A stretch of 64,000 nt of DNA, from positions 1,531 through 65,530 of the forward strand of contig JAHJKD010000050.1 in assembly GCA_018822435.1 (NCBI GenBank), given 5' to 3'. Below, one piece after another: positions 1 to 64,000 of this stretch. Position 1 is the first letter of the stretch. Every line of letters begins with the position of its first letter. This stretch comes from Patescibacteria group bacterium. Its GTDB lineage: Bacteria > Patescibacteriota > Patescibacteriia > UBA9570 > JAHJKD01. The notes under the pieces were generated by a model. The model did no database searches and had not been told where the DNA came from. It saw nothing but the letters and a program-made list of their open reading frames with translations. The translations under genes and the position numbers were made by a program.

Positions 1-681
1 ACCGGTCATGTCAATCACGACGGCATCTTCTTTAATCATGTTTTCTTTAACAGAATTCTGTTCATTCATTGTTGTGACCAAAATATCGGCTTGCCTGGTC
101 ACTTTAGGGTCCAACTTATATAACACTGTAACTCGACCGCCCATGCTAATAAATAACTGGCCTAAAGGACGGCTTAAAAACGGATTGTCGCCTAAAATTA
201 CCACTTCTTTATTTTTTACAGACACGCCCGTCATCTCCATCAGCCTTAAAGCCGCTTGTGAAGTTGAAGGAATAACGCGCGGCTCGCCCAAACTCATCCA
301 GCCTAAATTCTCCGGGTGAAAACCTTCCACGTCTTTCTCTGGATCAATAAAATCAATGATTCGATTTTGGTCCATGTCATCAGGCACAGGCAACTGTAAT
401 AAAATTCCATGCACACGCTTATCTTCATTTAATTTATCAATCAGCTTTAAAACTTCAGCTTGTTCGACATAGTCTTCAAGACCAAAAGTTTCCACTTTAA
501 TTCCAATTTCCTGAGCCTTATGAAAAAACTTCTGATAACCTTCTGATTCCAAATCCAAACCAACCATAATTACGGCCAAAAGCGGCTTAACCCGAAATTT
601 ATCAATTTTTTCCTTAAGCTCAGCAAAAAGCTCTTCGGCCAGGCCTTCACCTGTTAATATTTTAGTAACGTTCTCAGGCAT
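1..681 (-). CDS. folD: Bifunctional methylene-THF dehydrogenase/cyclohydrolase FolD (3' end beyond window start)
   Basis: Uninterrupted minus-strand frame from ATG at 681..679 to the window edge. It is absent from the ORF track because it is truncated. Translation MPENVTKILTGEG...KPLLAVIMVG...GILLQLPVPDD...DPEKDVEGFHPENLG...AVVIDMTG matches FolD blocks. It overlaps the glyA stop by 8 nt. Confidence 0.8.
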   Translation of the reverse strand, partial: MPENVTKILTGEGLAEELFAELKEKIDKFRVKPLLAVIMVGLDLESEGYQKFFHKAQEIGIKVETFGLEDYVEQAEVLKLIDKLNEDKRVHGILLQLPVPDDMDQNRIIDFIDPEKDVEGFHPENLGWMSLGEPRVIPSTSQAALRLMEMTGVSVKNKEVVILGDNPFLSRPLGQLFISMGGRVTVLYKLDPKVTRQADILVTTMNEQNSVKENMIKEDAVVIDMTG

Positions 682-1972
682 AGGTTATATCAGGATATAA
701 TTTAAATTCTTCTGTTAATTCTGATACTGTCTTCCTAGTATTTTCCTGGGCGTCAGTATTATCCAGATCTTTTAAGACAGCGGCAATGGCAACACCCACT
801 TTTTTCATTTCGCCTTCTTTCATTCCTCTTGAAGTCAGGGCTGGAGTGCCTAGTCTGATACCAGATGGATTAAACGGCGTACGCGTATCAAATGGGATCA
901 TGTTGAAGTTAGTGTAAATTCCCAGGTCTGCTAATTTATTAGCGCCTTCCTTGCCCGTGATATTCAGATCAGTACAATCGATCAACATCAAATGCGTGTC
1001 CGTGCCGCCAGAAACCAATCTCAAACCTTGATTCATAAGCTCATCTGCCAGGGCCTTGGCATTTTTCACGATCTGCCTCTGATATTCTTTATATTCGTCT
1101 GTCATGGCTTCCTTAAAGGCCACGGCTTTAGCGGCAATGACATGTTCTAATGGTCCGCCTTGCATGCCTGGGAATACAGAAAAGTCGATCATGCCCGCTA
1201 AATCTTTTTTAGAATCCGGATGATAAAGATCGTGATATCTGTCTTCTTTTTTGCACATTATAATTGCCGATCTCGGTCCGCGCAGAGTTTTAGTAGTCGT
1301 TGTCATGACGACATCATGGCTGGCCACCGGATTTTCATGGGCGCCCGCAATACATAAACCGGAAATATGAGAAATATCGGCAAAAGCATAAGCATCGATT
1401 TCTTTGGCAATGGCCGCAAACTTTTCAAATTCTACTTTTCGAGGATACGCTGTGGTTCCACAAAGCACGATCTTTGGCCGCTCCTTTAAAGCCAACTGCC
1501 TTACTTCTTCCATGTCCACTTTTTCATCCTTTTTAGAAACACCGTATGGGATGAATTCATATCTTTTTCCGGAAAAATTTACTGGTGAACCATGAGTAAG
1601 ATGACCGCCATGAGCCAGATTCATCCCTAATACCTTGTCTCCTGTATTAATTAAAGCGCCATAAACTTCCATGTTGGCAGAAGAACCAGAATGAGGCTGG
1701 ACATTAGCATGTTCGGCTCCAAAAAGCTCTTTCGCTCTTTCTATGGCCAAATTTTCAATCATATCTATATATTTTGCACCAGTATAGTATCTCTTGCCCG
1801 GATAACCTTCCGCGTATTTATTGGTACAAACCGTTCCCGTGGCTTCCATTACTGCCGGAGAAGCAAAATTTTCCGAAGGAATCATAACTAATCCTTCTCT
1901 TTGCCGGTTTAATTCTTTGTCTAACAGCTCCGCTATTTCTGGATCTTGCTTGCGAATGTTTTCAATGCTCAT
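674..1972 (-). CDS. glyA: Serine hydroxymethyltransferase
   Basis: 432-aa ORF. PLP-site motif HLTHGSPVNFSGK plus SHMT-wide similarity. Confidence 0.95.
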   Translation of the reverse strand: MSIENIRKQDPEIAELLDKELNRQREGLVMIPSENFASPAVMEATGTVCTNKYAEGYPGKRYYTGAKYIDMIENLAIERAKELFGAEHANVQPHSGSSANMEVYGALINTGDKVLGMNLAHGGHLTHGSPVNFSGKRYEFIPYGVSKKDEKVDMEEVRQLALKERPKIVLCGTTAYPRKVEFEKFAAIAKEIDAYAFADISHISGLCIAGAHENPVASHDVVMTTTTKTLRGPRSAIIMCKKEDRYHDLYHPDSKKDLAGMIDFSVFPGMQGGPLEHVIAAKAVAFKEAMTDEYKEYQRQIVKNAKALADELMNQGLRLVSGGTDTHLMLIDCTDLNITGKEGANKLADLGIYTNFNMIPFDTRTPFNPSGIRLGTPALTSRGMKEGEMKKVGVAIAAVLKDLDNTDAQENTRKTVSELTEEFKLYPDITYA

Positions 1973-2053
1973 TTATTTATGATAATTAATATTATTAGAT
2001 TTATATTTTACCATTCCGCTGATAATTTCTCAAGATATTATCAATGGGATGGG

Positions 2054-2086
2054 GGAGTTCGGAAAAGGAGGGGGAAACCGAACTCC
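2054..2086 (-). terminator. Hairpin terminator of the GC-rich aminotransferase gene
   Basis: Perfect 9-bp stem ggagttcgg/ccgaactcc with a 15-nt loop, immediately 3' of the minus-strand ORF that ends at 2117. Confidence 0.45.
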
Positions 2087-2116
2087 GGGTGGGAAAAGGA
2101 AGGAAGGCGCCGCACA

Positions 2117-3265
2117 TCAGATCTCCGACGGATCCGGGACATCCGTATGCCACTCCGCGGGAATCTCGAATCCAGGCAGGAGCCGTTCGACCGTAGGCAT
2201 GTCCCGCCGGACCATGGCCCAGTAGGACTCGGCTGCTTTCGCCAGGAGGGGATGGGGCTCGCCGCGCCGTGCGAACGGGGCATCGATGGGCTTGGGATTG
2301 AGGCTGCGTTCCAGCCATTCGAGGTAGGCGTCGCCCTCGCCGTCATGGAAGACTCCCAGAGGCGGGTTCTCGTTGGTGGCTCGCATCACGGCCTGTACGG
2401 GCACGAAGCCGGACCAGGATCCAGAGACCGAAAATCCCTCGGCCTCGACCAGTTCGTGGCGGCTGACAGGCTTCTCTGCCACCGTGACACCCATGTGCTC
2501 GAAGATCTTGATCATGGTGGCCCGCGTCAGCCCGGGCAGGCACCACGAGTGCAGGTCAGGCGTGACCACGGTGTTCTCGTCCTGGAAGACGAAGAACAGG
2601 TTGGATCCGGTCGTCTCAGCCAGATCGTCTCCTTCGTGCGTCATGCCCAGGACTTCGTTGCAGCCGTACCACTTGGCCACCACGCCCTTGAACTTGGCGC
2701 CCAGGGGGTAGTTGGCCGCCGACTTGATGTGCGGGTAGCCGTTGTAGGGGCTGGCCCGCCGGAACAAACGTCCCGGGAAAAGCAAGTTGATGCCGAATTC
2801 GCCCTCAGGCAGTTTGAGGTACTCAGTCAGATCACGCGTGATGATCTGCCAGTCGGCCGTGCCCGTGGCGTGCACCCCGAGCTCTTCGCCCCAGGCCCCG
2901 CCGAAGATGCGGAGGTACACGTCCTGGGCCTGAGTCAGCTCAGCTGCGTTCAAAGAGGCAATCTTGACCATGGCCGTCAGAACTTGCTCGGCCGTAGGAA
3001 TCGTCTCCCGCGGCAAGCCCAGGGCCATCATATTCCGAACCAGTCGCCGAGCGTGGTCCGGACCGCGGAAGATGCGCCGCTTGCCGTCCGCGCACATCCA
3101 GGCTCCGGCCCCGCCGAAGATGCGTGTGCCGTAGTGGCCGTCGTGCCGGTACGGGCTGTGCCCGATCCCGCCGGTCTCGCGAATCTCGCCCTGGACGATC
3201 ATGTGGGTGTGATGGTAGGAACCATCCGCACCCTCGAAACTGTAAACCAAAGGCTTGACGCCCAT
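2117..3265 (-). CDS. Class IV aminotransferase, branched-chain amino acid aminotransferase-like; GC-rich foreign-looking gene
   Basis: 382-aa ORF with blocks shared with actinobacterial IlvE (NLFFVF, VTPDLHSWCLPGLTR, KFKGVVAKW). Strongly GC-rich with G/C-ending codons. RBS ggaagga upstream. The overlapping plus-strand 447-aa ORF is an antisense artefact. Confidence 0.65.
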   Translation of the reverse strand: MGVKPLVYSFEGADGSYHHTHMIVQGEIRETGGIGHSPYRHDGHYGTRIFGGAGAWMCADGKRRIFRGPDHARRLVRNMMALGLPRETIPTAEQVLTAMVKIASLNAAELTQAQDVYLRIFGGAWGEELGVHATGTADWQIITRDLTEYLKLPEGEFGINLLFPGRLFRRASPYNGYPHIKSAANYPLGAKFKGVVAKWYGCNEVLGMTHEGDDLAETTGSNLFFVFQDENTVVTPDLHSWCLPGLTRATMIKIFEHMGVTVAEKPVSRHELVEAEGFSVSGSWSGFVPVQAVMRATNENPPLGVFHDGEGDAYLEWLERSLNPKPIDAPFARRGEPHPLLAKAAESYWAMVRRDMPTVERLLPGFEIPAEWHTDVPDPSEI

Positions 3266-3474
3266 TTTCTTTTCCTTCCGTTAATGTGAGTTGTCAATTA
3301 ACTTTCTTATAATAAAACAGACCCCTCCTTTTTAGAACTCCTTTTTGGTCTGTATTAGCTTGTTTAAATTACTGGAAATACTAAAAAAAATCAAGCTTAA
3401 GTGATTTGACATAAGCCAGGTAAAATAATAAGCTTTGGCCACCTTGACAACCTACCAAAAGGAGGGGGAAACCC

Positions 3475-4332
3475 ATGAAACTCACGACCGCACTGGTCAT
3501 CGCGTCCGCCATCACCTTCACTCCGTTTTGCTTCGCACAGATGGATGAAGGGCCCGAACCCGGGGCTGTCCGGTCACCGGGCGAGCCTGTCGACATGTGC
3601 CGCAGCCTTTATGGCTGGGTGCCCTGTTCCGAGGATATGGAGATCACTCATGTCTGTTTCGACCGGTCTTCCAGCTTCAACTGCCTTGACTGCACCATCA
3701 CCATGGCCCTGCTCGGCGTTCTCGATTCCGACCCGCAGAGCATGATCAACACGACCGCCGGCTGCCTCATGAACAACTTCACCCCGGAAGCCTGGGCCGA
3801 ACTCGAACACTGGGAGAAAGACTACACCAGCTCCCTGGGCCCGGCCTTGGCTGGCAAGGACATCGCCGACCTGCTCCAGAACAGTGTTTACATGGCCCGG
3901 TTTGCTTCCTACAATCTCATCTGCAAAGACAAGACCGAGGTGATCCCAGAATCCTTGACCGAGTACGTCACTTTCTGGCGAGAATCCTCCTGGGATGATC
4001 GCGCCCCCTTGCCGGTCATGATCGCCGAAGCTGCTTTTGAAGAGCATCTTGAAGCTCAAGCCTACCTCTTCTCCTTCAACTGCCTCGCCTTTTACCCGCG
4101 CACGCGTGGCAGCCCGCCCATCTACTTCACCCCGGAAGAAGACAGCGAAGCCGAACTTGGAGCCGCCTTGGTTGCTTTCCTTGCCCATCAAAAAATCACG
4201 GCCATCGCCGTGATCAAGGACTCGCCGGAGCAAGCTGCTCTAGAAGCCAAGGACTGGAAGGTCTGTCCTTCTGCCGCCACTGACAACTTCAACGTCGTCA
4301 TCCCCCCACCGATCGTCTACCACTTCCTCTGA
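3475..4332 (+). CDS. Secreted Cys-rich hypothetical protein (GC-rich island gene)
   Basis: 285-aa ORF. N-terminal signal peptide MKLTTALVIASAITFTPFCFA, many Cys. Strong SD aaaaggaggggga 5 nt before the ATG. GC-rich. Confidence 0.55.
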   Translation: MKLTTALVIASAITFTPFCFAQMDEGPEPGAVRSPGEPVDMCRSLYGWVPCSEDMEITHVCFDRSSSFNCLDCTITMALLGVLDSDPQSMINTTAGCLMNNFTPEAWAELEHWEKDYTSSLGPALAGKDIADLLQNSVYMARFASYNLICKDKTEVIPESLTEYVTFWRESSWDDRAPLPVMIAEAAFEEHLEAQAYLFSFNCLAFYPRTRGSPPIYFTPEEDSEAELGAALVAFLAHQKITAIAVIKDSPEQAALEAKDWKVCPSAATDNFNVVIPPPIVYHFL

Positions 4333-4353
4333 TGCCGTCAAGGCACCTCATCG

Positions 4354-4386
4354 CCTCGGCAGTCTGCTACCCGCATTCTGCCGAGG
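4354..4386 (+). terminator. Hairpin terminator of the secreted-protein gene
   Basis: Perfect 9-bp stem cctcggcag/ctgccgagg with a 15-nt loop. Same architecture as the hairpin at 2054-2086. Confidence 0.45.
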
Positions 4387-4398
4387 CCGCCCACTTCT

Positions 4399-4433
4399 TG
4401 ACTTTTAAACAAAAATATGATAAAATTATTATA
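4399..4433 (+). promoter_or_regulatory. Sigma70-like promoter (TTGACT-17-TAAAAT) upstream of ORF 4458
   Basis: ttgactt ttaaacaaaaatatga taaaat, read directly. Confidence 0.4.
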
Positions 4434-4457
4434 ATAAAAAATCATTAATATAATTTT

Positions 4458-4661
4458 ATGCCTTCAAGAGAACCAAGTTTTGATTCACAACCAAAAACAA
4501 CAATCGAACAAAAACTCGAACAAAGAACTGACATTCTTGATGATCAAGCATTAACAGAAAAATACAAAGGTGGAATCCAAGTAGATTCATATCCAGTAAA
4601 ATCATCAGCTGACGGCCAATGCATGGCCCAGGAAACCAATCTCCGACTCCCAACTGAATAA
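4458..4661 (+). CDS. Small hypothetical protein; possibly the 5' part of a frameshifted gene
   Basis: 67-aa ORF downstream of a good promoter. A +1-frame continuation (4663..5030) is open. Confidence 0.3.
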   Translation: MPSREPSFDSQPKTTIEQKLEQRTDILDDQALTEKYKGGIQVDSYPVKSSADGQCMAQETNLRLPTE

Positions 4662-4662
4662 A

Positions 4663-5030
4663 CTCGAAGCACTTCAAGCAGAGACACTGTCACGCTACCA
4701 TTAGAAAGTAAAAATTTTTATAAAAATGAAGCAGACCCTAATGCCTCAGATCAATTAGCGTATCACTTTAAGGATAAATACGCTGATGTAAATGGAAAGG
4801 TCGTCCGCGTTGCCCGGCTTATAGGAACTGATAAAGGAGAAAAGTTCTTAATGACATTAGACTATGACATGGAAGGCAATGAAACAACAAAAACAATCAT
4901 GGATGCAAACGGAAATATTCTTAGTACAATGGATCGCCGACAAATAGAAAAACCCGGTAAAAATCTGCCGAACATGGAATTAAAATTTGATATTAAAGAC
5001 GGCGAAGAACAGGTTACCCTAAACTGGTAA
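4663..5030 (+). pseudogene. Open +1-frame continuation (TRSTSS...VTLNW) lacking its own ATG/SD; candidate frameshifted gene with 4458..4661
   Basis: 122 codons without a stop, beginning 1 nt after the TAA of the upstream ORF. No start codon with RBS. Confidence 0.25.
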
Positions 5031-5603
5031 TTTTTTATAAGTCATCTTTTTAAGATCTTGCCACCAATCCGTGCTATTGGTGGTTTTTATTTTCTCAATC
5101 ATTTCTTTGGCAGAATCAGTCTCCACGGCTTCAGCTATTTTCACCACCCAGTCATTCATAGATTCATAGCCTTGCTCGGCAAATTCTTTCGCGGTCATGG
5201 CCATTTCCACCCAGTCGGCGTCCTTAGCAACTACTCCCTCTTTTTTGTCCCTGGAATTAAATTCTTTAAAATATTCCAATAATTTTTTCTCAATCTCTTT
5301 AGGCAAATTTTGTACTTGTTCTTCATAAGCTTTCTGCTCTGGTTCAGAATGATCCCAATATCTCGCCCCGACTTTATGCTGGTCGCCCACCCGGCACTCG
5401 CCAATATCATGAAATAAAACCATGCAAGCCGTTTTCTCCTCATCCGCCCCTTCCAGGCCGGCCATGACATAAGCGATGATCGCCGCCCGGCAGGTATGGT
5501 CGGCCAGTGAGTCAGGATCTTTCACGCCCGCCAAAATCGAGCCAGTATGCCTCTGCCTTTTCAATACGCCCATCTCATAAAAAAAATTAACGATTTTTTC
5601 CAT
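5019..5603 (-). CDS. HD-domain phosphohydrolase
   Basis: 194 aa. HD motif ...LFHDIGECRVGD... and conserved His/Asp pattern. 17-nt overlap with the upstream gene (operon). Confidence 0.75.
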   Translation of the reverse strand: MEKIVNFFYEMGVLKRQRHTGSILAGVKDPDSLADHTCRAAIIAYVMAGLEGADEEKTACMVLFHDIGECRVGDQHKVGARYWDHSEPEQKAYEEQVQNLPKEIEKKLLEYFKEFNSRDKKEGVVAKDADWVEMAMTAKEFAEQGYESMNDWVVKIAEAVETDSAKEMIEKIKTTNSTDWWQDLKKMTYKKLPV

Positions 5604-5973
5604 ATATCTCTCTTGGTTTATCTTGTTCTAAAAAATCTCCTAAATCTCGCTGCAAAACGTCAAAACTAAGAGTGTCTCGAAACATGAATTCTCCATTTTC
5701 TTTTTTTGCTTCCCATACCATTACCGCAAAATTCTTTAAATCTTCTTGCAATCCCTTGATAATTTTCTTGGAAGGATTCGGACCACAAGTCGAACGATCC
5801 AAAGCAAAACCATGATCAATCTGACCTCCGACATCCCATATTTCTCGACTTCCCTCGTAAGGTTCATCAGCATCAATATATTCATATAAAAAACGAAAGG
5901 CATCATTTAAGGCCTTCAAGTCATCTAAGTGGCTTATGAGGCTTAAAAATGTTGTAAACTCTTTTTCAGTCAT
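5587..5973 (-). CDS. Hypothetical protein (in elp3 operon)
   Basis: 128-aa ORF. ATGA start/stop overlap with elp3. No recognisable motif. Confidence 0.5.
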   Translation of the reverse strand: MTEKEFTTFLSLISHLDDLKALNDAFRFLYEYIDADEPYEGSREIWDVGGQIDHGFALDRSTCGPNPSKKIIKGLQEDLKNFAVMVWEAKKENGEFMFRDTLSFDVLQRDLGDFLEQDKPREIYGKNR

Positions 5974-7508
5974 ATATTTTTTACCATATAATTATCCTCT
6001 AAATTATAACCCAATTTTCGATAATAGTCCCTTACACCTACTCCGGAGATAACCCAAAGATTGTCATGGCCAGCTTTCTTAGTCAGAGCTTCTGCTTCAG
6101 CCAATAATTTCTTGCCGAAACCAAAATGCTGGACTGCCTTTTCGCCTTTTGCCAGCTCCAGCATCTGCCCATAAGTATGAAGCTCACGAATAAAAGCTTT
6201 TTCTCCCAATCTCAATCGACAAAAAGCAAATAAATATTTTTCATCAGAAGATTCATAAGTTAAAAATATTTCTTTACCGCCTGAAGCCACATAGCCTCTT
6301 TTTACTAACTTGGCCTCACTCAAATCTACTTTAGCCTCACGCGGCTCTCTACATCTGATGCATTTGCACTCAACTCCCCCATCTTGAAGTAATTGCCTCA
6401 AATTAGACACAGTGCTTCCCGCCACGATCGACTCCTGGGGAATATCGCGAATTAATCTCGCAATCCTGACATACTCAGGCATCTCTTTCTTTACCTTTTT
6501 AAGCAATCCTACCAATTCTTCAGTAGTATATGGCTTATACTTTCCCTCTTTATACCATTTATATAATTCCGATCCTTTCGTGACTACGCACGGATAAATT
6601 TTAATCTGGTCTGGCTTAAAATCCGGATTTGTAAATAACTCCCGGAACATCTTATGGTCCTTATCCAAATCAGAGCCCGGCAGATTCGGCATCATATGAT
6701 AAGTTATTTTAAATCCGGCATCTTTTAATAATTTAGTCGCTTGAATAGTTTGCTCTACTCTATGCCCTCTCTGGTTTAGGTCTAAAATATCATCATAGAC
6801 AGTTTGCACGCCCAGCTCGACCCGAGTCGCCCCAAAATCTAACATACGCTGCACTTCTTTTTCATCTACATAATCCGGCCTGGTCTCCAGAGTTAGCCCC
6901 ACCACTCTATGTTCTGCTGTCTCATTTAGTTTCTTAGCCTCTTCCAAATCTTTAGATTCTTTTTTATTATAACCATCATAACAACGCTTAATAAAATCCT
7001 CCTGATATTCCGGCGGCAAGCAAGACCATGTTCCGCCCATCACAATCAACTCACACTTATCTGTCGGATGACCATTGTCATACAAAGCCCGCAGTCTCAT
7101 TTCCACTTGCTTATAGGGATCAAACTCACATAAAACTGCCCGCATCACCGCTGGCTCATTAGAAAGATAAGATTTAGGCATGTCTTTTTCCGTAGGGCAA
7201 TAAACACATTTTCCCGGGCAAGGATGTTCGCGAGTTAAAACAGAAATCACTGCCACACCCGATAAAGTTCGGACATCTCTTTTTCGAAGCATTCTAAAAA
7301 GCTGTTCGTCTTCTTTTATCTCCCCTTTTTTTACTAGAGATCTATATGCCTTAAGAATTTCCGCATTTGTCGCCATGCCTGTGCCATCTTTCTTGGCAAT
7401 CTCTCCTTTTATACGTCGAAGCTGGATCACGTTCTTGGGCTTTTCTTTTATGGCTAATTTTACCAATTCTTCTAGGGCTTTTTTCATAGGGTTATTATAT
7501 ATGAACAT
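5970..7508 (-). CDS. elp3: Elongator Elp3-like radical-SAM/GNAT tRNA-modification enzyme
   Basis: 512 aa. Radical-SAM Cys cluster HPCPGKCVYCP after LSGVAVISVLT, as in archaeal Elp3. C-terminal GNAT block FGFGKKLLAEAE...VISGVGVRDYYRKLGY. Confidence 0.85.
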   Translation of the reverse strand: MFIYNNPMKKALEELVKLAIKEKPKNVIQLRRIKGEIAKKDGTGMATNAEILKAYRSLVKKGEIKEDEQLFRMLRKRDVRTLSGVAVISVLTREHPCPGKCVYCPTEKDMPKSYLSNEPAVMRAVLCEFDPYKQVEMRLRALYDNGHPTDKCELIVMGGTWSCLPPEYQEDFIKRCYDGYNKKESKDLEEAKKLNETAEHRVVGLTLETRPDYVDEKEVQRMLDFGATRVELGVQTVYDDILDLNQRGHRVEQTIQATKLLKDAGFKITYHMMPNLPGSDLDKDHKMFRELFTNPDFKPDQIKIYPCVVTKGSELYKWYKEGKYKPYTTEELVGLLKKVKKEMPEYVRIARLIRDIPQESIVAGSTVSNLRQLLQDGGVECKCIRCREPREAKVDLSEAKLVKRGYVASGGKEIFLTYESSDEKYLFAFCRLRLGEKAFIRELHTYGQMLELAKGEKAVQHFGFGKKLLAEAEALTKKAGHDNLWVISGVGVRDYYRKLGYNLEDNYMVKNI

Positions 7509-7517
7509 CGAATTTTA

Positions 7518-7535
7518 GACGAACTCGAATTAGTT
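7518..7535. repeat. Left arm of an 18-bp perfect inverted repeat flanking the GxxExxY gene
   Basis: gacgaactcgaattagtt. Exact reverse complement at 8356-8373. Confidence 0.8.
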
Positions 7536-8324
7536 CCTAATAAAATTCCAATTTAATCTTGTCCTATTGAAGTTTGCAATTAATCCTAGCTTAATATTAA
7601 AATATTTCAAGTTTTTCTTCATTTTTTCAATTTCAATTTCTGATATTTCTTTCACTGCTAAAACTCTAACTAATATTTTATTTTCAATAAAAAATAATTT
7701 TACATCGCTTTCCCCAAGGATTTCTCCCTTAAAAGACATGGATTTTTTCTTTTTATACAAAAAGGGAATGCCATTATTTCTTAATTCTATCCATAAGGCC
7801 CTTCTATATACATAATGAAAAAATCCTGGCCCTAAAATTGAATGAACTATTAATAAACAATCAAGAACATCTTTCGATAATCCTGGATAAAGCAAATCAG
7901 GTTTAATAGTTATTTCATTTTTTGGTTTAAAATTTTTATTTTTTAATTTTAAATTATTTATAACTCTCTCATACTGTGCCTTTTCTGATCCAAAATTCAT
8001 TAATATTCCTAAGGAGTAATCAGTAACTTTCAAATAAGAAATTAATTGGGCGATATTAATAGGATGAATTTCATCTCGCGCCTTCAATTCTAAAATTATT
8101 TTATCTTGCACAACAATATCAGGACGACAAAATCCTATTTTATGTCCTTTATAAAGCATGTCTAAAGGTTTCTCTAAAACAAAATTAATTTTCTTTTTGT
8201 TTAAACCAATCGCCATTGCTTTCTGATATATTTCCTCTTTATGTCCTGGGCCAATTTTATTATAAACATCATAATAGACACCTTGTACTAAATAAGATAA
8301 TTCCGGAAAAATAATTTCAGTCAT
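7530..8324 (-). CDS. Tandem two-domain GxxExxY protein (PD-(D/E)XK-like)
   Basis: 264 aa with two repeats of the GxxExxY-family pattern (LVQGVYYDVYNKIGPGHKEEIYQKAM...; ...GPGFFHYVYRRALWIELRN...). Confidence 0.6.
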   Translation of the reverse strand: MTEIIFPELSYLVQGVYYDVYNKIGPGHKEEIYQKAMAIGLNKKKINFVLEKPLDMLYKGHKIGFCRPDIVVQDKIILELKARDEIHPINIAQLISYLKVTDYSLGILMNFGSEKAQYERVINNLKLKNKNFKPKNEITIKPDLLYPGLSKDVLDCLLIVHSILGPGFFHYVYRRALWIELRNNGIPFLYKKKKSMSFKGEILGESDVKLFFIENKILVRVLAVKEISEIEIEKMKKNLKYFNIKLGLIANFNRTRLNWNFIRN

Positions 8325-8355
8325 AAAATATATGGATAATTAATAAATAATTAAA

Positions 8356-8373
8356 AACTAATTCGAGTTCGTC
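8356..8373. repeat. Right arm of the 18-bp perfect inverted repeat
   Basis: aactaattcgagttcgtc = reverse complement of 7518-7535. Confidence 0.8.
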
Positions 8374-8512
8374 CCAAATTCGGTGTTCATATTCCTCATA
8401 CCAATTCGCGCCCGCGTATGATTCGCGGTAGTCTTCGCGATTGCCAATAAAAAAACGCCCAATGTTTGCCATTTGGACGCCGTAGTTATATATTAAAGGA
8501 AAGAATAACATT

Positions 8513-9190
8513 ATGCAACCATCGCAAGCTCGTGAAATATTGGCCCAAGTTAAGGCTGATTACGATAAAATTGCCCCTCATTTTGCTCAAACCAGGGCAC
8601 AAGGCTGGTCAGAATATGAGGAATTTAAGCCCTATTTAAAAAAAGGCGACGAAGTCTTGGATTTAGGCTGCGGCAATGGCCGTCTTGTTGAATTCCTAAT
8701 TCCTCTTGGAATTAAATACACAGGCTGTGATAATTCTAATCAATTATTAAAATTTGCGTCGGAAAAATATACTGACACCAAATTTGTCGTCGGTGACTTC
8801 ATGCATCCCCCTTTTGAAAAAGAAGAGTTTGATGTGGTCATGGCCATTGCCAGCTTGCATCATGTTCCTTCAGGGGAATTACGCCTGAGAGCCTTAAAAG
8901 AAATTTATCGTATTTTAAAACCAGGTGGATATCTGCTTATGACCAATTGGTATCTTTATCAAAAAAAATATAAGAAGTATATTAAAAATAATAAGGGCAA
9001 AATGGACAAAGGTGACGCCATAATCCCCTGGAAAGACAAATACGGAAATACCCAAGCAGAAAGATATTACCATGCCTTCAAACAAAAAGAGCTCAGCAAG
9101 CTAGCTAGGCAAATCGGTTTTAAAGTTATTTCCCAAAATATGAACGAATCAAAACAAGAAAGAAATATTGTCAGCATTTGGAAAAAATGA
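8513..9190 (+). CDS. Class I SAM-dependent methyltransferase
   Basis: 225 aa. Motif I VLDLGCGNGR, motif post-I, LKPGGYLL. Confidence 0.8.
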   Translation: MQPSQAREILAQVKADYDKIAPHFAQTRAQGWSEYEEFKPYLKKGDEVLDLGCGNGRLVEFLIPLGIKYTGCDNSNQLLKFASEKYTDTKFVVGDFMHPPFEKEEFDVVMAIASLHHVPSGELRLRALKEIYRILKPGGYLLMTNWYLYQKKYKKYIKNNKGKMDKGDAIIPWKDKYGNTQAERYYHAFKQKELSKLARQIGFKVISQNMNESKQERNIVSIWKK

Positions 9191-9232
9191 TATAATATTT
9201 CTCAGAAATAATTAAATAAATAAATATAAACT

Positions 9233-10603
9233 ATGACTTTTCGGAGGATCAAATGGTTCAGTATAGGCACCCTTATCGGGTCCCTTTTAGTACTGGCCCT
9301 ATCCATTCCTGTTTTAGCACAGGATAACACCAACGAAGAACCCTTAATTTCGCCTGATACGGAAACAGTATCAACTGATGCTACTGCTACCACTACTGAT
9401 GGTTCAGATGCAGTCGAAGAAGTGCCCGAAATCGTACCTATTAGCGCCGAACTTGGAAACGAAACCGTAACTGACATTGATTCTGATGTAGAAGAAACTG
9501 AAGTGCTCGGGACAACTACCTTTAAAACTGGTGAGACGGTAAACGTAACTGGCACTTATGATAATGATGTCATTGTCGCCGGAAACAACATAACTATTGA
9601 TGCTGTTGTTGATGGTGATGTTCTTGCCATGGGCGGAACAGTCACGATTCGGGGCCGCGTTGAAGGCAATATTCGCGTGATGGGTGGAACTGTAAATATT
9701 GAGGGTGAAGTAGCCAAAAATGCAACTGTCTCTGGCGGTTGGATCAATGTGGCTAACACTGCCAAAATAGGAAAAGATGCCATGTTCTGGGGCGGAACTG
9801 TAAATATTGACGGTGAAATCACTGGCAGCTTATTTGGCGGAGCCGGAACAGTTACTTTAGACGGAATTATTGGAGGAAATGTTGATGTTGAAGTTGGTTC
9901 TTTGAATGTTGGCAGTAAAGCCAATGTCACCGGCGACTTAAAATATAACGCTGGCCAAGATGCTTCCATTAGTTCCTCTGCGACAATCAACGGTGAAACA
10001 ATAAAAGTGGATCCAGCCACTGCCACTGATGATGCTGATACTGTAAAAAAAGATGACTCTAATTTAAGCAAGCAAATCGGCTGGAAACTTGTCTGGTGGG
10101 TTAGCAATCTGCTTCTCGGCTTGCTTCTAATTTACGCTTTCCCGAAATGCGTCAAAGGCACAGGCAAAGCTATGTTTGCAAAGGCCGGTCATTCTTTCCT
10201 CTGGGGCTTGCTTGTCTTATTTGTCACTCCGATCGTCCTACTAATTCTAATGGTTACAGTTATTGGCATTCCAATTAGTATAATCGGCTTTATCGCTTAC
10301 GGCATCGGCATTTATCTGGCCTCTATTGTTTTAGGCATCGCTCTAGGTAACAAGATTTTGCCAAAAATGGAAAATCCAATCCTCCCTATGGTTATTGGTG
10401 TAACTATTATCTATATTCTTGGCTTAATACCCTTCCTAGGTGGATTAGTCGGCTTTGTGGCTGCTCTCTGGGTACTTGGCGCTTGGATGGTTTATATTAA
10501 ACAAAAAAAAGAAGCCCAGAAAGAAATGAAGATGGAAGAGAAAGAAGAAAAAAAGCCTGCCAAGAAAATTTCTAAAAAAACAGACGCTAAAAAGAAGAAA
10601 TAA
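9233..10603 (+). CDS. Membrane protein with bactofilin/DUF4097-like beta-helical repeat domain and C-terminal TM bundle (LiaF-like architecture)
   Basis: 456 aa. Signal/TM at the N-terminus, repeated GGTVxIxGxV units, about 4 C-terminal TM helices, Lys-rich tail. Confidence 0.5.
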   Translation: MTFRRIKWFSIGTLIGSLLVLALSIPVLAQDNTNEEPLISPDTETVSTDATATTTDGSDAVEEVPEIVPISAELGNETVTDIDSDVEETEVLGTTTFKTGETVNVTGTYDNDVIVAGNNITIDAVVDGDVLAMGGTVTIRGRVEGNIRVMGGTVNIEGEVAKNATVSGGWINVANTAKIGKDAMFWGGTVNIDGEITGSLFGGAGTVTLDGIIGGNVDVEVGSLNVGSKANVTGDLKYNAGQDASISSSATINGETIKVDPATATDDADTVKKDDSNLSKQIGWKLVWWVSNLLLGLLLIYAFPKCVKGTGKAMFAKAGHSFLWGLLVLFVTPIVLLILMVTVIGIPISIIGFIAYGIGIYLASIVLGIALGNKILPKMENPILPMVIGVTIIYILGLIPFLGGLVGFVAALWVLGAWMVYIKQKKEAQKEMKMEEKEEKKPAKKISKKTDAKKKK

Positions 10604-11949
10604 TGAAAGAAAAAGTGAACGAAGGAATTTTCAAAGCATACGATATAAGGGGGATTTACCCCGATGAAATAAACGAAAACACGGCCTATTTACTGGGCCG
10701 TGCTTTCGCTGTATTTGCTGATTCCGATACAATTCTGGTCGGTCGCGACATGCGCACGTCCGGTAAATCATTAGTTAACGAATTTGCCCGCGGCGTTGTT
10801 GACCAAGGCAAAACCATAATTAAACTCGGCTTGATTTCCACTGACGCTCTTTATTTTGCGGCGGGAAAATTAGATGCCCCTGGCGCTATGTTCACGGCTT
10901 CCCACAATCCGCCAGAATACAACGGCATTAAATTTTGCAAAGCCGGAGCTGAACCTGTTTCCGACGAAACCGGCCTTAACGATATCCGCGACATGGTTCT
11001 TAAAAATGATTTTCCAGAAGCAAAAAATAAAGGCAAACAAGAAGAGAAAGACATTCTCCCTGATTATGTAAAACATGTCTTATCTTTCGTGGAAGAAAAA
11101 AAACTTGGAAATCTTAAAATAGTGATTGACGCCGGCAATGGCATGGCCGGAAAATTAGCTCCCATGGTATTTGATAAAACTCCCTGTGAAATCATCCCTA
11201 TGTATTTCGAACTGGACGGCACTTTTCCCAATCATGAAGCTAATCCTATTAAACCTGAGAACGTTCAGGACCTTATTACCAAAGTAAAAGAAGAAGGCGC
11301 TGATCTTGGCCTGGCCTTTGACGGCGATGCTGACCGGGTTTTCTTTATTGACGACCAGGGCAACCGCGTTTCCAGTTCTTTGATCACGGCCATGGTGGCT
11401 GACCAGGTTTTGGAAAAAAATCCGGGCGCTTCTATTATTTATAATGTCCCGTCATCCAAGATCGTCCCGGAAATAATCGAAAAAAAAGGCGGCATCGCGA
11501 TTTTAGAAAGAGTCGGCCATTCTTTCATTAAAGAAACGATGAAAGAAAAGAATTCCATCTTTGGCGGCGAACATTCCGGCCATTTTTATTTTCGAGACAA
11601 TTACAGAGCTGACAGCGGGTTAATAGCCGCCTTAATAGTAATAGAAATCATCTCTCAAGCTAAAGCCAAATTTTCTGAACTTTTAGCTCCTTATGCGAAA
11701 TACAATGCGATAGAAGAAACCAATTTTGAAGTTTCAGACAAAGAAAAGGCTCTGGCGGCATTAAAAGAAAAATATAGCAATGCCAGAATAGAAGAAATCG
11801 ACGGCATCACTTTCCATTATGATGATTTTTGGTTCAATGTCCGGCCTTCTAACACTGAACCTGTCATCAGGCTAAACCTTGAAGCAAATACAGAGGAGTT
11901 AATGAATGAGAAGACCAAAGAAATTAGCGGCTTCTTAACCAGCGTATGA
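10603..11949 (+). CDS. glmM: Phosphoglucosamine mutase / phosphomannomutase family
   Basis: 448 aa. Active-site TASHNPPEYNGIK and Mg-binding DGDADR. Confidence 0.75.
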   Translation: MKEKVNEGIFKAYDIRGIYPDEINENTAYLLGRAFAVFADSDTILVGRDMRTSGKSLVNEFARGVVDQGKTIIKLGLISTDALYFAAGKLDAPGAMFTASHNPPEYNGIKFCKAGAEPVSDETGLNDIRDMVLKNDFPEAKNKGKQEEKDILPDYVKHVLSFVEEKKLGNLKIVIDAGNGMAGKLAPMVFDKTPCEIIPMYFELDGTFPNHEANPIKPENVQDLITKVKEEGADLGLAFDGDADRVFFIDDQGNRVSSSLITAMVADQVLEKNPGASIIYNVPSSKIVPEIIEKKGGIAILERVGHSFIKETMKEKNSIFGGEHSGHFYFRDNYRADSGLIAALIVIEIISQAKAKFSELLAPYAKYNAIEETNFEVSDKEKALAALKEKYSNARIEEIDGITFHYDDFWFNVRPSNTEPVIRLNLEANTEELMNEKTKEISGFLTSV

Positions 11950-13469
11950 AAATAAAGCGACCCATCGTGCTCACCATCATGGATGGCTGGGGTATTGGCA
12001 ATGATGATGCCCACAACCCCATCTTTTTGGCTGATACGCCTAATATTGACCATCTTCTGGCTACTTATTCCAATACCATTATTGGCGCGGCCGGAGAATT
12101 CATCGGCCTGACTCCGGGCCATCAGGGCTCATCAGAAATCGGTCATCTTATTATTGGCGCTGGTCGCAATGTTTTACTGCCTCAAACTCAGATCAAGCAA
12201 GCTACTCAAAATGGCGATATTAATAAAAATCCTGCTTATTTAGATTCACTAAAAAAGCGAGAAGAAAATAATAGCAATTTGCATATTTTTGGATTACTGT
12301 CAGATATGGGCGTGCACGCTTATGATGAAACCTGTCACGCCCTGCTAAAACTAGCTCGTGAAAAAGGCGTGCCTGACGAAAAAATATTTGTTCATGTCAT
12401 TGCGGACGGCCGCGACGTTATGCCCAAAACAGTTAATACTTTTTTGGACCGTTTAAATAAAGTCGGTATTGGCCGCATTGCTGATATTCAGGGCCGCTAC
12501 TTCTGCATGGACAGAGATCACCGTTGGGACCGGGTTGAAAAAGCTTATGATCTTTTCACGTCTGGCCAGGCCGAATTTAAAGCTGACGATGCTTACCAGG
12601 CAGTTGAAGCAGCTTATGAGCGTGGCGAAACTGATGAATTCATCAAACCCACTCTTATTATAGAAGGCGGACATTTTCAAGATAATGATGTTGTTTGGAA
12701 TTTTAATTATAGAGTAGATAGAGAAATTGAAATCACCGAAGCTTTAATTGAACCTGACTTCAAAAATTTCTTACGCCCTGTCTGGCCGCAAATTAATTAT
12801 GTTGCCATGACAGATTATTATCAAGGCATCACCTGCCCGGTCGCTTTTCAAAGAGAAGAACCAAAAAACACATTAGGCGAAATTTTAGCAGATAACAGCC
12901 TGACCAGTTTTCGTTGTACGGAAACGGAAAAATGGCCTTATCTCACAAAAATATTCAACGGCCTCCGTGAAGATCCCTTCCCAGGTGAAGTAAGAAAATT
13001 ATTTCCATCAGATAAAGTCGACACGTACGATGAATTGCCAGACATGCAAGCTATGAAAATTGCCAAAGCCGTCAGCCAGCACCTTCATGAAAAATCATTT
13101 GACGTTTATATGATCAACTTTGCCAACCCGGACATTCTCGGCCATACCGGCAACAAGGACGCCATCATGCAAGGCATTCACACAGTCGACAAGGCTCTCG
13201 GACTTATTTATGAAGAACTACTAAATATGGACGGTATCATGCTTGTCACCGCCGATCATGGCGATGCTGAAATTGTTTATGATAAAGAAAGCGGCCAACC
13301 CCATACTTCGCACACTGATTCTCATGTTCCCTTTATCTATATTGACGAAGAGAATAAAAATGCTACTCTAAGAGAAAATGGTGCCTTACAAGATGTTGCT
13401 CCCTCGATTCTTAAATTATTAGACATTAAAAAACCCAAAGAAATGACAGGTAAATCAATAATCATATGA
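11946..13469 (+). CDS. gpmI: 2,3-bisphosphoglycerate-independent phosphoglycerate mutase
   Basis: 507 aa. N-terminus ...PIVLTIMDGWG..., iPGM-wide similarity, 4-nt overlap with glmM. Confidence 0.9.
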   Translation: MKIKRPIVLTIMDGWGIGNDDAHNPIFLADTPNIDHLLATYSNTIIGAAGEFIGLTPGHQGSSEIGHLIIGAGRNVLLPQTQIKQATQNGDINKNPAYLDSLKKREENNSNLHIFGLLSDMGVHAYDETCHALLKLAREKGVPDEKIFVHVIADGRDVMPKTVNTFLDRLNKVGIGRIADIQGRYFCMDRDHRWDRVEKAYDLFTSGQAEFKADDAYQAVEAAYERGETDEFIKPTLIIEGGHFQDNDVVWNFNYRVDREIEITEALIEPDFKNFLRPVWPQINYVAMTDYYQGITCPVAFQREEPKNTLGEILADNSLTSFRCTETEKWPYLTKIFNGLREDPFPGEVRKLFPSDKVDTYDELPDMQAMKIAKAVSQHLHEKSFDVYMINFANPDILGHTGNKDAIMQGIHTVDKALGLIYEELLNMDGIMLVTADHGDAEIVYDKESGQPHTSHTDSHVPFIYIDEENKNATLRENGALQDVAPSILKLLDIKKPKEMTGKSIII

Positions 13470-14203
13470 TAGGAATCTTTGACTCCGGTTTAGGAGGATT
13501 AGGAATTTTCAAAAAAATCAAAGCCATGCTTCCGGATGAGGATATTTATTATTATGGCGATACCGCTAATATCCCTTATGGTGAAAAATCTCCAGACGAA
13601 TTAAAAGGCCTGATTACTGCTGGCTTAAAATATTTAGAAAAAAAAGGCGTGAATATTATTGTAATTGCCTGTAACACGGCTTCTGTTTTGGATACTACTT
13701 ATTTTCGCCGCCAAGTTAAAATTCCAGTTGTTGCGGTCGTACCGGTTATAAAAACTGCTTCCAATCAGTCAAGAAATAATAAGATCGCCTTGCTGTCCAC
13801 TAAAGCCACCGCCATAAGCCCTTACACGGATTACCTTATAGAAGAATTCGCCCCAGAAGCCGAGGTCAAAAAAATTGCCTGCTCTGGCTGGGTTGAAGCG
13901 ATTGAAAAAGGCAAGGTCTCTGACCACCGTTTAAATTCTTGCCTAAAAAAGGTCGATGAAGAAGACGTTGTCGTGCTCGGTTGCACCCACTACACTCTTA
14001 TCAAAGGCGATATCCAAAGATTGCTCGGTCCCAATAAAATCCTCCTTGATTCCAATGAAGCTGTCGCCCGCCAAGTTCTTCGTGTCATGAACAAAGAAAA
14101 ACTTTACCAACATATAAAAAAGCCGAGATATATTTTCGACGCTTCCGGACATAAGAAAAAATTCCAGAAAATGGTTGATAGGTATTTAGAGGAGATAGCA
14201 TAA
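13466..14203 (+). CDS. murI: Glutamate racemase
   Basis: 245 aa. IGIFDSGLGGL, VIACNTAS, GCTHY motifs. Confidence 0.9.
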   Translation: MIGIFDSGLGGLGIFKKIKAMLPDEDIYYYGDTANIPYGEKSPDELKGLITAGLKYLEKKGVNIIVIACNTASVLDTTYFRRQVKIPVVAVVPVIKTASNQSRNNKIALLSTKATAISPYTDYLIEEFAPEAEVKKIACSGWVEAIEKGKVSDHRLNSCLKKVDEEDVVVLGCTHYTLIKGDIQRLLGPNKILLDSNEAVARQVLRVMNKEKLYQHIKKPRYIFDASGHKKKFQKMVDRYLEEIA

Positions 14204-14210
14204 TTTCACG

Positions 14211-14284
14211 CCCCCAATAAATTGGTGGCCTGAAATTATATTATAGTATATTAGCCAAGCCCCGAATTTATTCGGGGTATTGGC
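14211..14284. repeat. About 75-bp double-hairpin intergenic repeat, copy A
   Basis: cccccaataaattggtgg...ccaagccccgaatttattcggggtattgg. Near-identical unit at 41066-41146. Sits between convergent murI and murD. Confidence 0.7.
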
Positions 14285-14289
14285 TAATT

Positions 14290-15576
14290 TTATTTTATCT
14301 TTTTGACTTCCTTCACAAACTGTTCCCCTCTCATAAATTCATTCATGACCGGCAACCAAGTCAAGCCAGGCGATAACAATATCACATCGCCCTCTTCGGA
14401 AAGCTCCCAGGCCTTTTTTACCGCGTCCTTCATGTCCACGGCTTCCAGGCCGGCGGGCAGGTCCTTATTGGCGTTGCCCGGCAGTAAAATCAAGATCTTG
14501 GCTTTCTTGGCGATCTCCTGGCTGAACTGCTTCAGATCTAATCCCTTGGAATTGCCTCCGGAAATCAGGATAATGTCATTTTCAAACGCACTCAAAGCCG
14601 CCACCCCCGCGTCCGGGCTGGTCGCGGTCGTGTCATTATAAAATTCCCGGCCCTGGTGTTCCCGCACCAGTTCCAGGCGGTTAGGCACGCCCCGGAAATT
14701 CTCCACTACCTGGCGCGCCGCCTTTTTCGACACCTTAAATATATCCGCCACTCTCATGGCCGCGTCGGCATTGGCCAGATTATGCCTGCCTTTGATGTGC
14801 TTGGGCGTGAAATCGATCTCTGTAAAATAATAGCCATAGGCCGGCGTATGATGGATCATCTTGTTTACGACCGGATCACGCCGGTTCAGCACGACATAAT
14901 CATCTTCGGTCTGATTTTTTAAAATATTTTCTTTGTCTTTCCTATACTCCGCCATAGATCTATAAAAATTCAGGTGATCAGGCAGTAAATTTGTCATCAC
15001 GGCCACATTAAATCTTTCTTTCTTCAGTTCATGCAACTGGAATGAAGAAACTTCTAAAACCACAATATCTCCTTTTTTTATATCATCCACAAAATTCAGG
15101 GGCGAATTGCCGACATTGCCTCCGATCCAGACTTTGTTCTTAAATTTCTTCCTTAATATCTCATAAATCAAAAAAGTCGTGGTCGTCTTACCCCGCGTGC
15201 CGGTCACGCCTACGACTTTTACGTCCTTGTCTTTTATTTCATTGAAAAAGAGAGAGAGGTCATTCACGATCGGGGTGCCTTCTTTTCCGGCCACGGCCAG
15301 ATATTCCGAATCCCAATGCACGCCCGGGTTCCGCACTACCAGATCCCGGCCTTTAAAATCTTCTTTCCTGTGTTTGCCTAAGACTAGCTGGATATTTTTA
15401 AATTTTTTCAGCTGATTTATTGTGCTGGGGTTTAATTGCGACTTTTTTTTATGATCTGTCACAATAACGCGCGCGCCTTTTCGCGCCAAAAACCGGGCCG
15501 CGGAAAAACCAGAGCCTTTTTCAATGACCCCGAGCCCCATGACCGTGATTTTTTTATCTTTATATGAATCAATCAT
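14290..15576 (-). CDS. murD: UDP-N-acetylmuramoylalanine--D-glutamate ligase
   Basis: 428 aa. N-terminal Rossmann GLGVIEKGSG, P-loop GVTGTRGKTTTT. Confidence 0.85.
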   Translation of the reverse strand: MIDSYKDKKITVMGLGVIEKGSGFSAARFLARKGARVIVTDHKKKSQLNPSTINQLKKFKNIQLVLGKHRKEDFKGRDLVVRNPGVHWDSEYLAVAGKEGTPIVNDLSLFFNEIKDKDVKVVGVTGTRGKTTTTFLIYEILRKKFKNKVWIGGNVGNSPLNFVDDIKKGDIVVLEVSSFQLHELKKERFNVAVMTNLLPDHLNFYRSMAEYRKDKENILKNQTEDDYVVLNRRDPVVNKMIHHTPAYGYYFTEIDFTPKHIKGRHNLANADAAMRVADIFKVSKKAARQVVENFRGVPNRLELVREHQGREFYNDTTATSPDAGVAALSAFENDIILISGGNSKGLDLKQFSQEIAKKAKILILLPGNANKDLPAGLEAVDMKDAVKKAWELSEEGDVILLSPGLTWLPVMNEFMRGEQFVKEVKKIK

Positions 15577-16573
15577 TTGCTACTCCCAGGCCCACGACTT
15601 TCCTCACATTCTCCATGGTCGGCTGTGCCAGCTTGGCCGCTTCTTTAGCCCCATTCGTTAAAATCTTTTCCAGCTTAGGCTGATCATCAATATATTCTTT
15701 ATATTTTTTCTGAATCGGTTCAATAAATTCCACCACGGCTTCGGCCAGGCCTTTCTTGAAATCGCCATAACCTTTGCCCGCATATTCCTTTTCCAAAGAT
15801 TTTATATTTTTTTCCGTCACCAGCGAATAAATAGTCAACAAATTAGAAATCGCCGGTTTTTTCTCCTCGTCAAATTTCACCTCTGACCCGGAATCTGTCA
15901 CTGCCTTCATGATCTTCTTCCTGATTTTGTCCGGTTCATCGGTCATGGCAATGTAATTATTTCCACTACTCGCTGATTTGCTCATTTTTGATGTCGGATC
16001 ATCTAATCCCATAATTCTGGCGCCCACTTCCGGCAACAGTGCTTCCGGCTCTTCAAACACCTGGCCATATTTATTGTTCACTCTATGGGCAATGTCCCGT
16101 GTCAGCTCGACATGTTGTCTCTGATCTTCGCCCACTGGAACTTTATTGGTCTGATATAAAAGAATATCCGCTGCCATCAAGGCCGGATAAGTGAATAAAC
16201 CAGCATTAATATTTTGCTTATGCCTTTGTGATTTATCTTTAAATTGCGTCATGCGCTCCAATTCACCCATTTGCGTATTGCAATTCAGCACCCATGCTAA
16301 TTCTGTATGTGCTGAAACATCTGACTGCACAAATATAATCGCCTTTTTCGGATCTAATCCTGACGCCAGATAAATCGCCGCTAGTTCTCTGATATTTTTC
16401 TGCAGTTCTTCCGGCTCCTGCTGTACCGTAATCGCATGCATATCCACAATGCAAAAAATGGAAAAATATTTATCCTGTAAATCAATCCATTGTTTGATCG
16501 CACCAAGATAATTTCCTAAGTGAATTACACCGCTAGGTTGTATGCCTGAAAATACTATTTTTTTATTTGTCAT
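15569..16573 (-). CDS. trpS: Tryptophan--tRNA ligase
   Basis: HIGH-like GNYLGA, KMSKS. Start placed at the internal ATG (MTNKKIVFSGIQPSG). The 110-aa N-terminal extension of the tracked ORF runs through the upstream promoter and GC-rich island and is spurious. A TATAAT sits 6 nt before the ATG (leaderless). Confidence 0.9.
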   Translation of the reverse strand: MTNKKIVFSGIQPSGVIHLGNYLGAIKQWIDLQDKYFSIFCIVDMHAITVQQEPEELQKNIRELAAIYLASGLDPKKAIIFVQSDVSAHTELAWVLNCNTQMGELERMTQFKDKSQRHKQNINAGLFTYPALMAADILLYQTNKVPVGEDQRQHVELTRDIAHRVNNKYGQVFEEPEALLPEVGARIMGLDDPTSKMSKSASSGNNYIAMTDEPDKIRKKIMKAVTDSGSEVKFDEEKKPAISNLLTIYSLVTEKNIKSLEKEYAGKGYGDFKKGLAEAVVEFIEPIQKKYKEYIDDQPKLEKILTNGAKEAAKLAQPTMENVRKVVGLGVAND

Positions 16574-16690
16574 AAAATAATTATACAATAAAAAATACCG
16601 TCTATCAAGCAGACTTTTTCCTTGACTATATCTCAATAAAAAGCTAAAAATACCCCACCACCCGTACCACCACCAAGGAGGAAAAAATCC

Positions 16691-16948
16691 ATGAAAGCGA
16701 GAATCATCGACCCTGGCACAAATTCTTTGGTCCTCTGGCTCATAGTCGAGGTGAATGAAGGCGAAATCGCCATCAAGCCCAGTAAAGGGGGGATCGAAGT
16801 AGCTGTGTTCGTCTCCGGCTGGTTTCCGGACACAATCATCGGGGAGACTGAGGTGCCGGAAGATTTGGTCGAGAAGGCAGTCGCCCATCTCCGGACCAAG
16901 CACGAGCTCGACCAGCTGGCCAACCAGCTCAAGGAGATCCTGCGCTGA
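16691..16948 (+). CDS. Hypothetical protein, GC-rich island gene
   Basis: 85-aa ORF. SD accaaggagg 7 nt upstream. TTGACT-17-TAAAAT promoter. Imperfect GC-rich hairpin follows the stop. Confidence 0.5.
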   Translation: MKARIIDPGTNSLVLWLIVEVNEGEIAIKPSKGGIEVAVFVSGWFPDTIIGETEVPEDLVEKAVAHLRTKHELDQLANQLKEILR

Positions 16949-17020
16949 GTGGAGGGGGCGGGCGGCGGCTCATCAAAAAGCTGCCGTCCTCCCTCCAATC
17001 TAGTAACAATCACTTCATAT

Positions 17021-17055
17021 AAAAACGGCCCGCCTATCAAGCGAATTTTTTTTAT
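17021..17055 (+). terminator. Degenerate copy of the recurrent terminator repeat
   Basis: aaaaacggcccgcctatcaagcgaatttttttt. ctatcaagc loop as in the six copies downstream. Confidence 0.4.
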
Positions 17056-17115
17056 TCTTGTAAAAAAAGGATTTTTGTAGTATAAAGGAACCACCTAAGT
17101 ATTTACTTCAAACAT

Positions 17116-17934
17116 ATGAAAAAAATATTCTTATTCCCTATTCTGGGCATTTTATTATTTACTATTAATTTCTTAGCGACTCCTTCAACCAAAGCATTTA
17201 GCACCGCCACTCATCCCATAGTTATAGATAATATATTAATGGGAGGATCGGGAAATGATGTTTGGATAGATGCTTCATATGGTAAGTATTGGGATTTAAA
17301 AGGAAAAAAATACAAGTTGTATAAAATGCGTTCTTATATTGGCAAAGGTACGGGCAGTGGAATATACCAAGGCCCTCCATCCATGACAGAAATTGTGAGA
17401 ATGAAAAATAATGGGACATATCTGAATAATTTTGTGGCCATCAGAAGCAATTGGAAATTTTTCCCTCAAAAGATAAGGAAGGGCAGTAAAAAATCTCCTA
17501 CTTATAAAAAAGTTATCAAAAAAATATTACGCAGGAATGATTTAGGCCATTTAAAGCCAAAGATCAAACAAATTTACAAAGTTGACCTGGATGGTAATGG
17601 CACCAAAGAAAAAATTATTCATGCTTCCAATATTGATTTTAATAATCCAAATTACTATCAGGAAAAAAATACTTATTCAGTCGTATTTGTAAGAAAGTTA
17701 GTAAATGGAAAAAAGAAAAATATTATTTTGAGGAAAAGCTTTTACACAGAAGACGGAGATTTTGAAGACGGCCCTACATATTCGCATCGCATCCGCGCTA
17801 TCGGCGATTTTAACGGGGATGGAAGAATGGAGGTCGTAGTTGAGACAAGATACTATGAAGGAACTGGATTTTCAATCTTTGAAGTAAAAAAGAAAAAAGC
17901 CGTGCCTGTACTCAGTAACGGCTCAGGAGCATAA
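17116..17934 (+). CDS. Secreted protein with FG-GAP/VCBS-like Ca-binding repeats
   Basis: 272 aa. Signal peptide. DLDGNGTKE and GDFNGDGRMEVVV motifs. Confidence 0.5.
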   Translation: MKKIFLFPILGILLFTINFLATPSTKAFSTATHPIVIDNILMGGSGNDVWIDASYGKYWDLKGKKYKLYKMRSYIGKGTGSGIYQGPPSMTEIVRMKNNGTYLNNFVAIRSNWKFFPQKIRKGSKKSPTYKKVIKKILRRNDLGHLKPKIKQIYKVDLDGNGTKEKIIHASNIDFNNPNYYQEKNTYSVVFVRKLVNGKKKNIILRKSFYTEDGDFEDGPTYSHRIRAIGDFNGDGRMEVVVETRYYEGTGFSIFEVKKKKAVPVLSNGSGA

Positions 17935-17942
17935 TATAAATA

Positions 17943-17972
17943 AAACGACCCGCCTTCCAAGCGGGTCTTTTC
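17943..17972 (+). terminator. Recurrent intrinsic-terminator repeat, copy 2
   Basis: aaaacgacccgccttccaagcgggtcttttctt. Confidence 0.7.
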
Positions 17973-18023
17973 TTATTTAAAAAAAATATGATATTATTAC
18001 ATTGAAAGGAATAAATTATATTT

Positions 18024-18761
18024 ATGGCAAATAATATGGAAGGGCGACGGCCAGCTCAAGAGCTGGAGTCAGCCAAAAATGTTACTAAAGAAGAGCTGGA
18101 AAAAATCGCCAAGAAAAAATTGAATTTTATGGTGAAAAAGGATGGATTAATTCTTGCTAGCTCGTTTGAAGATCTCAATTTGGGGGATGATGCCCAAGAC
18201 ACTGAAGGCAGTCCTTATGAATGGTTCCAAATCTTTGATGAAAAAGACCATCCCTACCGAATTGAAGGTAATGATGTCGTTCTTTATCGGAAGGAATGTC
18301 ATGGAAAAGGAAGAATTGAGAACGTTTATCATCGCGGCACCGATGTTTGGATAGTGAACCCAAAGAACGAACTCATGGTCCCTGTTAGAAGTGCAAAAAA
18401 AGACCTCTACTCCTCTATGGGAGACAACAGTGTAAGTGAACATAATAGCATAAGAGAGCCGTATTTAGGCACTGCCGTTAGGGGTTTCCAAGAAGAGCTT
18501 GGAATATCGGTCCCCCCTGAAGGACTATCCCTTGTGTGCAAATTTCCAGTGCATGATAAAAATCAATGGCAATGGTCTCAATATTACGTATTTCCCGATA
18601 AAGAAGGAAAATATAATCCGTCTGAAGAAGAAATAGGGGAAGTCCGCTGGATTCCCTTACAAAATTTATTTACAGAGGAAGGGATAAAAAAAATAAATTT
18701 TCGACTAGACCATTTACCCGCTCTAAAAGTATTTCTAGAAAAAATAAAAAATAAAAAATAA
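18024..18761 (+). CDS. NUDIX-like hydrolase (divergent Nudix box)
   Basis: 245 aa. GDNSVSE...RGFQEELGI resembles GX5EX7REUXEEXGU, with an insertion. Confidence 0.45.
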   Translation: MANNMEGRRPAQELESAKNVTKEELEKIAKKKLNFMVKKDGLILASSFEDLNLGDDAQDTEGSPYEWFQIFDEKDHPYRIEGNDVVLYRKECHGKGRIENVYHRGTDVWIVNPKNELMVPVRSAKKDLYSSMGDNSVSEHNSIREPYLGTAVRGFQEELGISVPPEGLSLVCKFPVHDKNQWQWSQYYVFPDKEGKYNPSEEEIGEVRWIPLQNLFTEEGIKKINFRLDHLPALKVFLEKIKNKK

Positions 18762-18770
18762 AAAAACGCC

Positions 18771-18802
18771 CGCCTATCAAGCGGGTCTTTTTTATCCCTT
18801 TA
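18771..18802 (+). terminator. Recurrent terminator repeat, copy 3
   Basis: aaaaacgcccgcctatcaagcgggtctttttt. Confidence 0.7.
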
Positions 18803-18832
18803 CATTCAGACTTTTTTTGATAAAATATCAAT

Positions 18833-19531
18833 ATGGGAGAAAAATACGAATACAATCAAAGTGGTGCAGAAGCCTACAAAGAATTAGGTATCGAGGGAAC
18901 TACATATGAAATGTCATTCTCTGAGATGAAAAGGATGCTTGGAAATATTCAAGGCATGAATTTTTTAGATTTCGGCTGCGGTTCAGGTCGTAGCGCACGA
19001 TTCCTAAAAACTCTCGGCGCTAAAAACGTCATTGGTGTTGATCATAATGAATCTATGATAAAACAGGCCAAGGCAACGGCAGTACAAGGGATTGATTTCA
19101 GGCTGATCAAAGAAAAAATTCCTCTAGACGATGATTCCGTTGACGGCGTAATTAGTTCAGCAGTTTTCTTAGAAATAAAAAATTTGGCTGATATGGAAAA
19201 AACGGCCAGGGAAATTGCCCGAGTTCTCAAGCCCGGTGGCGTATTCATACTAGTTACCGTAAATCCGGACGCCTTCGGGCATGATTTTGTAAGTTTTACC
19301 AGAACAGGAAACCCTGCAGAACTCGAAAGCGGCGATATGACTGAATGCCGGATGAAAGGAAAAAAACCATTTGTAATAGATGATATATTCTGGACCGAAG
19401 ACGATTATAGACAAGTGCTTGAATCAGCCGGTTTTACCATCGAAGATATTGTTTTCCCGAAAGCAGAATCAGGTAATTGGCTGGATGAAACAAATGTCGC
19501 ACCTGATATGGTCATAAAAGCAACAAAATAA
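18833..19531 (+). CDS. Class I SAM-dependent methyltransferase
   Basis: 232 aa. FLDFGCGSGRSARFL, VLKPGGVFIL. Confidence 0.75.
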   Translation: MGEKYEYNQSGAEAYKELGIEGTTYEMSFSEMKRMLGNIQGMNFLDFGCGSGRSARFLKTLGAKNVIGVDHNESMIKQAKATAVQGIDFRLIKEKIPLDDDSVDGVISSAVFLEIKNLADMEKTAREIARVLKPGGVFILVTVNPDAFGHDFVSFTRTGNPAELESGDMTECRMKGKKPFVIDDIFWTEDDYRQVLESAGFTIEDIVFPKAESGNWLDETNVAPDMVIKATK

Positions 19532-19563
19532 AACGACCCGCCTATCAAGCGGGTCTTTTTTAA
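19531..19563 (+). terminator. Recurrent terminator repeat, copy 4
   Basis: aaacgacccgcctatcaagcgggtctttttt. Confidence 0.7.
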
Positions 19564-19614
19564 TTTTTTAACCACTTCTTCTGAACACCAAAATTTGATA
19601 TACAAAAGAAGGGG

Positions 19615-19646
19615 CGGGGGCATGGTTCTTGCGAACGCAGCCCCCG
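19615..19646 (-). terminator. Hairpin terminator of the small membrane-protein gene
   Basis: 7-bp stem cgggggc/gcccccg with a 17-nt loop, followed on the minus strand by ttctttt. Confidence 0.45.
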
Positions 19647-19677
19647 TTTGATCCCGTAAACTACCGAAGCATCCACG

Positions 19678-19923
19678 TCACTCTTCATCCTCGTCCTTCG
19701 TATCCTCCTCTTCTTTTTCCTCATTTTTTTCCTGAACAAGACGTGCGATGCTTTCAGGAATCTGACTGACTAGTAAACCTAAGAAGAAAAGAGACAGTGC
19801 TATAGCCATACAAAGCACGACAATCGCAACCTCTGCGTTCCCATTGAAAACACATATGCAAGCCAAACCAGAAGAGAGGAAAAAAGTAGCCATCCATAAA
19901 GGGAATACGATACTTTTTGTCAT
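19678..19923 (-). CDS. Small two-TM membrane protein with acidic C-terminal tail
   Basis: 81 aa. SD taggaggt 6 nt upstream. Two hydrophobic helices, tail EEKEEEDTKDEDEE. Confidence 0.5.
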   Translation of the reverse strand: MTKSIVFPLWMATFFLSSGLACICVFNGNAEVAIVVLCMAIALSLFFLGLLVSQIPESIARLVQEKNEEKEEEDTKDEDEE

Positions 19924-20082
19924 GGTAACCTCCTAATAGGTGGATGAAGTTGTTAACGGTCGCCTGTTCCGGATTCGCCGGCAACTTATTTTGCCGACTA
20001 AATCACTAGATACAGGATAGGCGACCTTACCATTTCAGCGATCCCTTGTCAATAGTCGCTCTTGAATAATTATTATCAATAA

Positions 20083-20115
20083 AAACACCCGCCTATCAAG
20101 CGGGTCTTTTCTTTA
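20083..20115 (+). terminator. Recurrent terminator repeat, copy 5
   Basis: aaaaacacccgcctatcaagcgggtcttttcttt. Confidence 0.65.
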
Positions 20116-20168
20116 ATAAAAATAATATTTCTGATATATTTAATCATATCTAGATAAATAAACATTTT

Positions 20169-20639
20169 ATGCCACAAAATAATTCAAGACCAGCTAAAAA
20201 ACCTTTTACGGAAAACGAACAAGTTCTTCTAAGGAATAAAGCAATTGATAAAATCAAAGACCTTTTTCTGCCTAATGATAAAATTCTGAAAATAATTCTT
20301 ATTGGATCTTCTGTGAAGGGATCTTTTGGGGAATATGGACCGCCCGGTTTCAGAAACAGCCTATTTTCTGATTTTGATTTCATTTTCTTTGTAAAAGACG
20401 ATTATGAAATTCCTGATTGGTTAAAAAAAGAACCGTCGGGAAAACCTTTCACTGACGACAGTCTTAATCTTGCCTATCGCAACGCAAAAATGGTCGACGA
20501 TAAATATGATATCGAATTTTTCTTTATCAGGGAAGAGAATCTGGATGATAATAATTTTATCGAAGAAGGAGAAGGGGCAGGCATTCCTTTGAAAAAGAAT
20601 TCAAAAATTGAACATCTGACTATTTTTGAAAAAAAATAA
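20169..20639 (+). CDS. Minimal nucleotidyltransferase (Pol-beta superfamily) domain protein
   Basis: 156 aa. GSSVKGSFGEY...SDFDF matches the GS-x(n)-DxD NTase motif. Confidence 0.6.
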   Translation: MPQNNSRPAKKPFTENEQVLLRNKAIDKIKDLFLPNDKILKIILIGSSVKGSFGEYGPPGFRNSLFSDFDFIFFVKDDYEIPDWLKKEPSGKPFTDDSLNLAYRNAKMVDDKYDIEFFFIREENLDDNNFIEEGEGAGIPLKKNSKIEHLTIFEKK

Positions 20640-20640
20640 A

Positions 20641-20670
20641 AACGATCCGCCTATCAAGCGGGTCTTTTTT
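20641..20670 (+). terminator. Recurrent terminator repeat, copy 6
   Basis: aacgatccgcctatcaagcgggtctttttt. Confidence 0.7.
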
Positions 20671-20696
20671 ATTTAAAGTAATTTTAGAAAAATAGT

Positions 20697-20722
20697 GGGA
20701 CTGAATGTAAGGATTCAGTCCC
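20697..20722 (-). terminator. Hairpin 3' of the GC-rich Cys-rich gene
   Basis: Perfect 10-bp stem gggactgaat/attcagtccc with a 6-nt loop. T-rich on the minus strand after the stem. Confidence 0.45.
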
Positions 20723-20757
20723 GGGGGAAACAACCGCGCCTTACCGCGGGTGCGACG

Positions 20758-21156
20758 CTAGGCCACTTCGTCGAAGTAGTCCCAGCGCGCCTCATCGATC
20801 TCCTCCACGACCGCCTCGCACATCATGTAGATCATGACGTCGCGCAGCGTGATGTGAGCGGAATGGTCGACGTTGCACTCGAAACCGCAGTAGCACTCAC
20901 AGCAAGATTCCTCGCGGACACCGACGATGCCTCTAGCGGTCTGATCCAGATCCAGCCCATCCAGCATCATGTCCTCGGTGTAGCGGAACAGGACGGCGTC
21001 GGTCATATCCGACGCGCGACCGTAAGCCGCCCGCCAGGTCGAGTCCGTCTCCTTCCACCAGTGATCCGGGCCGAAATGGTCCATGATCCGGCGAGCGAGC
21101 CGCTCGATCAGGTAGGAGGAATCATGCCGGTTACCCTTTTGTTGTACGTTCATCAC
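20758..21156 (-). CDS. Cys-rich hypothetical protein (CCECYCGFEC), GC-rich island gene
   Basis: 132-aa ORF. Nearly every codon ends in G/C (checked by hand). SD aaaggag upstream. Divergent from the MerR-GHKL gene. Confidence 0.5.
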   Translation of the reverse strand: MMNVQQKGNRHDSSYLIERLARRIMDHFGPDHWWKETDSTWRAAYGRASDMTDAVLFRYTEDMMLDGLDLDQTARGIVGVREESCCECYCGFECNVDHSAHITLRDVMIYMMCEAVVEEIDEARWDYFDEVA

Positions 21157-21279
21157 GTATCTCCTTTCAGGAGTTTTACCGCACCTGCTCCATGCAGGAC
21201 GGCGATGGCAATGCCATCATTGAGGGTCAATCTGTATATCACATTTTTTCAATTTTGTCAATAGTAATCCATAAAAATA

Positions 21280-21309
21280 TTGACAAATTCTATAATATTT
21301 GCTAATATT
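21280..21309 (+). promoter_or_regulatory. Sigma70-like promoter TTGACA-(17/18)-TAATAT for the MerR-GHKL operon
   Basis: ttgaca aattctataatatttgc taatat. Confidence 0.45.
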
Positions 21310-21337
21310 TACATAGGTTTACATAGGTTTACATAGA
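21308..21337 (+). promoter_or_regulatory. Three tandem 10-bp direct repeats (tttacatagg x3), candidate operator
   Basis: tttacatagg tttacatagg tttacataga, between the -10 and the ATG at 21343. Confidence 0.5.
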
Positions 21338-21342
21338 TTATT

Positions 21343-22083
21343 ATGAAAGAAAAATTACATTCAATCGGAGAAACAGCTAACATTATTGGAGTTTCTATTG
21401 ATACTCTACGAAAATGGGATAAAAAAGGCATTTTGCCTTCTTTTCGACCTTCACCTACCAGTAAAAGATACTATCGCCAAGAAGATATTGATGCTTTTTT
21501 AGCAAAAGAAACCCAACTAGATCTGAAATCCATGGCTGAAAAATGGGCCATTGATCCATCTCCTTCTCCCCTGTCCCCGGAATTATATTGCCAGACAAGC
21601 GATGTTTTTCATGCTCGCCTGCAACATCTAGAGGTAGAAATAGCCCGCGTACCTAAATTAAAAGATATTTTTCCCTTAATCGTCGCTGTTATTGGTGAAA
21701 TCGGCAATAATTCTTTCAACCATAACATTGGCAATTGGCCGGATGAGCCAGGCATATTTTTTGGATACGACCTAAAAAACCGCCAAGCTGTTCTGGCTGA
21801 CCGAGGCCAAGGCATCTTAAAAACTCTGAAGCGTGTAGTGCCGGATTTGAAAAACGACCAAACTGCCCTAAAAGTTGCTTTCACCGAATATATTTCCGGC
21901 CGCGCCCCCGAAGACAGGGGCAATGGCCTGAAATTCGTCCGGGACGTAGTGACGGAAAATCCGATACAGCTAAAATTCTTTACCGGTGAGGCGCAACTGG
22001 AGTTAGAACAAAATACAGCTGATTTAGATATTAAAAAAAGCGATCTTTCCTTCCATGGCTGCATCGCCATAATAAATTTCTAA
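21343..22083 (+). CDS. MerR-family HTH fused to GHKL (RsbW-like HATPase_c) serine-kinase/ATPase domain
   Basis: 246 aa. N-terminus IGETANIIGVSIDTLRKWDKKGIL...YYRQEDID (MerR HTH). C-terminus N-box EIGNNSFNH, G1 DRGQGI, G2 GNGLKFV. Confidence 0.65.
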   Translation: MKEKLHSIGETANIIGVSIDTLRKWDKKGILPSFRPSPTSKRYYRQEDIDAFLAKETQLDLKSMAEKWAIDPSPSPLSPELYCQTSDVFHARLQHLEVEIARVPKLKDIFPLIVAVIGEIGNNSFNHNIGNWPDEPGIFFGYDLKNRQAVLADRGQGILKTLKRVVPDLKNDQTALKVAFTEYISGRAPEDRGNGLKFVRDVVTENPIQLKFFTGEAQLELEQNTADLDIKKSDLSFHGCIAIINF

Positions 22084-22100
22084 CATCCTAATCCTATACT

Positions 22101-22385
22101 ATGAATATTTATCTAAAAAAATTTGGTACTACTCTCGTTTCCCGGCCGGCCGGCAAAGAGGCTTGGCTCGCGCTCCAACCCAATCTTAAGGAATTAGAAG
22201 AAAACGAAAAAATAATTATTGATTTCAAAGGCGTGGCCGTGCTTACCCCTTCCTGGGCGGATGAAGTCGTCTCACCTTTAAAAGACAATTTTCAAAATCA
22301 GATCAGTCTGATAAATACGGAAAATCCGTCTGTCCAAGCCACATTAACTACACTAAAAAAAGCAAAGCAAGACCAAAAATCTTAG
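22101..22385 (+). CDS. STAS-like (DUF4325) anti-sigma-antagonist-type partner protein
   Basis: 94 aa. IIDFKGVAVLTPSWADEVV matches the DUF4325/STAS core. 17 nt downstream of the kinase gene. Confidence 0.55.
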   Translation: MNIYLKKFGTTLVSRPAGKEAWLALQPNLKELEENEKIIIDFKGVAVLTPSWADEVVSPLKDNFQNQISLINTENPSVQATLTTLKKAKQDQKS

Positions 22386-22465
22386 TAAAAATTAAAATTT
22401 TATTAATATTTGAATCCATCTATTGATACAATGTATACAAACTTTCTTAGATGTACATGAAAAAT

Positions 22466-22494
22466 AATTCCGCCGTTCAAGCGGGTCTTTTTTG
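22466..22494 (+). terminator. Recurrent terminator repeat, copy 7
   Basis: aattccgccgttcaagcgggtcttttttg. Confidence 0.6.
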
Positions 22495-22547
22495 ACTTAT
22501 CTATGCAAATTGCTATAAAATAGAATAGTAAACAAAAAAATAATTTC

Positions 22548-23021
22548 ATGAACAAGCAAGAAGCCCGAAGACCGACTCCTGAAAAACAAGAAATAAAAAA
22601 AGTTGAAATTGGCAATCTCGATGAGTTTGATATGGATTATTTCCACCAATTAGAGGGCGAAGACGGTTGGATCGCTATAGGACAAGATAATTGCCAAAAC
22701 CAAAAATATTTCACTCTAGGAGGAACAGAAGGAGACAAACTAGGAATAATCGGTGTTTTTGACACGGATGAAGATTCAAATATCACCCACACTGTAATTG
22801 ATCCAAAATTCCGTGGTCAAAGGCTGGCCAGCCGAGCCAAGCACGAATTGATGGACAAACTGAATCTGCCTTTTATTACTATGATAATAGATTTGGATAA
22901 TCTTCCCTCTATCAAAGCGACAGAAAAAATCCCTGGCGTTAAAAGAGTGAGCGATGATACTTATGAAGAAGAATTTCATAAGGTCAAACTTGTTTATGAA
23001 AAACCTCCAACAAATACCTAA
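22548..23021 (+). CDS. GNAT-family acetyltransferase-like protein
   Basis: 157 aa. VIDPKFRGQRLASRA resembles GNAT motif A. Confidence 0.4.
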   Translation: MNKQEARRPTPEKQEIKKVEIGNLDEFDMDYFHQLEGEDGWIAIGQDNCQNQKYFTLGGTEGDKLGIIGVFDTDEDSNITHTVIDPKFRGQRLASRAKHELMDKLNLPFITMIIDLDNLPSIKATEKIPGVKRVSDDTYEEEFHKVKLVYEKPPTNT

Positions 23022-23037
23022 AAATTAACTTAAAAAC

Positions 23038-23427
23038 ATGCTAGAATCATTTGAAGTTTCCGATATATTCCCGGTCAGCCCAGAAGAATTATATTCTGCC
23101 TGGTTAGATAGTAAAAAACATGGTGCCTTTACTGGCAGCAAAGCCAAAATCGATCCTAAAGTCGGGGGAAAATTTACGGCTTGGGACGGATACATTGAAG
23201 GTGAGACTGTAAAGCTCGAACCAAATAAAAAAATCTTGCAAAAATGGCGCACGACTGAATTCCCTGAAGATAGCAAGGATTCAAAACTTGAATTAATATT
23301 TGAGGAAGTTGATGAAGGCACTAAACTGACTATTAAACATTCTGATGTGCCTGAAGGCCAAGCGAAAAACTATAAACCAGGTTGGGATGAATCTTATTTC
23401 CAGCCCATGCAAGAATATTTTGAATAA
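23038..23427 (+). CDS. SRPBCC / AHSA1 (Aha1-like, Bet v1 fold) domain protein
   Basis: 129 aa. Typical AHSA1-family length and LYSAWLD...KFTAWDGYIEGE pattern. Confidence 0.55.
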   Translation: MLESFEVSDIFPVSPEELYSAWLDSKKHGAFTGSKAKIDPKVGGKFTAWDGYIEGETVKLEPNKKILQKWRTTEFPEDSKDSKLELIFEEVDEGTKLTIKHSDVPEGQAKNYKPGWDESYFQPMQEYFE

Positions 23428-23446
23428 TTAAAAATAAAATAATTTT

Positions 23447-24718
23447 ATGGAAGAAAAGATTTCTGAAAAAAAGGAAGTTGTCACAGAACCAAATCCAAAA
23501 CCAAAGAAAAAAAAGTCGACTCTAATTATAATTATTGTCATTGTTATTATAGCCCTACTATTGATCGGCAGTGTAATTGGCGTAGGAATTTATTTTTGGT
23601 CAAAATCAAACCAAGAAAAGCAAGATCAAGCCGCCCTCCAAATGCAATTAGAAGGCTTAGTCGCTGAAGCAGAAACATATATTGACGATTACGAATATGA
23701 ACCAGCCATTAAGGCGGCCACGCAAGCCATAAATTTAAGCCAAAATTATGTCCCGGCGTTAATAACCCGGTGTAAAGCCTACCGCAAAGACGAACAATAT
23801 GAAAAAGCTTATGCTGATTGCGACAAAGCCATTGAACTGAATCCGAATTCTGCCCGCGCTTATCATAACCGGGCCTACATTTATTTAAATGAGGAAAAAT
23901 ATGAAAAAGGCATTGCCGACGCCCAGAAAGCGATTGAATTAAATCCGCAAAACGCAAAAGGCTACACGGCATTATGTTGGGCCTACGGCGATCAAGGCAA
24001 ATATGAAGATGCCACCCTGCAATGCAACAAAGCCATTGAACTTGACCCCAACGATGACTTTCCGCACAGCCTGATTTGTTATGACTTGCGCGAACTAGGA
24101 AAAACAGAAAAGGCTCTCCAAGAATGCAATGAAGCGATTGAACTTGACCCGGAATATTCCTGGGCTTACCGCAACCGCGCCCTTGTCTATGAGGATAAGG
24201 AAAATTGGGACAAAGTCATTGCTGACACAACTAAGGCAATCAAATTAAGAGAAGACTTTGCCCATGCCTATGATATTCGCGGCTTCGCTTATTTTAAGCA
24301 AAAAAAATATAATAAAGCTAAGGAAGATTATAATAAAGCCATTAAGCTTGATCCGGAAAATGAATATTTTTTCTATGACCGTGCTTATTTAAACGAAAAA
24401 CAAGGCGACTGCGATAAAGCCATTGAAGATTACACCAAAGCGATTGAAATATACAAAGATTACCAGCAGGCTTATTCCAGCCGCGGTTATTGTTATACGG
24501 AATTAGAAAAATGGGACAAAGCGATTGATGATCTTAAAAAAGCCGTCAAACTGGACCCGAAAGATAAATACGCATTTAACAATCTTGGTTATGCCTATGA
24601 TAATCTTGAAGATTATGACAATGCTCTAAAATACTACGAAAAAGCGGTTGAACTTGATCCTGATTATGAAATCGCGATTGAAAATGTAAAAGGATTAAAA
24701 GAATTCCTTAATCAATAG
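23447..24718 (+). CDS. TPR-repeat protein with N-terminal TM helix
   Basis: 423 aa. At least 9 repeats of the type AxxxxxxAIELxPxxAxAYxNRGxxY. Confidence 0.8.
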   Translation: MEEKISEKKEVVTEPNPKPKKKKSTLIIIIVIVIIALLLIGSVIGVGIYFWSKSNQEKQDQAALQMQLEGLVAEAETYIDDYEYEPAIKAATQAINLSQNYVPALITRCKAYRKDEQYEKAYADCDKAIELNPNSARAYHNRAYIYLNEEKYEKGIADAQKAIELNPQNAKGYTALCWAYGDQGKYEDATLQCNKAIELDPNDDFPHSLICYDLRELGKTEKALQECNEAIELDPEYSWAYRNRALVYEDKENWDKVIADTTKAIKLREDFAHAYDIRGFAYFKQKKYNKAKEDYNKAIKLDPENEYFFYDRAYLNEKQGDCDKAIEDYTKAIEIYKDYQQAYSSRGYCYTELEKWDKAIDDLKKAVKLDPKDKYAFNNLGYAYDNLEDYDNALKYYEKAVELDPDYEIAIENVKGLKEFLNQ

Positions 24719-27700
24719 CTAAACTTTTTTCTTAAAAGTCAGTCCTCTTTTCCTGGTGTAGAAGAACATGAATATCGCGAAAGCCACTATCAGGCTCAGA
24801 TTGACTATGAACAGCCACATCGTTTTGGACAGGCCCTGGCCTTCTTCCGGTATGACGAATTTACCCAGCACGATCTCATCTGTTTCCACTCCGTACAATT
24901 CCGACTGGGCGTAAACGGTATGTTCGCCCTCGGGCAGCAATTCCATGGGCACGCGGATTTCCCAGCGGCCGTATTCATCCGCCTTAGTCACCCTAACCAC
25001 TTCTTCAGACCTTATTTTCACAGTCACGGTCGCATGAGGCAAAGTCAAGCCTTTAAGCACCAACTCCGGACCAGATACATTGATCAATGTCTGAATATTT
25101 CCCTCTTCATCAATATATTCTTCAATGCCCGGCACATCCCCGTAAGTCGCCTCAAAGAAATCCATGCCTTCCACATTGGTGTCATTCACCATTAAAAGTT
25201 TCAAGAAATTTTCCATGGTTTCTTTCAGTTCCTGCCGCTCTTCTTCGGTCTGGGGCGGCCTGATGTCGCGCGGAATTTTTATTTCCTCTTCATTTACAAT
25301 TACAATGATAAATTCTTCCTCTTCTTCCTCCTCAAATGCGAGCACGATAGTTTGCCCGGCTGATGAATGTCTGCTCACCGACGTATAAGCGGTCGCCGTA
25401 GCTGCGAAAGAGGAAGGCCCGAATACTTCCGCGTAATAAACGCCGGAACCAAGTCCGTAAAAAGTCAGTTCGCCATTTTCATTGGTTACTCCGGACGATA
25501 CTTTGTAGCCGTCTTTATAGATATAGACATAAGATCCGGGCAATGGATCCCCGATCGGATCTTGTACATAATAAGATAAAGTAGAAGTCTCGATCGGATT
25601 GCTGGTCATGTTAGAATTGGTCGCGGCCGATGCCTCATTAGATGAAAACGCTGCTTCACTGCCTACCACGGCTGAATTGAAATTCGGATTAATAACCCGA
25701 ACAACAAAGTAGACCGATTTTGTCTCTCCCGGCGCGATCGCTGTATCGCTGAAATCAAGCGTTGTACCGTTTACATTAAGATCTCCGCCATATGAGGAAA
25801 GATAGGTTCCTGATGGGATATAATCGCGAATATTTATAGATGTCGCATCGCCATCGCCCGTATTTCTATATGTCAGGGAATATTTCAGATAATTTCCCGG
25901 TTCAACTGGCACGCCGTTGTCGTCAGCTGCCTTAATGACCGGACTAAATATTGCAAACACGACCAAGGCGGCCGTAATTACGCCGGCGCCGACAGCGGCC
26001 CAGTGATTTGTTTTGGCATTGCCCCGGAACTGATCGTAAGACATTTGCCAAGTGCCCTTTTTATTGGCCGGGGCGATTTTCGAGAACGACCGGGCCGGAC
26101 TCCTGAATATGACCAGGTGCGGTTTTTTTAAGCCACCGGATAAAAAGAGGGTCACCAGAAATAGCGTCAGGAATATAAATAAAAATGACCAAAGAGGTAT
26201 CTGATAAGCCGAGTAATCAAGCTCGCGGAATTCTACATTTTCATTCCCTGTCGCGGCCATGGCCATTTTAATGAACTTATTAAGCCAGGTCAGCGGAGCC
26301 GTGCCTACTGTAACAATTTTTGTAAGGGATATTTCCGGATCAAGCGAAGTATTTACATAAAACTTCTTCGCACCAGACCATTCTCCTTTCAATCCTTCCG
26401 GATCAATCGCCCGCACAGTCCAGTAATAATCTGTTTCATCATTCAATTGATTAATCACGTTCACTTCCGGGCTGCCCGTGGCTGACGTATAGGAATATTC
26501 GTAATTATTGGCCGGATCAGAATTTTTCCCTATCCTTACCCGGTAATAAAGCTGGGACTTGCTGTGGTCCGGGTCGCTGGGCGCGTCCCATTTCAGGGTC
26601 GGCGTCTGGCTGGAAGTGGTGGAGTTATTTGGTGGTGAAAAACCTGAAGTTATCTTATTAGGCGGATCATTGACATTGTTGACGGTCAGGGTCACCTGAT
26701 TGGAATTCCTCGTATCTCCCTCGGTATCTATCGCCTTGAAAGTGACCGTAGCCGTGCCGTACCAGTTCGATTTCGGGGTAAAGGTCACTTTATTCTCGCT
26801 GCCGATGCTGACAGTAATATTGGCCGGGCTGTCCGAACCCAGCACTTCATAATGCATGGCCAGGCTCCTCAGGTCCTGGAAATAGTCATCCAGGTCAAAG
26901 GCCTTTGTCAAGGTCGTATCTTCATTCCATTGCTGGTTCGGGATCGTCCCGGTCTGTATTATATTTGAAGTAGAAGTCGTAAACACGGTGCAATTCGAAT
27001 AATTAGAGTAATTGCCATAAGAATTTTTATAGCGCACGTGCCACCAATAGGTCGCGCCCTTGGCCAGACTGCCGTACGGGACCGTGTAAGAGGTATTAGC
27101 GGCCGCGTCCCCCGTATTTAGAACGGCTCCGGAATCGGCCGCGCACTGGGAAGACGAATTATAAACTTTCCACTGTGAAGCGGCATGCGTCTCAGCCGCG
27201 TCCGCAAAAGCAGAAGCCGATAAAGCCACGTCTGTTTTTTGGTCAACTGATCCATTAGCCGGAGATGTATTGGCTGGCTGGTCCGGCACAGTGGAAACGA
27301 TCGCATCAGCGATCTGATACCGCCATACTCCGTCTGTATCATAATAAGAAGGCAGACCGCCTGGATTCGTATCATCGTCCTTGCCATTAAAAGTAAAAGT
27401 CGGATTCAAAGAATCATTTGCATAGTCGCCATAAACCTTGATAGTAAAAGGACCGTATTCAGTTTTTGAACCGTTTACGTCATATTCATAATCAGTAATA
27501 TAAAACCAGGTCGGTTCGTCATCGTATTCAAAGCTGGCCGGCCCCCACGCGCCCTGATCAGTATCACCAGCCGGATAGGGCGGATTCGTAAAAGTGCCAT
27601 TACTTAAAGTGGAGCCGCTGTAAGTGGCGCCTGACTGGGGAATCACAGAAACCGTATTGCTGCCGGATTTTATCGGATTCAGGTCCTTATATAAGATCTC

Positions 27701-29758
27701 AACTGCTCCCCACCAGGTCGAGCGAATGTCAAAATTATTATTATTATTACCGATATTATTATCGGTTAAAAGCGTTGTCTCATTAGCCGCTCTGGTATCA
27801 ACAAATAAAATACCGCCGTCCGTATTGCTGTTAATCGTATTTTCCACGCCGCTACCGCCAATATCAGGCTTTGAAACCAAATCATAAGAATGTCCGATCG
27901 GCGTCTGCTTATCATAATAAGGATCATAATGATTCGGTAAATCATCTTGATTCAGGGCATGGTCAAGAGTTCCGGCCGCATAAATACCATAATCTGCATT
28001 ACCGGTCAGAGTATTGCTTTCCAAAGTCATGGTTGATCCTTCAAGAAAAACACCTGAACCGCCATTACCTGATATTGTATTGTCTCTTACGATTGGTTCT
28101 TCACCCGGAGTCTGATCAAGATTATAGTCTTGGGCAAAAATTCCATGAGAAGAATTATTGGAAATATCATTATTTTGAATTATATATCCCGCGCCAGGAA
28201 ATCCAGATGAAGAATAAACCATGCGCATAACAACACCATAGGTATTATTTTTTATAGAATTTGTCCGATTGCCTGCCGCCCCAAAATAATCATTGCCTCC
28301 CGCTTCTCCCGCTATTATATTTATGCCCATATAATTTGGAATACTGGAATCATCTTTTCCAATACCAAAATAATTTCCATAAATCATGGAATCATCTCCC
28401 ACAATATGAGAAAATAACATACCGCTGCCATCATCAGCCGGATGTGAATCAGATATTCCTGTATTCCCAATAAAATAATTTCTTTGGTCGGCTAATAATC
28501 CCGCATTTGAGCACATGTTCACGGCCCAGCCTAAATCATCTGTATCATCGCAATAGCCGATGATATTACTATAATGATTATAAATAAATCTTACGCCCTG
28601 TTCTGTTTGTCCAGGTGCTGGAGTATAAATATCACTTGTTCCAGTCGGATCTCCTCCAATAATATTTCCTGATACACGATTATGATGAAAGCCCGGATTT
28701 GTGTCCTGATCAAATCCAAAAAAGGTACCATAATCATAACCCGCCCCAACATTGCCTTCTGAACTATCATCAACTCCGTCTCCATCTGTACCAATCGTAT
28801 TATATTTAGCATCAGTATATAAATATACTCCAAAAGCCAATTCTCCATAATGGACAATAGCAGAGCCATCAGGCCGAATATTAAAATAATTACCTGACAC
28901 TTTATTTTCCTGGCTGCTCCATCCTATAAAAAGTGAATCAGTATTTTGGTCATCGCCAGCTGCAAAAATATTCCGGGCTTGTGCCGCCGTACAAGAAAAA
29001 GCCGGATCATCATCAAAGCCGGTAATATTCTCATCCGAATTATAATAACGCAATGATGCGCCATTATTGCTATTCCAAGTCGTCCCGTTATCATCCAATG
29101 CAAACCAGTTGCCGGCCACATGATTTCTGTCCGCCACTAGCATGTAGATGCCGTTTCCTGAAGAAATTGCTCCCACAATATTATTGCCCACAATAACATT
29201 TCTTTGATGACTGTCAGGCGTACCAAAACAATCCAGTCCGATCTGGCTGTCTTCTGCCCTAAAAAATATTCCATTATCATCAAAGCCTTCCACTTTCAGT
29301 CCGCTAATGCGCGAATTATCAGCCGCATCATTAAAATACAATCCATTAAGGCAAGTTCCCGTTTTTGTTATACGAATTCCAGGTCTATCATTAATTGTAT
29401 CCCATTCATTTTCCGCTGTTAGAATTAAATCTTCATTTACGTTTGGCAACTGGCCCTGTCCGTCGCCGTCCACGGTAATGGTCACCTGGCTGCCAGCCAC
29501 AGCTACACCGGCAAAATCAACAGTATCTAATCCTGGATTTCCATTGGCCGCTGTTATGGCCTCGCGCAAAGAACAGTCGCCAGGATTGCAAGCACCCGGC
29601 GCCGGATCATCGTTCCTGGTGACGGAATAAGTGGCTGCGTATCCGGAAAAAGGCACACAAAGAAAAAGCCCTCCGATTAGGAGGGCCATAAAAAATCCAA
29701 AATATTTAGCATTTTGGCAGTTTTCACCGATGGATGCTATCTTTTTCCACAGTTTCAT
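24719..29758 (-). CDS. Giant cell-surface protein: right-handed beta-helix (pectate-lyase-like) repeats, Ig/FN3-like modules, C-terminal TM anchor
   Basis: 1679 aa. Signal peptide. NNxISGN beta-helix repeats. C-terminal hydrophobic segment then basic tail. poly-Glu stretch. Confidence 0.7.
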   Translation of the reverse strand: MKLWKKIASIGENCQNAKYFGFFMALLIGGLFLCVPFSGYAATYSVTRNDDPAPGACNPGDCSLREAITAANGNPGLDTVDFAGVAVAGSQVTITVDGDGQGQLPNVNEDLILTAENEWDTINDRPGIRITKTGTCLNGLYFNDAADNSRISGLKVEGFDDNGIFFRAEDSQIGLDCFGTPDSHQRNVIVGNNIVGAISSGNGIYMLVADRNHVAGNWFALDDNGTTWNSNNGASLRYYNSDENITGFDDDPAFSCTAAQARNIFAAGDDQNTDSLFIGWSSQENKVSGNYFNIRPDGSAIVHYGELAFGVYLYTDAKYNTIGTDGDGVDDSSEGNVGAGYDYGTFFGFDQDTNPGFHHNRVSGNIIGGDPTGTSDIYTPAPGQTEQGVRFIYNHYSNIIGYCDDTDDLGWAVNMCSNAGLLADQRNYFIGNTGISDSHPADDGSGMLFSHIVGDDSMIYGNYFGIGKDDSSIPNYMGINIIAGEAGGNDYFGAAGNRTNSIKNNTYGVVMRMVYSSSGFPGAGYIIQNNDISNNSSHGIFAQDYNLDQTPGEEPIVRDNTISGNGGSGVFLEGSTMTLESNTLTGNADYGIYAAGTLDHALNQDDLPNHYDPYYDKQTPIGHSYDLVSKPDIGGSGVENTINSNTDGGILFVDTRAANETTLLTDNNIGNNNNNFDIRSTWWGAVEILYKDLNPIKSGSNTVSVIPQSGATYSGSTLSNGTFTNPPYPAGDTDQGAWGPASFEYDDEPTWFYITDYEYDVNGSKTEYGPFTIKVYGDYANDSLNPTFTFNGKDDDTNPGGLPSYYDTDGVWRYQIADAIVSTVPDQPANTSPANGSVDQKTDVALSASAFADAAETHAASQWKVYNSSSQCAADSGAVLNTGDAAANTSYTVPYGSLAKGATYWWHVRYKNSYGNYSNYSNCTVFTTSTSNIIQTGTIPNQQWNEDTTLTKAFDLDDYFQDLRSLAMHYEVLGSDSPANITVSIGSENKVTFTPKSNWYGTATVTFKAIDTEGDTRNSNQVTLTVNNVNDPPNKITSGFSPPNNSTTSSQTPTLKWDAPSDPDHSKSQLYYRVRIGKNSDPANNYEYSYTSATGSPEVNVINQLNDETDYYWTVRAIDPEGLKGEWSGAKKFYVNTSLDPEISLTKIVTVGTAPLTWLNKFIKMAMAATGNENVEFRELDYSAYQIPLWSFLFIFLTLFLVTLFLSGGLKKPHLVIFRSPARSFSKIAPANKKGTWQMSYDQFRGNAKTNHWAAVGAGVITAALVVFAIFSPVIKAADDNGVPVEPGNYLKYSLTYRNTGDGDATSINIRDYIPSGTYLSSYGGDLNVNGTTLDFSDTAIAPGETKSVYFVVRVINPNFNSAVVGSEAAFSSNEASAATNSNMTSNPIETSTLSYYVQDPIGDPLPGSYVYIYKDGYKVSSGVTNENGELTFYGLGSGVYYAEVFGPSSFAATATAYTSVSRHSSAGQTIVLAFEEEEEEEFIIVIVNEEEIKIPRDIRPPQTEEERQELKETMENFLKLLMVNDTNVEGMDFFEATYGDVPGIEEYIDEEGNIQTLINVSGPELVLKGLTLPHATVTVKIRSEEVVRVTKADEYGRWEIRVPMELLPEGEHTVYAQSELYGVETDEIVLGKFVIPEEGQGLSKTMWLFIVNLSLIVAFAIFMFFYTRKRGLTFKKKV

Positions 29759-29783
29759 TAAATATAGTATAGCACATTTTCAA

Positions 29784-31583
29784 TTAAACTTCAATAACGA
29801 CCGGGAGTATCATGGGACGTCTTTCAGTTTTCTTGAATAAAAATTTTCCAATTTCATCCCGAAGCTTATTTTTCAAATACATCGGATTGGCTGCATCTTG
29901 GGGATTTTTATCCTTAGCGACTTCTCTTACTTTTTTTCGCGTATCCTCAATAAGATTTTTACTGCCTTTCATATATATAAAGCCGCGGGAAATAATATCA
30001 GGTGATCCGATCAATTCCCCGGTTTGTGCCGATACAGTCACGATCACGACAAACATGCCGTCATCGGCCATAACTTGCCTATCTCTTAAGACTACATTAG
30101 AAACGTCGCCCACGCCAAGACCGTCAACCATAACATAGTCAGTATCGACTTTATCTTTGGTCATCCTGCCTTCACCACCAGAAAATTCCATAACCTGGCC
30201 ATTTTTAGTAATAAAGACATGGTCTTTGTCCCAGCCCAGGCCTTCTGCCACCTTAGCCGCCGCATGCATCATGAATTGATTACCCATGATCGGAATAATA
30301 TATTTCGGCTTGATCAAAGTGTAAAGCAGTTTCAGGTCTTCTTCTTTAGCATGACCGCCGGCATGCACATCCATCATTTTATAATGGATAACATTGGCGC
30401 CTTCTTTTACTAAAGTGTCTTTTAGCCTTTGTACAGTTCTTTCATTTCCAGGAATGACTGAAGATGAAAACACGACTGTATCGCCCGGTTGGATCCGGAA
30501 ATATTTATGTTCCTTGCCGGCAATACGCATTAGAGCGGCATTGCCTTCGCCCTGGGCACCAGTACACATAATAATAACTTTATTATCAGGCAGCTTACTC
30601 GCTTCGGCTGAAGAAACGAATGTATTAGGTTTGGCTTTCAGATAGCCTAGCTCACGGCAGAGGGCCACGTTTGTTTTCATAGAATAGCCTTCCACCGTAA
30701 TCTTCCGTCCATACTTTTCCGCATCCCACACAATCTGCTGGACACGGGTAAGTAAAGATGCAAATGTACCGACAATTACCCGGCCTTCAGCATCTTTAAT
30801 AATATTTTCCAGAGTCTCCCCAATCGTCTTTTCTGATTCCTGATGGCCGGCTTGGTCAGCATTAGTCGAATCTGAAAACAGGGCCAGTACGCCTTCAGTG
30901 CCTAGGCGGGCAATTTTATCAAACTCCGCCACTTTATCCATGACTGGAGTATAATCAAATTTGAAATCACCGGTGTGAACCAATGTTCCTTCTGGCGTAT
31001 GCACAATTATGCCGACACAATCCGGGATATTATGGTTGACGCGAAAAAATTCTACGCGAAAAGCGCCTAGTTCCAATTCCGCATCTGGATTGATCTCTCT
31101 CGTATCAAGACTGCCTTTACCGGCAAAATCTTCCTGGCGCTTATCAATAATGCCCAGCGTCAATTTTGTGCCATAAATTGGGGGGTTCTTCAGACTAGGC
31201 GCGATATGCGGAATCCCGCCAATATGGTCGAGATGGCCATGCGTGATAATAATGCCTTTAACATTTTTTTCCTTGCCTTTTAAGTAGTTCATGTTCGGAA
31301 TGATGTAATCAATTCCGGGCTGATCCTCTTCAGGAAATTGCAAACCACAATCAATCATGATGATGTCATCACCGTACTCGATTAATGTCATGTTGCGGCC
31401 GACTTCTTCGGCTCCTCCCATGATCATGACTTTCAGCTTGGCACCACGCCGGCCTTTTGCCATTGTTGTCGGCCTTTTTTGTCCGCGCTGGAAAGTTCTA
31501 TTTGATTTTGTCCTGTTCTTGACCACTATGGTCTTACGCCTTTTTGGCGAATGACCTTTATAGGTCTTCTTCTTTGGTGTCAT
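29784..31583 (-). CDS. rnj: Ribonuclease J
   Basis: Metallo-beta-lactamase HGHLDHIGG and beta-CASP blocks. The tracked ORF has a roughly 40-aa basic N-terminal extension. True start may be the internal MAKGRRGAKLKVMIMGG. Confidence 0.85.
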   Translation of the reverse strand: MTPKKKTYKGHSPKRRKTIVVKNRTKSNRTFQRGQKRPTTMAKGRRGAKLKVMIMGGAEEVGRNMTLIEYGDDIIMIDCGLQFPEEDQPGIDYIIPNMNYLKGKEKNVKGIIITHGHLDHIGGIPHIAPSLKNPPIYGTKLTLGIIDKRQEDFAGKGSLDTREINPDAELELGAFRVEFFRVNHNIPDCVGIIVHTPEGTLVHTGDFKFDYTPVMDKVAEFDKIARLGTEGVLALFSDSTNADQAGHQESEKTIGETLENIIKDAEGRVIVGTFASLLTRVQQIVWDAEKYGRKITVEGYSMKTNVALCRELGYLKAKPNTFVSSAEASKLPDNKVIIMCTGAQGEGNAALMRIAGKEHKYFRIQPGDTVVFSSSVIPGNERTVQRLKDTLVKEGANVIHYKMMDVHAGGHAKEEDLKLLYTLIKPKYIIPIMGNQFMMHAAAKVAEGLGWDKDHVFITKNGQVMEFSGGEGRMTKDKVDTDYVMVDGLGVGDVSNVVLRDRQVMADDGMFVVIVTVSAQTGELIGSPDIISRGFIYMKGSKNLIEDTRKKVREVAKDKNPQDAANPMYLKNKLRDEIGKFLFKKTERRPMILPVVIEV

Positions 31584-31633
31584 AAATTTAAAAAAATTTA
31601 ATTGTTAAAATAATAAATAGAAGAAATTTATTG

Positions 31634-31717
31634 TGCCGGGAAGAGGATTTGAACCTCCACGGAGTTGCCCCCACACGGCTCTGAACCGTGCGTGTCTACC
31701 AATTTCACCATCCCGGC
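31634..31717 (-). tRNA. tRNA-Leu (anticodon CAG)
   Basis: Hand-folded: acceptor GCCGGGA/UCCCGGC, long variable arm, anticodon loop UUCAGAG, T-loop GGUUCAAAUCC. Confidence 0.75.
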
Positions 31718-31804
31718 CCTTCGATGCGCTATGCTTACTCAGGGTCTACTTATAATATTTAAATTTATCCTGAGTAGCCCGAAGGGCGTACCGAAGGATA
31801 AAAA

Positions 31805-33826
31805 TTACTCTTGTGTGTCTTCGGCTGTTTCTTCCTCTTCTTTTACAGCCTCTTCATCTGTAGCTGTTTCTTCCTCAGAAGCATCAGTCGCTGTCGCATC
31901 TGTAGCGACCGCATCTGTTGCTTCTGTGGAGTCCTGCGAAGCCTCTGGCGTAGCAGACTCCGGCGGTAATTCAACCACATCCGTTTCTTCTTCATCCTCT
32001 ATTTTGGATTTCCATATCCTGCTTGTCTTTACATACCAATTGGCAATACCAGCAAACCGGTCAGACGGTATCGTAATATATTGTGATTCAATTCCCTTAA
32101 CTTTCTTATGTACGGCATAAGTATAAAGTGGGTTATATAAGAAGATGGCAGGCAGTTCATCTGCTAAAATATTTTGAAAATGATAATATTTTTTAGCTCT
32201 TTCTTCATCGTCTGTGGCCACGCGTGCTTCTTCTAGTAACTGGTCAACATCTTTAAGCCTTTTATAAGGAATAGCCAGATTCAAACCAGGATGTTCATCC
32301 TGAGAAGAATGCCAGAAAGGATACGGATCCGGATCAGTTCCGACGATCTCGCCAAATAATAAAGCTTCATAATTTCTGTCTTTAATGACTTCTGTCTGGA
32401 TATCTTCCACACTATAGGTGTTGATATTAACTTTCATGCCCATGTCTTCCCAGTTCTGCTTCAAAACATCCAGGGTCTGGATAAATTCTGGCTGGTCAAC
32501 TGTCACGATCGTAAACTCTAAAACACGATCATTTCTAGTGCGATATTCTTCGTCATCATCTTTTGTCCAACCGCCTTCGTTTAATATTTCCCTGGCCTTT
32601 TTAATATCATATTCATATTTTCTGATTTCTTCATTATAGCCGACATAGCCAGGCAGAATTGATGCAAAAATCGGTTCGCCATTTCCACCCAAAACATCAT
32701 CAATAATCTTTTTTCTGGGAATGCCATGGGCCATGGCTTCACGCACAGCTTTATAAGCTAAGACATTATCTTCGCCTTCTTTTTGATTAAAGAAAATAGC
32801 CGTATATTGCGGTAATCTTAAATAATGATATTCGAGCTTTCTATTCCTTTTATGGAGGTCTTCCTGCATGTCAAACGGCACAAAAGCAACGCTTTCGACT
32901 TTTTTTGCTGCGGCTGCATCTACCGCCGCTGTAATATCTGGATAAAAAATAAAATTCAAATTATCCAAATAGGGTAAACGTTCAAAATAATTCTTATTCT
33001 TTTCCAGATGGAAAGATTTAATATTACCATCGCGGTCCTTCACCAATTCTTTGAATTGATAAGGGCCGGAACCGATCGGCTTAATATTATATTCAGTCAA
33101 TAAAACATTTTTCGTTGATACGGAATAAGCATCAAACCAGATATGTTTGGGCATGATGCCAAAAGTCAGGGTTGATAAGAAAGGAGCAAATGGTTCTTTC
33201 AAAAACATTTTAAAATTATATTCATCCACCTTTTCCACGCCAACACCGCGCAAACTGGGCAAGAGCGGGCTTTGAAAGTTTTCATCCTGGATAGCGCCTA
33301 TGGTAAAAACAATATCTTCAGCCGTCAGCGGTTCACCATCATGCCAAACCACGCCTTCTTTTATCTTAAATGAATATTCTTTCTGGTCTTCAGAAATCTC
33401 ATAAGACTCTACTAAGTCAGGCACTAATTCCTGATCTTCATTATATTTGAACAATCCTGAAAAAATAAGGCGGGAAAGATCCATGTCCACGTCATTTGTC
33501 TGGGCCAGAATCGGATTAATATGTTCCGGGTAACCCACTAGAGCTTCTGTGTATTCTCCGCCATTTTGCGGAATTGCTTCGGTATTACTGAAATATGCAT
33601 ACCCAATCAAGCCAACCACACCTGCTATTAATAGCATGCTGGCAACATAGGCAATTATTCTTTCCTTTTTCGGTAAAACTTTAAAAAAATATTTTGTCTG
33701 CTCCCAGGAAGGTTTCTTTTTATCGCTCACGCCATAAATAAGCTCCTCGCTTGGATCAGCTTTTTTTTCTTTATTTTCACCTTCCTTTTTCTTAGGAATA
33801 AATGATTTAAATGGATTGTTCTTCAT
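31805..33826 (-). CDS. ABC transporter substrate-binding protein, family 5 (oligopeptide/nickel type), with acidic C-terminal tail
   Basis: 673 aa. N-terminal TM anchor. SBP_bac_5-like blocks. Asp/Glu/Thr-rich low-complexity C-terminus. Confidence 0.7.
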   Translation of the reverse strand: MKNNPFKSFIPKKKEGENKEKKADPSEELIYGVSDKKKPSWEQTKYFFKVLPKKERIIAYVASMLLIAGVVGLIGYAYFSNTEAIPQNGGEYTEALVGYPEHINPILAQTNDVDMDLSRLIFSGLFKYNEDQELVPDLVESYEISEDQKEYSFKIKEGVVWHDGEPLTAEDIVFTIGAIQDENFQSPLLPSLRGVGVEKVDEYNFKMFLKEPFAPFLSTLTFGIMPKHIWFDAYSVSTKNVLLTEYNIKPIGSGPYQFKELVKDRDGNIKSFHLEKNKNYFERLPYLDNLNFIFYPDITAAVDAAAAKKVESVAFVPFDMQEDLHKRNRKLEYHYLRLPQYTAIFFNQKEGEDNVLAYKAVREAMAHGIPRKKIIDDVLGGNGEPIFASILPGYVGYNEEIRKYEYDIKKAREILNEGGWTKDDDEEYRTRNDRVLEFTIVTVDQPEFIQTLDVLKQNWEDMGMKVNINTYSVEDIQTEVIKDRNYEALLFGEIVGTDPDPYPFWHSSQDEHPGLNLAIPYKRLKDVDQLLEEARVATDDEERAKKYYHFQNILADELPAIFLYNPLYTYAVHKKVKGIESQYITIPSDRFAGIANWYVKTSRIWKSKIEDEEETDVVELPPESATPEASQDSTEATDAVATDATATDASEEETATDEEAVKEEEETAEDTQE

Positions 33827-33876
33827 GAAAAATTAGGGAAACAGTATTTGTGTTCCGCCTATAAATTTAGCGTTAA

Positions 33877-34098
33877 TTATCCTTGGATCAGAAATGAAAA
33901 CAAGGCCAGCCCGAGAAATAGAACAGAGAGTACAATAGAAGAGTAAAAAATAAACTTTTCTGCCCCGCGGCGCATGCCAAAAGACTCGCCTCCGCCGCCG
34001 AAAGCAGCGCCTAAACTTGATCCTCTTTGTTGCATCAGGATAGTGATTACAAGCAAAACAACTACCACTATCTGGGCAATACTTAAAGCTGTGTTCAT
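33877..34098 (-). CDS. secG: Preprotein translocase subunit SecG
   Basis: 73 aa. Two TM helices and Gly-rich loop LGAAFGGGGESFGMRR. Confidence 0.75.
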   Translation of the reverse strand: MNTALSIAQIVVVVLLVITILMQQRGSSLGAAFGGGGESFGMRRGAEKFIFYSSIVLSVLFLGLALFSFLIQG

Positions 34099-34181
34099 AT
34101 ATGTAAAAAGTCTTTAAATCGCATAATTACGTCAAAAAGTACTATATCATGAGTGCTTATATTTGTCAATGAGACCTGTTT

Positions 34182-35237
34182 TTAGGCCGCTTCTTTGTCT
34201 TCCCTGTTTCTCTCATTTTCTTTCGCCATTCTAATCATTTCTTCCATAAAATCCACTTCTTCCTCTGGACCTTCTTCATCCCAGTTCTCTTCTTCTGGTA
34301 AACCTTCAGTCGGCTTTCTGGCAATTTCCTCATATTCCTGCCAAGTTAATTCATCCTCCCGATCCTGCCGATAACCTCTCGCCTCTGCTTCTGCGTATGA
34401 TCCAGCTGTTTCCTGGCCCATTTGTTCTATGGCGTCGGCTTTTTCTTCTATTCTCGTTTTCCGGTCCCGTTGCCTTAATTCCTGCCTGCCTGTCTTTCTT
34501 GTCCGTAATTCCGCCATAATCGCCTCCTGCCAAATATCAAAATTGTCTTTTCCGGAAAATTGCTGTTCCAAGGATTCTTCCATTTCTTGCCTTGAAAATC
34601 TTTCCTTTCCAAACCTGGCAGCCTCCAGGTCCCGGGCCACAAAATTTAGTTTCGATAATACCTGGCTGTGCCTGGCCTCTTTTTCCCTGATAAGGCTCTT
34701 GTCCGCCTTATTCTTAATCAACGACCCGATCTCGTCTTCCAGAGCCCGGTTCTCATCTTTATAATATTTAATCAGATCGGAAAAATGAATAATATTCCCC
34801 CTAAATTTTTTATCAGCTTTATTGTCTGCTTTTTCCTTTTCCGCTTTGATCTGATCCAACATATACACAAGCTGCTCTTTTTTCATATTCCTGACCCGGC
34901 CGGCCACTCTTCTTTCAATCACATGAGAAGGCGCCTTGGTTTTTTCCCTGCCCAGGCCGATTTGTTTTCTTTGTATGTTTTCTTTTTCACCAACATCAAA
35001 TGCCTCTGGTTGATGACCTATTGCATGATCCTCATTAAAACGCATTTCCAATTCATGATCCAGAAGCTCAGCCTCAGTTGCCGGCTGCCCTCTTCTTTCA
35101 ATGATTTCTCTTGCGTTATCAGGCCAATCTTGGGACGCCTGCATCTTATTATAAATGCGTCCTCTTTTTTCTGCACCTGATCTGTATGTTGCTCCTCTCA
35201 TATAAGTAAAAATACCTAAAAATCGGCCCCTAGTCAA
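34182..35237 (-). CDS. Hypothetical highly charged coiled-coil protein
   Basis: 351-aa ORF rich in E/K/R. No catalytic motif. Confidence 0.5.
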   Translation of the reverse strand: MTRGRFLGIFTYMRGATYRSGAEKRGRIYNKMQASQDWPDNAREIIERRGQPATEAELLDHELEMRFNEDHAIGHQPEAFDVGEKENIQRKQIGLGREKTKAPSHVIERRVAGRVRNMKKEQLVYMLDQIKAEKEKADNKADKKFRGNIIHFSDLIKYYKDENRALEDEIGSLIKNKADKSLIREKEARHSQVLSKLNFVARDLEAARFGKERFSRQEMEESLEQQFSGKDNFDIWQEAIMAELRTRKTGRQELRQRDRKTRIEEKADAIEQMGQETAGSYAEAEARGYRQDREDELTWQEYEEIARKPTEGLPEEENWDEEGPEEEVDFMEEMIRMAKENERNREDKEAA

Positions 35238-35272
35238 ACCCCATTATTTCTGGTACACTAATCGGACTGAAT

Positions 35273-37366
35273 ATGGCAAATACGAAAAAAATCAATCCAA
35301 TTTTATATCCGCTGAATCCGAAACAGCAAGAAGCCGCTTCCGTGAATGAAGGGCCGGTTTTAATTTTGGCCGGCGCCGGTTCTGGCAAGACAAAAACACT
35401 GGTCCACCGCATTGCCAACCTCATCGCCGCTTACAAAGTTAAGCCTTGGAATATTCTGGCTGTCACTTTCACCAATAAAGCGGCTGGAGAAATAAAAGAA
35501 CGCGTGCAAAAGCTGATCGGCAAGAAATACAAGCATCTTCCTGCTATGGGTACTTTTCATTCCATCTGCGTCCGCATTTTAAGGCAGGAAATTGAGATAC
35601 TAGGCTACAAAAAGAACTATAATATTTTTGATTCTCATGACTCTCTGTCACTTATTAAGAAAGTCATGAAAGATCTGAACATCGATATTAAGCAAGTTAA
35701 TCCTCGGGCGATCGCGGCCATCATTTCTAATGCCAAAAACGAATTAATAGGGCCTGATGAGTATGCCGGACAAGCAAAAGGCTATATGGAACAAATGGTT
35801 GTAAAGGTCTATCCCGAATATCAGCGCCAGTTAAAAGACGCCAACTCGCTTGATTTTGACGACCTGATCATGAAAACCGTCCAGATTTTCCAGCAATATC
35901 CCGAAGTTTTAAAAAAATATCAGAATCTTTGGCATTATATATTAGTAGATGAGTATCAGGACACTAATCATGCCCAATACTTGTTCATTAAATTATTAGC
36001 CGAAGAAAAGAAAAACATTTGTGCCATAGGCGATGATTATCAGTCTATTTACGCCTTCCGCGGCGCAAATTACCAAAACATCCTGGATTTTGAAGATACA
36101 TTTGAAGATACAAAAACTGTTTATTTAGAGCAGAACTATCGTTCCACGCAAAATATTCTTGATACTGCTAACGAAATTATCAGTCATAATAAAAACCAAA
36201 AAGACAAAAAACTTTGGACAGAAAACCCCAAAGGCGACCGCGTCGTGGTTAAGGAGGTTCATGACGAAATCGACGAAGGCGAATATATTATTAAGTCTAT
36301 CTTTGGAATTGACGATGTAGGGGTCCGGAATTCTGAACCCGATCCCGACAGTGAAATAACTTATGAACCAGAAGAGCCCCAACACCAAACCATTCTAGAA
36401 AAAGTTATGGCTTCTAAAACTTTCCAAGAAAGACAAGAAGACAAAGATATATTAAATGCCGTGGAAAAATCTCTTAAAAAAACTGACTTATCCCAGTACG
36501 TAATTTTATACCGCACTAATGCCCAGTCCCGCGCCTTAGAAGAGTCTTTCTTAAAATATGGGATTCCCTATCGCATTATCGGCGGCATCAAGTTTTACGA
36601 AAGAAAAGAAATCAAAGACGTCCTCGCTTTCATGCGCGTCCTTTCCAATCCCTTGGACTGGGTCGCCCTGGAAAGATTGATCAATGTCCCTCCGCGCGGC
36701 GTTGGCCAAAAATCCTGGTTGAAAATTGAACGCGCCTGCCGCGATGCTGGGAAGACATATTTAGAAATAACTCCTAATGAAACTCCGGATGTGACTACTC
36801 GTTCCCGCCAAGGTTTTTTTATCTTTCAGGAAGCTATGAAAGAAATTGATGCCAAAAAAGAAAAATTAAATCCCACGGAAATATTAGACCTAATAGTAAA
36901 CAAGACTGGAATGAAGGCCTTTCTTAAAGATGGCAGTGAAGAGGGAGAAAGACGATGGGAAAATATCATGGAATTAAAAACTGTCACAAAAAAATACTTC
37001 GGCCAAAAAGGCCAGAAATCTTTAGAGGCATTTTTAGAGGAAGTCGCTCTAATATCTGATCAAGATAATATTGATGAAAAAGCCAAGGCCGTCAACATGA
37101 TGACGATTCATGCCGCCAAAGGCCTGGAATTTCCTAATGTATTTTTAGCGGGCATGGAAGAAGGCTTGTTCCCTCATTCCCGTTCTTTGTTTGAACCTAA
37201 AGAAATGGAAGAAGAACGCCGCCTCTGCTACGTCGCCCTCACCCGCGCCCGGGAAAAACTGAATTTAATTTATACATCACAACGGACTGTTTACGGCAAT
37301 ACGCAAATAAACGCTCCGTCAAGATTTATTGACGATCTTCCCAAAGAAAATATTGAAATGCGGTAA
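35273..37366 (+). CDS. pcrA: ATP-dependent DNA helicase, UvrD/PcrA family
   Basis: 697 aa. Walker A AGAGSGKT. Helicase motifs II DEYQDT through VI VALTRAR. Confidence 0.9.
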   Translation: MANTKKINPILYPLNPKQQEAASVNEGPVLILAGAGSGKTKTLVHRIANLIAAYKVKPWNILAVTFTNKAAGEIKERVQKLIGKKYKHLPAMGTFHSICVRILRQEIEILGYKKNYNIFDSHDSLSLIKKVMKDLNIDIKQVNPRAIAAIISNAKNELIGPDEYAGQAKGYMEQMVVKVYPEYQRQLKDANSLDFDDLIMKTVQIFQQYPEVLKKYQNLWHYILVDEYQDTNHAQYLFIKLLAEEKKNICAIGDDYQSIYAFRGANYQNILDFEDTFEDTKTVYLEQNYRSTQNILDTANEIISHNKNQKDKKLWTENPKGDRVVVKEVHDEIDEGEYIIKSIFGIDDVGVRNSEPDPDSEITYEPEEPQHQTILEKVMASKTFQERQEDKDILNAVEKSLKKTDLSQYVILYRTNAQSRALEESFLKYGIPYRIIGGIKFYERKEIKDVLAFMRVLSNPLDWVALERLINVPPRGVGQKSWLKIERACRDAGKTYLEITPNETPDVTTRSRQGFFIFQEAMKEIDAKKEKLNPTEILDLIVNKTGMKAFLKDGSEEGERRWENIMELKTVTKKYFGQKGQKSLEAFLEEVALISDQDNIDEKAKAVNMMTIHAAKGLEFPNVFLAGMEEGLFPHSRSLFEPKEMEEERRLCYVALTRAREKLNLIYTSQRTVYGNTQINAPSRFIDDLPKENIEMR

Positions 37367-37370
37367 AACT

Positions 37371-37404
37371 AAATATCCTACCCCTTAAGGGGCAGGATAT
37401 TTAG
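37371..37404. terminator. Near-perfect 16-bp palindrome between convergent pcrA and a small minus-strand ORF (bidirectional terminator candidate)
   Basis: aaatatcctacccctt/aaggggcaggatattt. Confidence 0.4.
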
Positions 37405-37413
37405 TTTTTATTT

Positions 37414-37554
37414 TTATTTTTCCTTCAATTTCTGCAAATCAAAAACGGCCTTGCCTGAGACTTTCATTTTAGGCTTTTTTGTTTTCTTCTGCTGCCGTCG
37501 TTTTGACTTGGCTTCAGCTTTCTTTTCTAACTCATGAGAGTGGTTGTTCTTCAT
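37414..37554 (-). CDS. Small basic protein (46 aa), hypothetical
   Basis: MKNNHSHELEKKAEAKSKRRQQKKTKKPKMKVSGKAVFDLQKLKEK. Below the ORF-track size cutoff. Confidence 0.3.
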   Translation of the reverse strand: MKNNHSHELEKKAEAKSKRRQQKKTKKPKMKVSGKAVFDLQKLKEK

Positions 37555-37668
37555 GAGTGTATTATATAAAACGAACTAGAATTTGAAAAGAAGGAGGGGG
37601 AGGATTTCGGGAGGGGGAGGAGGATCCGAGGGGTTATGCCGAAGCAAAACCACACGGACCTCCTTCCC

Positions 37669-37998
37669 CTATGGGAGAACAAATCGGAACAAACAAGTGT
37701 CCCCAGCCACGACCACCTTGCGGGGGTCATAACCGTCTGCCCATGAGATCCCCCGAAGGGTTTCCCACAAAAAAATATCGTCTCCCAACGTACATGCTTT
37801 CAGCATGATCATGTAGTAGGACTGTCCCACGTACACGATTTTGCCTTCTGCACGCACGCCCCCCACCAACGCTACTGTCTCCTCCGAAGGGACATCCTCC
37901 GAATACTCGAAGACCAGAACGAGCGTATCGTCCGTAGTCCTCATAGCGTCGACATTTTGGGGGGTGGAGCATTCTCCCGAAGGCTGCGTGGCCAACAT
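37669..37998 (-). CDS. Hypothetical protein, GC-rich island gene
   Basis: 109-aa ORF. SD aaaggagg 8 nt upstream of the ATG. GC-rich versus AT-rich flanks. Confidence 0.5.
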   Translation of the reverse strand: MLATQPSGECSTPQNVDAMRTTDDTLVLVFEYSEDVPSEETVALVGGVRAEGKIVYVGQSYYMIMLKACTLGDDIFLWETLRGISWADGYDPRKVVVAGDTCLFRFVLP

Positions 37999-38108
37999 CT
38001 CTCTGCCTCCTTTAAATACTCACCCCCTTGCAGGGGGCTATGCGGCTTGATTGCCGACGGTAAAACTTACAATTTTTCTTGAATTAAGTCAATATTGTTA
38101 TCTACATT

Positions 38109-38200
38109 GACAAATTAGCAAAAATATGATATTATATATATAATATAAGCCAAACCTTGACATTATAAGCAAATTGCGCTAATATAATTCGTTTTACTAT
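38109..38200 (+). promoter_or_regulatory. Two tandem sigma70-like promoters (TTGACA-17-TATTAT; TTGACA-17-TAATAT) upstream of 38215
   Basis: Read directly from the sequence. Confidence 0.45.
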
Positions 38201-38214
38201 TAGCTTAAAATTAT

Positions 38215-38511
38215 ATGTTTAAAGAAGGAACAAACACTTCAACCCAACCTAGGCCTGAACCAAAAAAACAGGATAAAAAAATCAATGGCACAAGATCAGA
38301 ACAGCCTACTTCTGAAGATTTAGCTGATCTGCAATCTGCTTTTCCAGAGAGAGACTTAACCAGCCATGCTGTTGGTGGAAAGCAAGCCCAGGAAGGACTG
38401 CAACAGACTCTCCAAGAAATCAGAGCCAGCGAGGAAAGCCGAAAAGCACGATACGCTTCCCTGAAAGAAAAAATGGACAAAGAAAGAGAAGACAGAGAAA
38501 AAAGAGCTTAA
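38215..38511 (+). CDS. Charged/disordered protein sharing an N-terminal module with the next gene
   Basis: 98 aa. KKQDKKINGTRSEQPTSEDLADLQSAFP versus AKQDRKIKGVRAEQPTQADADALQAAFP in the downstream paralogue. Confidence 0.5.
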   Translation: MFKEGTNTSTQPRPEPKKQDKKINGTRSEQPTSEDLADLQSAFPERDLTSHAVGGKQAQEGLQQTLQEIRASEESRKARYASLKEKMDKEREDREKRA

Positions 38512-38529
38512 TTATTATATCTATATACT

Positions 38530-39789
38530 ATGCCTAATTTAGAAACCAGAATGGGCTCAAAGCCCGCCACACAAGAAGGTGCTAAACAAGACAGAAAAAT
38601 AAAAGGTGTAAGAGCAGAACAGCCTACTCAGGCTGATGCTGATGCATTGCAGGCTGCTTTTCCTGATAAAAAAATCAAGCAAGCCATTGCCGCTCAAGAT
38701 GCTGACCAAATTGCGGCTGTAAAAAAGAAAATGGGTGTTGATCCTAGTGTTGCGCAAAAGCGCCCTGGCGAAACAACTGGTGAATACAAAACCAGACTAT
38801 CCCGATACAATCTGGAAGAAAATTATGGCGCCCCGAAAAAACCTGTTTCTGCCGCTGCTATGAAACCTGGCGAAGTAATGGTGGCCCGCAAAGATCCAGG
38901 CCAGCCTGTCCAGCCTGTTGAGGAAGTTAAATCCAAACTAGACGACTTAATGAGTGAATACGTAAACCTTCGCACCAAGATGAAAAAACTTGAAGGCAAA
39001 GGCTTTGCTTTCTTTAAAAAAGCTCGCCTTAACCGCCTCAAACAAATGGAAGGAAATCTAAATACCCAAGTTGCCGAACTGACTCCGATTGAAAATAGAA
39101 AAGATGCTCGTGCGCTTTATGACAGAATGGACATCAATTTAGGTGACCGCATGACTGCCAATGCCCGCGCGGAAGTAGAAAAACAAAATGCCTCTTATAT
39201 GGAAGCAATTGGTCCGGCTTTAGAAGCCCGGCGTGTAGCTGAAGCGGAAAAAAGCCTTGGCGAAGCAGCTGCAGCCAGAGAAGAGGAAATGGCGGCTTAT
39301 CGTCCCATTACTGACGTTGAGGAAAATATTACTGAAAAACAGCCAGATGTAACTGAACAATTAGAATTAATTGAAGAAAAACCTGATGTAAGTGAAGATC
39401 TTGAATTAGTTGATGAAACAAAACCGACAAGAAAAGATATGGAAGGAGCAATTCAAGCCAGAAAAATTTTAGTTGAAGATATGGGTGAAATTGAGGCTGG
39501 CGACGACGAACCAACTGATGAAGAAATTGCTGCTCAAATGGAAGAAATTAATCTACAATTAGCCGAAGAAGAAAAAGCTGCCAGAATGGCAAAATATCCT
39601 AAGGCTATTAAGCTAAAAGAGGGTACTCAGCCTGAACCATATGCGGGGGGCCCGACTCTAACGGAAAGCTCCGCTCCAAAATCTGCCACGCAAGTGCCAG
39701 AAAAGGATCTGCCTGAATTAAAACTTGATGATGAAGTTGAAGAAATCGAACTGGATGAAGATGATAAAGACCAGGCTGCGTCAGCTTAA
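38530..39789 (+). CDS. Charged coiled-coil/low-complexity protein with conserved N-terminal module (paralogue of 38215)
   Basis: 419 aa. Shared N-terminal roughly 40-aa motif. Acidic C-terminal half. Confidence 0.55.
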   Translation: MPNLETRMGSKPATQEGAKQDRKIKGVRAEQPTQADADALQAAFPDKKIKQAIAAQDADQIAAVKKKMGVDPSVAQKRPGETTGEYKTRLSRYNLEENYGAPKKPVSAAAMKPGEVMVARKDPGQPVQPVEEVKSKLDDLMSEYVNLRTKMKKLEGKGFAFFKKARLNRLKQMEGNLNTQVAELTPIENRKDARALYDRMDINLGDRMTANARAEVEKQNASYMEAIGPALEARRVAEAEKSLGEAAAAREEEMAAYRPITDVEENITEKQPDVTEQLELIEEKPDVSEDLELVDETKPTRKDMEGAIQARKILVEDMGEIEAGDDEPTDEEIAAQMEEINLQLAEEEKAARMAKYPKAIKLKEGTQPEPYAGGPTLTESSAPKSATQVPEKDLPELKLDDEVEEIELDEDDKDQAASA

Positions 39790-41024
39790 ATACCTTTTAA
39801 CCTAAGCTTGCGATGATAAGCTATGGCAAAACGATGCGCTTCATCGCGCATGCGCTGCATTAAATAATATCCTTCTGAATCCTCGGTCAACTTCCGGGGA
39901 TTCTTTATATTTGGCATATAAATTTCTTCTTCCCTCTTTGCTAAAGCCACAACTGGCACTTTATATTCTTCCCAAATATCTTTTACTGCATTTAATTGCC
40001 CCTTGCCGCCGTCCATGATCGCCAAATCCGGCTTGGGCCACTTATTTTTCACCCGCCGCATAATAACTTCTTTCATCATAGCGACGTCATTAATGCCGGA
40101 CACGGTTTTTATCTTAAATTTTCTGTATTCCTGCTTATCCGCCTGACCATTTGTAAACACGACCATAGAACCGACGGCAAACGTGCCCTGAATATTAGAA
40201 ATGTCGTAAATCTCTATCCGCTGGGGCAGCTTATTTAATTTTAATTTTAATTTAATCTGCACCAGCGCTTTGCGTATCTTCTCTTGCTCAGAACGTTTCT
40301 GAATTTGAAGCGAAGTAAGACGAATCTCTTTAAGTTTATTCATCGCCCGCATCTGGTCCCGATAATATGCCGCCTTTTCAAAATTCTTTTGTTCAGAAGC
40401 TTTTTTCATCTTTGCTTCCGCTGCAACAATAAATTTATCTTCATTGCCTTCAAAAAAATCAATTACTTCGTTTATTATCTTCTGATACTCCTCTTTTGGT
40501 ATACCATCCACGCATGGCGCCAGGCATCGGCCCATATGATATTCCAGGCACGGCTTTTTCGGCATAGCGGAACAGGAACGAAGCGGGAATATCTTGTGAA
40601 AATATCGATACACTTGCTTGACCGGCCGGCTCCAGGGAAACGGGCCGAAATATCTGGCCTTTTGCCGGAAATTCGGTCGGCGCACAAATTCCACTTTTGG
40701 AAAATCTTCTTCTTTTATTTTTAAATATAAATAATTCTTATCATCTTTCAACATTATGTTATAAGGTGGCTTGTATTTCTTAATCAACATTCTCTCCAAT
40801 ATTAAAGCCCTGGCTTCGTTCTTGGTATTTTGCACTTTCACGTCAGCTATTAAACGGACCATAACTTGCTTCATTACGGACAAATCAGAGCCTTTTTGAA
40901 AATATGACCTCACTCGGGAACGTAAATTCACGGCCTTACCAATATAAAGCACCCGGCCTTTTTTATCATAAAAAGTATAGGCCCCGGCCGTATTTGGTAG
41001 ATTTTGTAGCTTTTTATTTTCCAT
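39786..41024 (-). CDS. uvrC: Excinuclease ABC subunit C, short form lacking C-terminal (HhH)2 domain
   Basis: 412 aa. GIY-YIG (YTFYDKKGRVLYIGKA), UvrC Cys motif CLEYHMGRCLAPC, endonuclease block IMDGGKGQL...DEAHRFAIAYHRKLR. About 200 aa shorter than canonical UvrC. Confidence 0.8.
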   Translation of the reverse strand: MENKKLQNLPNTAGAYTFYDKKGRVLYIGKAVNLRSRVRSYFQKGSDLSVMKQVMVRLIADVKVQNTKNEARALILERMLIKKYKPPYNIMLKDDKNYLYLKIKEEDFPKVEFVRRPNFRQKARYFGPFPWSRPVKQVYRYFHKIFPLRSCSAMPKKPCLEYHMGRCLAPCVDGIPKEEYQKIINEVIDFFEGNEDKFIVAAEAKMKKASEQKNFEKAAYYRDQMRAMNKLKEIRLTSLQIQKRSEQEKIRKALVQIKLKLKLNKLPQRIEIYDISNIQGTFAVGSMVVFTNGQADKQEYRKFKIKTVSGINDVAMMKEVIMRRVKNKWPKPDLAIMDGGKGQLNAVKDIWEEYKVPVVALAKREEEIYMPNIKNPRKLTEDSEGYYLMQRMRDEAHRFAIAYHRKLRLKGI

Positions 41025-41065
41025 AATTTAATTATAGCAATATCTCTTTCCAAAACAAATTTCAA

Positions 41066-41146
41066 ACCCCCAATAAATTGGGAGCTTGAAATTAAATAAT
41101 CGTAAACTCCAAGCCCCGAATTTATTCGGGGTATTGGAGTTTATGT
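41066..41146. repeat. About 80-bp double-hairpin intergenic repeat, copy B
   Basis: cccccaataaattgggag...ccaagccccgaatttattcggggtattgg, in the divergent uvrC/uvrA spacer. Matches 14211-14284. Confidence 0.7.
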
Positions 41147-41212
41147 CCATATTCTTGACCAAAACGAAAATCTAGTATATAATACTTCAGTTGAATTTTT
41201 TTACAAGATTTC

Positions 41213-44047
41213 ATGGATATAAATAAAATTAGCGTCAAAGGCGCCCGTGTCCACAACCTAAAGAATATCAACGTCGATATTCCTCGGGACAAGTTAGTTG
41301 TTATTACCGGCATTTCCGGATCAGGCAAGTCATCGCTCGCTTTTGATACGATTTATGCGGAAGGACAAAGAAGATATGTCGAAAGCCTGTCTGCTTATGC
41401 CCGCCAGTTCTTAGGTTTAATGGACAAGCCTGATGTCGACCAAATTGAAGGCCTTTCTCCGGCCATTTCCATAGACCAGAAAACAGCTTCTCATAATCCG
41501 CGTTCTACTGTGGGCACAGTCACCGAAGTTTATGATTATTTACGTCTGCTATACGCCCGCATTGGCATTCCTCATTGTCCTAAATGCGGACAAGTTATAG
41601 TTAAGCAAACTCGAAAACAAATCTCCGATAAAATTTTAAAAATGGAAGAGGGCACCGAATTCATGATTATTTCCCCTATTATTCGTGATAAAAAAGGTGA
41701 ACATAAATCCGTTATTGAAGAAGCCCGAAAATCTGGCTATGTCCGCCTACGGATCGATAACAATCTATATTCTATCGAAGAAGCCGAAGACAAGGACCTG
41801 GATAAGAAGAAAAAACATAATATAGACGTTGTAATTGACCGGCTGACAATTGGAAAAGAATTAGAAAAAGAAAGATTGACAGAATCTTTAGAAACGGCCC
41901 TGGATCTTTCCAACGGCTTAGTCGTGGTTCATGATTCTAAAGCAGAAAAAGACAATATCTTTTCTGAACACTTTTCTTGTCCAAAATGTGACATTTCCCT
42001 GGAAGACATTGAACCTAGAAACTTTTCCTTTAACAGCCCGCATGGTGCTTGTCCTGAATGTACAGGCCTGGGCACGAAGCTGGAAGTTGATGAAAATTTA
42101 GTTATACCAAATAAAAAACTTTCTATTGCTGAGGGCGCTATCCGTCCCTGGTCCCGCACTTCTTCTAATCAGACCTGGCAAATGCGTATCCTGGAAGCTG
42201 TGGCTAAAACAAATGGTTTTTCTACCCGTACTCCGATTAAAAATCTATCGCCGCAAGACTTGAATGTCATTCTGTTTGGAACTGGCAGTAAATCTTATGA
42301 TGTAAATGCTCCGTATACTACTGGCAAAGTCAAAGAATTCTATACAAACTATGAAGGCGTTATTCCTAATTTGGAACGCCGGCACAGAGAAACCGAGTCT
42401 GATTACATGCGTACCGAGATTGAAAGATATATGCGTATTTACGCTTGTCCGCTATGTGTTGGCAAGCGCTTAAGAAAAGAAGCTCTTGGCGTCACCATTG
42501 CCGACCAGAACATATCCCAAGTCACTTCCCTGCCCATTGATAAGACCCTGGATTTTTTCCGCGGATTAAAACTTAATCAGCGGGATCAAAAAATTGCCAA
42601 GCAAATATTAAAAGAAATTGATTCGCGGTTGAAATTCCTGACTAATGTCGGCCTTTCCTATTTGACCCTGGACAGAACCGCGTCCACTTTGGCCGGCGGT
42701 GAGGCCCAGCGCATCCGTTTGGCTACCCAAATCGGCTCTGCCCTGACTGGCGTATTATATATTCTCGATGAACCTTCCATCGGCTTGCACCAAAGAGATA
42801 ATATGCGATTGATTGAAACTCTGCAAAATCTCAAAGCCTTAGGAAATACAGTTATAGTAGTAGAACATGATGAAGAAACCATTTTAGAAGCTGATTATGT
42901 CATTGACATCGGCCCTGGAGCTGGCGCCCAAGGAGGAGAAGTTGTCGCCCAAGGCACGCCGGCCGAATTAATGAAAAAAAAATGTCTGACTGGCGAATAT
43001 CTTTCCGGCAAAAAAGAAATTGCTGTTCCAAAAAAATTCCGCAAAGGCAATGGCCTGGACATTGAAGTTATTGGCGCGGCCGCCCATAACCTTAAAGAAA
43101 TAGATGTTAAGATTCCTTTAGGTAAGCTCGTTTCTATCACTGGTGTTTCCGGGTCTGGAAAATCAACCTTAATGACAGATATTCTTGCCCGTGCCCTGGC
43201 CCTGCAATTCCATAATGCAAAAAATCTTCCGGCCGAACATAAAGAAATTAAAGGTCTTAAAAACTTGGATAAAGTTATTCATATAGACCAATCTCCTATT
43301 GGCCGCACCCCGCGTTCCAACCCCGCCACCTACACCGGCGTTTTCACTTATATCCGAGACCTCTTTACCCAAGTCCCAGAATCTAAAATGCGCGGGTATA
43401 AAGCGGGACGCTTCTCTTTCAATGTAAAAGGTGGTCGTTGCGAAGCTTGCCAGGGCGATGGTGTCCAAAGGATTGAAATGCATTTCCTGCCTGATGTTTA
43501 TGTTAAATGCCCGGAATGCAAAGGCAAACGTTATAATCCTGAAGCTCTTGAAATCCATTATCGGGAAAAAAACATTTCCGACGTCTTAGAAATGAGCGTG
43601 GAAGAAGCTTATCATTTCTTTGGCAATATCCCGGCTGTTAAAGAAAAAATGCAGACTCTGCGCGATGTCGGCCTTGGTTATATCAAGCTTGGCCAGAATG
43701 CCACCACTCTTTCCGGCGGTGAAGCCCAGCGGGTTAAGTTAGCGACAGAATTATCCCGCCGCGCTACTGGAAAAACACTTTATATTTTAGATGAACCGAC
43801 CACCGGCCTGCACTTTGAAGATGTGAAAAAATTATTATCTGTATTAAACCGGCTTGTCGATAAAGGCAATAGTGTCTTAATTATCGAACACAATCTCGAC
43901 GTCATTAAATCATGCGATTGGATTATTGATCTTGGTCCGGAAGGCGGCGATCGCGGCGGCCTAGTGATTGCCCAGGGTACTCCACCTGAAGTGGCTAAAG
44001 AAAAAAAATCTTATACCGGTAAATATTTAAGGCGATATTTTAAATAA
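41213..44047 (+). CDS. uvrA: Excinuclease ABC subunit A
   Basis: 944 aa. Two ABC modules ([21 protein letters not shown]), zinc-finger Cys clusters, signature LSGGEAQR x2. Confidence 0.95.
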
Positions 44048-44054
44048 CACCTCT

Positions 44055-44096
44055 CTGTAGTGTAGGGACAACCCTAGGGTTGTCCCTACACTACAG
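44055..44096. repeat. 42-bp perfect palindrome P1 (ctgtagtgtagggacaacc-ctag-ggttgtccctacactacag)
   Basis: Every position pairs. Shares the arm tgtagtgtagggaca with the palindrome at 56244-56286. Confidence 0.85.
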
Positions 44097-44106
44097 GTAT
44101 TTCATA

Positions 44107-45006
44107 ATGGATAACCTAGAAAATTCCATCCTTAAAACCCTCACATACTTCGATCTTTTCGACTACCCTTTAACTTTGCTGGAAATTCAGAAATGGTTAT
44201 GGGAAACAAAAGAGGAAGATCTTAATAAAATCAAACAAGTCTTAAACAATAGCCCTCAAATAGAAAGCCGCGAGGGCTTTTATTATTTACAGGGACGGGG
44301 CGACATTGTGCGAAAAAGAAAAAACCGTTATGTCGTGGCCCAAAAAAAATTCAAGAAAAGACTTCCCTATATCCGCCTGCTTACCTGGCTGCCCCATGTC
44401 AAAGCTATTTTTGTGGTAAACAACCTGGCTATTGCCAATGCCGGCACAAACAGCGACATTGACCTCATGATCATCTCCCCGGACGATAAAATATGGACCA
44501 CGCGCATGTTTACGACCACGCTCATGAAAATCTTCGGCCTCCGTCCTACGCAAGAAAAAAACAAAGACCAACTTTGCTTAAGCATTTACCTCACGGAAAA
44601 AAATCTAAATCTGGAAGATTATAAAATTAATCCGGACGACATCCATTTCACTTACTGGGCAGATCAGATCTTCCCGGTTTATGACCCAGACAACCTGGAA
44701 AAAAAATATATTAAGGCTAATGCCTGGATTAAAAACAAGCTGCCCGCTTCAATTGGATATCAGGCTGCCTGGCCTCGCACTATTAATCGATCCGGCTTAA
44801 ATAGATTTATGCAGTCTTTCTTAAGTCTGGCTTCTTTTGAAAATGCTTATAAAAAATGGCAGCTGAAAAATCTGCCCCAAAACCTGAAAGACATGATGAA
44901 TAAAGATACCAGAGTAGTTGTCAACGACAAAATTTTAAAATTCCATGACAATGACCCCCGAGCAGAAATCCTCCAAAAGTGGGAGCAAAAAATCCAACAA
45001 ATTTGA
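44107..45006 (+). CDS. Nucleotidyltransferase-fold protein (hypothetical)
   Basis: GTNSDIDLMIISPDD NTase motif. Start moved to ATG 44107 (MDNLEN), because the tracked start at 44080 lies inside palindrome P1. Confidence 0.5.
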   Translation: MDNLENSILKTLTYFDLFDYPLTLLEIQKWLWETKEEDLNKIKQVLNNSPQIESREGFYYLQGRGDIVRKRKNRYVVAQKKFKKRLPYIRLLTWLPHVKAIFVVNNLAIANAGTNSDIDLMIISPDDKIWTTRMFTTTLMKIFGLRPTQEKNKDQLCLSIYLTEKNLNLEDYKINPDDIHFTYWADQIFPVYDPDNLEKKYIKANAWIKNKLPASIGYQAAWPRTINRSGLNRFMQSFLSLASFENAYKKWQLKNLPQNLKDMMNKDTRVVVNDKILKFHDNDPRAEILQKWEQKIQQI

Positions 45007-45835
45007 ACAGCGCGCCGACATCATAGACGCGATTCGCGCCTTCTTTAAAAATGAAGGTTTTTTGGAAGTTGATACGCCTTGCCTGGTTGATCTGCCTGGC
45101 ATGGAACCATATTTAGATCCATTAAAAACTGAAAAAATAAATGGCCGAGGAAACAAGAAAGATGCCTATTTAATTACATCTCCTGAATACGCCATGAAAA
45201 AATTATTAGTCGATGGCTTTAAAAGAATATACACGATCTGCTCTTGCTTTCGTAACGGCGAAACCCCTTCCTCTCTTCATAACACTGAATTTAAAATGCT
45301 CGAATGGTACCGGGCTGACGCCGATTACAAAGACATCATGAAAGACACGGAAAACCTAATCTATTTTGTAAATAAAAAAATTAATAATTCAGATTTTTTA
45401 GAATACCAAGGCAAAAAAATTGACCTCACTCCTCCCTGGTCGCGAAAAAACCATACTGGAGATGAAATAGACGAGCATCTTGGCTGGGAAAAACCAGAAT
45501 TTATAATTGACTATCCTGCAGCAGAAGCATCTCTTTCTAAAATTAATAAAGAAGACAAAGCCGAAAGATTCGAATTATTTATTGCCGGCATTGAACTAGG
45601 TAATGCTTTTTCTGAATTAACTGACTGGCAAGAACAAGAAAAAAGGCTCATAAGAGAGAGGGAAGAAAGAATAAAGATGGAAAAAATTATGTACCCCGTT
45701 GACAATACCTTTATAGAAGCGCTAAAATGTGGAATGCCCGAATCAGGCGGAATCGCCCTGGGCGTCGACCGACTAGTCATGTTATTGACCAATAGTCGGT
45801 CTTTAAAAGAAGTAATTTTATTTCCTGACGATTAA
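44945..45835 (+). CDS. epmA: EF-P lysine aminoacylase EpmA (PoxA/GenX, LysRS-like class II core)
   Basis: 296 aa. LEVDTP, class II motifs FRNGE, GGIALGVDRLVMLL. Directly upstream of efp. Start uncertain (62-nt overlap with the previous gene). Confidence 0.75.
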   Translation: MTMTPEQKSSKSGSKKSNKFEQRADIIDAIRAFFKNEGFLEVDTPCLVDLPGMEPYLDPLKTEKINGRGNKKDAYLITSPEYAMKKLLVDGFKRIYTICSCFRNGETPSSLHNTEFKMLEWYRADADYKDIMKDTENLIYFVNKKINNSDFLEYQGKKIDLTPPWSRKNHTGDEIDEHLGWEKPEFIIDYPAAEASLSKINKEDKAERFELFIAGIELGNAFSELTDWQEQEKRLIREREERIKMEKIMYPVDNTFIEALKCGMPESGGIALGVDRLVMLLTNSRSLKEVILFPDD

Positions 45836-45840
45836 TTTTT

Positions 45841-46401
45841 ATGATTGACGCCAACCAAATCCAAAAAGGCACTGCCTTTAAATGGAAAGGCGACCCGTAT
45901 GTGGTGACTGAATTTGAATTTTACAAGCCTGGCAAAGGCAATTCCCTGACCCGGACGAAAATGAGAAATCTGAAAACAGGCAATGTCGCTTCTAACAATT
46001 TCCAGTCTGGTGAGAAGCTGGAAAACATACAAGTCAGCTTCCTGCCTGTTTCTTTCCTATATAAGGACGATACTGACTTTTTTTTCATGGACAAGAATTT
46101 TGAACAATTCCAAATCCCAAAAAACATTATTGCCGAACGCGATAAATACCTGGTCGAAGAAGGCCAAGTCGACGGCATCTTCATTGAAGACGCCCTCTAT
46201 GACATCCGCCTGCCTAAAAAAATGCAGTTCAAAGTCGTGGAAGCCCCAGAAGGCGCCCGCGGTGATACAGCTAACGCCGCCACTAAGCCAGTCAAACTAG
46301 ATACCGGCGCGGAAGTCCAGGCCCCTCTATTTATTAAAGAAGGTGAAATTATTCAGATCAATACAGAGACGGATGAATATGTCGGGCGGGTGAATGAATA
46401 A
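45841..46401 (+). CDS. efp: Elongation factor P
   Basis: 186 aa. KPGKG loop (YKPGKGNSLTRTKMRNLKTG) bearing the modified Lys. Three OB-domain layout. Confidence 0.9.
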   Translation: MIDANQIQKGTAFKWKGDPYVVTEFEFYKPGKGNSLTRTKMRNLKTGNVASNNFQSGEKLENIQVSFLPVSFLYKDDTDFFFMDKNFEQFQIPKNIIAERDKYLVEEGQVDGIFIEDALYDIRLPKKMQFKVVEAPEGARGDTANAATKPVKLDTGAEVQAPLFIKEGEIIQINTETDEYVGRVNE

Positions 46402-46426
46402 GCTCCAACAATAAATATTCCAAAAG

Positions 46427-46457
46427 GCGGATGTAGCGACATCCGCTTTCATTTTTT
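46427..46457 (+). terminator. Intrinsic terminator after efp
   Basis: gcggatgt agcg acatccgc + tttcatttttt. Confidence 0.7.
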
Positions 46458-46465
46458 ATATATAT

Positions 46466-47281
46466 TTATGACAATTTCTTATTCTGAGGTTTTTTAAGAT
46501 AATTATTTTTAATTGAAATCTTTTTTCCCGTACGTTTCTCAATGTCCTTACGGGTAGATCCGGCTACTTCACCGCCTTCTTTAGCATCTTTTTTTAATGG
46601 TTTGAAAGATTTGGACTCTTTGTCTTGAGTTAATCTGGTTGTTGTCGCTTCACCCAGCATTGTCAGGATCAATTCCAAATCATCCATATGATCCCTTAGA
46701 TTCTCACGCTGTAAATTCTTAAACTTTTTATACTCCTCCGGCGACATGTCAAAAGTGGCCTTAGAAATTTCTGAAGTCAAAATGGCGTATTCCCTCGCTT
46801 GTTTTAGCCCTCTTTTACTCCACTCATCAGTCAGCTCTTCCCGCACAGCAATGCCCCTCATCCTCTTCTCAATCCAGGAGTCACTATATCCCTTGGCTTT
46901 ATATAGCGCCTTTGTCCTTTTTGTTGCCAATTCCGGATCTTCAATTTCTTTGATCCTTTCATAGCCAACTCTGGCTAGCCAACGCTTGAAAGGTTCGGCT
47001 TTAGGCGAAGGGATTGATTGGATAATACGAAATATCCCCTCTGTATTGGCGCAATTCATCTCTTGTTTGCCGCCTTTAGTGCCTATTTCAAGGGTGTGTA
47101 CAATTTGTACCCACCCCTTAGCTATTTCTGCGTCTCTCTGCTTCATCCGTTGTATATATTGTTTTGCGTCCCGAGAATCAATTAATGCTAAAACAACATC
47201 TTCAACAACAAACCACCATTCATTATCATGAATAGTCCTTCTCACTTTTTTCCCTTTAAAAATCGCAATTTTATTATTCAT
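46466..47281 (-). CDS. Bro-N domain protein (DinD / phage antirepressor-like)
   Basis: 271 aa. N-terminus IAIFKGKKVRRTIHDNEWWFVVEDVVLALIDS fits Bro-N. Basic C-terminus. Confidence 0.55.
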   Translation of the reverse strand: MNNKIAIFKGKKVRRTIHDNEWWFVVEDVVLALIDSRDAKQYIQRMKQRDAEIAKGWVQIVHTLEIGTKGGKQEMNCANTEGIFRIIQSIPSPKAEPFKRWLARVGYERIKEIEDPELATKRTKALYKAKGYSDSWIEKRMRGIAVREELTDEWSKRGLKQAREYAILTSEISKATFDMSPEEYKKFKNLQRENLRDHMDDLELILTMLGEATTTRLTQDKESKSFKPLKKDAKEGGEVAGSTRKDIEKRTGKKISIKNNYLKKPQNKKLS

Positions 47282-47637
47282 CTAATTTTATTTTAAATGA
47301 TTATATTAATTATAACAAAAATAAATAAAAACACCCGGATTTTTTTGGGTGTTCTGAATTTAACATATAAATTTTTATATCTCAAATTTAACACAAAATT
47401 TGAAATATGGCAAATCCTTATTTCAAGTAAAATTTAATTAACTATTATATAAAATAGACAAAATTTAAACTGCCACCGAGAACTTCCTTTGTGTATGACA
47501 GTCGCTGCTGTCGCTGAGGGAGGCGTGGACACCGTCATCAGGAAGATGATGTTCGGAAATGGGTTGTGGTGTCTCTGAGGGCAAGTACGGAGCAGACTTC
47601 TTCCTCCAGCTGGCGAAGAAGTAGAAAGGAGGAGGCC

Positions 47638-47736
47638 ATGTCTCATTCACGAGCCGGGCCAACAGACTCGCCAGCGGAGGCCTCAAGCCAAGAATCCCTG
47701 GTGAGTCTCCGTAAAATTATTACATTTTTAAAATAA
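47638..47736 (+). CDS. Candidate 32-aa peptide gene with strong SD at end of GC-rich segment
   Basis: aaaggaggaggcc ATG ... TAA followed by the terminator at 47743. Neither overlapping minus-strand ORF has an RBS. Confidence 0.2.
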   Translation: MSHSRAGPTDSPAEASSQESLVSLRKIITFLK

Positions 47737-47742
47737 TAAAAA

Positions 47743-47770
47743 CACCCGAATATCATCGGGTATTTTTATT
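47743..47770. terminator. Bidirectional hairpin terminator (acccga-atatcat-tcgggt) with T-runs on both strands
   Basis: On the minus strand it follows the displaced tRNA 3' fragment. On the plus strand it follows the peptide ORF. Confidence 0.6.
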
Positions 47771-47815
47771 GTTGGTTGCGGGGGGCGGATTCGAACCGCC
47801 GACCTGATGGTTATG
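47765..47815 (-). repeat. Partial tRNA-Met copy (anticodon loop to 3' end, with encoded CCA) = distal att direct repeat
   Basis: 42 nt (47765-47806) identical to 49829-49870 inside the intact tRNA-Met. The 5' half is absent. Confidence 0.75.
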
Positions 47816-47994
47816 AAGATTGGGACCCCTCATCAACCAATTTGGCTAACCTAAGTCATTTATAGCTGAGCTCAGCTAAAATTTACCCACCTATCATTTT
47901 CTCAAGCATTCCCAAACTTGATCAAATGTACTCAATCATCATCACTTCGTGGGCAACTGGTGGGCAACGCTTTTTAAGAAAGTAATTATTAATT

Positions 47995-48204
47995 ATGAAA
48001 ACCAATCACAATGAATCCAAGCCATTGGATGAATCTCTCTTAACCGTAAGCCAAGTTGCGAAGCTGTTGAATCTTTCCAAAACAACAATCTATCGTCTGG
48101 TTGAGACGCGACAAATTCCACACTACAGAATTTCCGGGTCTCTCCGCTTTTCACGGAAAGAGATAGAAGAATATTTAAGGCAAGAAAGCTACAGATCTCC
48201 CTAG
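47995..48204 (+). CDS. xis: Excisionase/AlpA-family HTH DNA-binding protein
   Basis: 69 aa. LTVSQVAKLLNLSKTTIYRLVETRQIPHYRISGSLRFSRKEIEEYL matches the excisionase-family DNA-binding domain. Confidence 0.7.
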   Translation: MKTNHNESKPLDESLLTVSQVAKLLNLSKTTIYRLVETRQIPHYRISGSLRFSRKEIEEYLRQESYRSP

Positions 48205-48296
48205 AACCCAATTTAGAAAATTTTTATATTTCCTGCCTACATTGACAAATAGCAAATCTTTCTTAAGATAAATGTACTTATTTTTAACACAATATT

Positions 48297-48839
48297 ATGA
48301 GTGTAAAATTTTTAAAGAGCTTTGATGATTATTGCGAAGAGCACACATCAAAGGAAGATGTAAACGAAGCAATTAAAAATCCAGATAAAGTGACCAGAGA
48401 AGATATGGGTAATCAGCAATCCCTGTTCTTTTTGAAACATTTCTCTGAAGGCGAAAATGAATATTACATTCTTGCCTGCGCTACCAAAAAGGAAGATGAA
48501 ACTAGTGTATATGCCGCTTTTTATCTGCCACCGGAATTTGATAGTCAACTATCTAAAATGGATGCAATAGATGTAATGGTGGCTGTGGCCGAGGCATTTG
48601 GTTTAGAGGCAACTAGCGGTTCAGCCAAATCTAAGTTTATTCATCATCAGACCTATTGGACTGACAACGATAATTCTATACCTTTTATAGAAGGATTTCA
48701 GCCAGGTGATAAAAAAATGATATGTCAAACGTGGTTTAAAAAAGAGCCCCACGGAAGCAAAGTTCGTATCGAAATTCATACTGCTTTTTGCATCAATATG
48801 GATATTTATTACGAATGGCTACATTCTATTAAAAGATAA
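48297..48839 (+). CDS. Hypothetical protein (element cargo)
   Basis: 180-aa ORF. No motif recognised. Confidence 0.45.
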   Translation: MSVKFLKSFDDYCEEHTSKEDVNEAIKNPDKVTREDMGNQQSLFFLKHFSEGENEYYILACATKKEDETSVYAAFYLPPEFDSQLSKMDAIDVMVAVAEAFGLEATSGSAKSKFIHHQTYWTDNDNSIPFIEGFQPGDKKMICQTWFKKEPHGSKVRIEIHTAFCINMDIYYEWLHSIKR

Positions 48840-48849
48840 GAATAAGAAC

Positions 48850-49701
48850 TCATGCTAAAATATATTTCTTTATATAAACATCTAACTCTATCCAATTAAC
48901 CAAGGGCCTATTAAATTTTTGTATAATTGGTTCGACTTCCTTCGCTATAATATTATTTTTAATCAAGAAATACATTTGTGAGAATTTTCCTCTGTTCTCA
49001 TTATCTTGTTCTTCCCAACTTATTATCACTCCAAGGATATTCTTGTTTGAAGATAAAAATAGCTGGACTGGTATAGACATCTCTGCCAAGCCTGGTTTTA
49101 GAATCCAGTGCTGAGGTACTCTAAGAAATATAATTCCTAAGTTTTCTTTTCGAATTTGTTCAGCTGCTTTCTCACAAGGTTTTACTATTGATTCTTCAGA
49201 ATAGGGGGTAGTTTCAGATTTATTTTTTACCTCACATCGTATTTCAGGAGTAGTCTTTAAAAGTATATCAAAATTTTTATCTTTATCCTTATCTTTATCA
49301 GCGATAACAAACTCAAATGGTAAATTTCTTCTGAAGAAATGAGCACCACCACCCAATTCAGCAAATCGCGAAGTTAGATTTCCTCTTTTTATATGCTTAA
49401 CAACAGAGTCTATCCCCTCAACATGCTGCATGTTGTAAACCATTTCAGCTAAATCAGTAACCCGATTTTGATGGACAAATCCCATTTTCTTTGTGAGTAG
49501 AAACACCCTAGCTTCTTCTGTTTGTTGTGGATGCCGGCTATGTTGCATAAAAAGCGTTTGATTGGCCCATTCGTTTCTTATCATTCTTCTTATCAATTCT
49601 ATTGAGACGGCGCTCCTATAGAAATCAAACTTTTCTTTTGGGAGCTTGTTTTTTATTGTTTGGCATAATTTTTTTATTTCTGCCTCACTGACTTTTTCCA
49701 T
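48850..49701 (-). CDS. Hypothetical protein (element cargo)
   Basis: 283-aa ORF. No motif recognised. Confidence 0.45.
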   Translation of the reverse strand: MEKVSEAEIKKLCQTIKNKLPKEKFDFYRSAVSIELIRRMIRNEWANQTLFMQHSRHPQQTEEARVFLLTKKMGFVHQNRVTDLAEMVYNMQHVEGIDSVVKHIKRGNLTSRFAELGGGAHFFRRNLPFEFVIADKDKDKDKNFDILLKTTPEIRCEVKNKSETTPYSEESIVKPCEKAAEQIRKENLGIIFLRVPQHWILKPGLAEMSIPVQLFLSSNKNILGVIISWEEQDNENRGKFSQMYFLIKNNIIAKEVEPIIQKFNRPLVNWIELDVYIKKYILA

Positions 49702-49828
49702 ATGTTTCTTATTAATAATTACCCACTACTTATTTTATCATGTTCAATTACAATAATAACAACATAATATAATTGTAGTTTTTAGGTGTGATTTGATTTA
49801 ATCAGTAAACACCGATGAGGGACTTCTT

Positions 49829-49870
49829 GTTGCGGGGGGCGGATTCGAACCGCCGACCTGATGGTTATGA
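49829..49870 (-). repeat. Proximal att direct repeat (inside tRNA-Met)
   Basis: gttgcggggggcggattcgaaccgccgacctgatggttatga identical to 47765-47806. Confidence 0.75.
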
Positions 49871-49901
49871 GCCACCCGAGCTGCCACTGCTCCACCCCGC
49901 G
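49830..49901 (-). tRNA. tRNA-Met (anticodon CAT), initiator-like (C1:A72 mismatch)
   Basis: CGCGGGGUGGAGCAG...GGCUCAUAACC...GGUUCGAAUCCGCCCCCCGCAA. Close to E. coli tRNA-fMet. CCA not encoded. Confidence 0.8.
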
Positions 49902-50013
49902 TCATTGACCCTGAGCTTGTCGAAGGGTCTCATTACTCTTATAGAGCAAGCTATATATTAACCCCAAAAATTAAATATGTCAAATCTTAGCCAAATTTGG
50001 TATAATTAACCTC

Positions 50014-50955
50014 ATGAAAAGAAGGGCCAAGGGAATCAAAAAACCACGCGGCGAGCGCATTAAAAAAGCGCTGGTTGTTTTTAATCCCGAGGCCGGGCTG
50101 GCCGTTCTGCGCATGGGCGATAAAAAAATAATTGAAAGATATCTCAAAAGAAAACTGATTCAATATACTTTTTACACCACCAAGGAAGACAAACCGATCG
50201 AATTGGAAAAATACAAAGAAGAAAAATTTGATATTATTATTGTCGCTGGCGGGGACGGAACAGTCAGGGAAGTTGCCCATTGGATGCTTAAAAATAACGA
50301 CAAGACCCCCTTGGCGATTATTCCTTCTGGTACCAGTAATTTTTACGCCATGGGCCTGGGCGTTCCCCTCACTTTAAGAAGAGCCTTGTCATTTGCCATC
50401 AAACATAAGGCCATGCCCCAGGATGTGGGTATAGTTAATAAAAAACAATATTTCCTTTTTGTGGCCGGCGCCGGGTATTCTGCAAAATTTGCCCAGGATA
50501 CTCCCCGCCGATTAAAAAAAGTAATTGGTTTCCCGTCTTACTTACTCATTGCTGTCGCTCATTCTTTTAATAAAGACTATATCGAAGGCACTCTGCAAAC
50601 AGATGGTGACACCAGGGAAATAAGAACCAGAGCTTTGGTCGCCTTTAATATGAGATCGGCCCTGAATGTTAATCCTTATGTCCCTTTAGATGCTCATCCT
50701 GGTGTATTAGATGTTTTAATTGCCGATGAAATTAAAGTCACCAATGTCATGCGCTTGGCAAAACGTTTCACCGATGAAAAAAGGACCCTTGATCAGAACC
50801 AGGTTAAATTAATTAAAACAAAAAAATTAATTTTTGAATCAAAGTCTGTGATACCCATGGAAATCGACGGGGAAACATGGACTGGAAAAAAATTAGAGAT
50901 CGAATTAATTCCTAACGCCTTAAATATCGTATGCGGCAAATCATCGCCAAAATAG
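50014..50955 (+). CDS. Diacylglycerol/lipid kinase catalytic-domain protein (YegS/DgkA-like)
   Basis: 313 aa. IIVAGGDGTVREVA and GTSNFYAMGLG motifs. Confidence 0.75.
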   Translation: MKRRAKGIKKPRGERIKKALVVFNPEAGLAVLRMGDKKIIERYLKRKLIQYTFYTTKEDKPIELEKYKEEKFDIIIVAGGDGTVREVAHWMLKNNDKTPLAIIPSGTSNFYAMGLGVPLTLRRALSFAIKHKAMPQDVGIVNKKQYFLFVAGAGYSAKFAQDTPRRLKKVIGFPSYLLIAVAHSFNKDYIEGTLQTDGDTREIRTRALVAFNMRSALNVNPYVPLDAHPGVLDVLIADEIKVTNVMRLAKRFTDEKRTLDQNQVKLIKTKKLIFESKSVIPMEIDGETWTGKKLEIELIPNALNIVCGKSSPK

Positions 50956-52214
50956 GTGAATGGCTCTTATATATTTTTGCCTTCTTGCTTCCCTGGCAAA
51001 CCCGGTGGATTTTTTTTGAAGGTGAAATAAATAATGGCTTCTGGGAATATGGCTCTTATAGTTTGTATGGTTTTGATATTATATTGTTTCTTCTGCTCAT
51101 CATTACAATCATAGTCGGAAAAAAGAAAAACTTTTTCATCAATCGATTTAGTCTGGCTGCTCTTGGCCTTCTCCTGGTTGCCTTTTTCTCTCTCTACTGG
51201 GCCCTGGACAAAGAAATCGCCCTATATGCTTTTACCCGCCTGCTGGCTGCCATGCTGCTTATTATTATTGTCTGGCAGATCAAATTCAAGCCTCTTTTTC
51301 TGGCTGGCGCCATTGCATTGGCCGGAGTATTTCAATCTATTCTCGCCACCTGGCAATTTTTCACACAAAAAGCTGTGGCCATAAAATTTTTAGGCATGGC
51401 TGAACACCTACCCTGGATCCTGGGGGATCAGGTTATTGAATTTACCGGCGGCCGAATGCTCCGGGCTTATGGCTCTTTTCCGCATCCCAATATTCTAGCC
51501 GCTTTTCTCGCTATCGCTGTCATTCTCTCTATTGGTATTTATTTAAAATCAACTAATAAATGGGGTAAGTATTTTGCTCTGGCTTCTCTGGTAATAAATT
51601 CTGCCGGATTATTCTTTACTTTCTCCCGCGCCGCCTGGATCGGCTTATTTATTACTTTGCTTTTTTATGGTTTGCTGATCTTCTGGATCTACCATCGCCG
51701 TGAGCTGACATATATAAAATTATTCACTGCTATTCTTCTGCCGTTTATTTTGCTGACTGCCATTTATCCTAATCTCGTTTTAACTAGATTCGGATTAGGA
51801 GAAGATTTTCAGAGATTAGAGATAAAATCTATTGAACAGCGGGCCGATTATACGGAACAATCATTGGAAATCATTAAAGCCAATTTCATGACTGGTGTTG
51901 GCATTGGCAATTATACCTGGACCTTGCATGAACAAGTTGATAAACATTTGGAATCTTATGATTATCAGCCTGTCCATAATGTTTATTTACTTGTCTTGGC
52001 TGAATTAGGAATATTTGGATTATTATTTTTTATATATTTAATCGCGGCTGTATTATTGAAAATTGATTTGAAATCTCGTCTTAATCTGGCTTTTGCCATG
52101 TGCTTCTTGTTTTTCGCCTTTATCGCTTTTTTCGACCACTTCCTCTGGACTATGGCGATTGGACTTTATCTTTTCTTTTTGATATTCGCCGTCAACAGTA
52201 AATATAGTAATTAG
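50931..52214 (+). CDS. O-antigen ligase/polymerase (Wzy_C) family membrane protein
   Basis: 427 aa, about 10 to 12 TM helices. Periplasmic-loop motif FSRAAWIG resembles the Wzy_C signature. Confidence 0.6.
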   Translation: MRQIIAKIGEWLLYIFAFLLPWQTRWIFFEGEINNGFWEYGSYSLYGFDIILFLLLIITIIVGKKKNFFINRFSLAALGLLLVAFFSLYWALDKEIALYAFTRLLAAMLLIIIVWQIKFKPLFLAGAIALAGVFQSILATWQFFTQKAVAIKFLGMAEHLPWILGDQVIEFTGGRMLRAYGSFPHPNILAAFLAIAVILSIGIYLKSTNKWGKYFALASLVINSAGLFFTFSRAAWIGLFITLLFYGLLIFWIYHRRELTYIKLFTAILLPFILLTAIYPNLVLTRFGLGEDFQRLEIKSIEQRADYTEQSLEIIKANFMTGVGIGNYTWTLHEQVDKHLESYDYQPVHNVYLLVLAELGIFGLLFFIYLIAAVLLKIDLKSRLNLAFAMCFLFFAFIAFFDHFLWTMAIGLYLFFLIFAVNSKYSN

Positions 52215-52422
52215 GATCACGAAAATTCGAAAAAACGAATTTCTCGAAGGTATTAACTTCATTTATATTGTAATGGCTGATGACTATTTTGTTGGGAATT
52301 TATATTACAGAAATCTTTTCGGCTTATTAAATAATTTCACTTTAAAATTAGTCCAAAGGCGCTTATTAATTTATAAGAGTAATTACCTTCGAGTTTTTCG
52401 TAACTTCATGCTTTCGTGATCC
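52211..52422. repeat. Inverted-repeat (MITE-like) intergenic element 1, rich in cacgaaa/tttcgtg words
   Basis: About 50-bp terminal IRs: ggatcacgaaaattcgaaaaaacgaatttctcgaaggta... and the reverse complement ...taccttcgagtttttcgtaacttcatgctttcgtgatcc. Confidence 0.6.
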
Positions 52423-52526
52423 AAATTTCCCCTAAACGAAATAGAGCCCGTGACATGCACAGAATAGCGTCATAAAATTCACGATAATTTCAGAATAAAT
52501 AATTTGCTTATTTTCTCTGAAACGAT

Positions 52527-52563
52527 GGGATGAAAGACGGACGCTGGGTCCGTCTTTCATCCC
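52527..52563 (-). terminator. 16-bp perfect-stem hairpin 3' of the GC-rich gene 52592..52888
   Basis: gggatgaaagacggac gctgg gtccgtctttcatccc. Confidence 0.4.
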
Positions 52564-52591
52564 AAACAGGAAACCGCTCTTCCGGCAAGCG

Positions 52592-52888
52592 TCAGAGCCT
52601 CTCGATGATCCCGCCGGGTCCATGGGGGCCGTAGCCGTGGCCGTCCAATGACCCGATCAAGGCCCGCAGCCTGTCCGCCTTCGCGACTTTGCTGCGGACA
52701 ATGCTCATGATCCCTTCCCAGACGGCCTGGCGCTCGTCGTCTTCCAGAGCCATGAAAACTTCATAACTGCGGGCAGTGAAGCTTTCATCCGCCATCAGGG
52801 AAACCGGATCATCAGAACTGGAATCAATTGACTCACACACCTGCTCGAAAAAACTCGCCAAAATCTCACGATTATCAGATTTAGCCAA
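52592..52888 (-). CDS. Hypothetical protein, GC-rich island gene (TTG start)
   Basis: 98-aa ORF. SD aaaggagg 9 nt before the TTG. GC-rich 3' two-thirds. Lies between IR element 1 and the groES promoter. Confidence 0.45.
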   Translation of the reverse strand: MAKSDNREILASFFEQVCESIDSSSDDPVSLMADESFTARSYEVFMALEDDERQAVWEGIMSIVRSKVAKADRLRALIGSLDGHGYGPHGPGGIIERL

Positions 52889-52984
52889 TTAGGTTGCCTC
52901 CTTTCTTCCTGTTGAAGACTTAGCTTACCAAGAAAGGCAAAAAAAAGTCAATAAATCCCTTAAAATAAGGGGAATTTTACCCTC

Positions 52985-53022
52985 TTGACGCAATTTTTAA
53001 ATTTGTTAAGATAATATCATTG
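52985..53022 (+). promoter_or_regulatory. groES promoter (TTGACG-17-AAGATA/TAATAT)
   Basis: Immediately upstream of CIRCE. Confidence 0.45.
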
Positions 53023-53023
53023 C

Positions 53024-53050
53024 TTAGCACTCTTATTTTAGGAGTGCTAA
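53024..53050 (+). promoter_or_regulatory. CIRCE operator (HrcA binding site)
   Basis: ttagcactc-ttattttag-gagtgctaa = TTAGCACTC-N9-GAGTGCTAA consensus, perfect. Confidence 0.85.
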
Positions 53051-53114
53051 TTAAACCCTAAAATATGGCTAAAATTAAACAAATTTAATTTAATAATAAT
53101 TAAGAAAAAATATT

Positions 53115-53390
53115 ATGGCATTACAACCACTCGGAGACAGAATCCTAGTAAAACCTCTCTCAGAAGAGGAGACAACCAAGTCCGGTATCGTCTTACCTGA
53201 CACAGTTGATAAAGAAAAAAAGGCCGAAGGCGAAATCTTAGGCATCGGTGACGGCGAAGACATTAAAAAACTTGGCCTTAAAGAAGGTGACAAGGTTCTT
53301 TTTGGTAAATATTCCGGCGAAGACGTCGAATATGAAGAAGACGAATTAAAGTTCTTAAAGTACGACGAAATTCTCGCCGTAGTTAAATAA
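53115..53390 (+). CDS. groES: Co-chaperonin GroES
   Basis: 91 aa. LQPLGDRILVK...mobile loop. Confidence 0.95.
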   Translation: MALQPLGDRILVKPLSEEETTKSGIVLPDTVDKEKKAEGEILGIGDGEDIKKLGLKEGDKVLFGKYSGEDVEYEEDELKFLKYDEILAVVK

Positions 53391-53410
53391 TTATTAATTA
53401 ATTTATGTAA

Positions 53411-55093
<1,683 letters not shown>

Positions 55094-55127
55094 AACACGA
55101 AATCACGAAATTTTCGAAAATCACGAA

Positions 55128-55160
55128 GGCGAGACTAAATATCTCGCCTTCATTTTATTT
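55128..55160 (+). terminator. groEL intrinsic terminator
   Basis: ggcgaga ctaaatat ctcgcc + ttcattttattt. Confidence 0.65.
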
Positions 55161-55165
55161 ATAGT

Positions 55166-55318
55166 AATTGGGATCACGAAAGTACGAAATTACGAATAAC
55201 TCGAAGGTAATGACTTTTAATATAAAATATTCGTTTTATTACTAATTTATTACGTATAAATATTGGTATCACGACTTTCTTCGTGTTCTTAACTCTTTCG
55301 AAATTTCGTGTTCCAAAT
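55166..55318. repeat. Inverted-repeat (MITE-like) intergenic element 2, related to element 1
   Basis: gggatcacgaaagtacgaaattacgaataactcgaaggtaatgac aligns with 52215-52260. Degenerate inverted copy at about 55266-55318. Confidence 0.5.
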
Positions 55319-55345
55319 CACTTTATTTTTTGCTATAATTACCCC

Positions 55346-55819
55346 ATGGAATACCCTAATACAACCCAGATAGAAATCCCCAAAAAAGATATATCCGCCG
55401 GAGTAGGTAAAGCGAAGGAGGGCGATACTCAGGCTTTAGCCGAAAAATATTTTAGGACTTTTTTCCTACCTGGAATAATTGCCACTATTTTTGCTGTATC
55501 AGCCCAATTTATTGATAATACTTTCTGGATATCTCTGATCGCATATGTGGCCTTATTAATGTATGTCTCTTGGAGATTATATGAAGAAAAGGCTTCTCCA
55601 AAAATTTCTTTCTGGGCCATGTTTGTCGCTATGTTAATGATAACTTTCCTGGTCGCCGTCGTAAAATTAGTTATAAATTTCAAATTCGTGTATTTTCTGA
55701 ATTTAATTACAGAACCTCTCATCTATGCTATAATTGGTGGAGCTTTAGGTTATCTGGTTATGCTTGCCCTCACGCGGGGCCAGAAAAACCCAAAACCAGA
55801 AACTAAACCTAAACAGTAA
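55346..55819 (+). CDS. Hypothetical multi-TM membrane protein
   Basis: Start moved to ATG 55346 (MEYPNT). A TATAAT sits 6 nt upstream, implying a leaderless mRNA. The tracked start at 55283 lies in the repeat element. Confidence 0.5.
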   Translation: MEYPNTTQIEIPKKDISAGVGKAKEGDTQALAEKYFRTFFLPGIIATIFAVSAQFIDNTFWISLIAYVALLMYVSWRLYEEKASPKISFWAMFVAMLMITFLVAVVKLVINFKFVYFLNLITEPLIYAIIGGALGYLVMLALTRGQKNPKPETKPKQ

Positions 55820-55856
55820 TTAATCAATAAAAATTAAAACTGAAGGGAGGTGGATT

Positions 55857-56186
55857 ATGGAAGAAGAAAAAAAACAACCGGAAGCAGATTTAAAGTTTGA
55901 TCCTAAAGACGTAGAAGAGAATAAAGCTATCGCATGTCTGAGCTACATCGGTATTCTATGCTTAATTCCTCTACTGGCTAAGAAGGATTCCAAATTTGCC
56001 CAAGCTAATGCTAAGCAGGGATTAGTCATGTTAATCGCCTGGGTATTAGTAGTCATCCCATTTATTGGCTGGCTATGGGGATTGATCTTATTAGTTGTGT
56101 CTTTGATCGCTCTTATTAATTGTCTATCTGGCAAATATTGGAAGATTCCTGGCGCAAATGACATCGCCAAGAAATTCAACTTCTAA
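55857..56186 (+). CDS. Small membrane protein (DUF4870-like)
   Basis: 109 aa. SD gggagg. Two TM helices. AIACLSYIGILCLIPLLAKKDSKFAQANAKQGLVMLI. Confidence 0.5.
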   Translation: MEEEKKQPEADLKFDPKDVEENKAIACLSYIGILCLIPLLAKKDSKFAQANAKQGLVMLIAWVLVVIPFIGWLWGLILLVVSLIALINCLSGKYWKIPGANDIAKKFNF

Positions 56187-56211
56187 TTTTATCTCTAGAG
56201 ATAACAATAAA

Positions 56212-56243
56212 GGCCCGCTATATCGCGGGCCTTTATTTATTTT
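56212..56243 (+). terminator. Intrinsic terminator
   Basis: ggcccgc tatatc gcgggcc + tttatttatttttt. Confidence 0.7.
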
Positions 56244-56286
56244 TTGTAGTGTAGGGACAGAACAATGTTCTGTCCCTACACTACAA
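56244..56286. repeat. 43-bp perfect palindrome P2 (20-bp arms, 1-nt centre)
   Basis: ttgtagtgtagggacagaaca a tgttctgtccctacactacaa. Arm shared with P1. Confidence 0.85.
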
Positions 56287-56291
56287 AGTTC

Positions 56292-57299
56292 TTATTTATC
56301 TTCTTCTTTAACAGCTTCCCAGACTTCTTTTTTGATATTATTCATAATCTTGGGATTTTCTTTCAAGTAAGCTTTGGCATTTTCCCGGCCGACACCGAGT
56401 TTTTCTTCCTTGAATTTGTAGCTATTGCCGGATTTATCAACTACGCCAAATTGTATGCCTGTATCTAAAATATCGCCAGATAATGATATGCCTTCGTTAT
56501 ACATGATATCAAATTCAGTTGTCCTGAATGGAGCGGCTACTTTATTTTTTACGATCTTACATTTTACGCGATTGCCGATCACCCGGTCAACTTGCTTGAT
56601 TTGGGCGGATCGTCTGACTTCAATACGAACAGATGAATAAAATTTCAACGCTGTGCCACCAGTCGTTGTTTCCGGGTTGCCAAACATCACACCAATCTTC
56701 ATGCGAGTTTGGTTGATGAAAATCACAGATGTTTTAGTTTTAGCTATAATACCAGCCAGTTTTCTTAAAGCCTGGCTCATAAGCCTGGCTTGCAGACCCA
56801 TATGCACATCTCCCATTTCACCTTCAATTTCTGCCTTTGGCGTCAAAGCGGCAACTGAATCAACCACAATTACGTCAACACCGTTTGAACGGACCAAAGT
56901 TTCTACGATTTCTAAGGCCTGTTCACCTGTATCTGGTTGGGAAATTAGCATCTCATCTACATTAACTCCTATCTTCTTGGCATATTCCGGGTCTAAAGCA
57001 TGCTCTGCGTCTACAAAAGCAGCTACACCGCCTTCTCTTTGTACACTAGCCACAATATGCTGGGCCAAAGTGGTTTTACCAGAAGCTTCCGGGCCATAGA
57101 TTTCAATAATCCGGCCGCGTGGCACGCCGCCTACGCCTAAGGCCAAATCCAGAGACAAACAAGAGGTAGATATAACATCTACTTCCATTTGTTTGGCATC
57201 TCCAAATTTCATAATAGAACCTTCTCCAAAGCGCTCCCTAATCTGGTCAATTGCCTCCTGGGTTGCTTTTGATTTATTTTCGTCTTGTTTTTTTGTCAT
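56292..57299 (-). CDS. recA: Recombinase RecA
   Basis: 335 aa. Walker [11 protein letters not shown]1/L2 loops. Confidence 0.95.
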
Positions 57300-57395
57300 T
57301 TTTTTTCATTAATTTTTTCTACGGGGTTTGTACAACTCATAATAACCGAAGAAAAACCGAAACACAAGTCCTCCCTGTGGATAACAGTAGACAGG

Positions 57396-58070
57396 CTATT
57401 TTTGCGTCTTTTTCTTGACTTTAATCTGTTTGACTATAACTAATTCCTTAGAATGTTTTTTCTTGGCTGAAATAGTCATCGTATTGATCCCCTCTTGCAG
57501 AGAAACTACTTCTTGAAAATTTCCACTTGGATCAACGCTTATCATTTGGCCATTTATAAAAACATTGGCCTCTGGATCTGTTTGGCCCACTATATTAACA
57601 GAATTATCTTCTGTAATCATGTTATCTGGCACATTGTAAACTTCCAAAGTCGGCGGCTCCACAATATTTGATATTTCAAATCCTAAATATGAAAAAATAA
57701 TTAAAACCACCATGGCAATCAGCAATCCATAAACTAATTTTGGTACATTTAAGGCCCTTTTAATATGCCGGGCTGACTTACCTGGTTTTTCCGGCTCTTT
57801 ATACATAATGCGTTCCTGATCATACATTTTTTTTACCCGCGGCCAGCTTAGTTGCAGGAAATTTGTGTATGTTTTTAAATAATTTTCTATAAATAAAAGC
57901 CCGGGTAATTTATTGTATTGCCCGGTTTCTAAATAATTAATATTTGATGGCTTGATCCTGGTCTGATCAGCGACCTGCTCTAAAGTATAGCCTTGTTCTT
58001 CTCTGGCATTTTTTAACTTTTCCCCCAAAGTTTCACTTCCAATAATTTCTTTCTTTTGAAACTCTGTCAT
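57396..58070 (-). CDS. RodZ-like cytoskeleton protein (XRE-HTH + TM + C-terminal domain)
   Basis: 224 aa. N-terminal HTH LGEKLKNAREEQGYTLEQVADQTRIKPSNINYLE. Single TM. 1-nt gap to ftsK. Confidence 0.5.
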   Translation of the reverse strand: MTEFQKKEIIGSETLGEKLKNAREEQGYTLEQVADQTRIKPSNINYLETGQYNKLPGLLFIENYLKTYTNFLQLSWPRVKKMYDQERIMYKEPEKPGKSARHIKRALNVPKLVYGLLIAMVVLIIFSYLGFEISNIVEPPTLEVYNVPDNMITEDNSVNIVGQTDPEANVFINGQMISVDPSGNFQEVVSLQEGINTMTISAKKKHSKELVIVKQIKVKKKTQK

Positions 58071-58071
58071 T

Positions 58072-60399
58072 TTATTCTTCTTTACTTTCTTCCTCAGATT
58101 CTTCTTCTGTCATTTCTTCCTCTTCTGAATTATTCTCTTCACTTATTTCTGGTTCGTCAATTTTTACTTCTTCTTCACTATCCTCAGTAACATTACCCGT
58201 CTGCTCTTCATCTCTTTCAAAAAACTTATCGCCCTTAACCAATATTTCCCTTGGTTTAGCGCCATCAGCCGGCCCAATAATGCCCTGTTCTTCCATGATA
58301 TCTAAAATTCGGGCAGCCCGGGCATATCCGATTCGGAGTCTTCGTTGTAAAAGTGAGGCAGAAGCTTTTTGGGCTCTGATTACCACTTCTTTTGCTTCAG
58401 GCAATAACTCATCTTCCGCTTCATCAAAGCTGCCATTAGCGCCGCCCCCGGCACTGCTTGTCTGGATCTCTGTTACATCTTCAGTATATTCCGGCTTAGC
58501 TTTGCCTTTTAGGAAATTAGCCACATTTTCAATTTCATGATCTGTCAGTAATGCGCCCTGCAAACGTTTGGGGCTGGAAAGGCTGGCTGAAATATAAAGC
58601 ATGTCTCCTTTTCCTAATAATTTCTCTGCCCCAGAATGGTCAAGAATAGTTCTTGAGTCTACTAAGGAAGCCACATTAAAGGCAATACGAGAAGTAATAT
58701 TAGCTTTGATCAAACCAGTGATAACATCAACTGAAGGCCTTTGAGTAGCCAATACTAAATGAATGCCCACGGCTCTGGCCATTTGTGCTAATCTGGTAAT
58801 GGCTGCTTCCACGTCTCGGGCGGCTGTCGCCATCAAATCAGCTAATTCATCCACTACTAATACTATGAAAGGCATTTTCGCATCTGGATTAGCCGAATTG
58901 TATGCGTTTATATCTCTTTTACCTGATTGTGATAATAATTCATAACGCCTGTCCATTTCTGCTACCACCCATTTCAAAGCGTTAATTGTCTTTTTAACAT
59001 CTGTAATAACCGGCGTCAATAAATGAGGGATGTCATTGTAGACTGTAAATTCTACTCTTTTTGGATCAACTAATATTAATTTCAAATCATCTGGTCCGTT
59101 CTGGAAAAGCAAGCTCATGATAATGGCATTAATACAAACAGATTTACCAGATCCAGTCGCGCCAGCAATCAGTAGATGAGGCATGGTGCCAAGGTCAACC
59201 ATGGACATTTTACCGGACACGTCCCGGCCCAGGCATATCGTCAGATCACTTTTTCTTTGTTTTTTGAATTCCGATGAAGCTAGCATCTCTTTCAGGCCCA
59301 CTATAGCCACGGCCTTGTTCGGCACCTCAATGCCAACCAAAGATTTTCCCGGGATCGGTGCTTCTATTCTGACCGGATGCGCGGCCAGAGCAAGAGCCAA
59401 ATCATTAGAAAGAGTTGTAATCTGAGATATTTTCACGCCTTCGGCCGGATGCATGGCATATTGGGTCACCGTCGGGCCGACAGAAACATCAGCCATGTCC
59501 ACTTCAATGCCAAAATTATCCAAAGCTTGTTTGATCTTTTCTTTATTGGCGTCTATGTCGCCGGCGGACGGCTTGCCTTTCTTTTCTTCCAACAATTCAA
59601 GCGGGATGGCGATTTGCCTTCTCTTTCTCTTTAAAGTTGGCATCAATTCCATTTGCTCGCCGTCACCTTTTCCGGCCACTTCTTTTGTTTTAAATTTAGC
59701 CTCTTCCCCGTCTTCTGGATTTTCTTCACCTTCGGCCATTTCTTCAGTCACAAAACTAGATTTTTCAATGCCATCGTCAATGGCTCCATCTTTTTTAAAC
59801 AAGGCAGTAGCTTTGTACCAGGTCCGCCTGAAAATATTTCCTGACGGAGCTTTTTCCATGATCCGGGAAAGCGACCAATTAAACATAAGCAACCAGGAAA
59901 TCGCAAACAAAGCAATCAAAACTACTAATGCTCCCCAGAAGCTTAAAGCCTTTTCTAAAGTATATCCAAAAACATAGCCCAGATATCCGCCACTATGGCT
60001 TTCATTGGATAAAAGATCAAACAATCCGAAAAAGCTTAAAACAAAAATTGCCAATCCAATATAATTGGTAACTTTTATTTCATATTTTTCCGGAAATATT
60101 AAAATGTATCCAAAAACGATCAAAACCAAAGGCGCCACATATTTGCCCCAACCGAGAGCCATGTCCATGCCCGTATCCAGCCATCCGCCGATCCGGCCCG
60201 CTCCCCCGAACATGGAAAGCAGCAATAATAAAGCCAGCGCAAATAAAGCCACGATCACAATGCCTTTTTGCGTGTCCTTAGAAAGCCCGGCTACAGAGCT
60301 AGGATCATCCTCTTGTTCTGTGTCTTTGCCTTTTCTTCTCTTCTCTTTCTTGTCTTTCTTTTCTTTGGCTTTTTTTAATTTTTTCCTCTTTCTTGCCAT
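58072..60399 (-). CDS. ftsK: DNA translocase FtsK/SpoIIIE
   Basis: 775 aa. N-terminal TM helices. Walker A AGATGSGKSV. Walker B LVVDELADLM. Confidence 0.9.
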   Translation of the reverse strand: MARKRKKLKKAKEKKDKKEKRRKGKDTEQEDDPSSVAGLSKDTQKGIVIVALFALALLLLLSMFGGAGRIGGWLDTGMDMALGWGKYVAPLVLIVFGYILIFPEKYEIKVTNYIGLAIFVLSFFGLFDLLSNESHSGGYLGYVFGYTLEKALSFWGALVVLIALFAISWLLMFNWSLSRIMEKAPSGNIFRRTWYKATALFKKDGAIDDGIEKSSFVTEEMAEGEENPEDGEEAKFKTKEVAGKGDGEQMELMPTLKRKRRQIAIPLELLEEKKGKPSAGDIDANKEKIKQALDNFGIEVDMADVSVGPTVTQYAMHPAEGVKISQITTLSNDLALALAAHPVRIEAPIPGKSLVGIEVPNKAVAIVGLKEMLASSEFKKQRKSDLTICLGRDVSGKMSMVDLGTMPHLLIAGATGSGKSVCINAIIMSLLFQNGPDDLKLILVDPKRVEFTVYNDIPHLLTPVITDVKKTINALKWVVAEMDRRYELLSQSGKRDINAYNSANPDAKMPFIVLVVDELADLMATAARDVEAAITRLAQMARAVGIHLVLATQRPSVDVITGLIKANITSRIAFNVASLVDSRTILDHSGAEKLLGKGDMLYISASLSSPKRLQGALLTDHEIENVANFLKGKAKPEYTEDVTEIQTSSAGGGANGSFDEAEDELLPEAKEVVIRAQKASASLLQRRLRIGYARAARILDIMEEQGIIGPADGAKPREILVKGDKFFERDEEQTGNVTEDSEEEVKIDEPEISEENNSEEEEMTEEESEEESKEE

Positions 60400-60670
60400 T
60401 TTTAAATAAAAAAAATAGGGTATATCTATCTTATTTTACCACTATTTCACCCCTTCGTCAAAGCTAAGCTTTGCCCCTAAGTTGTCTTTAAAAGCACATA
60501 CCATATTACATATAAAAAAACCAAAACCGCTGCCAGGCTGATATACTTCATTATCAGCGAAGCGTCTTTGGATAAGTGTTTTTTCTTAATCTTTTTCTCT
60601 TCCATAGTATTCTTATCCTATACTATATTATAAAAAATTCCAAGTAGAGTTATATGCTATAATAAAACAT

Positions 60671-60991
60671 ATGAAAATCATCTACGACCAAAATCCGCCC
60701 ATCAACATGCGCAACCTGCTCATGAAAATCGGTTATCACGAACATTATGACTATAAAATGAAAAGGTCTTCTTTTGTTTCTCCCCTTAGCTCTGGTTATT
60801 ACCCCCGCTTTCATATTTATACAAAGGATAAACACGACGGCTCCATAGAGCTTGATCTTCATCTTGATCAAAAAAAGGCCTCATACAAAGGTACGAAGGC
60901 CCATATGGGCGAGTCTGACTCTTCTAATGTTTTAGAAGAAGGCGCCCGCATCCAGCGCTGGCTGGATTACGCCCGCATCCAGCGCCGTTAA
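60671..60991 (+). CDS. Hypothetical protein
   Basis: 106-aa ORF. A TATAAT sits 10 nt before the ATG (leaderless-type). Confidence 0.4.
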   Translation: MKIIYDQNPPINMRNLLMKIGYHEHYDYKMKRSSFVSPLSSGYYPRFHIYTKDKHDGSIELDLHLDQKKASYKGTKAHMGESDSSNVLEEGARIQRWLDYARIQRR

Positions 60992-62800
60992 TTACTCCCA
61001 TTCAATCGTTCCTGGCGGTTTATTTGTAATATCGTAAAAGATATAATCTATGCCTTTTATTTTTTTCAAACGGTTTACCAGTAATTTCAGCAAGTGGTCG
61101 TCCATGCGGTAAAAATTTACAGTCATGGCTTCTTCAGATTCAATCGGCCTAAGAACGATAGATTCGCCTTTATTGCCAAACGGCACTAACACGACCGGGT
61201 TTTGCCAGATATCTTTATAAATCTCTTTTTCCCGCATAAATCTGGTCACTTCATCATCCACTTCCCGGAGTAAGTCTAATCTCTTTTTTGTCAGAGTCGC
61301 TTTTTTCATTTTTGCCTCGCTGGAAATCTTCTTCTTGTCCACTAAATAGATAACTCTGTTAATATCTTTGTCATTGGTAATATTAATGGAAAGAGTATTT
61401 AATAGTTCCCAGTCCGTCTCGCCGATAATTACGGCCGGGTGGCGATAGGTTCTTTCGTCTCCTTGCACACCCACGCTTTTAACAGGTAAAATCTCTACAT
61501 CTAGACCGTGCGGTTTAACATATTTTCCTAATTTATCTAAAATTCGCTTTTTCTCCTCTACTTTCTCTTTTCCATCTGAACAAAGACAGCGGATGGCCAG
61601 GCCCGGACCGGGAAAAGGATGCCGTGATAAAAGTTCCCTGTTTATTTTCAATTGCTTGCCTAACTCCCTAACTTCATCTTTATAAAAATCCGCAATCGGT
61701 TCAATTATCTTTCCCTCATCCATCATCTCCTGGATCAGGTCTACCCGGTTATGATGGGTTTTGATTTTATCCGCGTGTTGGGTGCTGCCGGATTCAATCG
61801 TGTCCGGATAAATCGTGCCCTGCCCGAGGAGCCAACCTTCTTTGTCTGGGTCAATGTCTAATTTTTCCATTTCTTCATTGGCGATATTCACGAACATCTC
61901 TCCGATGATCTGCCTCTTTTTTTCCGGATCAATCACGCCTTCTACCGCTTTTAAAAATCTGGCCGAAGCATCAACCATATGTAAATCCGGAAAACCGGCC
62001 TTTTTTAAGAATTCCATTACTTTCTTGCTTTCATCTTTTCTCATGAAACCGTTGTCCACGTGCAGACCGTATACATCATCCAAACCAAGCGCTTTTTCCA
62101 GTAAGGCAAAACTGACAGTTGAATCAACTCCGCCAGAAACCAGCAAAAATACATTTTTATTTTTTGCTTCGGTTTTTAAGGTATTCATTAATTCTATCGT
62201 CATGTCATCAACTTTCCAGTCCGGCTTCATTTTACAAATATCAAATACAAAATTAGATAATATATCCTGGCCGTGTTTGGTATGGTTCACTTCCGGATGG
62301 AATTGAAACCCGTAAACCTTTTTTGCTTTATTGCGCATAGCTGCCACTGGACAATCCGTAGTCGCCCCGATCAGTTCAAAGCCTTCTGGCATTTTCACGA
62401 CTTGATCGCCATGACTCATCCAAATTCGTTCTTTGTCCTTTAGACCCTTGAAAATATCATCTTTTTCTTCCACAAACAGATCGGCCTGGCCATATTCGCC
62501 CTGATCACCAGAAAGTAATGTTCCGCCTAAATATGTCGCTATTAATTGATGGCCATAGCACAAACCCAAAACAGGCACACCCATTTTGAATATACCGGGG
62601 TCAAATCTTAAAAAACCCTTATCTTTTACAATCGATCTAGGACCGCCAGATAAAATAATGCCGCCAATGTTCTTCACTTTAGAAAAATCCGTATCAGGTG
62701 CGTAAATTTTGGCTAAAACATCAAGCTGCCTGATTCTTCTGGAAATCAGGTGTGTATATTGGGATCCGAAGTCTAAAATTGCGATTTGTTTATGTTCCAT
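60992..62800 (-). CDS. guaA: GMP synthase (glutamine-hydrolysing)
   Basis: 602 aa. GATase LCYGHQL. PP-loop LLVSGGVDSTV. C-terminus ...PPGTIEWE. Confidence 0.9.
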   Translation of the reverse strand: MEHKQIAILDFGSQYTHLISRRIRQLDVLAKIYAPDTDFSKVKNIGGIILSGGPRSIVKDKGFLRFDPGIFKMGVPVLGLCYGHQLIATYLGGTLLSGDQGEYGQADLFVEEKDDIFKGLKDKERIWMSHGDQVVKMPEGFELIGATTDCPVAAMRNKAKKVYGFQFHPEVNHTKHGQDILSNFVFDICKMKPDWKVDDMTIELMNTLKTEAKNKNVFLLVSGGVDSTVSFALLEKALGLDDVYGLHVDNGFMRKDESKKVMEFLKKAGFPDLHMVDASARFLKAVEGVIDPEKKRQIIGEMFVNIANEEMEKLDIDPDKEGWLLGQGTIYPDTIESGSTQHADKIKTHHNRVDLIQEMMDEGKIIEPIADFYKDEVRELGKQLKINRELLSRHPFPGPGLAIRCLCSDGKEKVEEKKRILDKLGKYVKPHGLDVEILPVKSVGVQGDERTYRHPAVIIGETDWELLNTLSINITNDKDINRVIYLVDKKKISSEAKMKKATLTKKRLDLLREVDDEVTRFMREKEIYKDIWQNPVVLVPFGNKGESIVLRPIESEEAMTVNFYRMDDHLLKLLVNRLKKIKGIDYIFYDITNKPPGTIEWE

Positions 62801-62862
62801 ATAGGCTTATTTTAGCAAAAAATTTTTACTTTGGCCAGATACAATTTTATCTTAAAAACATT

Positions 62863-62896
62863 GACTTTTTCGCTAATTTCTGCTAAAATTACATAT
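62863..62896 (+). promoter_or_regulatory. Sigma70-like promoter TTGACT-17-TAAAAT
   Basis: ttgactttttcgctaatttctgctaaaat. Confidence 0.4.
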
Positions 62897-63307
62897 ATGC
62901 CTGAACCAAAACCAGAACGACAACCTGATCTGGCCCGCAAGATCCAAAGAGAATTTGGAATTATTTTGATCAAAGAGGGTGACGTTGACTTTGACAGTGA
63001 CATGTATAACGCAACCTTAGAAAATCTTTATAAAACATTAAAAGCACTGAAAAAAATTGATGAAAGAGAAGGCAATCAATTTATTCGCGGAACAAGTATT
63101 TTTATAAGCGATGAAGAACCAGAAAATGCTACGCCAGATGGGATTCGGGGGCATAGCGTCAAATGGGGGGATACACCAGCAGCAATGTTGAAAAAATTGC
63201 AAATAGTCAGGAAAAAGCGCGGCGAAATTTTCAACGATGAAAGGAAGACTCTCCCTTTAGACGCGGATGATGAAGACAATAAAGAAACCTTCAATACTGA
63301 CGAATAA
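62897..63307 (+). CDS. Hypothetical protein
   Basis: Start set at ATG 62897 (MPEPKPERQ), just downstream of the promoter. The tracked start at 62831 lies upstream of the promoter. Confidence 0.4.
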   Translation: MPEPKPERQPDLARKIQREFGIILIKEGDVDFDSDMYNATLENLYKTLKALKKIDEREGNQFIRGTSIFISDEEPENATPDGIRGHSVKWGDTPAAMLKKLQIVRKKRGEIFNDERKTLPLDADDEDNKETFNTDE

Positions 63308-63351
63308 TAAATATTAAGACCCGTAAATTAGCTCTGAGTGACCGGCAATAA

Positions 63352-64000
63352 TCAGTGTTTGAAAGCGCGTGAACCAGTAAACACCATCGGGATCTTGTGT
63401 TCATTGCAAGCGGCGATCACCTCGGCATCGCGCTTGGACCCGCCAGGCTGAATAATGGCCCGAATTTTTTTATCCGCAATTTCATCAATGGAGTCGCGGA
63501 AAGGGAAAAAGGCGTCAGATGCTAAAATGCATCCTTCTACATTACCTTCTGCTTTCATAAGAGCGACCTTAGTGGAATCAACCCGGCTCATCTGGCCCGC
63601 GCCCACTCCCACTGTGGTCATATCTCTAGTAAATAAAATTCCGTTTGATTTGATGTGCTTGATCACTTTCCAGGCAAAAAGCATTTCCTGGATATCTTCT
63701 TTTTTTGGCTTAATTTTTGTGGCCACTTCCAGATCCTTTTCCGTAACAATCAGCCTGTCCAGATCCTGAATCAACATGCCGCCCACAACTTTTCTCATGT
63801 CCCATAAATGCGGTTCCTTAGAAATCGGTCCGACTTCAATCAAACGCAAATTCTTTTTCTTGGCTAACACGTCATGGGCGTCATTATCAAAGCTCGGGGC
63901 AATTACAATTTCCACGAATACTTTGGCCAGCTCTTCCGCAATTTCTTTAGTACAGTCTCGGTTCAAAGCAATGACCCCGCCAAAAGCAGAGAGAGAATCT
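63352..64000 (-). CDS. purH: Bifunctional AICAR transformylase/IMP cyclohydrolase PurH (N-terminus beyond window end)
   Basis: C-terminal ...HKIPMVFTGSRAFKH and SAFGGVIA...EIVIAPSF blocks. The frame stays open to position 64000. The tracked TTG at 63966 is internal. Confidence 0.75.
   Translation of the reverse strand, partial: DSLSAFGGVIALNRDCTKEIAEELAKVFVEIVIAPSFDNDAHDVLAKKKNLRLIEVGPISKEPHLWDMRKVVGGMLIQDLDRLIVTEKDLEVATKIKPKKEDIQEMLFAWKVIKHIKSNGILFTRDMTTVGVGAGQMSRVDSTKVALMKAEGNVEGCILASDAFFPFRDSIDEIADKKIRAIIQPGGSKRDAEVIAACNEHKIPMVFTGSRAFKH

Follow-up and report, generated by a model that had tools for sequence, protein, structure and literature searches.

Short GC-rich segments, each seemingly holding a single gene with its own Shine-Dalgarno (SD) sequence, lie scattered among the core genes of an AT-rich Patescibacteria genome, which raises the question of whether they are recent foreign DNA, an assembly artifact or a gene class that belongs to the lineage. 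The stretch analyzed here, referred to as the window, covers 64,000 nt of contig JAHJKD010000050.1 and has a GC content of 41.4%. Segments called in 200-nt windows at a threshold of the mean plus two standard deviations were 2008-4421, 16705-17053, 20677-21233, 37587-38064, 47472-47718 and 52486-52850, which recovers all of the islands marked by eye in a first-pass annotation except 19615-20045. Weaker GC-rich windows also occur within ordinary genes, for example murD (14421-14849). GC at third codon positions (GC3) was 0.64-0.81 in the six protein-coding islands (Table 1 gives each gene) versus 0.20-0.57 (median about 0.38) in the remaining genes, so the islands are distinct from their flanks by a comparison that the first-pass annotation had itself proposed. 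Its claim that their codon pattern is that of real genes also held, as GC3 > GC1 > GC2 in island genes, the order of true coding sequence. GC1 and GC2 are raised, lysine is low, the favored codons (CTG, CGC, GCC and ATC) match the usage of a high-GC bacterium, and four-fold sites are A 0.08, C 0.46, G 0.31 and T 0.15. Every unit is single-copy.

The class is set apart from the other genes by its translation signals as well as by its composition. Against the anti-SD sequence ACCUCCUUU, the six GC-rich genes reached a median duplex energy of -11.45 kcal/mol, compared with +0.3 kcal/mol for 45 others (Mann-Whitney p = 2.4 × 10−4), which bears out the description of SD-bearing islands in a largely SD-less genome; among AT-type genes, a strong SD was limited to two (19678-19923 and 55857-56186). 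A TATAAT-like box ends 6-11 nt 5′ of the start codon in 11 of 51 genes, trpS and the gene at 60671 included, and one likewise lies close upstream at 55346, in agreement with the leaderless appearance described earlier for these genes. The motif aaaaggagggggaaacc, previously listed as an SD, is indeed the SD of the 285-aa gene at 3459, but the copy at 2066 is followed by no ATG and forms the loop of the aminotransferase 3′ hairpin.

With transcript limits, start sites included, taken from promoter prediction, we show that high GC follows the extent of the predicted transcript, not an indel boundary: GC is 0.29 in the promoter, 0.52 in the 5′UTR, 0.54 in the CDS, 0.62 in the 3′UTR and 0.28 in the next 60 nt. 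The pattern TTGACW-N16-18-TAAGNT was found five times against 0.17 expected, four of the five at island genes, and in L091, L178 and L179, three loci from elsewhere, it likewise stands upstream of genes that are homologous or GC-rich. Predicted -35/-10 promoters and 3′ hairpins are present in six of the seven units, as expected from the earlier remark that most islands have hairpin terminators of their own. A typical unit would begin with an AT-rich sigma-70-type promoter (TTGACW-N17-TAnnnT, the -10 often TAAGNT), followed by a GC-rich leader; the SD in this leader is strong, and a hairpin would occlude it in the 131-aa gene. The GC-rich ORF would mostly encode a small, acidic, Cys-rich, secreted or membrane ORFan, one unit having a divergent class IV aminotransferase instead, and a GC-rich hairpin would close the 3′ end.

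Table 1. Positions of the units and their parts in the window. Promoters are predictions.
Feature	Position	Strand	Remarks
Aminotransferase (AT4) cassette	2051-3355	-	GC 0.64, GC3 0.81; block missing from L091
Aminotransferase CDS	2117-3265	-	382 aa, class IV aminotransferase
Aminotransferase 3′ hairpin	2054-2090	-	anti-SD-like loop UUUCCCCCUCCUUUU
Hairpin plus T-run upstream of aminotransferase	3316-3350	-	
Inverted-repeat arms, 20 nt	2054-2073 and 3322-3341		18/20 matched
285-aa secreted Cys-rich protein cassette	3406-4387	+	GC3 0.74, promoter match, L091 orthologue
285-aa gene promoter TTGACA-N17-TAAGCT	3406-3434	+	predicted
285-aa gene SD AAAAGGAGGGGGAAACC	3459-3475	+	
285-aa CDS	3475-4332	+	
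285-aa gene 3′ hairpin	4353-4387	+	
85-aa protein cassette	16622-16997	+	GC3 0.73, SD duplex -11.2 kcal/mol
85-aa gene -35 TTGACT	16622	+	predicted; then C-rich leader, SD AAGGAGG
85-aa CDS	16691-16948	+	
85-aa gene GC-rich 3′ hairpin	16952-16997	+	
81-aa membrane protein unit	19615-20052	-	promoter, SD, hairpins; host-like CDS
81-aa gene promoter TTGACA-N17-TAAGGT	20052-20024	-	predicted
81-aa CDS	19678-19923	-	GC 0.41, GC3 0.40; SD AGGAGG
81-aa gene 3′ hairpin	19615-19646	-	
131-aa acidic Cys/His-rich protein cassette	20697-21261	-	GC3 0.80, conserved promoter and leader
131-aa gene promoter TTGACA-N17-TATACA	21261-21256 and 21238-21233	-	predicted
131-aa CDS	20758-21153	-	
131-aa gene terminator hairpin	20697-20722	-	
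109-aa acidic protein cassette	37587-38092	-	GC3 0.64-0.65, SD duplex -11.7 kcal/mol
109-aa gene promoter TTGACT-N17-TAAGTT	38092-38064	-	predicted
109-aa CDS	37669-37998	-	
109-aa gene C/U-rich 3′ region	37587-37640	-	CCUCC repeats
GC-rich segment without coding periodicity	47465-47740	.	GC 0.55; beside partial tRNA-Met copy
98-aa acidic protein cassette, upstream of groES	52526-52951	-	GC3 0.66, SD duplex -11.9 kcal/mol
98-aa gene promoter TTGACT-N18-TAAGCT	52951-52922	-	predicted; SD AAAGGAGG
98-aa CDS	52592-52888	-	TTG start
98-aa gene 3′ hairpin	52526-52564	-	perfect 17 bp

The island annotated at 2054-4386 is GC-rich as described, but it is really two units with about 150 nt of AT-rich promoter DNA between them. 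The 382-aa product of the first carries Pfam Aminotran_4 (E = 1.5 × 10−19, 71.2 bits against a cut-off of 28.5) which places it among the class IV (branched-chain/D-amino-acid) aminotransferases, and falls far under every NCBIfam equivalog cut-off (99 vs 279 bits); its best match is 41% identical, and its nearest named relatives are Patescibacteria. Locus L091, from a relative, is without exactly window positions 2051-3355, glyA there abutting the promoter of the 285-aa gene, and comparison with it revealed no target-site duplication at the 2051/3355 junction. An inverted repeat as good as that of this block arose in 0 of 500 shuffles. In L096, from a sister species (TrpS 83% and glyA 89% amino acid identity), the aminotransferase occupies the same glyA-adjacent site with a GC3 of 0.89 among genes of 0.26-0.40. 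The two loci also share homologous hairpins on the flanks and a homologous inverted repeat, although the aminotransferase proteins are only 32% identical (dN 0.69) as against 48-89% for neighboring proteins. A kinase gene lies upstream of the aminotransferase in L096, and window 3475-4332 has no DNA match there. The aminotransferase family is not GC-rich throughout, its L092 homologue being AT-rich (GC3 0.28).

The L091 orthologue of the 285-aa protein is 88% identical at the amino acid level and sits at the same position beside glyA, with a GC3 of 0.71 vs 0.21 for glyA. Between the two orthologues dN/dS is 0.10, and excess synonymous identity is 0.46 compared to 0.09 for glyA, a difference that also fits later horizontal spread; unpolarized S↔W counts of 29 vs 23 are compatible with a stationary state and with parallel decay alike. 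The 131-aa gene has a leader of about 80 nt (fold z = -4.0) with four predicted hairpins in its consensus structure; hairpin 3 is predicted to pair CUCCU with the SD AGGAG and hairpin 4 to expose the AUG in its loop. L088 and L090, where the proteins are 52-66% identical, have kept both the AT-rich promoter and the leader. The acidic 131-aa protein could conceivably be an Ocr-like DNA mimic with an anti-restriction role. Cys/His columns are conserved across the family, and the homologues have a GC3 of 0.71-0.84 next to genes of 0.28-0.38. The units are real, independent assemblies agreeing at their junctions, and the Pfam match, the dN/dS ratio and the conserved Cys/His columns show them to be protein-coding and, as far as orthologues allow comparison, under purifying selection.

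Among the remaining units, the 109-aa gene has a CCCCCUgcaAGGGGG hairpin in its leader and the SD AAAGGAGG. The 81-aa gene has a structured leader of 94 nt (fold z = -2.3), and its earlier description as a less GC-rich island fits the UTRs (3′UTR 0.60) but not the CDS, which is host-like. This gene counts against a tidy class, as it combines the class promoter, SD and hairpins with an AT-rich CDS. A possible 32-aa peptide had been suggested at 47465-47740, where the three codon positions differ little in GC whichever of the six frames is read; with no codon periodicity in any frame, the segment is probably not protein-coding and is possibly a non-coding RNA or a decayed unit. Both of its strands fold (z about -3.2) and it matched no Rfam family. 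Rfam covariance models reached gathering score for two tRNAs alone, and the leaders had no meaningful match at E ≤ 1.

We show from three families on a handful of short contigs that homologous units in other AT-rich genomes appear to stay GC3-rich after synonymous saturation. Homologues that have reached saturation at synonymous sites have a GC3 of 0.71-0.92, amelioration toward the host being seen only in L092, and excess synonymous identity is just 0.03-0.09 for the persisting GC3-rich pairs. The homologues in L178 and L179 have GC3 of 0.92 and 0.85 beside genes of 0.24-0.41; L179 is itself mostly GC-rich (five of six genes), so its polarity is arguable. Divergence of cassette and flank is decoupled in both directions (0.46 vs 0.09 and 0.03 vs 0.20), and the alignments show that related genomes acquire, lose or exchange units as whole blocks. 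Among 45 AT-rich loci (652 kb), SD-led GC-rich ORFs are confined to the window's genome and L095-97. Relatives retain high GC in these units over long divergence, which gives them the appearance of a lasting second gene class rather than of new imports or assembly errors. With roughly even confidence, we favor the reading that the islands are moron-like autonomous single-gene units, a second gene class long-standing in a small Patescibacteria clade.

It had been suggested that the islands could be chimeric, with GC-rich reads of another organism stitched into AT-rich contigs during assembly or binning. Two further assemblies do break near window 4441-4446, but this point coincides with an AT-rich palindrome. 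We give practically no credence to an artifact because the island junctions are 100% identical in the Logan assembly of SRR2544004 (those of the 85-aa unit among them) and in a second MAG, GCA_018825215.1, and because the same mosaic, with conserved promoter-to-gene junctions, recurs in four other, unrelated datasets (loci L091, L096, L178, L179 and L088). Repeated recent acquisition from a high-GC, SD-using donor, such as the host of an episymbiont, would make the islands unameliorated foreign DNA, and their codon usage with raised GC1 and GC2 and low lysine, their strong SDs, their presence or absence between relatives and the lower synonymous divergence of the 285-aa gene than of glyA all fit such an origin. 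We nevertheless consider it unlikely. A GC-rich donor context for island homologues was absent from ~15 billion proteins, IMG/VR, GenBank phages and PLSDB plasmids, the homologues lying beside AT-rich genes, and the distant, patescibacterial matches of the aminotransferase speak against recent import. To account for the orthologous position, for the homologous hairpins and for the AT-rich promoters and leaders common to AT-rich genomes, related genes would have to have been imported independently many times into the same sites, and pairs that have reached synonymous saturation still show a GC3 of 0.8-0.9. Two signs of native origin had been named in the first-pass annotation: best matches do fall within the lineage, but codon usage is unlike that of the host. 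An unsampled GC-rich reservoir may also be the source; no close donor homologues of matching composition were found, and all readable contexts include AT-rich, leaderless-type genes.

About as improbable as recent import is GC-biased gene conversion, in which the cassettes would be recombination hotspots (natural transformation) and a G/C repair bias would raise both GC and protein change. Divergence decoupled from the flanks implies exchange, GC is up in the UTRs as well as at each codon position, and the aminotransferase protein evolves fast, as conversion would predict. Conversion tracts are hard to fit, however, with GC-rich tracts that end sharply at the predicted transcription start and terminator, with AT-rich promoter DNA retained between two GC-rich genes and with an 81-aa CDS that is not GC-rich. 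To our knowledge, a change of GC3 from 0.3 to 0.9 by gene conversion is far above the effects reported for bacteria. Somewhat less credible again is a family of selfish mobile mini-cassettes, bounded by inverted repeats and inserted in intergenic DNA with a passenger gene. The proposal was sound in that the units are discrete, with their own promoter, SD and hairpin, and vary in presence, but they are not copies of one element. The aminotransferase block behaves as a clean indel whose ends carry inverted repeats (18/20), conserved in L096, yet the other six units lack terminal repeats, and those of this unit could equally be 5′-3′ RNA pairing or two hairpins of common origin. No target-site duplication was seen, no transposase or integrase turned up in or beside the units among the proteins scanned, and no unit has multiple copies.

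A phage moron is inserted between prophage genes, is transcribed on its own from its own promoter to its own terminator, and differs in GC content from its neighbors (PMC3594210). The units described here are likewise single genes with their own predicted promoter and terminator, atypical GC (GC3 0.64-0.81 vs 0.20-0.57) and presence or absence in syntenic relatives. Unlike morons, they lie between chromosomal glyA, trpS, groES and a helicase and not in a prophage, their translation start differs from that of the host, and their odd composition persists over saturating divergence and is thus not simply a mark of recent transfer. The island proteins had no PHROGs matches bar weak ones for the 81-aa membrane protein, and tblastn of the island proteins against phages and IMG/VR gave none. 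Integron gene cassettes are also small, mostly single-gene accessory units with an imperfect end hairpin and block exchange, but the present units have predicted promoters of their own and are dispersed over 50 kb, whereas integron cassettes are arrayed beside an integrase. By inspection, no attC-type site was recognized, the 3′ hairpins being mutually different and without a shared core site, and no integrase was found among the scanned proteins (part of the window's ORFs). Genomic islands from recent HGT share atypical GC and codon usage, accessory or ORFan genes and patchy distribution; in contrast, the GC-rich units here have no mobility gene, tRNA or direct-repeat boundary, no donor was found, their composition is unameliorated in orthologues, and the shift in composition falls within the exchanged unit, where transcription is predicted to start. 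The units also differ from a MITE-like transposon, with inverted repeats at the aminotransferase unit alone, no duplication and single copies. SD-retaining genes are known in largely SD-less bacteria, for example for rpsU autoregulation in Bacteroidetes, and they too are a strong-SD minority in a genome with SD-independent bulk translation, which implies a separately controllable initiation route. The SD class here, however, is accessory, GC-rich and cassette-like and is not a ribosomal-protein feedback loop.

If the units are a long-standing second gene class, a fixation bias on the transcribed region would keep them GC-rich, and they would not be decaying imports. Most likely, selection would act on the stability, structure or decoding of the mRNA, with exchange within a shared cassette pool possibly reinforcing high GC. 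Bulk mRNAs would be leaderless or SD-less and A/U-rich, and a structured GC-rich message would initiate solely via SD pairing, so that the class would use a separate translation channel, one that could be regulated alone, for example by SD-occluding leaders.

A bolder proposal, which we regard as highly improbable, is that the cassettes are adapted to be expressed by a translation system that is not the bacterium's usual one. In a radical version, cassette mRNA or DNA may be delivered, T-DNA-like, to the GC-rich, SD-using host of the presumed episymbiont; in a milder version, an orthogonal channel may operate in the cell through a ribosome subpopulation with free anti-SD. Agrobacterium T-DNA genes have expression signals tuned to the recipient, and the promoter, translation signals and composition of the units similarly suit another cell than the carrier, a resemblance that serves as a lead only; unlike T-DNA, the units have no transfer machinery, border repeats or evidence of transfer. 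Delivery, if true, would account for GC confined to the transcribed part, for canonical -35/-10 promoters joined to strong SDs and high-GC codon usage, and for fast-evolving small secreted or acidic ORFans that persist under selection.

Genes of unusual composition are commonly assumed to have been transferred recently. In this AT-rich reduced genome, units whose GC, codon usage and initiation signals are strongly atypical seem to last, in position and in family, over divergence that has saturated synonymous sites, and composition-based HGT or contamination filters would wrongly remove such genes from these MAGs. If the units are indeed a stable class, this would be a bacterial case of two-class codon usage with boundaries along transcripts, and a mechanism would be needed, be it selection at the mRNA level, biased conversion or some hidden reservoir. 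The class would also offer a way to study the coexistence of SD-dependent and SD-independent initiation in candidate-phyla-radiation bacteria, and its fast-evolving secreted or acidic ORFans would be candidates for host-interaction or anti-defence roles.

The first-pass annotation had described scattered GC-rich, Shine-Dalgarno (SD)-bearing single-gene islands in an AT-rich, SD-poor genome, and this description was borne out by a GC scan, GC3 values and anti-SD pairing energies. Against a window GC of 41.4%, a 200-nt scan with a threshold two standard deviations above the mean recovered every listed island except 19615-20045. GC3 was 0.64-0.81 in six island ORFs compared with 0.20-0.57 in the other window genes, and codon positions in the island ORFs followed the order GC3 > GC1 > GC2, as in real coding sequence. 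The median anti-SD pairing energy was -11.45 kcal/mol for six island genes and +0.3 for the 45 others (p = 2.4e-4); only two AT-type genes of the window have a strong SD, and 11 of 51 window genes look leaderless because a TATAAT-like box lies 6-11 nt 5′ of the start codon. What had been read as one island at 2054-4386 is indeed GC-rich but comprises two units with about 150 nt of AT-rich promoter DNA between them, and the motif at 2066, taken for an SD, is a hairpin loop with no ATG after it. The 81-aa island kept its GC-rich UTRs, whereas its coding sequence is host-like in composition, and the possible peptide gene at 47465-47740 lacks codon periodicity and is probably non-coding. Moderately GC-rich stretches (0.54-0.56) also lie within ordinary host genes, among them murD (GC3 0.57); in the sister-species locus L004 a GC-rich stretch (14327-14813) lies at the 3′ end of its murD and just past it.

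Positions of the units and other features in the window
Feature	Position	Strand
Aminotransferase unit	2051-3355	-
285-aa unit	3406-4387	+
85-aa unit	16622-16997	+
81-aa unit	19615-20052	-
131-aa unit	20697-21261	-
109-aa unit	37587-38092	-
98-aa unit	52526-52951	-
GC-rich segment without coding periodicity	47465-47740	
Conserved 45-nt stretch 5′ of glyA	2006-2050	
17-nt exact repeat	2066-2082, 3459-3475	
AT-rich palindrome	4420-4459	
Moderately GC-rich stretches in host genes	5329-5581, 14421-14849 (murD), 25896-26108, 27005-27300, 29434-29661	
34-nt terminator copies	eight in 16588-22493; 47736; 56204	
Gene with 102-nt periodic repeat	23447-24718 (repeats 23786-24661)	
Adjacent genes with common 83-nt segment	38215-38511 (segment 38266-38348), 38530-39789 (segment 38584-38666)	
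Bro-N domain gene	46466-47281	
42-nt repeat of tRNA-Met 3′ half	47775-47816, 49829-49870	
ORFan genes in tRNA-Met repeat interval	48297-48839, 48850-49701	
Full tRNA-Met	49829-49901	-

In gene orientation, the units run from an AT-rich promoter through a GC-rich leader that carries a strong SD and a GC-rich ORF to a GC-rich hairpin. Mean GC was 0.29 in promoters, 0.52 in 5′ UTRs, 0.54 in coding sequences, 0.62 in 3′ UTRs and 0.28 in the next 60 nt, so the compositional domain appears to match the transcript, as delimited by predicted start sites. Five copies of the promoter motif TTGACW-N16-18-TAAGNT are present in the window (0.17 expected), four of them directly 5′ of island genes, and the motif recurs 5′ of the 285-aa orthologue in L091, a relative with a syntenic glyA, and of aminotransferase homologues in two further datasets (L178 and L179). 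Host promoters have the same -35 box and spacing with TAWAAT-type -10 boxes, and TAAGNT was therefore dropped as the mark of a separate sigma factor.

The 131-aa gene has a leader that folds as four hairpins (fold z = -4.0), with the SD paired by CUCCU and the AUG in a loop. This fold is kept in the homologues L088 and L090, with double compensatory changes absent because the comparison comprises only three sequences. At the gathering score, Rfam matched two tRNAs in the window and no island leader, and E-value scans of the leaders gave terminator-like noise only; an Rfam-type structured RNA was thus rejected as an explanation of the islands. The complement of the 17-nt repeat AAAAGGAGGGGGAAACC forms the 3′ hairpin loop of the aminotransferase mRNA (minus strand). 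Every base of this loop is complementary to the SD region in the mRNA of the divergent 285-aa gene, pointing to possible antisense or kissing-loop control. CCUCC-type anti-SD-like tracts are also present in the 3′ UTRs of several other island units. The repeat was rejected as a target-site duplication since the L091 junction shows the indel to run from 2051 to 3355.

Assembly chimerism, one of the candidate explanations offered earlier, is refuted by identical junctions and by the same mosaic in other datasets. Over the island junctions, the window is matched at 100% identity by Logan contigs of SRR2544004 and by a second MAG (GCA_018825215.1), and a stronger argument still comes from equivalent GC-rich/AT-rich mosaics with conserved junction features in L088, L091, L096 (the sister species), L178 and L179. 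Exact protein matches put the window on JAHIYR010000040.1 of GCA_018814995.1, a Patescibacteria group bacterium MAG. In two further assemblies of the population (L086 and L087), contigs stop at about 1626 and 4441-4446, beside the first island, which could reflect a coverage break, a repeat break or population heterogeneity; the 4441 break sits at the AT-rich palindrome.

The aminotransferase had only eight matches with E < 1e-30 among 1.84 billion representatives searched, the best 41% identical, and its two named relatives are both Patescibacteria. In the nearest species representative found (GCA_043821615.1, loci L004 and L096; TrpS 83% identical), a homologue 32% identical to that of the window occupies the same glyA-adjacent site in a syntenic block with core proteins 48-89% identical, and its GC3 is 0.89 versus 0.26-0.40 for the surrounding genes. 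The hairpins on either side of this homologue, the upstream one with a T-run, are recognisable counterparts by descent of those of the window unit. Inverted repeats at the unit ends match at 18 of 20 positions in the window (0 of 500 shuffles as good) and at 15 of 15 with one gap in L096 (11 of 500). Two more small genes that are GC-rich and SD-led (GC3 0.72 and 0.84) are found in L096, and its aminotransferase-glyA gap (6540-6670) holds a pair of long GC-rich inverted repeats made of CT/GA tracts (28 nt, 79% complementary), of which the window has none. The more distant homologues in L178 and L179 (33-35% identical; GC3 0.92 and 0.85) adjoin an AT-rich, leaderless-type CDP-alcohol phosphatidyltransferase gene with further GC-rich genes nearby. 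In L092, a Patescibacteria genome of 34% GC, the homologue is AT-rich (GC3 0.28) yet SD-led; there it and two tiny neighbours (755-943, 5295-5456 and 6001-7158) have long purine-rich GGAGG leaders that the surrounding genes lack, so the SD-led/SD-less split exists in that genome without GC-richness. Among 45 AT-rich loci (652 kb), strictly filtered SD-led GC-rich ORFs occurred only in the window's genome and L095-97. A trpS-based genome scan found one sister species and no empty sites for the islands at 16-21 kb, because synteny is lost beyond trpS-murD.

Three homologues of the 131-aa protein, 52-66% identical, were found among 5.8 billion clusters: L088 (GC3 0.71, adjoining gene 0.28), L089 (0.74, adjoining gene 0.38) and L090 (0.84). 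The AT-rich promoter is common to the window and L088, and an 80-nt leader to the window, L088 and L090. L091, with a glyA of 84% protein and 77% DNA identity, has the 285-aa orthologue (88% identical; dN/dS = 0.10) at the same position with the same promoter, and with a GC3 of 0.71 versus 0.21 for its glyA. Exactly the aminotransferase unit is absent from L091. The 45 nt 5′ of glyA are 100% identical in L091, the surrounding DNA only about 77%, and hold the palindrome TGATAAT-N10-ATTATCA, which is probably an operator as it overlaps the predicted glyA promoter; being this promoter/operator palindrome and unique in the window, the block was discarded as an att site.

Because strong codon bias lowers the synonymous saturation level, divergence was measured as identical codons at identical residues in excess of a within-gene permutation null, and NG86 dS was dropped as proof of five-fold slower synonymous change. 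The excess was 0.46 for the 285-aa gene between the window and L091 versus 0.09 for the adjacent glyA, and 0.03 for the aminotransferase between the window and L096 versus 0.20 for the adjacent glyA. Cassette divergence is thus decoupled from that of the flanks in both directions, a pattern that fits exchange of units in a pool more closely than purely vertical inheritance; the greater similarity of the 285-aa gene is also compatible with its later spread. For the 131-aa gene the excess was 0.42 against L090 and 0.09 against L088 or L089. GC3 is still high in every pair with saturated synonymous sites, whereas simple amelioration should have brought it close to the host value over such divergence. 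Symmetric S<->W counts were dropped as proof of a stationary state, being unpolarised and unable to tell such a state from parallel decay.

Recent import from a high-GC donor, also proposed in the first-pass annotation, is unsupported, as protein searches placed no island homologue among GC-rich genes or in a mobile element and GC3 is high despite synonymous saturation. Profile scans for the 131-aa family in JGI metagenomes and IMG/VR, and for the 285-aa protein in IMG/VR, were empty, and tblastn against 50,697 GenBank phage and 72,556 PLSDB plasmid records returned no island homologue. When close relatives were sought by GroEL in JGI metagenomes, the best match had 69% identity and no extra syntenic genomes were gained; with the lineage itself so barely sampled, absent donor matches are not proof of absence, and recurrent import from an unsampled GC-rich reservoir may account for the units. 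The alternative to persistence, many independent recent imports of related genes that bring the same AT-rich promoters and hairpins to the same sites, is in our view less parsimonious.

By Pfam, the 382-aa protein belongs to the class IV aminotransferases, yet it falls far under all NCBIfam equivalog cut-offs. The small island proteins matched no family above threshold in Pfam, NCBIfam, PHROGs or PADLOC, and with nothing from the last three a defence or phage annotation was set aside. All six island proteins are acidic (pI 4.2-4.9), which may be partly due to low lysine in GC-rich coding sequence; the structure model of the 285-aa protein (pLDDT 33) was unusable.

Almost every gene, AT-rich or GC-rich, in the 16.5-22.5 kb accessory region is followed by the 34-nt bidirectional terminator AAAACGNCCCGCCTATCAAGCGGGTCTTTTTT, whose loop is conserved, and the region resembles a series of single-gene units, each delimited by a terminator; among 179 loci examined, the terminator core occurs only in copies of the window's own region. 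The exact direct repeat of the tRNA-Met 3′ half brackets about 2 kb, with two ORFan genes inside that have no Pfam match and the Bro-N gene just outside, and a 180-aa gene at this interval has a TTGACA-N16-TAAGAT promoter like those of island genes. The interval carries the apparent signature of a small element integrated at a tRNA, with an integrase absent. Elsewhere, one gene contains a 102-nt periodic repeat in seven copies, 60-73% identical, as is typical of TPR-like repeat proteins, and the common N-terminal segment of two adjacent genes (71% identical) indicates a local partial duplication.

We conclude that the units are real, self-contained, protein-coding and under selection, and that they are exchanged as blocks. 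Among the loci examined they are restricted to this clade, and their high GC and SD appear to persist over deep divergence. The earlier idea of selfish mini-cassettes holds for the anatomy (own promoter, SD and hairpin) but not in the form of a MITE-like element; the units fall short of a defining feature of MITE-like elements, of integron cassettes and of classical islands. Among known concepts, the phage moron comes closest, which has its own promoter and terminator, deviant GC and presence or absence between relatives (PMC3594210), all in common with the units; unlike morons, the units are chromosomal, without a phage link, and retain their composition. In the literature searched, we found no description of such a cassette pattern in CPR bacteria and nothing relevant on SD and leaderless translation in them.

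We suggest that a fixation bias acting on the transcribed region would keep the units GC-rich. GC-biased conversion at exchange hotspots seems to us improbable, and tuning of the cassettes for expression in a GC-rich partner cell is a long shot. SD pairing would be the obligatory initiation route for the structured cassette messages amid bulk mRNAs that are leaderless or SD-less, and the cassettes would thereby form a separately controllable expression class. The pattern is of interest mainly because atypical composition, commonly equated with recent transfer, does not go with it here.

What the first reader, a model, noticed from the sequence alone, without database searches (positions are those of the whole stretch)
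7518..8373. Tandem-domain GxxExxY gene bracketed by an 18-bp perfect inverted repeat
gacgaactcgaattagtt (7518-7535) and its exact reverse complement (8356-8373) flank the 264-aa double GxxExxY (PD-(D/E)XK-like) gene. The left arm overlaps the stop codon. GxxExxY genes are often multi-copy and insertion-like in CPR and other genomes. Precise 18-bp IRs suggest a mobile mini-cassette, a site for a trans-acting recombinase, or a long-range RNA stem enclosing the gene.
Basis: seen in the sequence. Interest (0 to 1): 0.5.

Follow-up and report, generated by a model that had tools for sequence, protein, structure and literature searches.

The report
Nuclease gene with its own end-repeats
The 18-bp inverted repeat is the best-kept core of two inverted copies of a conserved ~35-nt repeat that brackets GxxExxY nuclease genes across many bacterial phyla and also occurs as gene-less hairpin copies, which points to an apparently undescribed family of small selfish DNA elements and gives a first functional lead for a large orphan protein family.

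Summary
The exact 18-bp inverted repeat lies at 7518-7535 and 8356-8373 and extends to 43 nt at 88% (7499-7541 / 8350-8392). It brackets a 264-aa tandem PF13366 gene.

It is not specific to this locus. The two closest homologues sit at the same methyltransferase/Elp3 site in sister Patescibacteria and carry diverged but matching arms. More distant relatives have the two genes back-to-back with no insert.

In 58 of 80 unrelated metagenomic loci, tandem GxxExxY genes are flanked by inverted copies of one unit, ACAACGAAT-N10-AACGAAT. Its two half-sites co-vary and track the protein clade. Single-domain GxxExxY genes in Bacteroides, Gemmatirosa, Sphingomonas and others have analogous arms.

Gene-less unit pairs are dispersed in Gemmatirosa and Bacteroides genomes. 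One lies about 7.7 kb away in this very contig.

Best reading: these are the terminal repeats of a compact cassette, resembling REP/RAYT or IS/MITE systems, whose only protein is a PD-(D/E)XK nuclease. This copy is old and fixed. The mechanism is inferred, not shown.

No description was found in Rfam, the PDB or the searchable literature.

The parts
7499..7541 (+). Downstream terminal unit D1 (the 'left arm'), inverted relative to the gene. It holds two direct half-sites CGAAT at 7509-7513 and 7526-7530. The exact 18-bp core is 7518-7535. The unit overlaps the last 3 codons and the stop codon of the gene.
   Evidence: 43-nt, 88% inverted repeat. Exact 18-mer. CGAAT-N12-CGAAT match. 27.3 bits to the Patescibacteria unit profile.
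7530..8324 (-). Tandem-domain GxxExxY / PD-(D/E)XK gene, 264 aa. The N-domain (about 8324-7950) keeps E30, D69 and E79-x-K81. The C-domain (about 7905-7533) is a degenerate copy without ExK.
8350..8392 (-). Upstream terminal unit U2 (the 'right arm'), forward relative to the gene. It ends 25 nt before the ATG. Half-sites (ATTCG on the + strand) are at 8361-8365 and 8378-8382. The exact 18-bp core is 8356-8373.
   Evidence: 27.8 bits to the unit profile.
8400..8432 (-). Extra, GC-rich degenerate forward unit U1 (minus strand: GACTACCGCGAATCATACGCGGGCGCGAATTGG). It lies in tandem with U2 and has no partner on the Elp3 side.
   Evidence: CGAAT-N12-CGAAT at 8404-8425. 22.3 bits to the unit profile. 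It aligns to the single unit of L009.
7485..7499 (-). Context: the probable true Elp3 start (ATG 7487-7485, MKKALEEL) and a TATAAT box (7499-7494) that abuts the outer end of D1. The unit therefore occupies the -35 region of the likely Elp3 promoter.
   Evidence: TATAAT-N6-ATGAAA is conserved in all three species. The gene callers of the source records also start Elp3 here, giving 505 aa.

Best explanation
The two arms are the terminal inverted copies of a family-specific repeat unit of about 33-43 nt. This unit belongs to the GxxExxY gene itself, not to the Elp3/methyltransferase locus. Unit, gene and inverted unit form a compact cassette.

The same units also exist as gene-less inverted pairs of 75-185 nt, a hairpin or MITE/REPIN-like form, in short intergenic spacers.

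Proposed mechanism (inferred): the encoded PD-(D/E)XK nuclease recognises the direct half-sites inside each unit. In the tandem clade it is a covalent pseudo-dimer with one live active site. It cuts at or next to paired units. The cassette and its gene-less derivatives are then copied or moved with the help of host break repair or recombination, because a hydrolytic nuclease cannot transfer strands by itself.

The copy in this window is an old insertion into the ancestrally back-to-back methyltransferase/Elp3 pair. It is now fixed and vertically inherited in a small Patescibacteria clade. Its arms are still kept alike.

What is shown: the cassette architecture, its generality, the sequence constraint on the units, the dispersed orphan copies, the same cassette in two contexts, and presence/absence at this locus.

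What is inferred: that the protein binds or cuts the units, and how copies spread.
For: (1) Same locus, sister species. Homologues at 48-52% identity lie between the methyltransferase and Elp3. They carry 42-53-nt inverted repeats whose sequence differs from the window's but matches within each genome. Arm-to-arm identity within a genome is 88, 79 and 81%. Orthologous arms between species are 62-78% identical.

(2) Empty sites. At least 13 more distant loci have the methyltransferase and Elp3 divergent, separated by 0 to about 220 nt, with no GxxExxY gene.

(3) Other loci. The gene sits between purE and purK, between MFS and GFO_IDH genes, between RT and Cas1, and upstream of a methyltransferase-PMT_2 gene, each time with 23-31-nt flanking inverted repeats of one architecture.

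(4) 58 of 80 unique metagenomic loci have an upstream/downstream inverted match at least 3 above the best shuffle.

(5) Unit consensus is CAC[T/A]ACA[A/G]CG[A/G]ATT..G.A...AACG[A/G]ATT, from 167 distinct copies. The canonical layout is '> gene <'. Density is 5.32 units per kb within 300 nt of the gene against 0.077 per kb beyond. There are 0 hits of 8 bits or more in 319 kb of control loci.

(6) The A/G 'specificity' columns 11 and 27 are identical in both arms (0.97-0.98, against 0.52 between loci), and the variants follow protein clades. Spacer columns are near background: 0.37-0.59 within a locus against 0.34-0.48 between loci. The arms are therefore kept as motif instances, which fits protein recognition.

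(7) A 100%-identical 915-nt cassette occurs in two contexts. Identity stops right after ...ATTCGTTGTCATCAC.

(8) Single-domain GxxExxY genes: 6 of 9 loci are bracketed by 16-32-nt inverted repeats. Five of these arms (25-32 nt) consist of 2-3 sub-repeats. Examples are B. finegoldii radA|FAD, Sphingomonas fabD|fabG and Gemmatirosa (32 nt, 100%).

(9) Orphan copies. Gemmatirosa has at least 40 places in each of two ~1-Mb replicons, against 3 GxxExxY-homologous places found by tblastn in one of those replicons. The Bacteroides unit is found in 13 Bacteroides records as intergenic unit-loop-unit hairpins that start 0-12 nt after stop codons. In the window's own contig an orphan pair fills the folD|ychF spacer (L001:18478-18566), and its right-hand unit matches the 18-mer at 16 of 18 positions.

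(10) The catalytic residues E30, D69, E79 and K81 are invariant in the N-domain.
Against: No biochemical or genetic evidence links the protein to the units. Linkage alone would produce the clade/variant correlation.

PD-(D/E)XK enzymes hydrolyse and do not transfer strands. No consistent target-site duplication was found.

This copy shows no polymorphism: all 6 contigs with the identical Elp3 are filled. It could be domesticated.

22 of 80 loci lacked a significant inverted repeat. Some have short flanks or divergent unit types.

Another enzyme, for example a RAYT elsewhere in these genomes, could be what moves the orphan copies. This was not tested.

In the Patescibacteria trio the spacers of the two arms do co-vary, which is also what a selected stem would show.
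Confidence: 0.6

Rival explanations
1. RNA-level element. The arms lie in the 5' and 3' UTRs of the GxxExxY transcript and pair into a long stem. This stem lets RNase III or a similar enzyme cut the ORF out of the surrounding operon transcript, or stabilises or insulates it, as in ORF-containing 23S rRNA intervening sequences. The orphan hairpins act like REPs on mRNA. The nuclease might even be the RNase.
For: The full-length transcript folds with the arm-arm stem in both the MFE and the centroid structure (z = -3.8). The gene is co-oriented with its upstream neighbour in 46 of 55 loci and with its downstream neighbour in 42 of 53, and it sits tightly inside operon-like spacers. Units lie 9-50 nt before the ATG and 0-110 nt after the stop. 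Orphan pairs start 0-12 nt after stop codons. The arms evolve in concert in the three Patescibacteria. There is a mild excess of G:U-compatible mismatches on the sense strand, 56 against 37.
Against: In 41 canonical loci the spacer columns of the two arms are hardly more alike than arms from different loci, and 71 of 164 mismatches are transversions. Invariant bases and a co-varying specificity base argue for sequence recognition, not pairing. The wobble bias is confounded by C-to-T bias on the non-template strand. A stem does not explain the identical cassette in two contexts or the presence/absence pattern. No Rfam family matches.
Confidence: 0.2
2. Homing variant. The palindromic orphan elements came first. 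GxxExxY is a homing endonuclease that cuts between two inverted units, and its gene is copied into that site by repair, so the gene always ends up between inverted units.
For: It needs only a hydrolytic nuclease. It explains the strict '> gene <' layout, the co-evolution of protein and unit, orphans outnumbering genes and the same cassette in two contexts.
Against: No site was found where an orphan pair and a filled cassette alternate between relatives. The empty methyltransferase/Elp3 sites carry no orphan. The homology arms would be only about 30 nt. It leaves the spread of the orphans unexplained. The orphan in this contig shares the inner extension of the arms, but that is uninformative.
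Confidence: 0.15
3. Locus-specific regulatory repeat. The two arms are duplicated operator or promoter elements that co-regulate the divergent, functionally linked Elp3 and methyltransferase genes, and the GxxExxY gene is an unrelated passenger between them.
For: Read outward, each arm has the same orientation towards its flanking gene. The left arm abuts the conserved TATAAT of Elp3. The arrangement is conserved in three species.
Against: Relatives without the GxxExxY gene have no such arms in the methyltransferase/Elp3 spacer. The same unit architecture flanks GxxExxY genes at unrelated loci in other phyla, and an orphan pair lies at folD|ychF.
Confidence: 0.03

Closest known systems
REP / RAYT systems ('REPtrons'; REPINs; TIR-flanked RAYTs), as described in PMC3733652, PMC5581495 and PMC8266576
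   Same: A single nuclease gene is flanked by inverted copies of its cognate short repeat. The same repeat is dispersed in intergenic spacers as singlets, inverted dimers (hairpins) and clusters, close to the 3' ends of ORFs. Repeat variants track the enzyme lineage. The gene copy is often single and vertically inherited.
   Different: The protein is a PD-(D/E)XK nuclease (PF13366), not a Y1 HUH transposase. A single unit is not itself a palindrome. It carries 2-3 direct sub-repeats: ACGAAT...ACGAAT about 16-17 nt apart, or CGCAGAGG repeated three times with a period of about 9 nt. There is no invariant GTAG or CGTC tag. The tandem pseudo-dimer architecture has one dead active site.
Insertion sequences with terminal inverted repeats and their MITE derivatives, including IR/DR-type ends with two binding sites per end
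   Same: A gene is bounded by 30-43-nt terminal inverted repeats. Gene-less derivatives have the same ends. An identical copy occurs in different contexts, with identity ending at the repeat's outer edge. Each end holds several internal binding-site-like sub-repeats.
   Different: There is no DDE, HUH, serine or tyrosine transposase. No consistent target-site duplication was found. The element is very small (about 0.45-0.9 kb). Insertions are almost always co-oriented with neighbours and fit exactly into operon spacers.
ORF-containing 23S rRNA intervening sequences
   Same: A small ORF of unknown function is enclosed by inverted repeats able to form a long stem. The GxxExxY family is, from my memory of genome annotations, found in the same kinds of places as the 'four helix bundle / 23S IVS protein' family. 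That is a lead, not tested here.
   Different: The element is not in rRNA. The arms are constrained in sequence rather than in pairing. Dispersed gene-less copies exist.
Free-standing PD-(D/E)XK homing endonuclease genes
   Same: A small nuclease gene is wedged between conserved genes (fabD|fabG, purE|purK, radA, Elp3). Distribution is patchy, with multiple transfers noted for PF13366 in PMC3424549.
   Different: Homing endonuclease genes are not bounded by conserved inverted repeats and have no gene-less repeat derivatives.

Membership tests
GxxExxY protein family (Pfam PF13366 PDDEXK_3 / NCBIfam TIGR04256) | Profile score above the curated cut-off | tested here: met
   PF13366 scores 184.1 bits against a cut-off of 22, with two stretches. 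TIGR04256 scores 188.2 bits against a cut-off of 35.
GxxExxY protein family (Pfam PF13366 PDDEXK_3 / NCBIfam TIGR04256) | GxxExxY motif and PD-(D/E)XK catalytic D...ExK | tested here: met
   The N-domain has GHKEEIY, D69 and E79-L-K81, all invariant in 39 homologues. The C-domain does not meet this: it reads GFFHYVY and has no ExK.
REP/RAYT (REPtron) | Gene encodes a Y1 HUH (IS200/IS605-type) transposase | tested here: not met
   The only Pfam and NCBIfam hits are PDDEXK_3 and GxxExxY. The predicted fold matches Cas4 and restriction endonucleases.
REP/RAYT (REPtron) | Gene flanked by inverted copies of a repeat that is also dispersed in the genome | tested here: met
   Flanking units. Dispersed orphans.
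REP/RAYT (REPtron) | Each repeat is a short palindromic stem-loop with a GTAG or CGTC tag | tested here: not met
   A unit holds direct half-sites and is not self-complementary. The outer CTAC/GTAG is frequent but variable: column 4 is T in only 49% of copies.
TIR-bounded insertion sequence / MITE | Terminal inverted repeats delimiting the mobile segment | tested here: met
   43-nt arms. Identity between two contexts ends at the unit's outer end.
TIR-bounded insertion sequence / MITE | Encodes a known transposase class (DDE, HUH, Ser or Tyr) | tested here: not met
   No other ORF with a family hit lies inside the cassette.
TIR-bounded insertion sequence / MITE | Fixed-length target-site duplication | tested here: inconclusive
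   No consistent short duplication in 11 simple cassettes. Occasional 11-150-nt flank duplications occur in L060, L088, L097 and L126. No closely related empty site was available.
TIR-bounded insertion sequence / MITE | Demonstrated transposition | not testable with these tools
   This needs genetics or strain-level population data.
Inverton / site-specific recombination cassette (including integron attC) | Nearby invertase or integrase, and both orientations observed | tested here: not met
   No recombinase lies within +/-10 kb. The gene has the same orientation relative to Elp3 in three species. Inverted repeats lie on both sides of the gene, unlike a single attC.
Structured RNA stem (IVS-like) | Compensatory changes that preserve pairing across homologues | tested here: inconclusive
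   The Patescibacteria trio's arms co-vary. The main clade's spacer columns do not: 0.37-0.59 within a locus against 0.34-0.48 between loci. 43% of arm mismatches are transversions.

The most novel reading that the evidence does not exclude
GxxExxY (PF13366) proteins form a family of about 26,000 50%-identity clusters with no assigned function. On this reading they are the cognate nucleases of a previously unrecognised class of repeat elements that spans many phyla. Each gene is bounded by inverted copies of a lineage-specific unit built of direct sub-repeats, and the same units populate genomes as REPIN/MITE-like hairpins. These would be selfish or domesticated elements, similar in behaviour to REP/RAYT systems, whose only protein is a PD-(D/E)XK hydrolase, and they occur in cultivable gut Bacteroides.
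Probability: 0.45. Interest if true: 0.8.

Novelty: new variant of a known kind. Interest (0 to 1): 0.66.

Why it matters
PF13366/TIGR04256 is a very large family. 26,483 representative clusters match at E<=1e-3. The 2012 superfamily survey lists it as 'Unknown' (PMC3424549), and I found no later functional work.

Showing that these genes travel with, and are constrained together with, a cognate inverted repeat that also exists as dispersed gene-less hairpins gives the family a concrete hypothesis that can be tested directly: sequence-specific action on its own repeats.

It would also add a second enzyme class to the REP/RAYT paradigm and explain many unannotated intergenic hairpins in operon spacers of Bacteroides, Gemmatimonadota, Chloroflexota, Patescibacteria and others.

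For genome annotation, it identifies cassette boundaries, corrects neighbouring gene starts (here Elp3) and flags repeat-induced assembly breaks.

For this window alone the result is more modest. It holds an old, fixed member of that family.

Tried and rejected
- **Chance repeat.** Rejected by shuffles.
- **Other copies inside the window.** None for the 18-mer, the gene or the unit profile, apart from the extra unit U1.
- **Known RNA family.** Rfam gathering and permissive scans of the window, the cassette loci and the orphan hairpins gave only sub-threshold plant or animal miRNA hairpin hits.
- **Defence-system membership.** No PADLOC hit.
- **Locus-specific operator.** Rejected by the empty sites and by unrelated loci.
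- **Inverton or recombinase site.** No recombinase nearby and constant orientation.
- **Target-site duplication.** No consistent signal.
- **G:U-bias test for an RNA stem.** Weak (56 against 37) and confounded by strand-biased deamination.
- **Orphan as a deletion derivative carrying an ORF remnant.** The inward similarity is explained by the longer arms, so it is uninformative.
- **Viral-contig scan for single-domain relatives.** One locus only.
- **Literature searches.** Searches for GxxExxY, PF13366, TIGR04256, the unit sequences and Bacteroides repeats found nothing on function or flanking repeats.

Full report
**1. The observation**

The 18-mer GACGAACTCGAATTAGTT lies at 7518-7535, and its exact reverse complement lies at 8356-8373. 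No other copy with two or fewer mismatches exists in the 64-kb window. Shuffles expect 0.06 hits even when three mismatches are allowed.

The repeat extends to 43 nt at 88% complementarity, with arms at 7499-7541 and 8350-8392.

Between the arms lies one ORF, 7530-8324 on the minus strand, 264 aa. It hits PF13366 (PDDEXK_3) twice (1.2e-54) and TIGR04256 'GxxExxY protein'. The two halves are 27% identical.

Only the N-terminal half keeps the GxxExxY glutamate and the D...ExK catalytic residues. The C-terminal half has lost ExK. This is true of all 39 aligned tandem homologues, so the protein is a covalent pseudo-dimer with one live active site.

The cassette is 26-28% GC, against about 40% in the flanks.

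The source is a Patescibacteria MAG, GCA_018814995.1 contig JAHIYR010000040. The flanking genes are an Elp3-type radical-SAM enzyme and a Methyltransf_11 methyltransferase, transcribed divergently.

**2. The repeat belongs to the gene, not to the locus**

The two closest homologues (52% and 48% identity) lie at the same position, methyltransferase <- [gene] -> Elp3, in related Patescibacteria whose Elp3 is 74-85% identical. They too are bracketed by inverted repeats of 42-53 nt. The sequence of those repeats has diverged from the window's but matches within each genome.

Arm-to-arm identity within a genome is 88, 79 and 81%. Orthologous arms between species are only 62-78% identical. The two arms therefore evolve in concert.

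In at least 13 more distant loci the methyltransferase and Elp3 are still a divergent pair but are separated by only 0 to about 220 nt. In some the start codons overlap. None has a GxxExxY gene or arm-like sequence. The cassette is therefore an insertion in the ancestor of a small clade.

In the window's species it is fixed. All six contigs carrying the identical Elp3, from several samples, contain it.

**3. The same architecture is found elsewhere**

Tandem homologues from Chloroflexota and other phyla lie at unrelated sites: purE|purK, MFS|GFO_IDH, RT|Cas1, and upstream of a methyltransferase-PMT_2 gene. Each is flanked by 23-31-nt inverted repeats of one recognisable type, for example GATGACAACGAATTTTAGAAAGGAACGAATT.

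A metagenome scan with the protein alignment returned 80 further loci out of 360 relatives found. In 58 of 80 unique loci the best inverted match between upstream and downstream flanks exceeds the best shuffle by at least 3.

From 167 distinct copies the unit consensus is CAC[T/A]ACA[A/G]CG[A/G]ATT..G.A...AACG[A/G]ATT. That is two direct half-sites about 16-17 nt apart.

A profile of the unit maps the canonical layout '> gene <'. The forward unit ends 9-50 nt before the ATG, and the inverted unit starts 0-110 nt after the stop. Extra units often form hairpin pairs or arrays.

Unit density is 5.32 per kb within 300 nt of the gene and 0.077 per kb beyond. There are no hits of 8 bits or more in 319 kb of Elp3 control loci.

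The window's arms (ATATGAACACCGAATTTGGGACGAACTCGAATTAG) are a diverged member with the same two CGAAT half-sites. A third, GC-rich degenerate unit lies at 8400-8432.

**4. What constrains the units**

I compared the two arms column by column in 41 canonical loci.

- The half-site bases and three spacer bases are essentially invariant.
- The A/G position of both half-sites (columns 11 and 27) is the same in both arms of a locus (0.97-0.98), but only 0.52 between loci.
- Within a unit the two half-sites almost always carry the same variant: CGAAT/CGAAT, CGGAT/CGGAT or CAGAT/CAGAT.
- The variants, including the ACCACGGAT...ACACGAT and ATATGACAACGAAT types, follow protein clades.
- The remaining spacer columns are barely more alike between the two arms of a locus (0.37-0.59) than between loci (0.34-0.48).
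- 71 of 164 arm mismatches are transversions.

The arms are thus conserved as instances of a bipartite motif, not as complementary partners. This favours sequence-specific recognition, most simply by the co-inherited nuclease, over a selected stem.

A long-range stem is nevertheless thermodynamically predicted for this window's transcript. The Patescibacteria arms do share their spacers. The RNA reading is therefore weakened but not excluded.

**5. Evidence for mobility and gene-less derivatives**

A 915-nt cassette that is 100% identical occurs in two contexts, purE|purK and an unrelated flank. Identity ends immediately after the outer end of the inverted unit. Logan contigs break exactly at the cassette ends.

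Single-domain GxxExxY genes from cultured organisms behave in the same way. Six of nine loci are bracketed by 16-32-nt inverted repeats, and five of these arms (25-32 nt) are built of 2-3 sub-repeats:

- B. finegoldii, radA|FAD-dependent protein: TTCACCACAGAGGACGCAGAGGACACGGAG
- Bernardetia, ade|manC
- Sphingomonas, fabD|fabG
- Gemmatirosa: 32 nt, 100%
- Treponema
- one viral contig

.

These units are also dispersed without the gene:

- The Gemmatirosa unit has at least 40 places in each of two ~1-Mb replicons, against three GxxExxY-homologous places found by tblastn in one of those replicons. A 40-kb stretch with no gene carries units at three sites.
- The Bacteroides unit occurs in 13 Bacteroides records as unit-loop-unit hairpins of 75-185 nt. 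These start 0-12 nt after stop codons in spacers such as gmd|fcl, lptB|der and dnaN|exonuclease.
- One 24.8-kb B. finegoldii record has one cassette and two orphans.
- Most relevant here, the window's own contig carries an orphan inverted pair that fills the 93-nt folD|ychF spacer. It is at L001:18478-18566, identical in L002, about 150-240 nt beyond the window's first base. Its right-hand unit matches the 18-mer at 16 of 18 positions.

Related copies do exist in the genome, just outside the window.

**6. Context rules**

The gene is co-oriented with its upstream neighbour in 46 of 55 loci and with its downstream neighbour in 42 of 53. Cassettes fill operon-type spacers almost exactly. In L046, for example, the cassette starts 2 nt after the purE stop and ends 3 nt before the purK start.

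No recombinase or transposase lies within +/-10 kb of the window's cassette. No consistent target-site duplication was seen. A few loci show unexplained duplications of 11-150 nt of flanking gene sequence.

**7. The protein**

There is no PDB relative by sequence and no PADLOC hit. A search of 1.84 billion representatives gives 26,483 clusters at E<=1e-3 and 272 at E<=1e-30. The superfamily is huge, and the tandem clade is a modest branch of it.

**8. Interpretation**

Best explanation (confidence about 0.6): the inverted repeat is the pair of terminal units of a GxxExxY cassette. It belongs to a family resembling REP/RAYT or IS/MITE systems, whose only protein is a PD-(D/E)XK nuclease that recognises the half-sites. 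This copy is an ancient, fixed insertion.

The steps 'protein binds or cuts units' and 'how copies spread' are inferred. A hydrolytic nuclease implies dependence on host repair or recombination, or homing into pre-existing orphan pairs.

Rivals:
- an RNA stem or processing element, about 0.2
- the homing-into-palindrome variant, about 0.15
- a locus-specific operator, about 0.03, contradicted

**9. Comparison with what is known, and novelty**

Functionally the closest systems are REPtrons (RAYT genes flanked by REPs or TIRs, with dispersed REPINs; PMC3733652, PMC5581495, PMC8266576) and IS/MITE pairs. Membership in either fails on the defining enzyme. There is no HUH or DDE transposase here. 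For REPs it also fails on unit structure, because the unit is not a palindrome and has no fixed GTAG tag.

PF13366 is listed as function 'Unknown', with multiple transfers, in the 2012 PD-(D/E)XK survey. Searches for the family names, the unit sequences and Bacteroides repeat terms found no description of the flanking repeats. Rfam has no matching family.

Within the limits of the searchable library, this looks like an undescribed variant of a known kind of system.

The window's own instance is an ordinary, resident member. The interest lies in the family-level pattern it exposes.

Noticed in passing
window 5970-7508 and 8513-9190; loci L013, L015, L019-L023, L025-L028, L031, L039: The Elp3-type radical-SAM gene and a Methyltransf_11 gene form a conserved divergent pair across many Patescibacteria and other MAGs. 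The spacer is often 0-60 nt, or the start codons overlap (CATG). This could be a linked tRNA U34 modification pair, with the methyltransferase playing a Trm9-like role after Elp3.
   Followed up: partly
window 7485-7508: The longest-ORF start of Elp3 (ATG 7508) is probably wrong. ATG 7487 (MKKALEEL), preceded by a TATAAT 6 nt upstream, is conserved in three species and is the start used by the source records' gene callers. The transcript would be nearly leaderless, with the cassette arm in the -35 position.
   Followed up: partly
window about 8447-8482 (minus strand): A GC-rich imperfect hairpin followed by a T7 run (GGCGTCCAAATGGCAAACATTGGGCGTTTTTTT) lies between the methyltransferase start and the units. 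It is conserved, with some changes, in all three cassette-bearing species and absent from the empty-site relatives. It overlaps the predicted methyltransferase promoter (8466-8494).
   Followed up: no
L001:18478-18566 (= L002:14437-14524), about 150-240 nt before window position 1: A gene-less inverted pair of the same unit (ACATCGAATTTAAGACAATCGCGAATTA ... ACTAATTCGAGTCTGTCTAAGATTCGATGT) exactly fills the folD|ychF spacer of the same contig.
   Followed up: yes
L073:339-1622 (minus strand), compared with L076: A 1.4-kb insertion carrying an IS1595/ISXO2-like transposase ORF separates the upstream unit from the GxxExxY gene in one contig. A 99%-identical relative lacks it.
   Followed up: partly
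L126:330-720; L097 flanks; L088; L060: Some units or cassettes are flanked by direct duplications of neighbouring gene sequence. In L126 an orphan pair lies between two diverged copies of the last ~50 codons of a PfkB-like kinase. In L097 a 43-nt copy of the downstream gene's 5' end lies upstream of the cassette. Exact flank repeats of 17 nt and 11 nt occur in L088 and L060. The cause is unknown.
   Followed up: partly
L053:2004-5307: One tandem GxxExxY cassette, with several units, sits between the reverse transcriptase and cas1 of a CRISPR adaptation module (Cas6-RT-[cassette]-Cas1-Cas2). A published pipeline note also mentions a GxxExxY gene next to a CRISPR-associated RT (bioRxiv 10.1101/2021.01.26.428298).
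   Followed up: no
L082, L097, L123, L126, L133; L098, L117: Units next to some genes are amplified. Some form arrays of alternating-orientation pairs with a period of 84-121 nt, up to 8 on one side. Others form head-to-tail runs with a period of 25-39 nt. These resemble BIME/REP clusters.
   Followed up: partly
window 8317-8511 (minus strand): The 64-aa ORF that spans the right arm and the extra unit has no family hit and is most likely spurious. Some gene callers annotate a 51-aa ORF here in sister contigs.
   Followed up: partly

What the first reader, a model, noticed from the sequence alone, without database searches (positions are those of the whole stretch)
17021..22494. Array of single-gene cassettes each ending in the same terminator-like repeat
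Seven plus-strand copies of (a)acccgcctatcaagcgggtctttttt occur at 17021, 17943, 18771, 19531, 20083, 20641 and 22466. The unit has a 6-bp stem, a ctatcaa loop and a T-run. The first copy is degenerate. Further degenerate relatives lie at 16603-16630 and, inverted, at 47743. One copy follows each gene in a run of unrelated accessory genes. These encode an FG-GAP-like secreted protein, a Nudix-like protein, a SAM-MTase, an MNT-type nucleotidyltransferase and the kinase/STAS pair. The spurious ORFs containing KKTRLIGG in the track are these repeats translated. Near-identity of the terminators suggests recent duplication or recombination-driven cassette shuffling. This would be an integron-like or hot-spot organisation that uses a terminator-shaped repeat as the junction.
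Basis: seen in the sequence. Interest (0 to 1): 0.55.

Follow-up and report, generated by a model that had tools for sequence, protein, structure and literature searches.

The report
Shared terminator repeat bounding gene cassettes
In a small uncultured (Patescibacteria) bacterium, eight copies of one 34-base terminator hairpin separate unrelated accessory genes in a 6-kb variable hot spot, and a related strain lacks exactly one repeat-to-repeat unit, so the repeat marks where genes are gained or lost, although no integron machinery is present.

Summary
Eight same-strand copies of a ~34-nt unit (A-tract, 6-7 bp GC stem, loop CTATCAA, T-tract) lie at 16588-22493. No other significant copy occurs in the 64 kb, and the window's other strong terminators all have different sequences. 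So this is not the organism's generic terminator.

The window is contig JAHIYR010000040.1 of a Patescibacteria MAG. The array fills a hot spot between trpS and a TPR gene. A relative with 90% identical TrpRS keeps both flanks but shares only one of the intervening genes.

A closer relative, seen in two metagenome assemblies, has MTase, one repeat copy, then MNT. It lacks exactly the 551-bp repeat-to-repeat unit carrying an 81-aa gene. The copy after its MNT gene differs from the window's at three positions, and all three match another window copy. That points to gene conversion between copies.

Best reading: a lineage-specific bidirectional intrinsic terminator closes each transcription unit and serves as the recombination junction for cassette gain or loss. 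It works like an integron array or a 'minimal mobile element' hot spot, but it is not an integron. The sites are not attC-like, no integrase or other recombinase was found in the window, and each unit has its own promoter-like site. The recombination mechanism is unresolved.

The parts
16588..16621 (+). Repeat copy 1. Degenerate, lying between the trpS promoter and the first unit: ATAAAAAATACCGTCTATCAAGCAGACTTTTTCC.
   Evidence: D2, 68% to reference; nhmmer E=9e-7. Weak fold of -2.4 kcal/mol.
17020..17053 (+). Repeat copy 2. The right arm has decayed (GCGAAT).
   Evidence: E=3e-9. Weak fold.
17940..17973 (+). Repeat copy 3, with loop variant CTTCCAA. It starts 13 nt after the stop codon of the 272-aa gene.
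   Evidence: -13.4 kcal/mol, z -4.3.
18760..18793 (+). Repeat copy 4, directly after the NUDIX gene stop codon.
   Evidence: -13.0 kcal/mol.
19528..19561 (+). Repeat copy 5, directly after the methyltransferase stop codon. It is the left boundary of the polymorphic unit.
   Evidence: The junction is shown.
20079..20112 (+). Repeat copy 6, the right boundary of the polymorphic unit, upstream of the MNT-like gene.
   Evidence: It is 33/34 identical to the relative's single junction copy.
20637..20670 (+). Repeat copy 7, between the convergent MNT-like gene (+) and the 132-aa gene (-).
   Evidence: The orthologous copy in L045/L046 differs at 3 positions, and all 3 equal the state of copy 3.
22460..22493 (+). 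Repeat copy 8, with loop variant CGTTCAA and a weaker stem. It lies after the MerR-HTH/DUF4325 pair, and its T-run overlaps a TTGACT -35-like hexamer.
   Evidence: E=5e-9.
15569..16573 (-). trpS (tryptophan-tRNA ligase), the conserved left flank of the hot spot.
   Evidence: It is conserved next to the hot spot in L041.
16691..16948 (+). Unit 1: 85-aa ORF with 56% GC and no family hit.
17116..17934 (+). Unit 2: 272-aa secreted-looking protein with 34% GC. The FG-GAP hits are below threshold.
18024..18761 (+). Unit 3: NUDIX hydrolase, 245 aa.
   Evidence: Homologues in other lineages lack the repeat.
18833..19531 (+). Unit 4: class I SAM-dependent methyltransferase, 232 aa. A promoter-like site at 18799-18826 ends 7 nt before the ATG.
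19562..20078 (-). Unit 5, the polymorphic unit. It is a minus-strand unit with an 81-aa membrane ORF (19678-19923) and its own promoter-like site and hairpin. Together with one repeat copy (551 bp) it is absent from the relative L045/L046.
20169..20639 (+). Unit 6: 156-aa MNT/Pol-beta-like nucleotidyltransferase. It is the only hot-spot gene shared with L041.
20758..21156 (-). 132-aa ORF with 60% GC, a rare family. It has its own terminator hairpin at 20697-20722 (-).
   Evidence: conserved in the relative, with codon-position differences of 29/21/42; 3 representative clusters in 1.8 billion.
21343..22385 (+). Two-gene unit. The first gene is a 246-aa protein with a MerR-type HTH and a C-terminal half that looks GHKL-ATPase-like by eye. 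The second is a 94-aa DUF4325 STAS-like protein.
22548..24718 (+). Genes for a GNAT-like protein (157 aa), an AHSA1/SRPBCC protein (129 aa) and a TPR protein (423 aa). The TPR gene is the conserved right flank of the hot spot.
20506..20653 (.). A 148-nt tract that is 100% identical to the relative, within an ~85% identical background. It ends in the loop of repeat copy 7.

Best explanation
The feature is an insulated accessory-gene islet whose unit boundaries are copies of one bidirectional intrinsic terminator.

The hot spot lies between trpS and a TPR gene in a Patescibacteria chromosome. It holds independent transcription units, each with a promoter-like site and one or two genes. Every plus-strand unit ends in a copy of the same 34-nt element: A-tract, 6-7 bp GC stem, loop CTATCAA, T-tract.

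As RNA, the element most likely terminates transcription from either direction. This is inferred from structure and position.

As DNA, the direct copies are short, portable stretches of identity at which units are lost or gained. They are also patches that are converted to one another, which keeps them alike. This is shown by one repeat-to-repeat indel and by one conversion-like patch in a relative.

No dedicated integrase is required in this reading. Recombination or slippage between direct copies removes units, and incoming DNA from relatives can be resolved at the same copies. How each unrelated gene first acquired its copy is not explained by the data and remains inferred.
For: Real and local:
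- There are 8 copies against 0.01 expected by chance.
- A profile built from the copies finds only these 8 in the 64 kb.
- The other strong hairpin+T-run sites in the window all have different sequences.

Terminator-like:
- Copies start 4-13 nt after the stop codons of four co-oriented genes.
- Five copies are stable hairpins followed by T-runs, and they also score as terminators on the minus strand.

Hot spot:
- L041 (TrpRS 90% identical) keeps murI-murD-trpS on one side and the TPR and giant protein genes on the other.
- Only MNT is shared among the genes between those flanks.

Junction:
- In L045/L046 the methyltransferase 3' end is followed by a single repeat copy and then MNT.
- Both alignment breakpoints fall inside the repeat, and exactly the 551-bp unit is missing.

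Concerted evolution:
- Orthologous genes are 76-87% identical at nucleotide level, yet the repeat cores stay identical within and between genomes.
- All 3 differences of the relative's post-MNT copy reproduce the window's copy 3.
- A 148-nt perfectly identical tract ends in that copy's loop.

Orientation and origin:
- All copies share one orientation even where the enclosed unit is on the other strand.
- Unit GC content ranges from 33% to 60%, against 41% for the window.
Against: - Only one indel polymorphism was found. Its polarity (insertion versus deletion) cannot be decided.
- The relative's contigs are short and of low coverage (2.4-3.6x). The mosaic identity tract could come from strain mixing during assembly.
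- A 24-34 nt identity is at or below the usual minimum for RecA-dependent exchange.
- General recombination does not explain how eight unrelated units came to carry the same element.
- The rest of the genome could not be scanned, so copies elsewhere are not excluded.
- Termination activity is untested.
Confidence: 0.5

Rival explanations
1. A dedicated site-specific cassette system. The hairpin would be a recombination site, recognised as duplex or as folded single strand, for a recombinase or HUH nuclease encoded elsewhere in the genome. Units would be inserted and excised as circles carrying one site. This is integron logic with a terminator-shaped site.
For: - The copies are direct repeats in one orientation whatever the strand of the enclosed gene.
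- The indel is exact, repeat to repeat, and leaves one copy.
- The loop sequence is identical in 6 of 8 window copies and in the relative's junction copy, although a terminator does not need a fixed loop.
- The geometry of 11-12 nt imperfect palindromic arms around a 7-nt asymmetric spacer would suit a tyrosine-recombinase core site. This is read from the sequence and is an inference.
- CAAG (CTTG on the bottom strand) is invariant in all 8 copies, and the bottom strand reads CTTGATA. From my own knowledge, this resembles the pC194/phiX174 Rep nick motif and the IS91 target. It is a lead only and was not tested.
Against: - No integrase, Xer, HUH, Cas1 or transposase domain was found in the window genes scanned.
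- The site is not attC-like.
- The units have their own promoter-like sites.
- Homologues of the NUDIX and MNT genes in other lineages carry no such site.
- Exact and degenerate pattern scans of the genome, metagenome and viral collections found no other arrays.
Confidence: 0.2
2. A self-propagating small palindromic element, REP- or MITE-like. It would have inserted behind genes that were already there, independently of how those genes arrived.
For: - The unit is short, palindromic and intergenic.
- Looser look-alikes occur at 47744 and 56206 and in L041.
Against: - All significant copies lie in 5.9 kb of the 64 kb.
- There is no RAYT or transposase in the window, and no terminal inverted repeats or target duplications around the unit.
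- The polymorphism removes a whole gene unit plus one copy. It does not add or remove a copy alone.
Confidence: 0.12
3. The copies are ordinary terminators of shared descent with no role in rearrangement. The indel would be an incidental slippage deletion, and the similarity of copies would reflect recent local duplications.
For: - The element has the hairpin plus T-run architecture of a terminator.
- Deletion between short direct repeats is common (general knowledge).
Against: - Local duplication does not explain why unrelated genes of 33-60% GC each carry a copy.
- The array is older than the split from a relative with 76-87% nucleotide identity, yet the cores and loops remain identical.
- One copy shows a conversion-like patch.
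Confidence: 0.13
4. It is the organism's standard terminator, or it is an assembly artefact.
For: None beyond the terminator shape.
Against: - The other strong terminators in the window have unrelated stems and loops.
- The profile search finds nothing significant outside the array.
- The locus is identical in the NCBI MAG and in an independent Logan assembly of run SRR2544004.
Confidence: 0.03

Closest known systems
Chromosomal integron cassette arrays, and CALINs (clusters of attC sites lacking an integrase), e.g. Vibrio VCR arrays
   Same: Runs of unrelated, mostly single-gene units in one orientation are separated by a species-specific, near-identical imperfect palindrome. Unit presence or absence differs between relatives, with the boundary in the repeat.
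   Different: - The site is a 34-nt perfect hairpin with A- and T-tracts. It is not a 57-141 bp attC with R''/L''/L'/R' boxes and extrahelical bases.
- There is no GTTRRRY core.
- No intI, attI or Pc was found.
- The units carry their own promoter-like sites.
Neisseria 'minimal mobile elements' and repeat-rich intergenic arrays (NIME/dRS3). This comparison rests on my own knowledge.
   Same: A hot spot between conserved flanking genes holds different gene content in close relatives and has no mobility genes inside. Exchange is thought to use general recombination, and short repeats mark the boundaries.
   Different: Here the boundary repeat is a terminator hairpin repeated after each unit. Natural transformation in this organism was not examined.
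Acinetobacter plasmid pdif modules (XerC/D-dependent). This comparison rests on my own knowledge.
   Same: Small gene modules are bounded by short palindromic recombination sites and have no dedicated recombinase next to them.
   Different: pdif sites are 28-bp 11-6-11 sites in alternating orientation and resemble dif. Here the sites are direct, show no dif similarity, and are chromosomal.
REP/BIME elements of enterobacteria and pseudomonads
   Same: Both are short extragenic palindromes at gene 3' ends that can act on transcripts and serve as recombination or insertion hot spots.
   Different: REPs are dispersed genome-wide, often as inverted pairs, and are linked to RAYT genes. Here all copies are direct, lie within 6 kb, and no RAYT gene was seen.
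Phage 'morons' (promoter-gene-terminator units)
   Same: The unit anatomy is the same: own promoter-like site, one gene, and a factor-independent terminator.
   Different: There is no phage context, and here the terminator sequence is shared by all units.

Membership tests
Integron / CALIN | attC site: 57-141 bp imperfect palindrome with R''-L''...L'-R' boxes, a GTTRRRY core and extrahelical bases | tested here: not met
   The unit is ~34 nt with a perfect 6-7 bp stem, a 7-nt loop and no bulges. Its 3' side reads GCGGGTCTTTT.
Integron / CALIN | intI tyrosine recombinase with attI and Pc next to the array (not required for a CALIN) | tested here: not met
   No recombinase domain was found among the genes of the window scanned or precomputed.
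Integron / CALIN | Cassettes mostly promoterless and expressed from a common promoter | tested here: inconclusive
   Promoter-like hexamers follow most copies, for example at 18799-18826, 20113-20140, 21280-21308 and 22492-22521. These are consensus matches only.
Integron / CALIN | Cassette presence/absence between strains, with boundaries in the repeat | tested here: met
   A 551-bp repeat-to-repeat unit is absent in L045/L046. This is one event only.
Intrinsic (Rho-independent) terminator | GC-rich stem-loop immediately followed by a T-run, placed just after a co-oriented gene | tested here: met
   This is met for copies 3-7. Copies start 4-13 nt after the stop codons. Copies 1, 2 and 8 are decayed or weak.
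Intrinsic (Rho-independent) terminator | Termination of transcription in vivo or in vitro | not testable with these tools
   This needs RNA 3'-end mapping or a reporter assay.
REP/BIME (RAYT-associated) | Many copies dispersed through intergenic regions genome-wide | tested here: not met
   All 8 significant copies lie within 5.9 kb of the 64 kb. The rest of the genome was not testable.
REP/BIME (RAYT-associated) | Cognate RAYT (Y1 HUH transposase) gene | tested here: inconclusive
   None was found in the window. The remaining contigs were not searched.
CRISPR array | Regularly spaced repeats with short (~30-40 bp) non-coding spacers, plus a leader and cas genes | tested here: not met
   Spacing is 432-1823 bp and the intervals hold genes. 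No cas domains were found, and there were no Rfam hits other than tRNAs.
Xer/dif-type module sites (pdif) | 28-bp 11-6-11 site resembling dif, in alternating orientation | tested here: not met
   The sites are direct copies with a 7-nt centre, and no dif-like sequence is visible. The dif consensus comparison was made from memory only.
Minimal-mobile-element type hot spot | Conserved flanking genes with different gene content between close relatives, and no mobility genes inside | tested here: met
   L041 shares both flanks but only 1 of the intervening genes. No mobility domains were found inside.

The most novel reading that the evidence does not exclude
In this candidate-phyla-radiation lineage, a transcription-terminator hairpin may double as the attachment site of a cassette-capture system that is not an integron. 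Units of promoter, gene and hairpin would be inserted and excised at the hairpin by an enzyme encoded elsewhere in the genome. That enzyme could be a tyrosine recombinase acting on the 11-7-11-like core. It could instead be an HUH nuclease acting on the folded strand, whose loop-stem junction carries an invariant CTTG/CTTGATA. The same element would then insulate each captured gene transcriptionally.
Probability: 0.17. Interest if true: 0.8.

Novelty: new variant of a known kind. Interest (0 to 1): 0.5.

Why it matters
Reduced genomes of the candidate phyla radiation have few recognisable mobile elements, so how they take up and turn over accessory genes is poorly understood. This locus shows a compact arrangement in which one short element could do two jobs. 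It would stop transcription on both strands, insulating each newly acquired gene, and it would provide the joint at which genes are swapped in and out. If a dedicated enzyme acts on the hairpin, this would be a cassette system outside the integron family. If not, it is a clear natural example of terminators acting as portable recombination joints. That would matter for interpreting hypervariable regions in metagenome-assembled genomes, and for the stability of synthetic constructs that reuse terminators.

Tried and rejected
- The exact 21-mer CCGCCTATCAAGCGGGTCTTT gave 0 hits in genome contigs, viral contigs and metagenome contigs.
- The degenerate pattern CCGCCNNNCAAGCGGGTCTTTT gave 11 and 23 loci. 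All were single copies in unrelated taxa, some inside coding sequence. I judged them chance or convergent hairpins, not arrays.
- Rfam found only two tRNAs.
- Phage and plasmid DNA and protein searches found no match.
- PHROGs and PADLOC gave only generic domain hits, to MADS HTH/MTase and MerR-HTH families. These were not taken as evidence for defence or phage origin.
- NUDIX homologues (<=64% identity) sit next to a tRNA in another organism, without the repeat.
- More distant MNT homologues (L047, L053) have no repeat.
- TrpRS relatives at 83% and 73% identity have no hot spot upstream of trpS.
- Exact-protein look-ups of the methyltransferase and the 81-aa ORF returned only contigs with the same neighbouring genes. 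The Logan contig compared was identical, so no strain variation was seen there.
- I considered that the GC-rich islands could be structured RNAs and rejected this. The 2-3.3 kb island is an aminotransferase gene. The 132-aa ORF has a Shine-Dalgarno-like site, is conserved in the relative with an excess of third-position changes, and has rare protein homologues.
- The 283-aa ORF next to tRNA-Met was checked as a possible integrase. It has no Pfam or PDB match and no recombinase motifs.
- A 13-mer (AATTTTGTCAATA) is shared upstream of the non-homologous GC-rich ORFs of the window and L041. It is too weak to interpret (E=0.02 in a two-sequence search).

Full report
**1. The observation**

- The 19-nt core ACCCGCCTATCAAGCGGGT matches six times at up to 3 mismatches. 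All matches are on the + strand between 17028 and 20663. Dinucleotide-preserving shuffles give a mean of 0.01 matches.
- A looser pattern, CGCCNNNCAAGCG, adds the copy at 22471.
- The repeat finder places eight copies of a 34-nt unit in register, at 16588, 17020, 17940, 18760, 19528, 20079, 20637 and 22460.
- The consensus is ATAAAACGACCCGCCTATCAAGCGGGTCTTTTTT: an A-tract, a 6-7 bp GC stem, the loop CTATCAA and a T-tract.
- Copies 3-7 fold at -10.6 to -13.5 kcal/mol with z-scores of -3.6 to -4.9. Copies 1, 2 and 8 are decayed or weak.
- The copies also score as terminators on the minus strand, with 7-9 pairs including G-T pairs and a T-run supplied by the A-tract.
- The minus-strand ORFs containing KKTRLIGG are the repeats translated.
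It is not a significant match to a profile of the eight copies (E=3.2).

**2. The repeat is local, not the general terminator**

- A scan of the whole window for strong hairpin+T-run sites finds eight loci outside the array: 5060, 29667, 39877, 46424, 47744, 55125, 56206 and 56242. Their stems and loops are unrelated to the array unit or only loosely similar.
- The profile search finds only the eight array copies at E <= 9e-7. The next best window hits have E > 1.
- The rest of the genome could not be scanned. The exact 21-mer is absent from the three searchable DNA collections. A degenerate pattern returned only single, unrelated hairpins in diverse taxa.

**3. Context**

- The window is NCBI contig JAHIYR010000040.1 of GCA_018814995.1, annotated as a 'Patescibacteria group bacterium'. 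An independent Logan assembly of run SRR2544004 is identical over the locus.
- The gene order is: trpS (-), copy 1, an 85-aa ORF (56% GC), copy 2, a 272-aa secreted-looking protein, copy 3, NUDIX, copy 4, a SAM methyltransferase, copy 5, an 81-aa membrane ORF (-), copy 6, an MNT-like nucleotidyltransferase, copy 7, a 132-aa ORF (-, 60% GC), a MerR-HTH protein plus a DUF4325 STAS-like protein, copy 8, then GNAT-like, AHSA1 and TPR genes.
- Gene GC content ranges from 33% to 60%, against 41% for the window.
- Copies begin 4-13 nt after the stop codons of four plus-strand genes.
- The two minus-strand units have their own hairpins. One example is 20697-20722.
- Promoter-like hexamer pairs follow most copies.
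- No integrase, transposase, HUH or Cas domain was found in the window genes scanned or precomputed.

**4. The region is a variable hot spot**

- A relative whose TrpRS is 90% identical (L041) keeps iPGM-murI-murD-trpS on one side and the TPR gene and the ~1680-aa surface protein gene on the other.
- Between those flanks it carries six genes, and only the MNT-like gene is shared with the window.
- L041 has three looser relatives of the hairpin: next to trpS, after MNT, and before the TPR gene.
- Relatives at 83% and 73% TrpRS identity have no hot spot at trpS.

**5. The repeat is a rearrangement junction**

- A closer relative (MNT 88% identical at protein level) was assembled independently from two samples (L045, L046). 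Its order is: methyltransferase 3' end, one repeat copy, MNT, a repeat copy, then the homologue of the 132-aa ORF.
- Relative positions 15-422 align to window 19152-19559. Relative positions 390-1600 align to window 20078-21283. The overlap between the two alignments is the repeat itself.
- In the three-way alignment, the relative's single copy has the left flank of copy 5 and the right flank of copy 6.
- So exactly one repeat-to-repeat unit is present in one lineage and absent in the other. That unit is 551 bp and holds the 81-aa gene with its own promoter-like site and hairpin.
- Polarity cannot be decided. Both insertion at the repeat and deletion between two copies fit.

**6. The copies evolve in concert**

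- Between the window and this relative, nucleotide identity is 76% over the methyltransferase 3' part, 87% over MNT and 77% over the 132-aa ORF. The repeat units are 33/34 and 32/35 identical.
- The array therefore predates this split. Even so, six of eight window copies and the relative's junction copy share the same 7-nt loop, which a terminator has no need to conserve.
- The three differences in the relative's post-MNT copy (loop CTTCCAA, tail TTTTCTTA) all reproduce the window's copy 3. This is the signature of gene conversion between copies.
- A 148-nt tract (20506-20653) is 100% identical in an ~85% identical background, and it ends in the loop of that copy.
- Caveat: the relative's contigs have 2.4-3.6x coverage. 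A mosaic of co-occurring strains cannot be excluded for the identical tract. The deletion junction is flanked on both sides by diverged sequence and is seen in two assemblies.

**7. Interpretation**

- What is shown: a lineage-specific, clustered family of terminator-shaped repeats bounds transcription units in a hot spot and is used as a recombination joint.
- What is inferred: the repeats terminate transcription in both directions, and exchange between copies removes units, admits units and homogenises the copies.
- What is not explained: how eight unrelated units each acquired a copy. A mechanism in which every incoming unit brings or duplicates one site would explain this most simply. That is why a dedicated site-specific system stays a serious rival.
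- Points in favour of that rival: the direct orientation whatever the gene strand, the conserved asymmetric centre, and arm-spacer-arm geometry like a recombinase core site.
- A further lead, from my own knowledge and untested: the bottom strand reads CTTGATA, with CTTG invariant in all eight copies. This resembles the nick or target motifs of pC194/phiX174-type Rep proteins and of IS91.
- Points against that rival: no candidate enzyme in 64 kb, no attC features, and no other arrays in public collections.

**8. Comparison with known systems**

- Functionally, the locus resembles a chromosomal integron array or a CALIN, and a 'minimal mobile element' hot spot.
- As to membership, it fails the attC and intI criteria. 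It fails the REP criterion of dispersal within the window. It fails every CRISPR criterion except repeat length.
- It meets the criteria for an intrinsic terminator by sequence, and those for a flank-conserved variable hot spot.
- I class it as a new variant of a known kind: repeat-bounded cassette arrays in which the repeat is a bidirectional terminator.

**9. Verdict**

- Interest is 0.5. The finding is a tidy and unusual arrangement with one direct piece of comparative evidence, but the mechanism is unresolved and the sample of relatives is very small.

Noticed in passing
window 47775-47816 and 49829-49901: A perfect 42-nt duplicate of the 3' end of tRNA-Met lies 2 kb from the gene. This is an att-type direct repeat. 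It brackets an HTH_17 excisionase-like gene (47996-48205), a 180-aa ORF and a 283-aa ORF with no family match. It is probably a small or decayed integrated element. No integrase is recognisable.
   Followed up: partly
window 20169-20639: The 156-aa MNT/Pol-beta-like protein belongs to a family that stays ~60% identical across many candidate-phyla-radiation bacteria and DPANN archaea (Woesearchaeota, Aenigmarchaeota, Nanoarchaeota). This is unusually high conservation across domains.
   Followed up: no
window 20676-21225 and L041 8440-8980: In both the window and the 90%-TrpRS relative, the slot just downstream of MNT holds a ~60% GC ORF of ~130 aa on the opposite strand. The two ORFs are not homologous. 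They share a 13-mer, AATTTTGTCAATA, at the promoter side. The window's ORF is a very rare family, with 3 representative clusters in 1.8 billion.
   Followed up: partly
window 2026-4400: A 2.4-kb island of 57-62% GC sits in a 41% GC genome. It contains a class IV aminotransferase gene on the minus strand (2117-3265) and a 285-aa ORF with no family hit. It is probably horizontally acquired.
   Followed up: partly
window 18799-18833: The promoter-like site TTTACA-16-TAAAAT, preceded by TG, ends 7 nt before the methyltransferase ATG. This suggests a leaderless mRNA.
   Followed up: no
window 37370-38530 versus L004 7091-8255: Between uvrD and the 98-aa gene, the Logan SRR2544004 contig has a 109-aa minus-strand gene where the MAG has a 46-aa gene call. 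This may be a second small strain-variable spot.
   Followed up: no
window 19930-20060 (minus strand): The 81-aa membrane ORF has a ~130-nt leader with a long-range pairing, GGTCGCCT...AGGCGACC, between its TTGACA-like promoter and the Shine-Dalgarno site. It gives no Rfam match.
   Followed up: no
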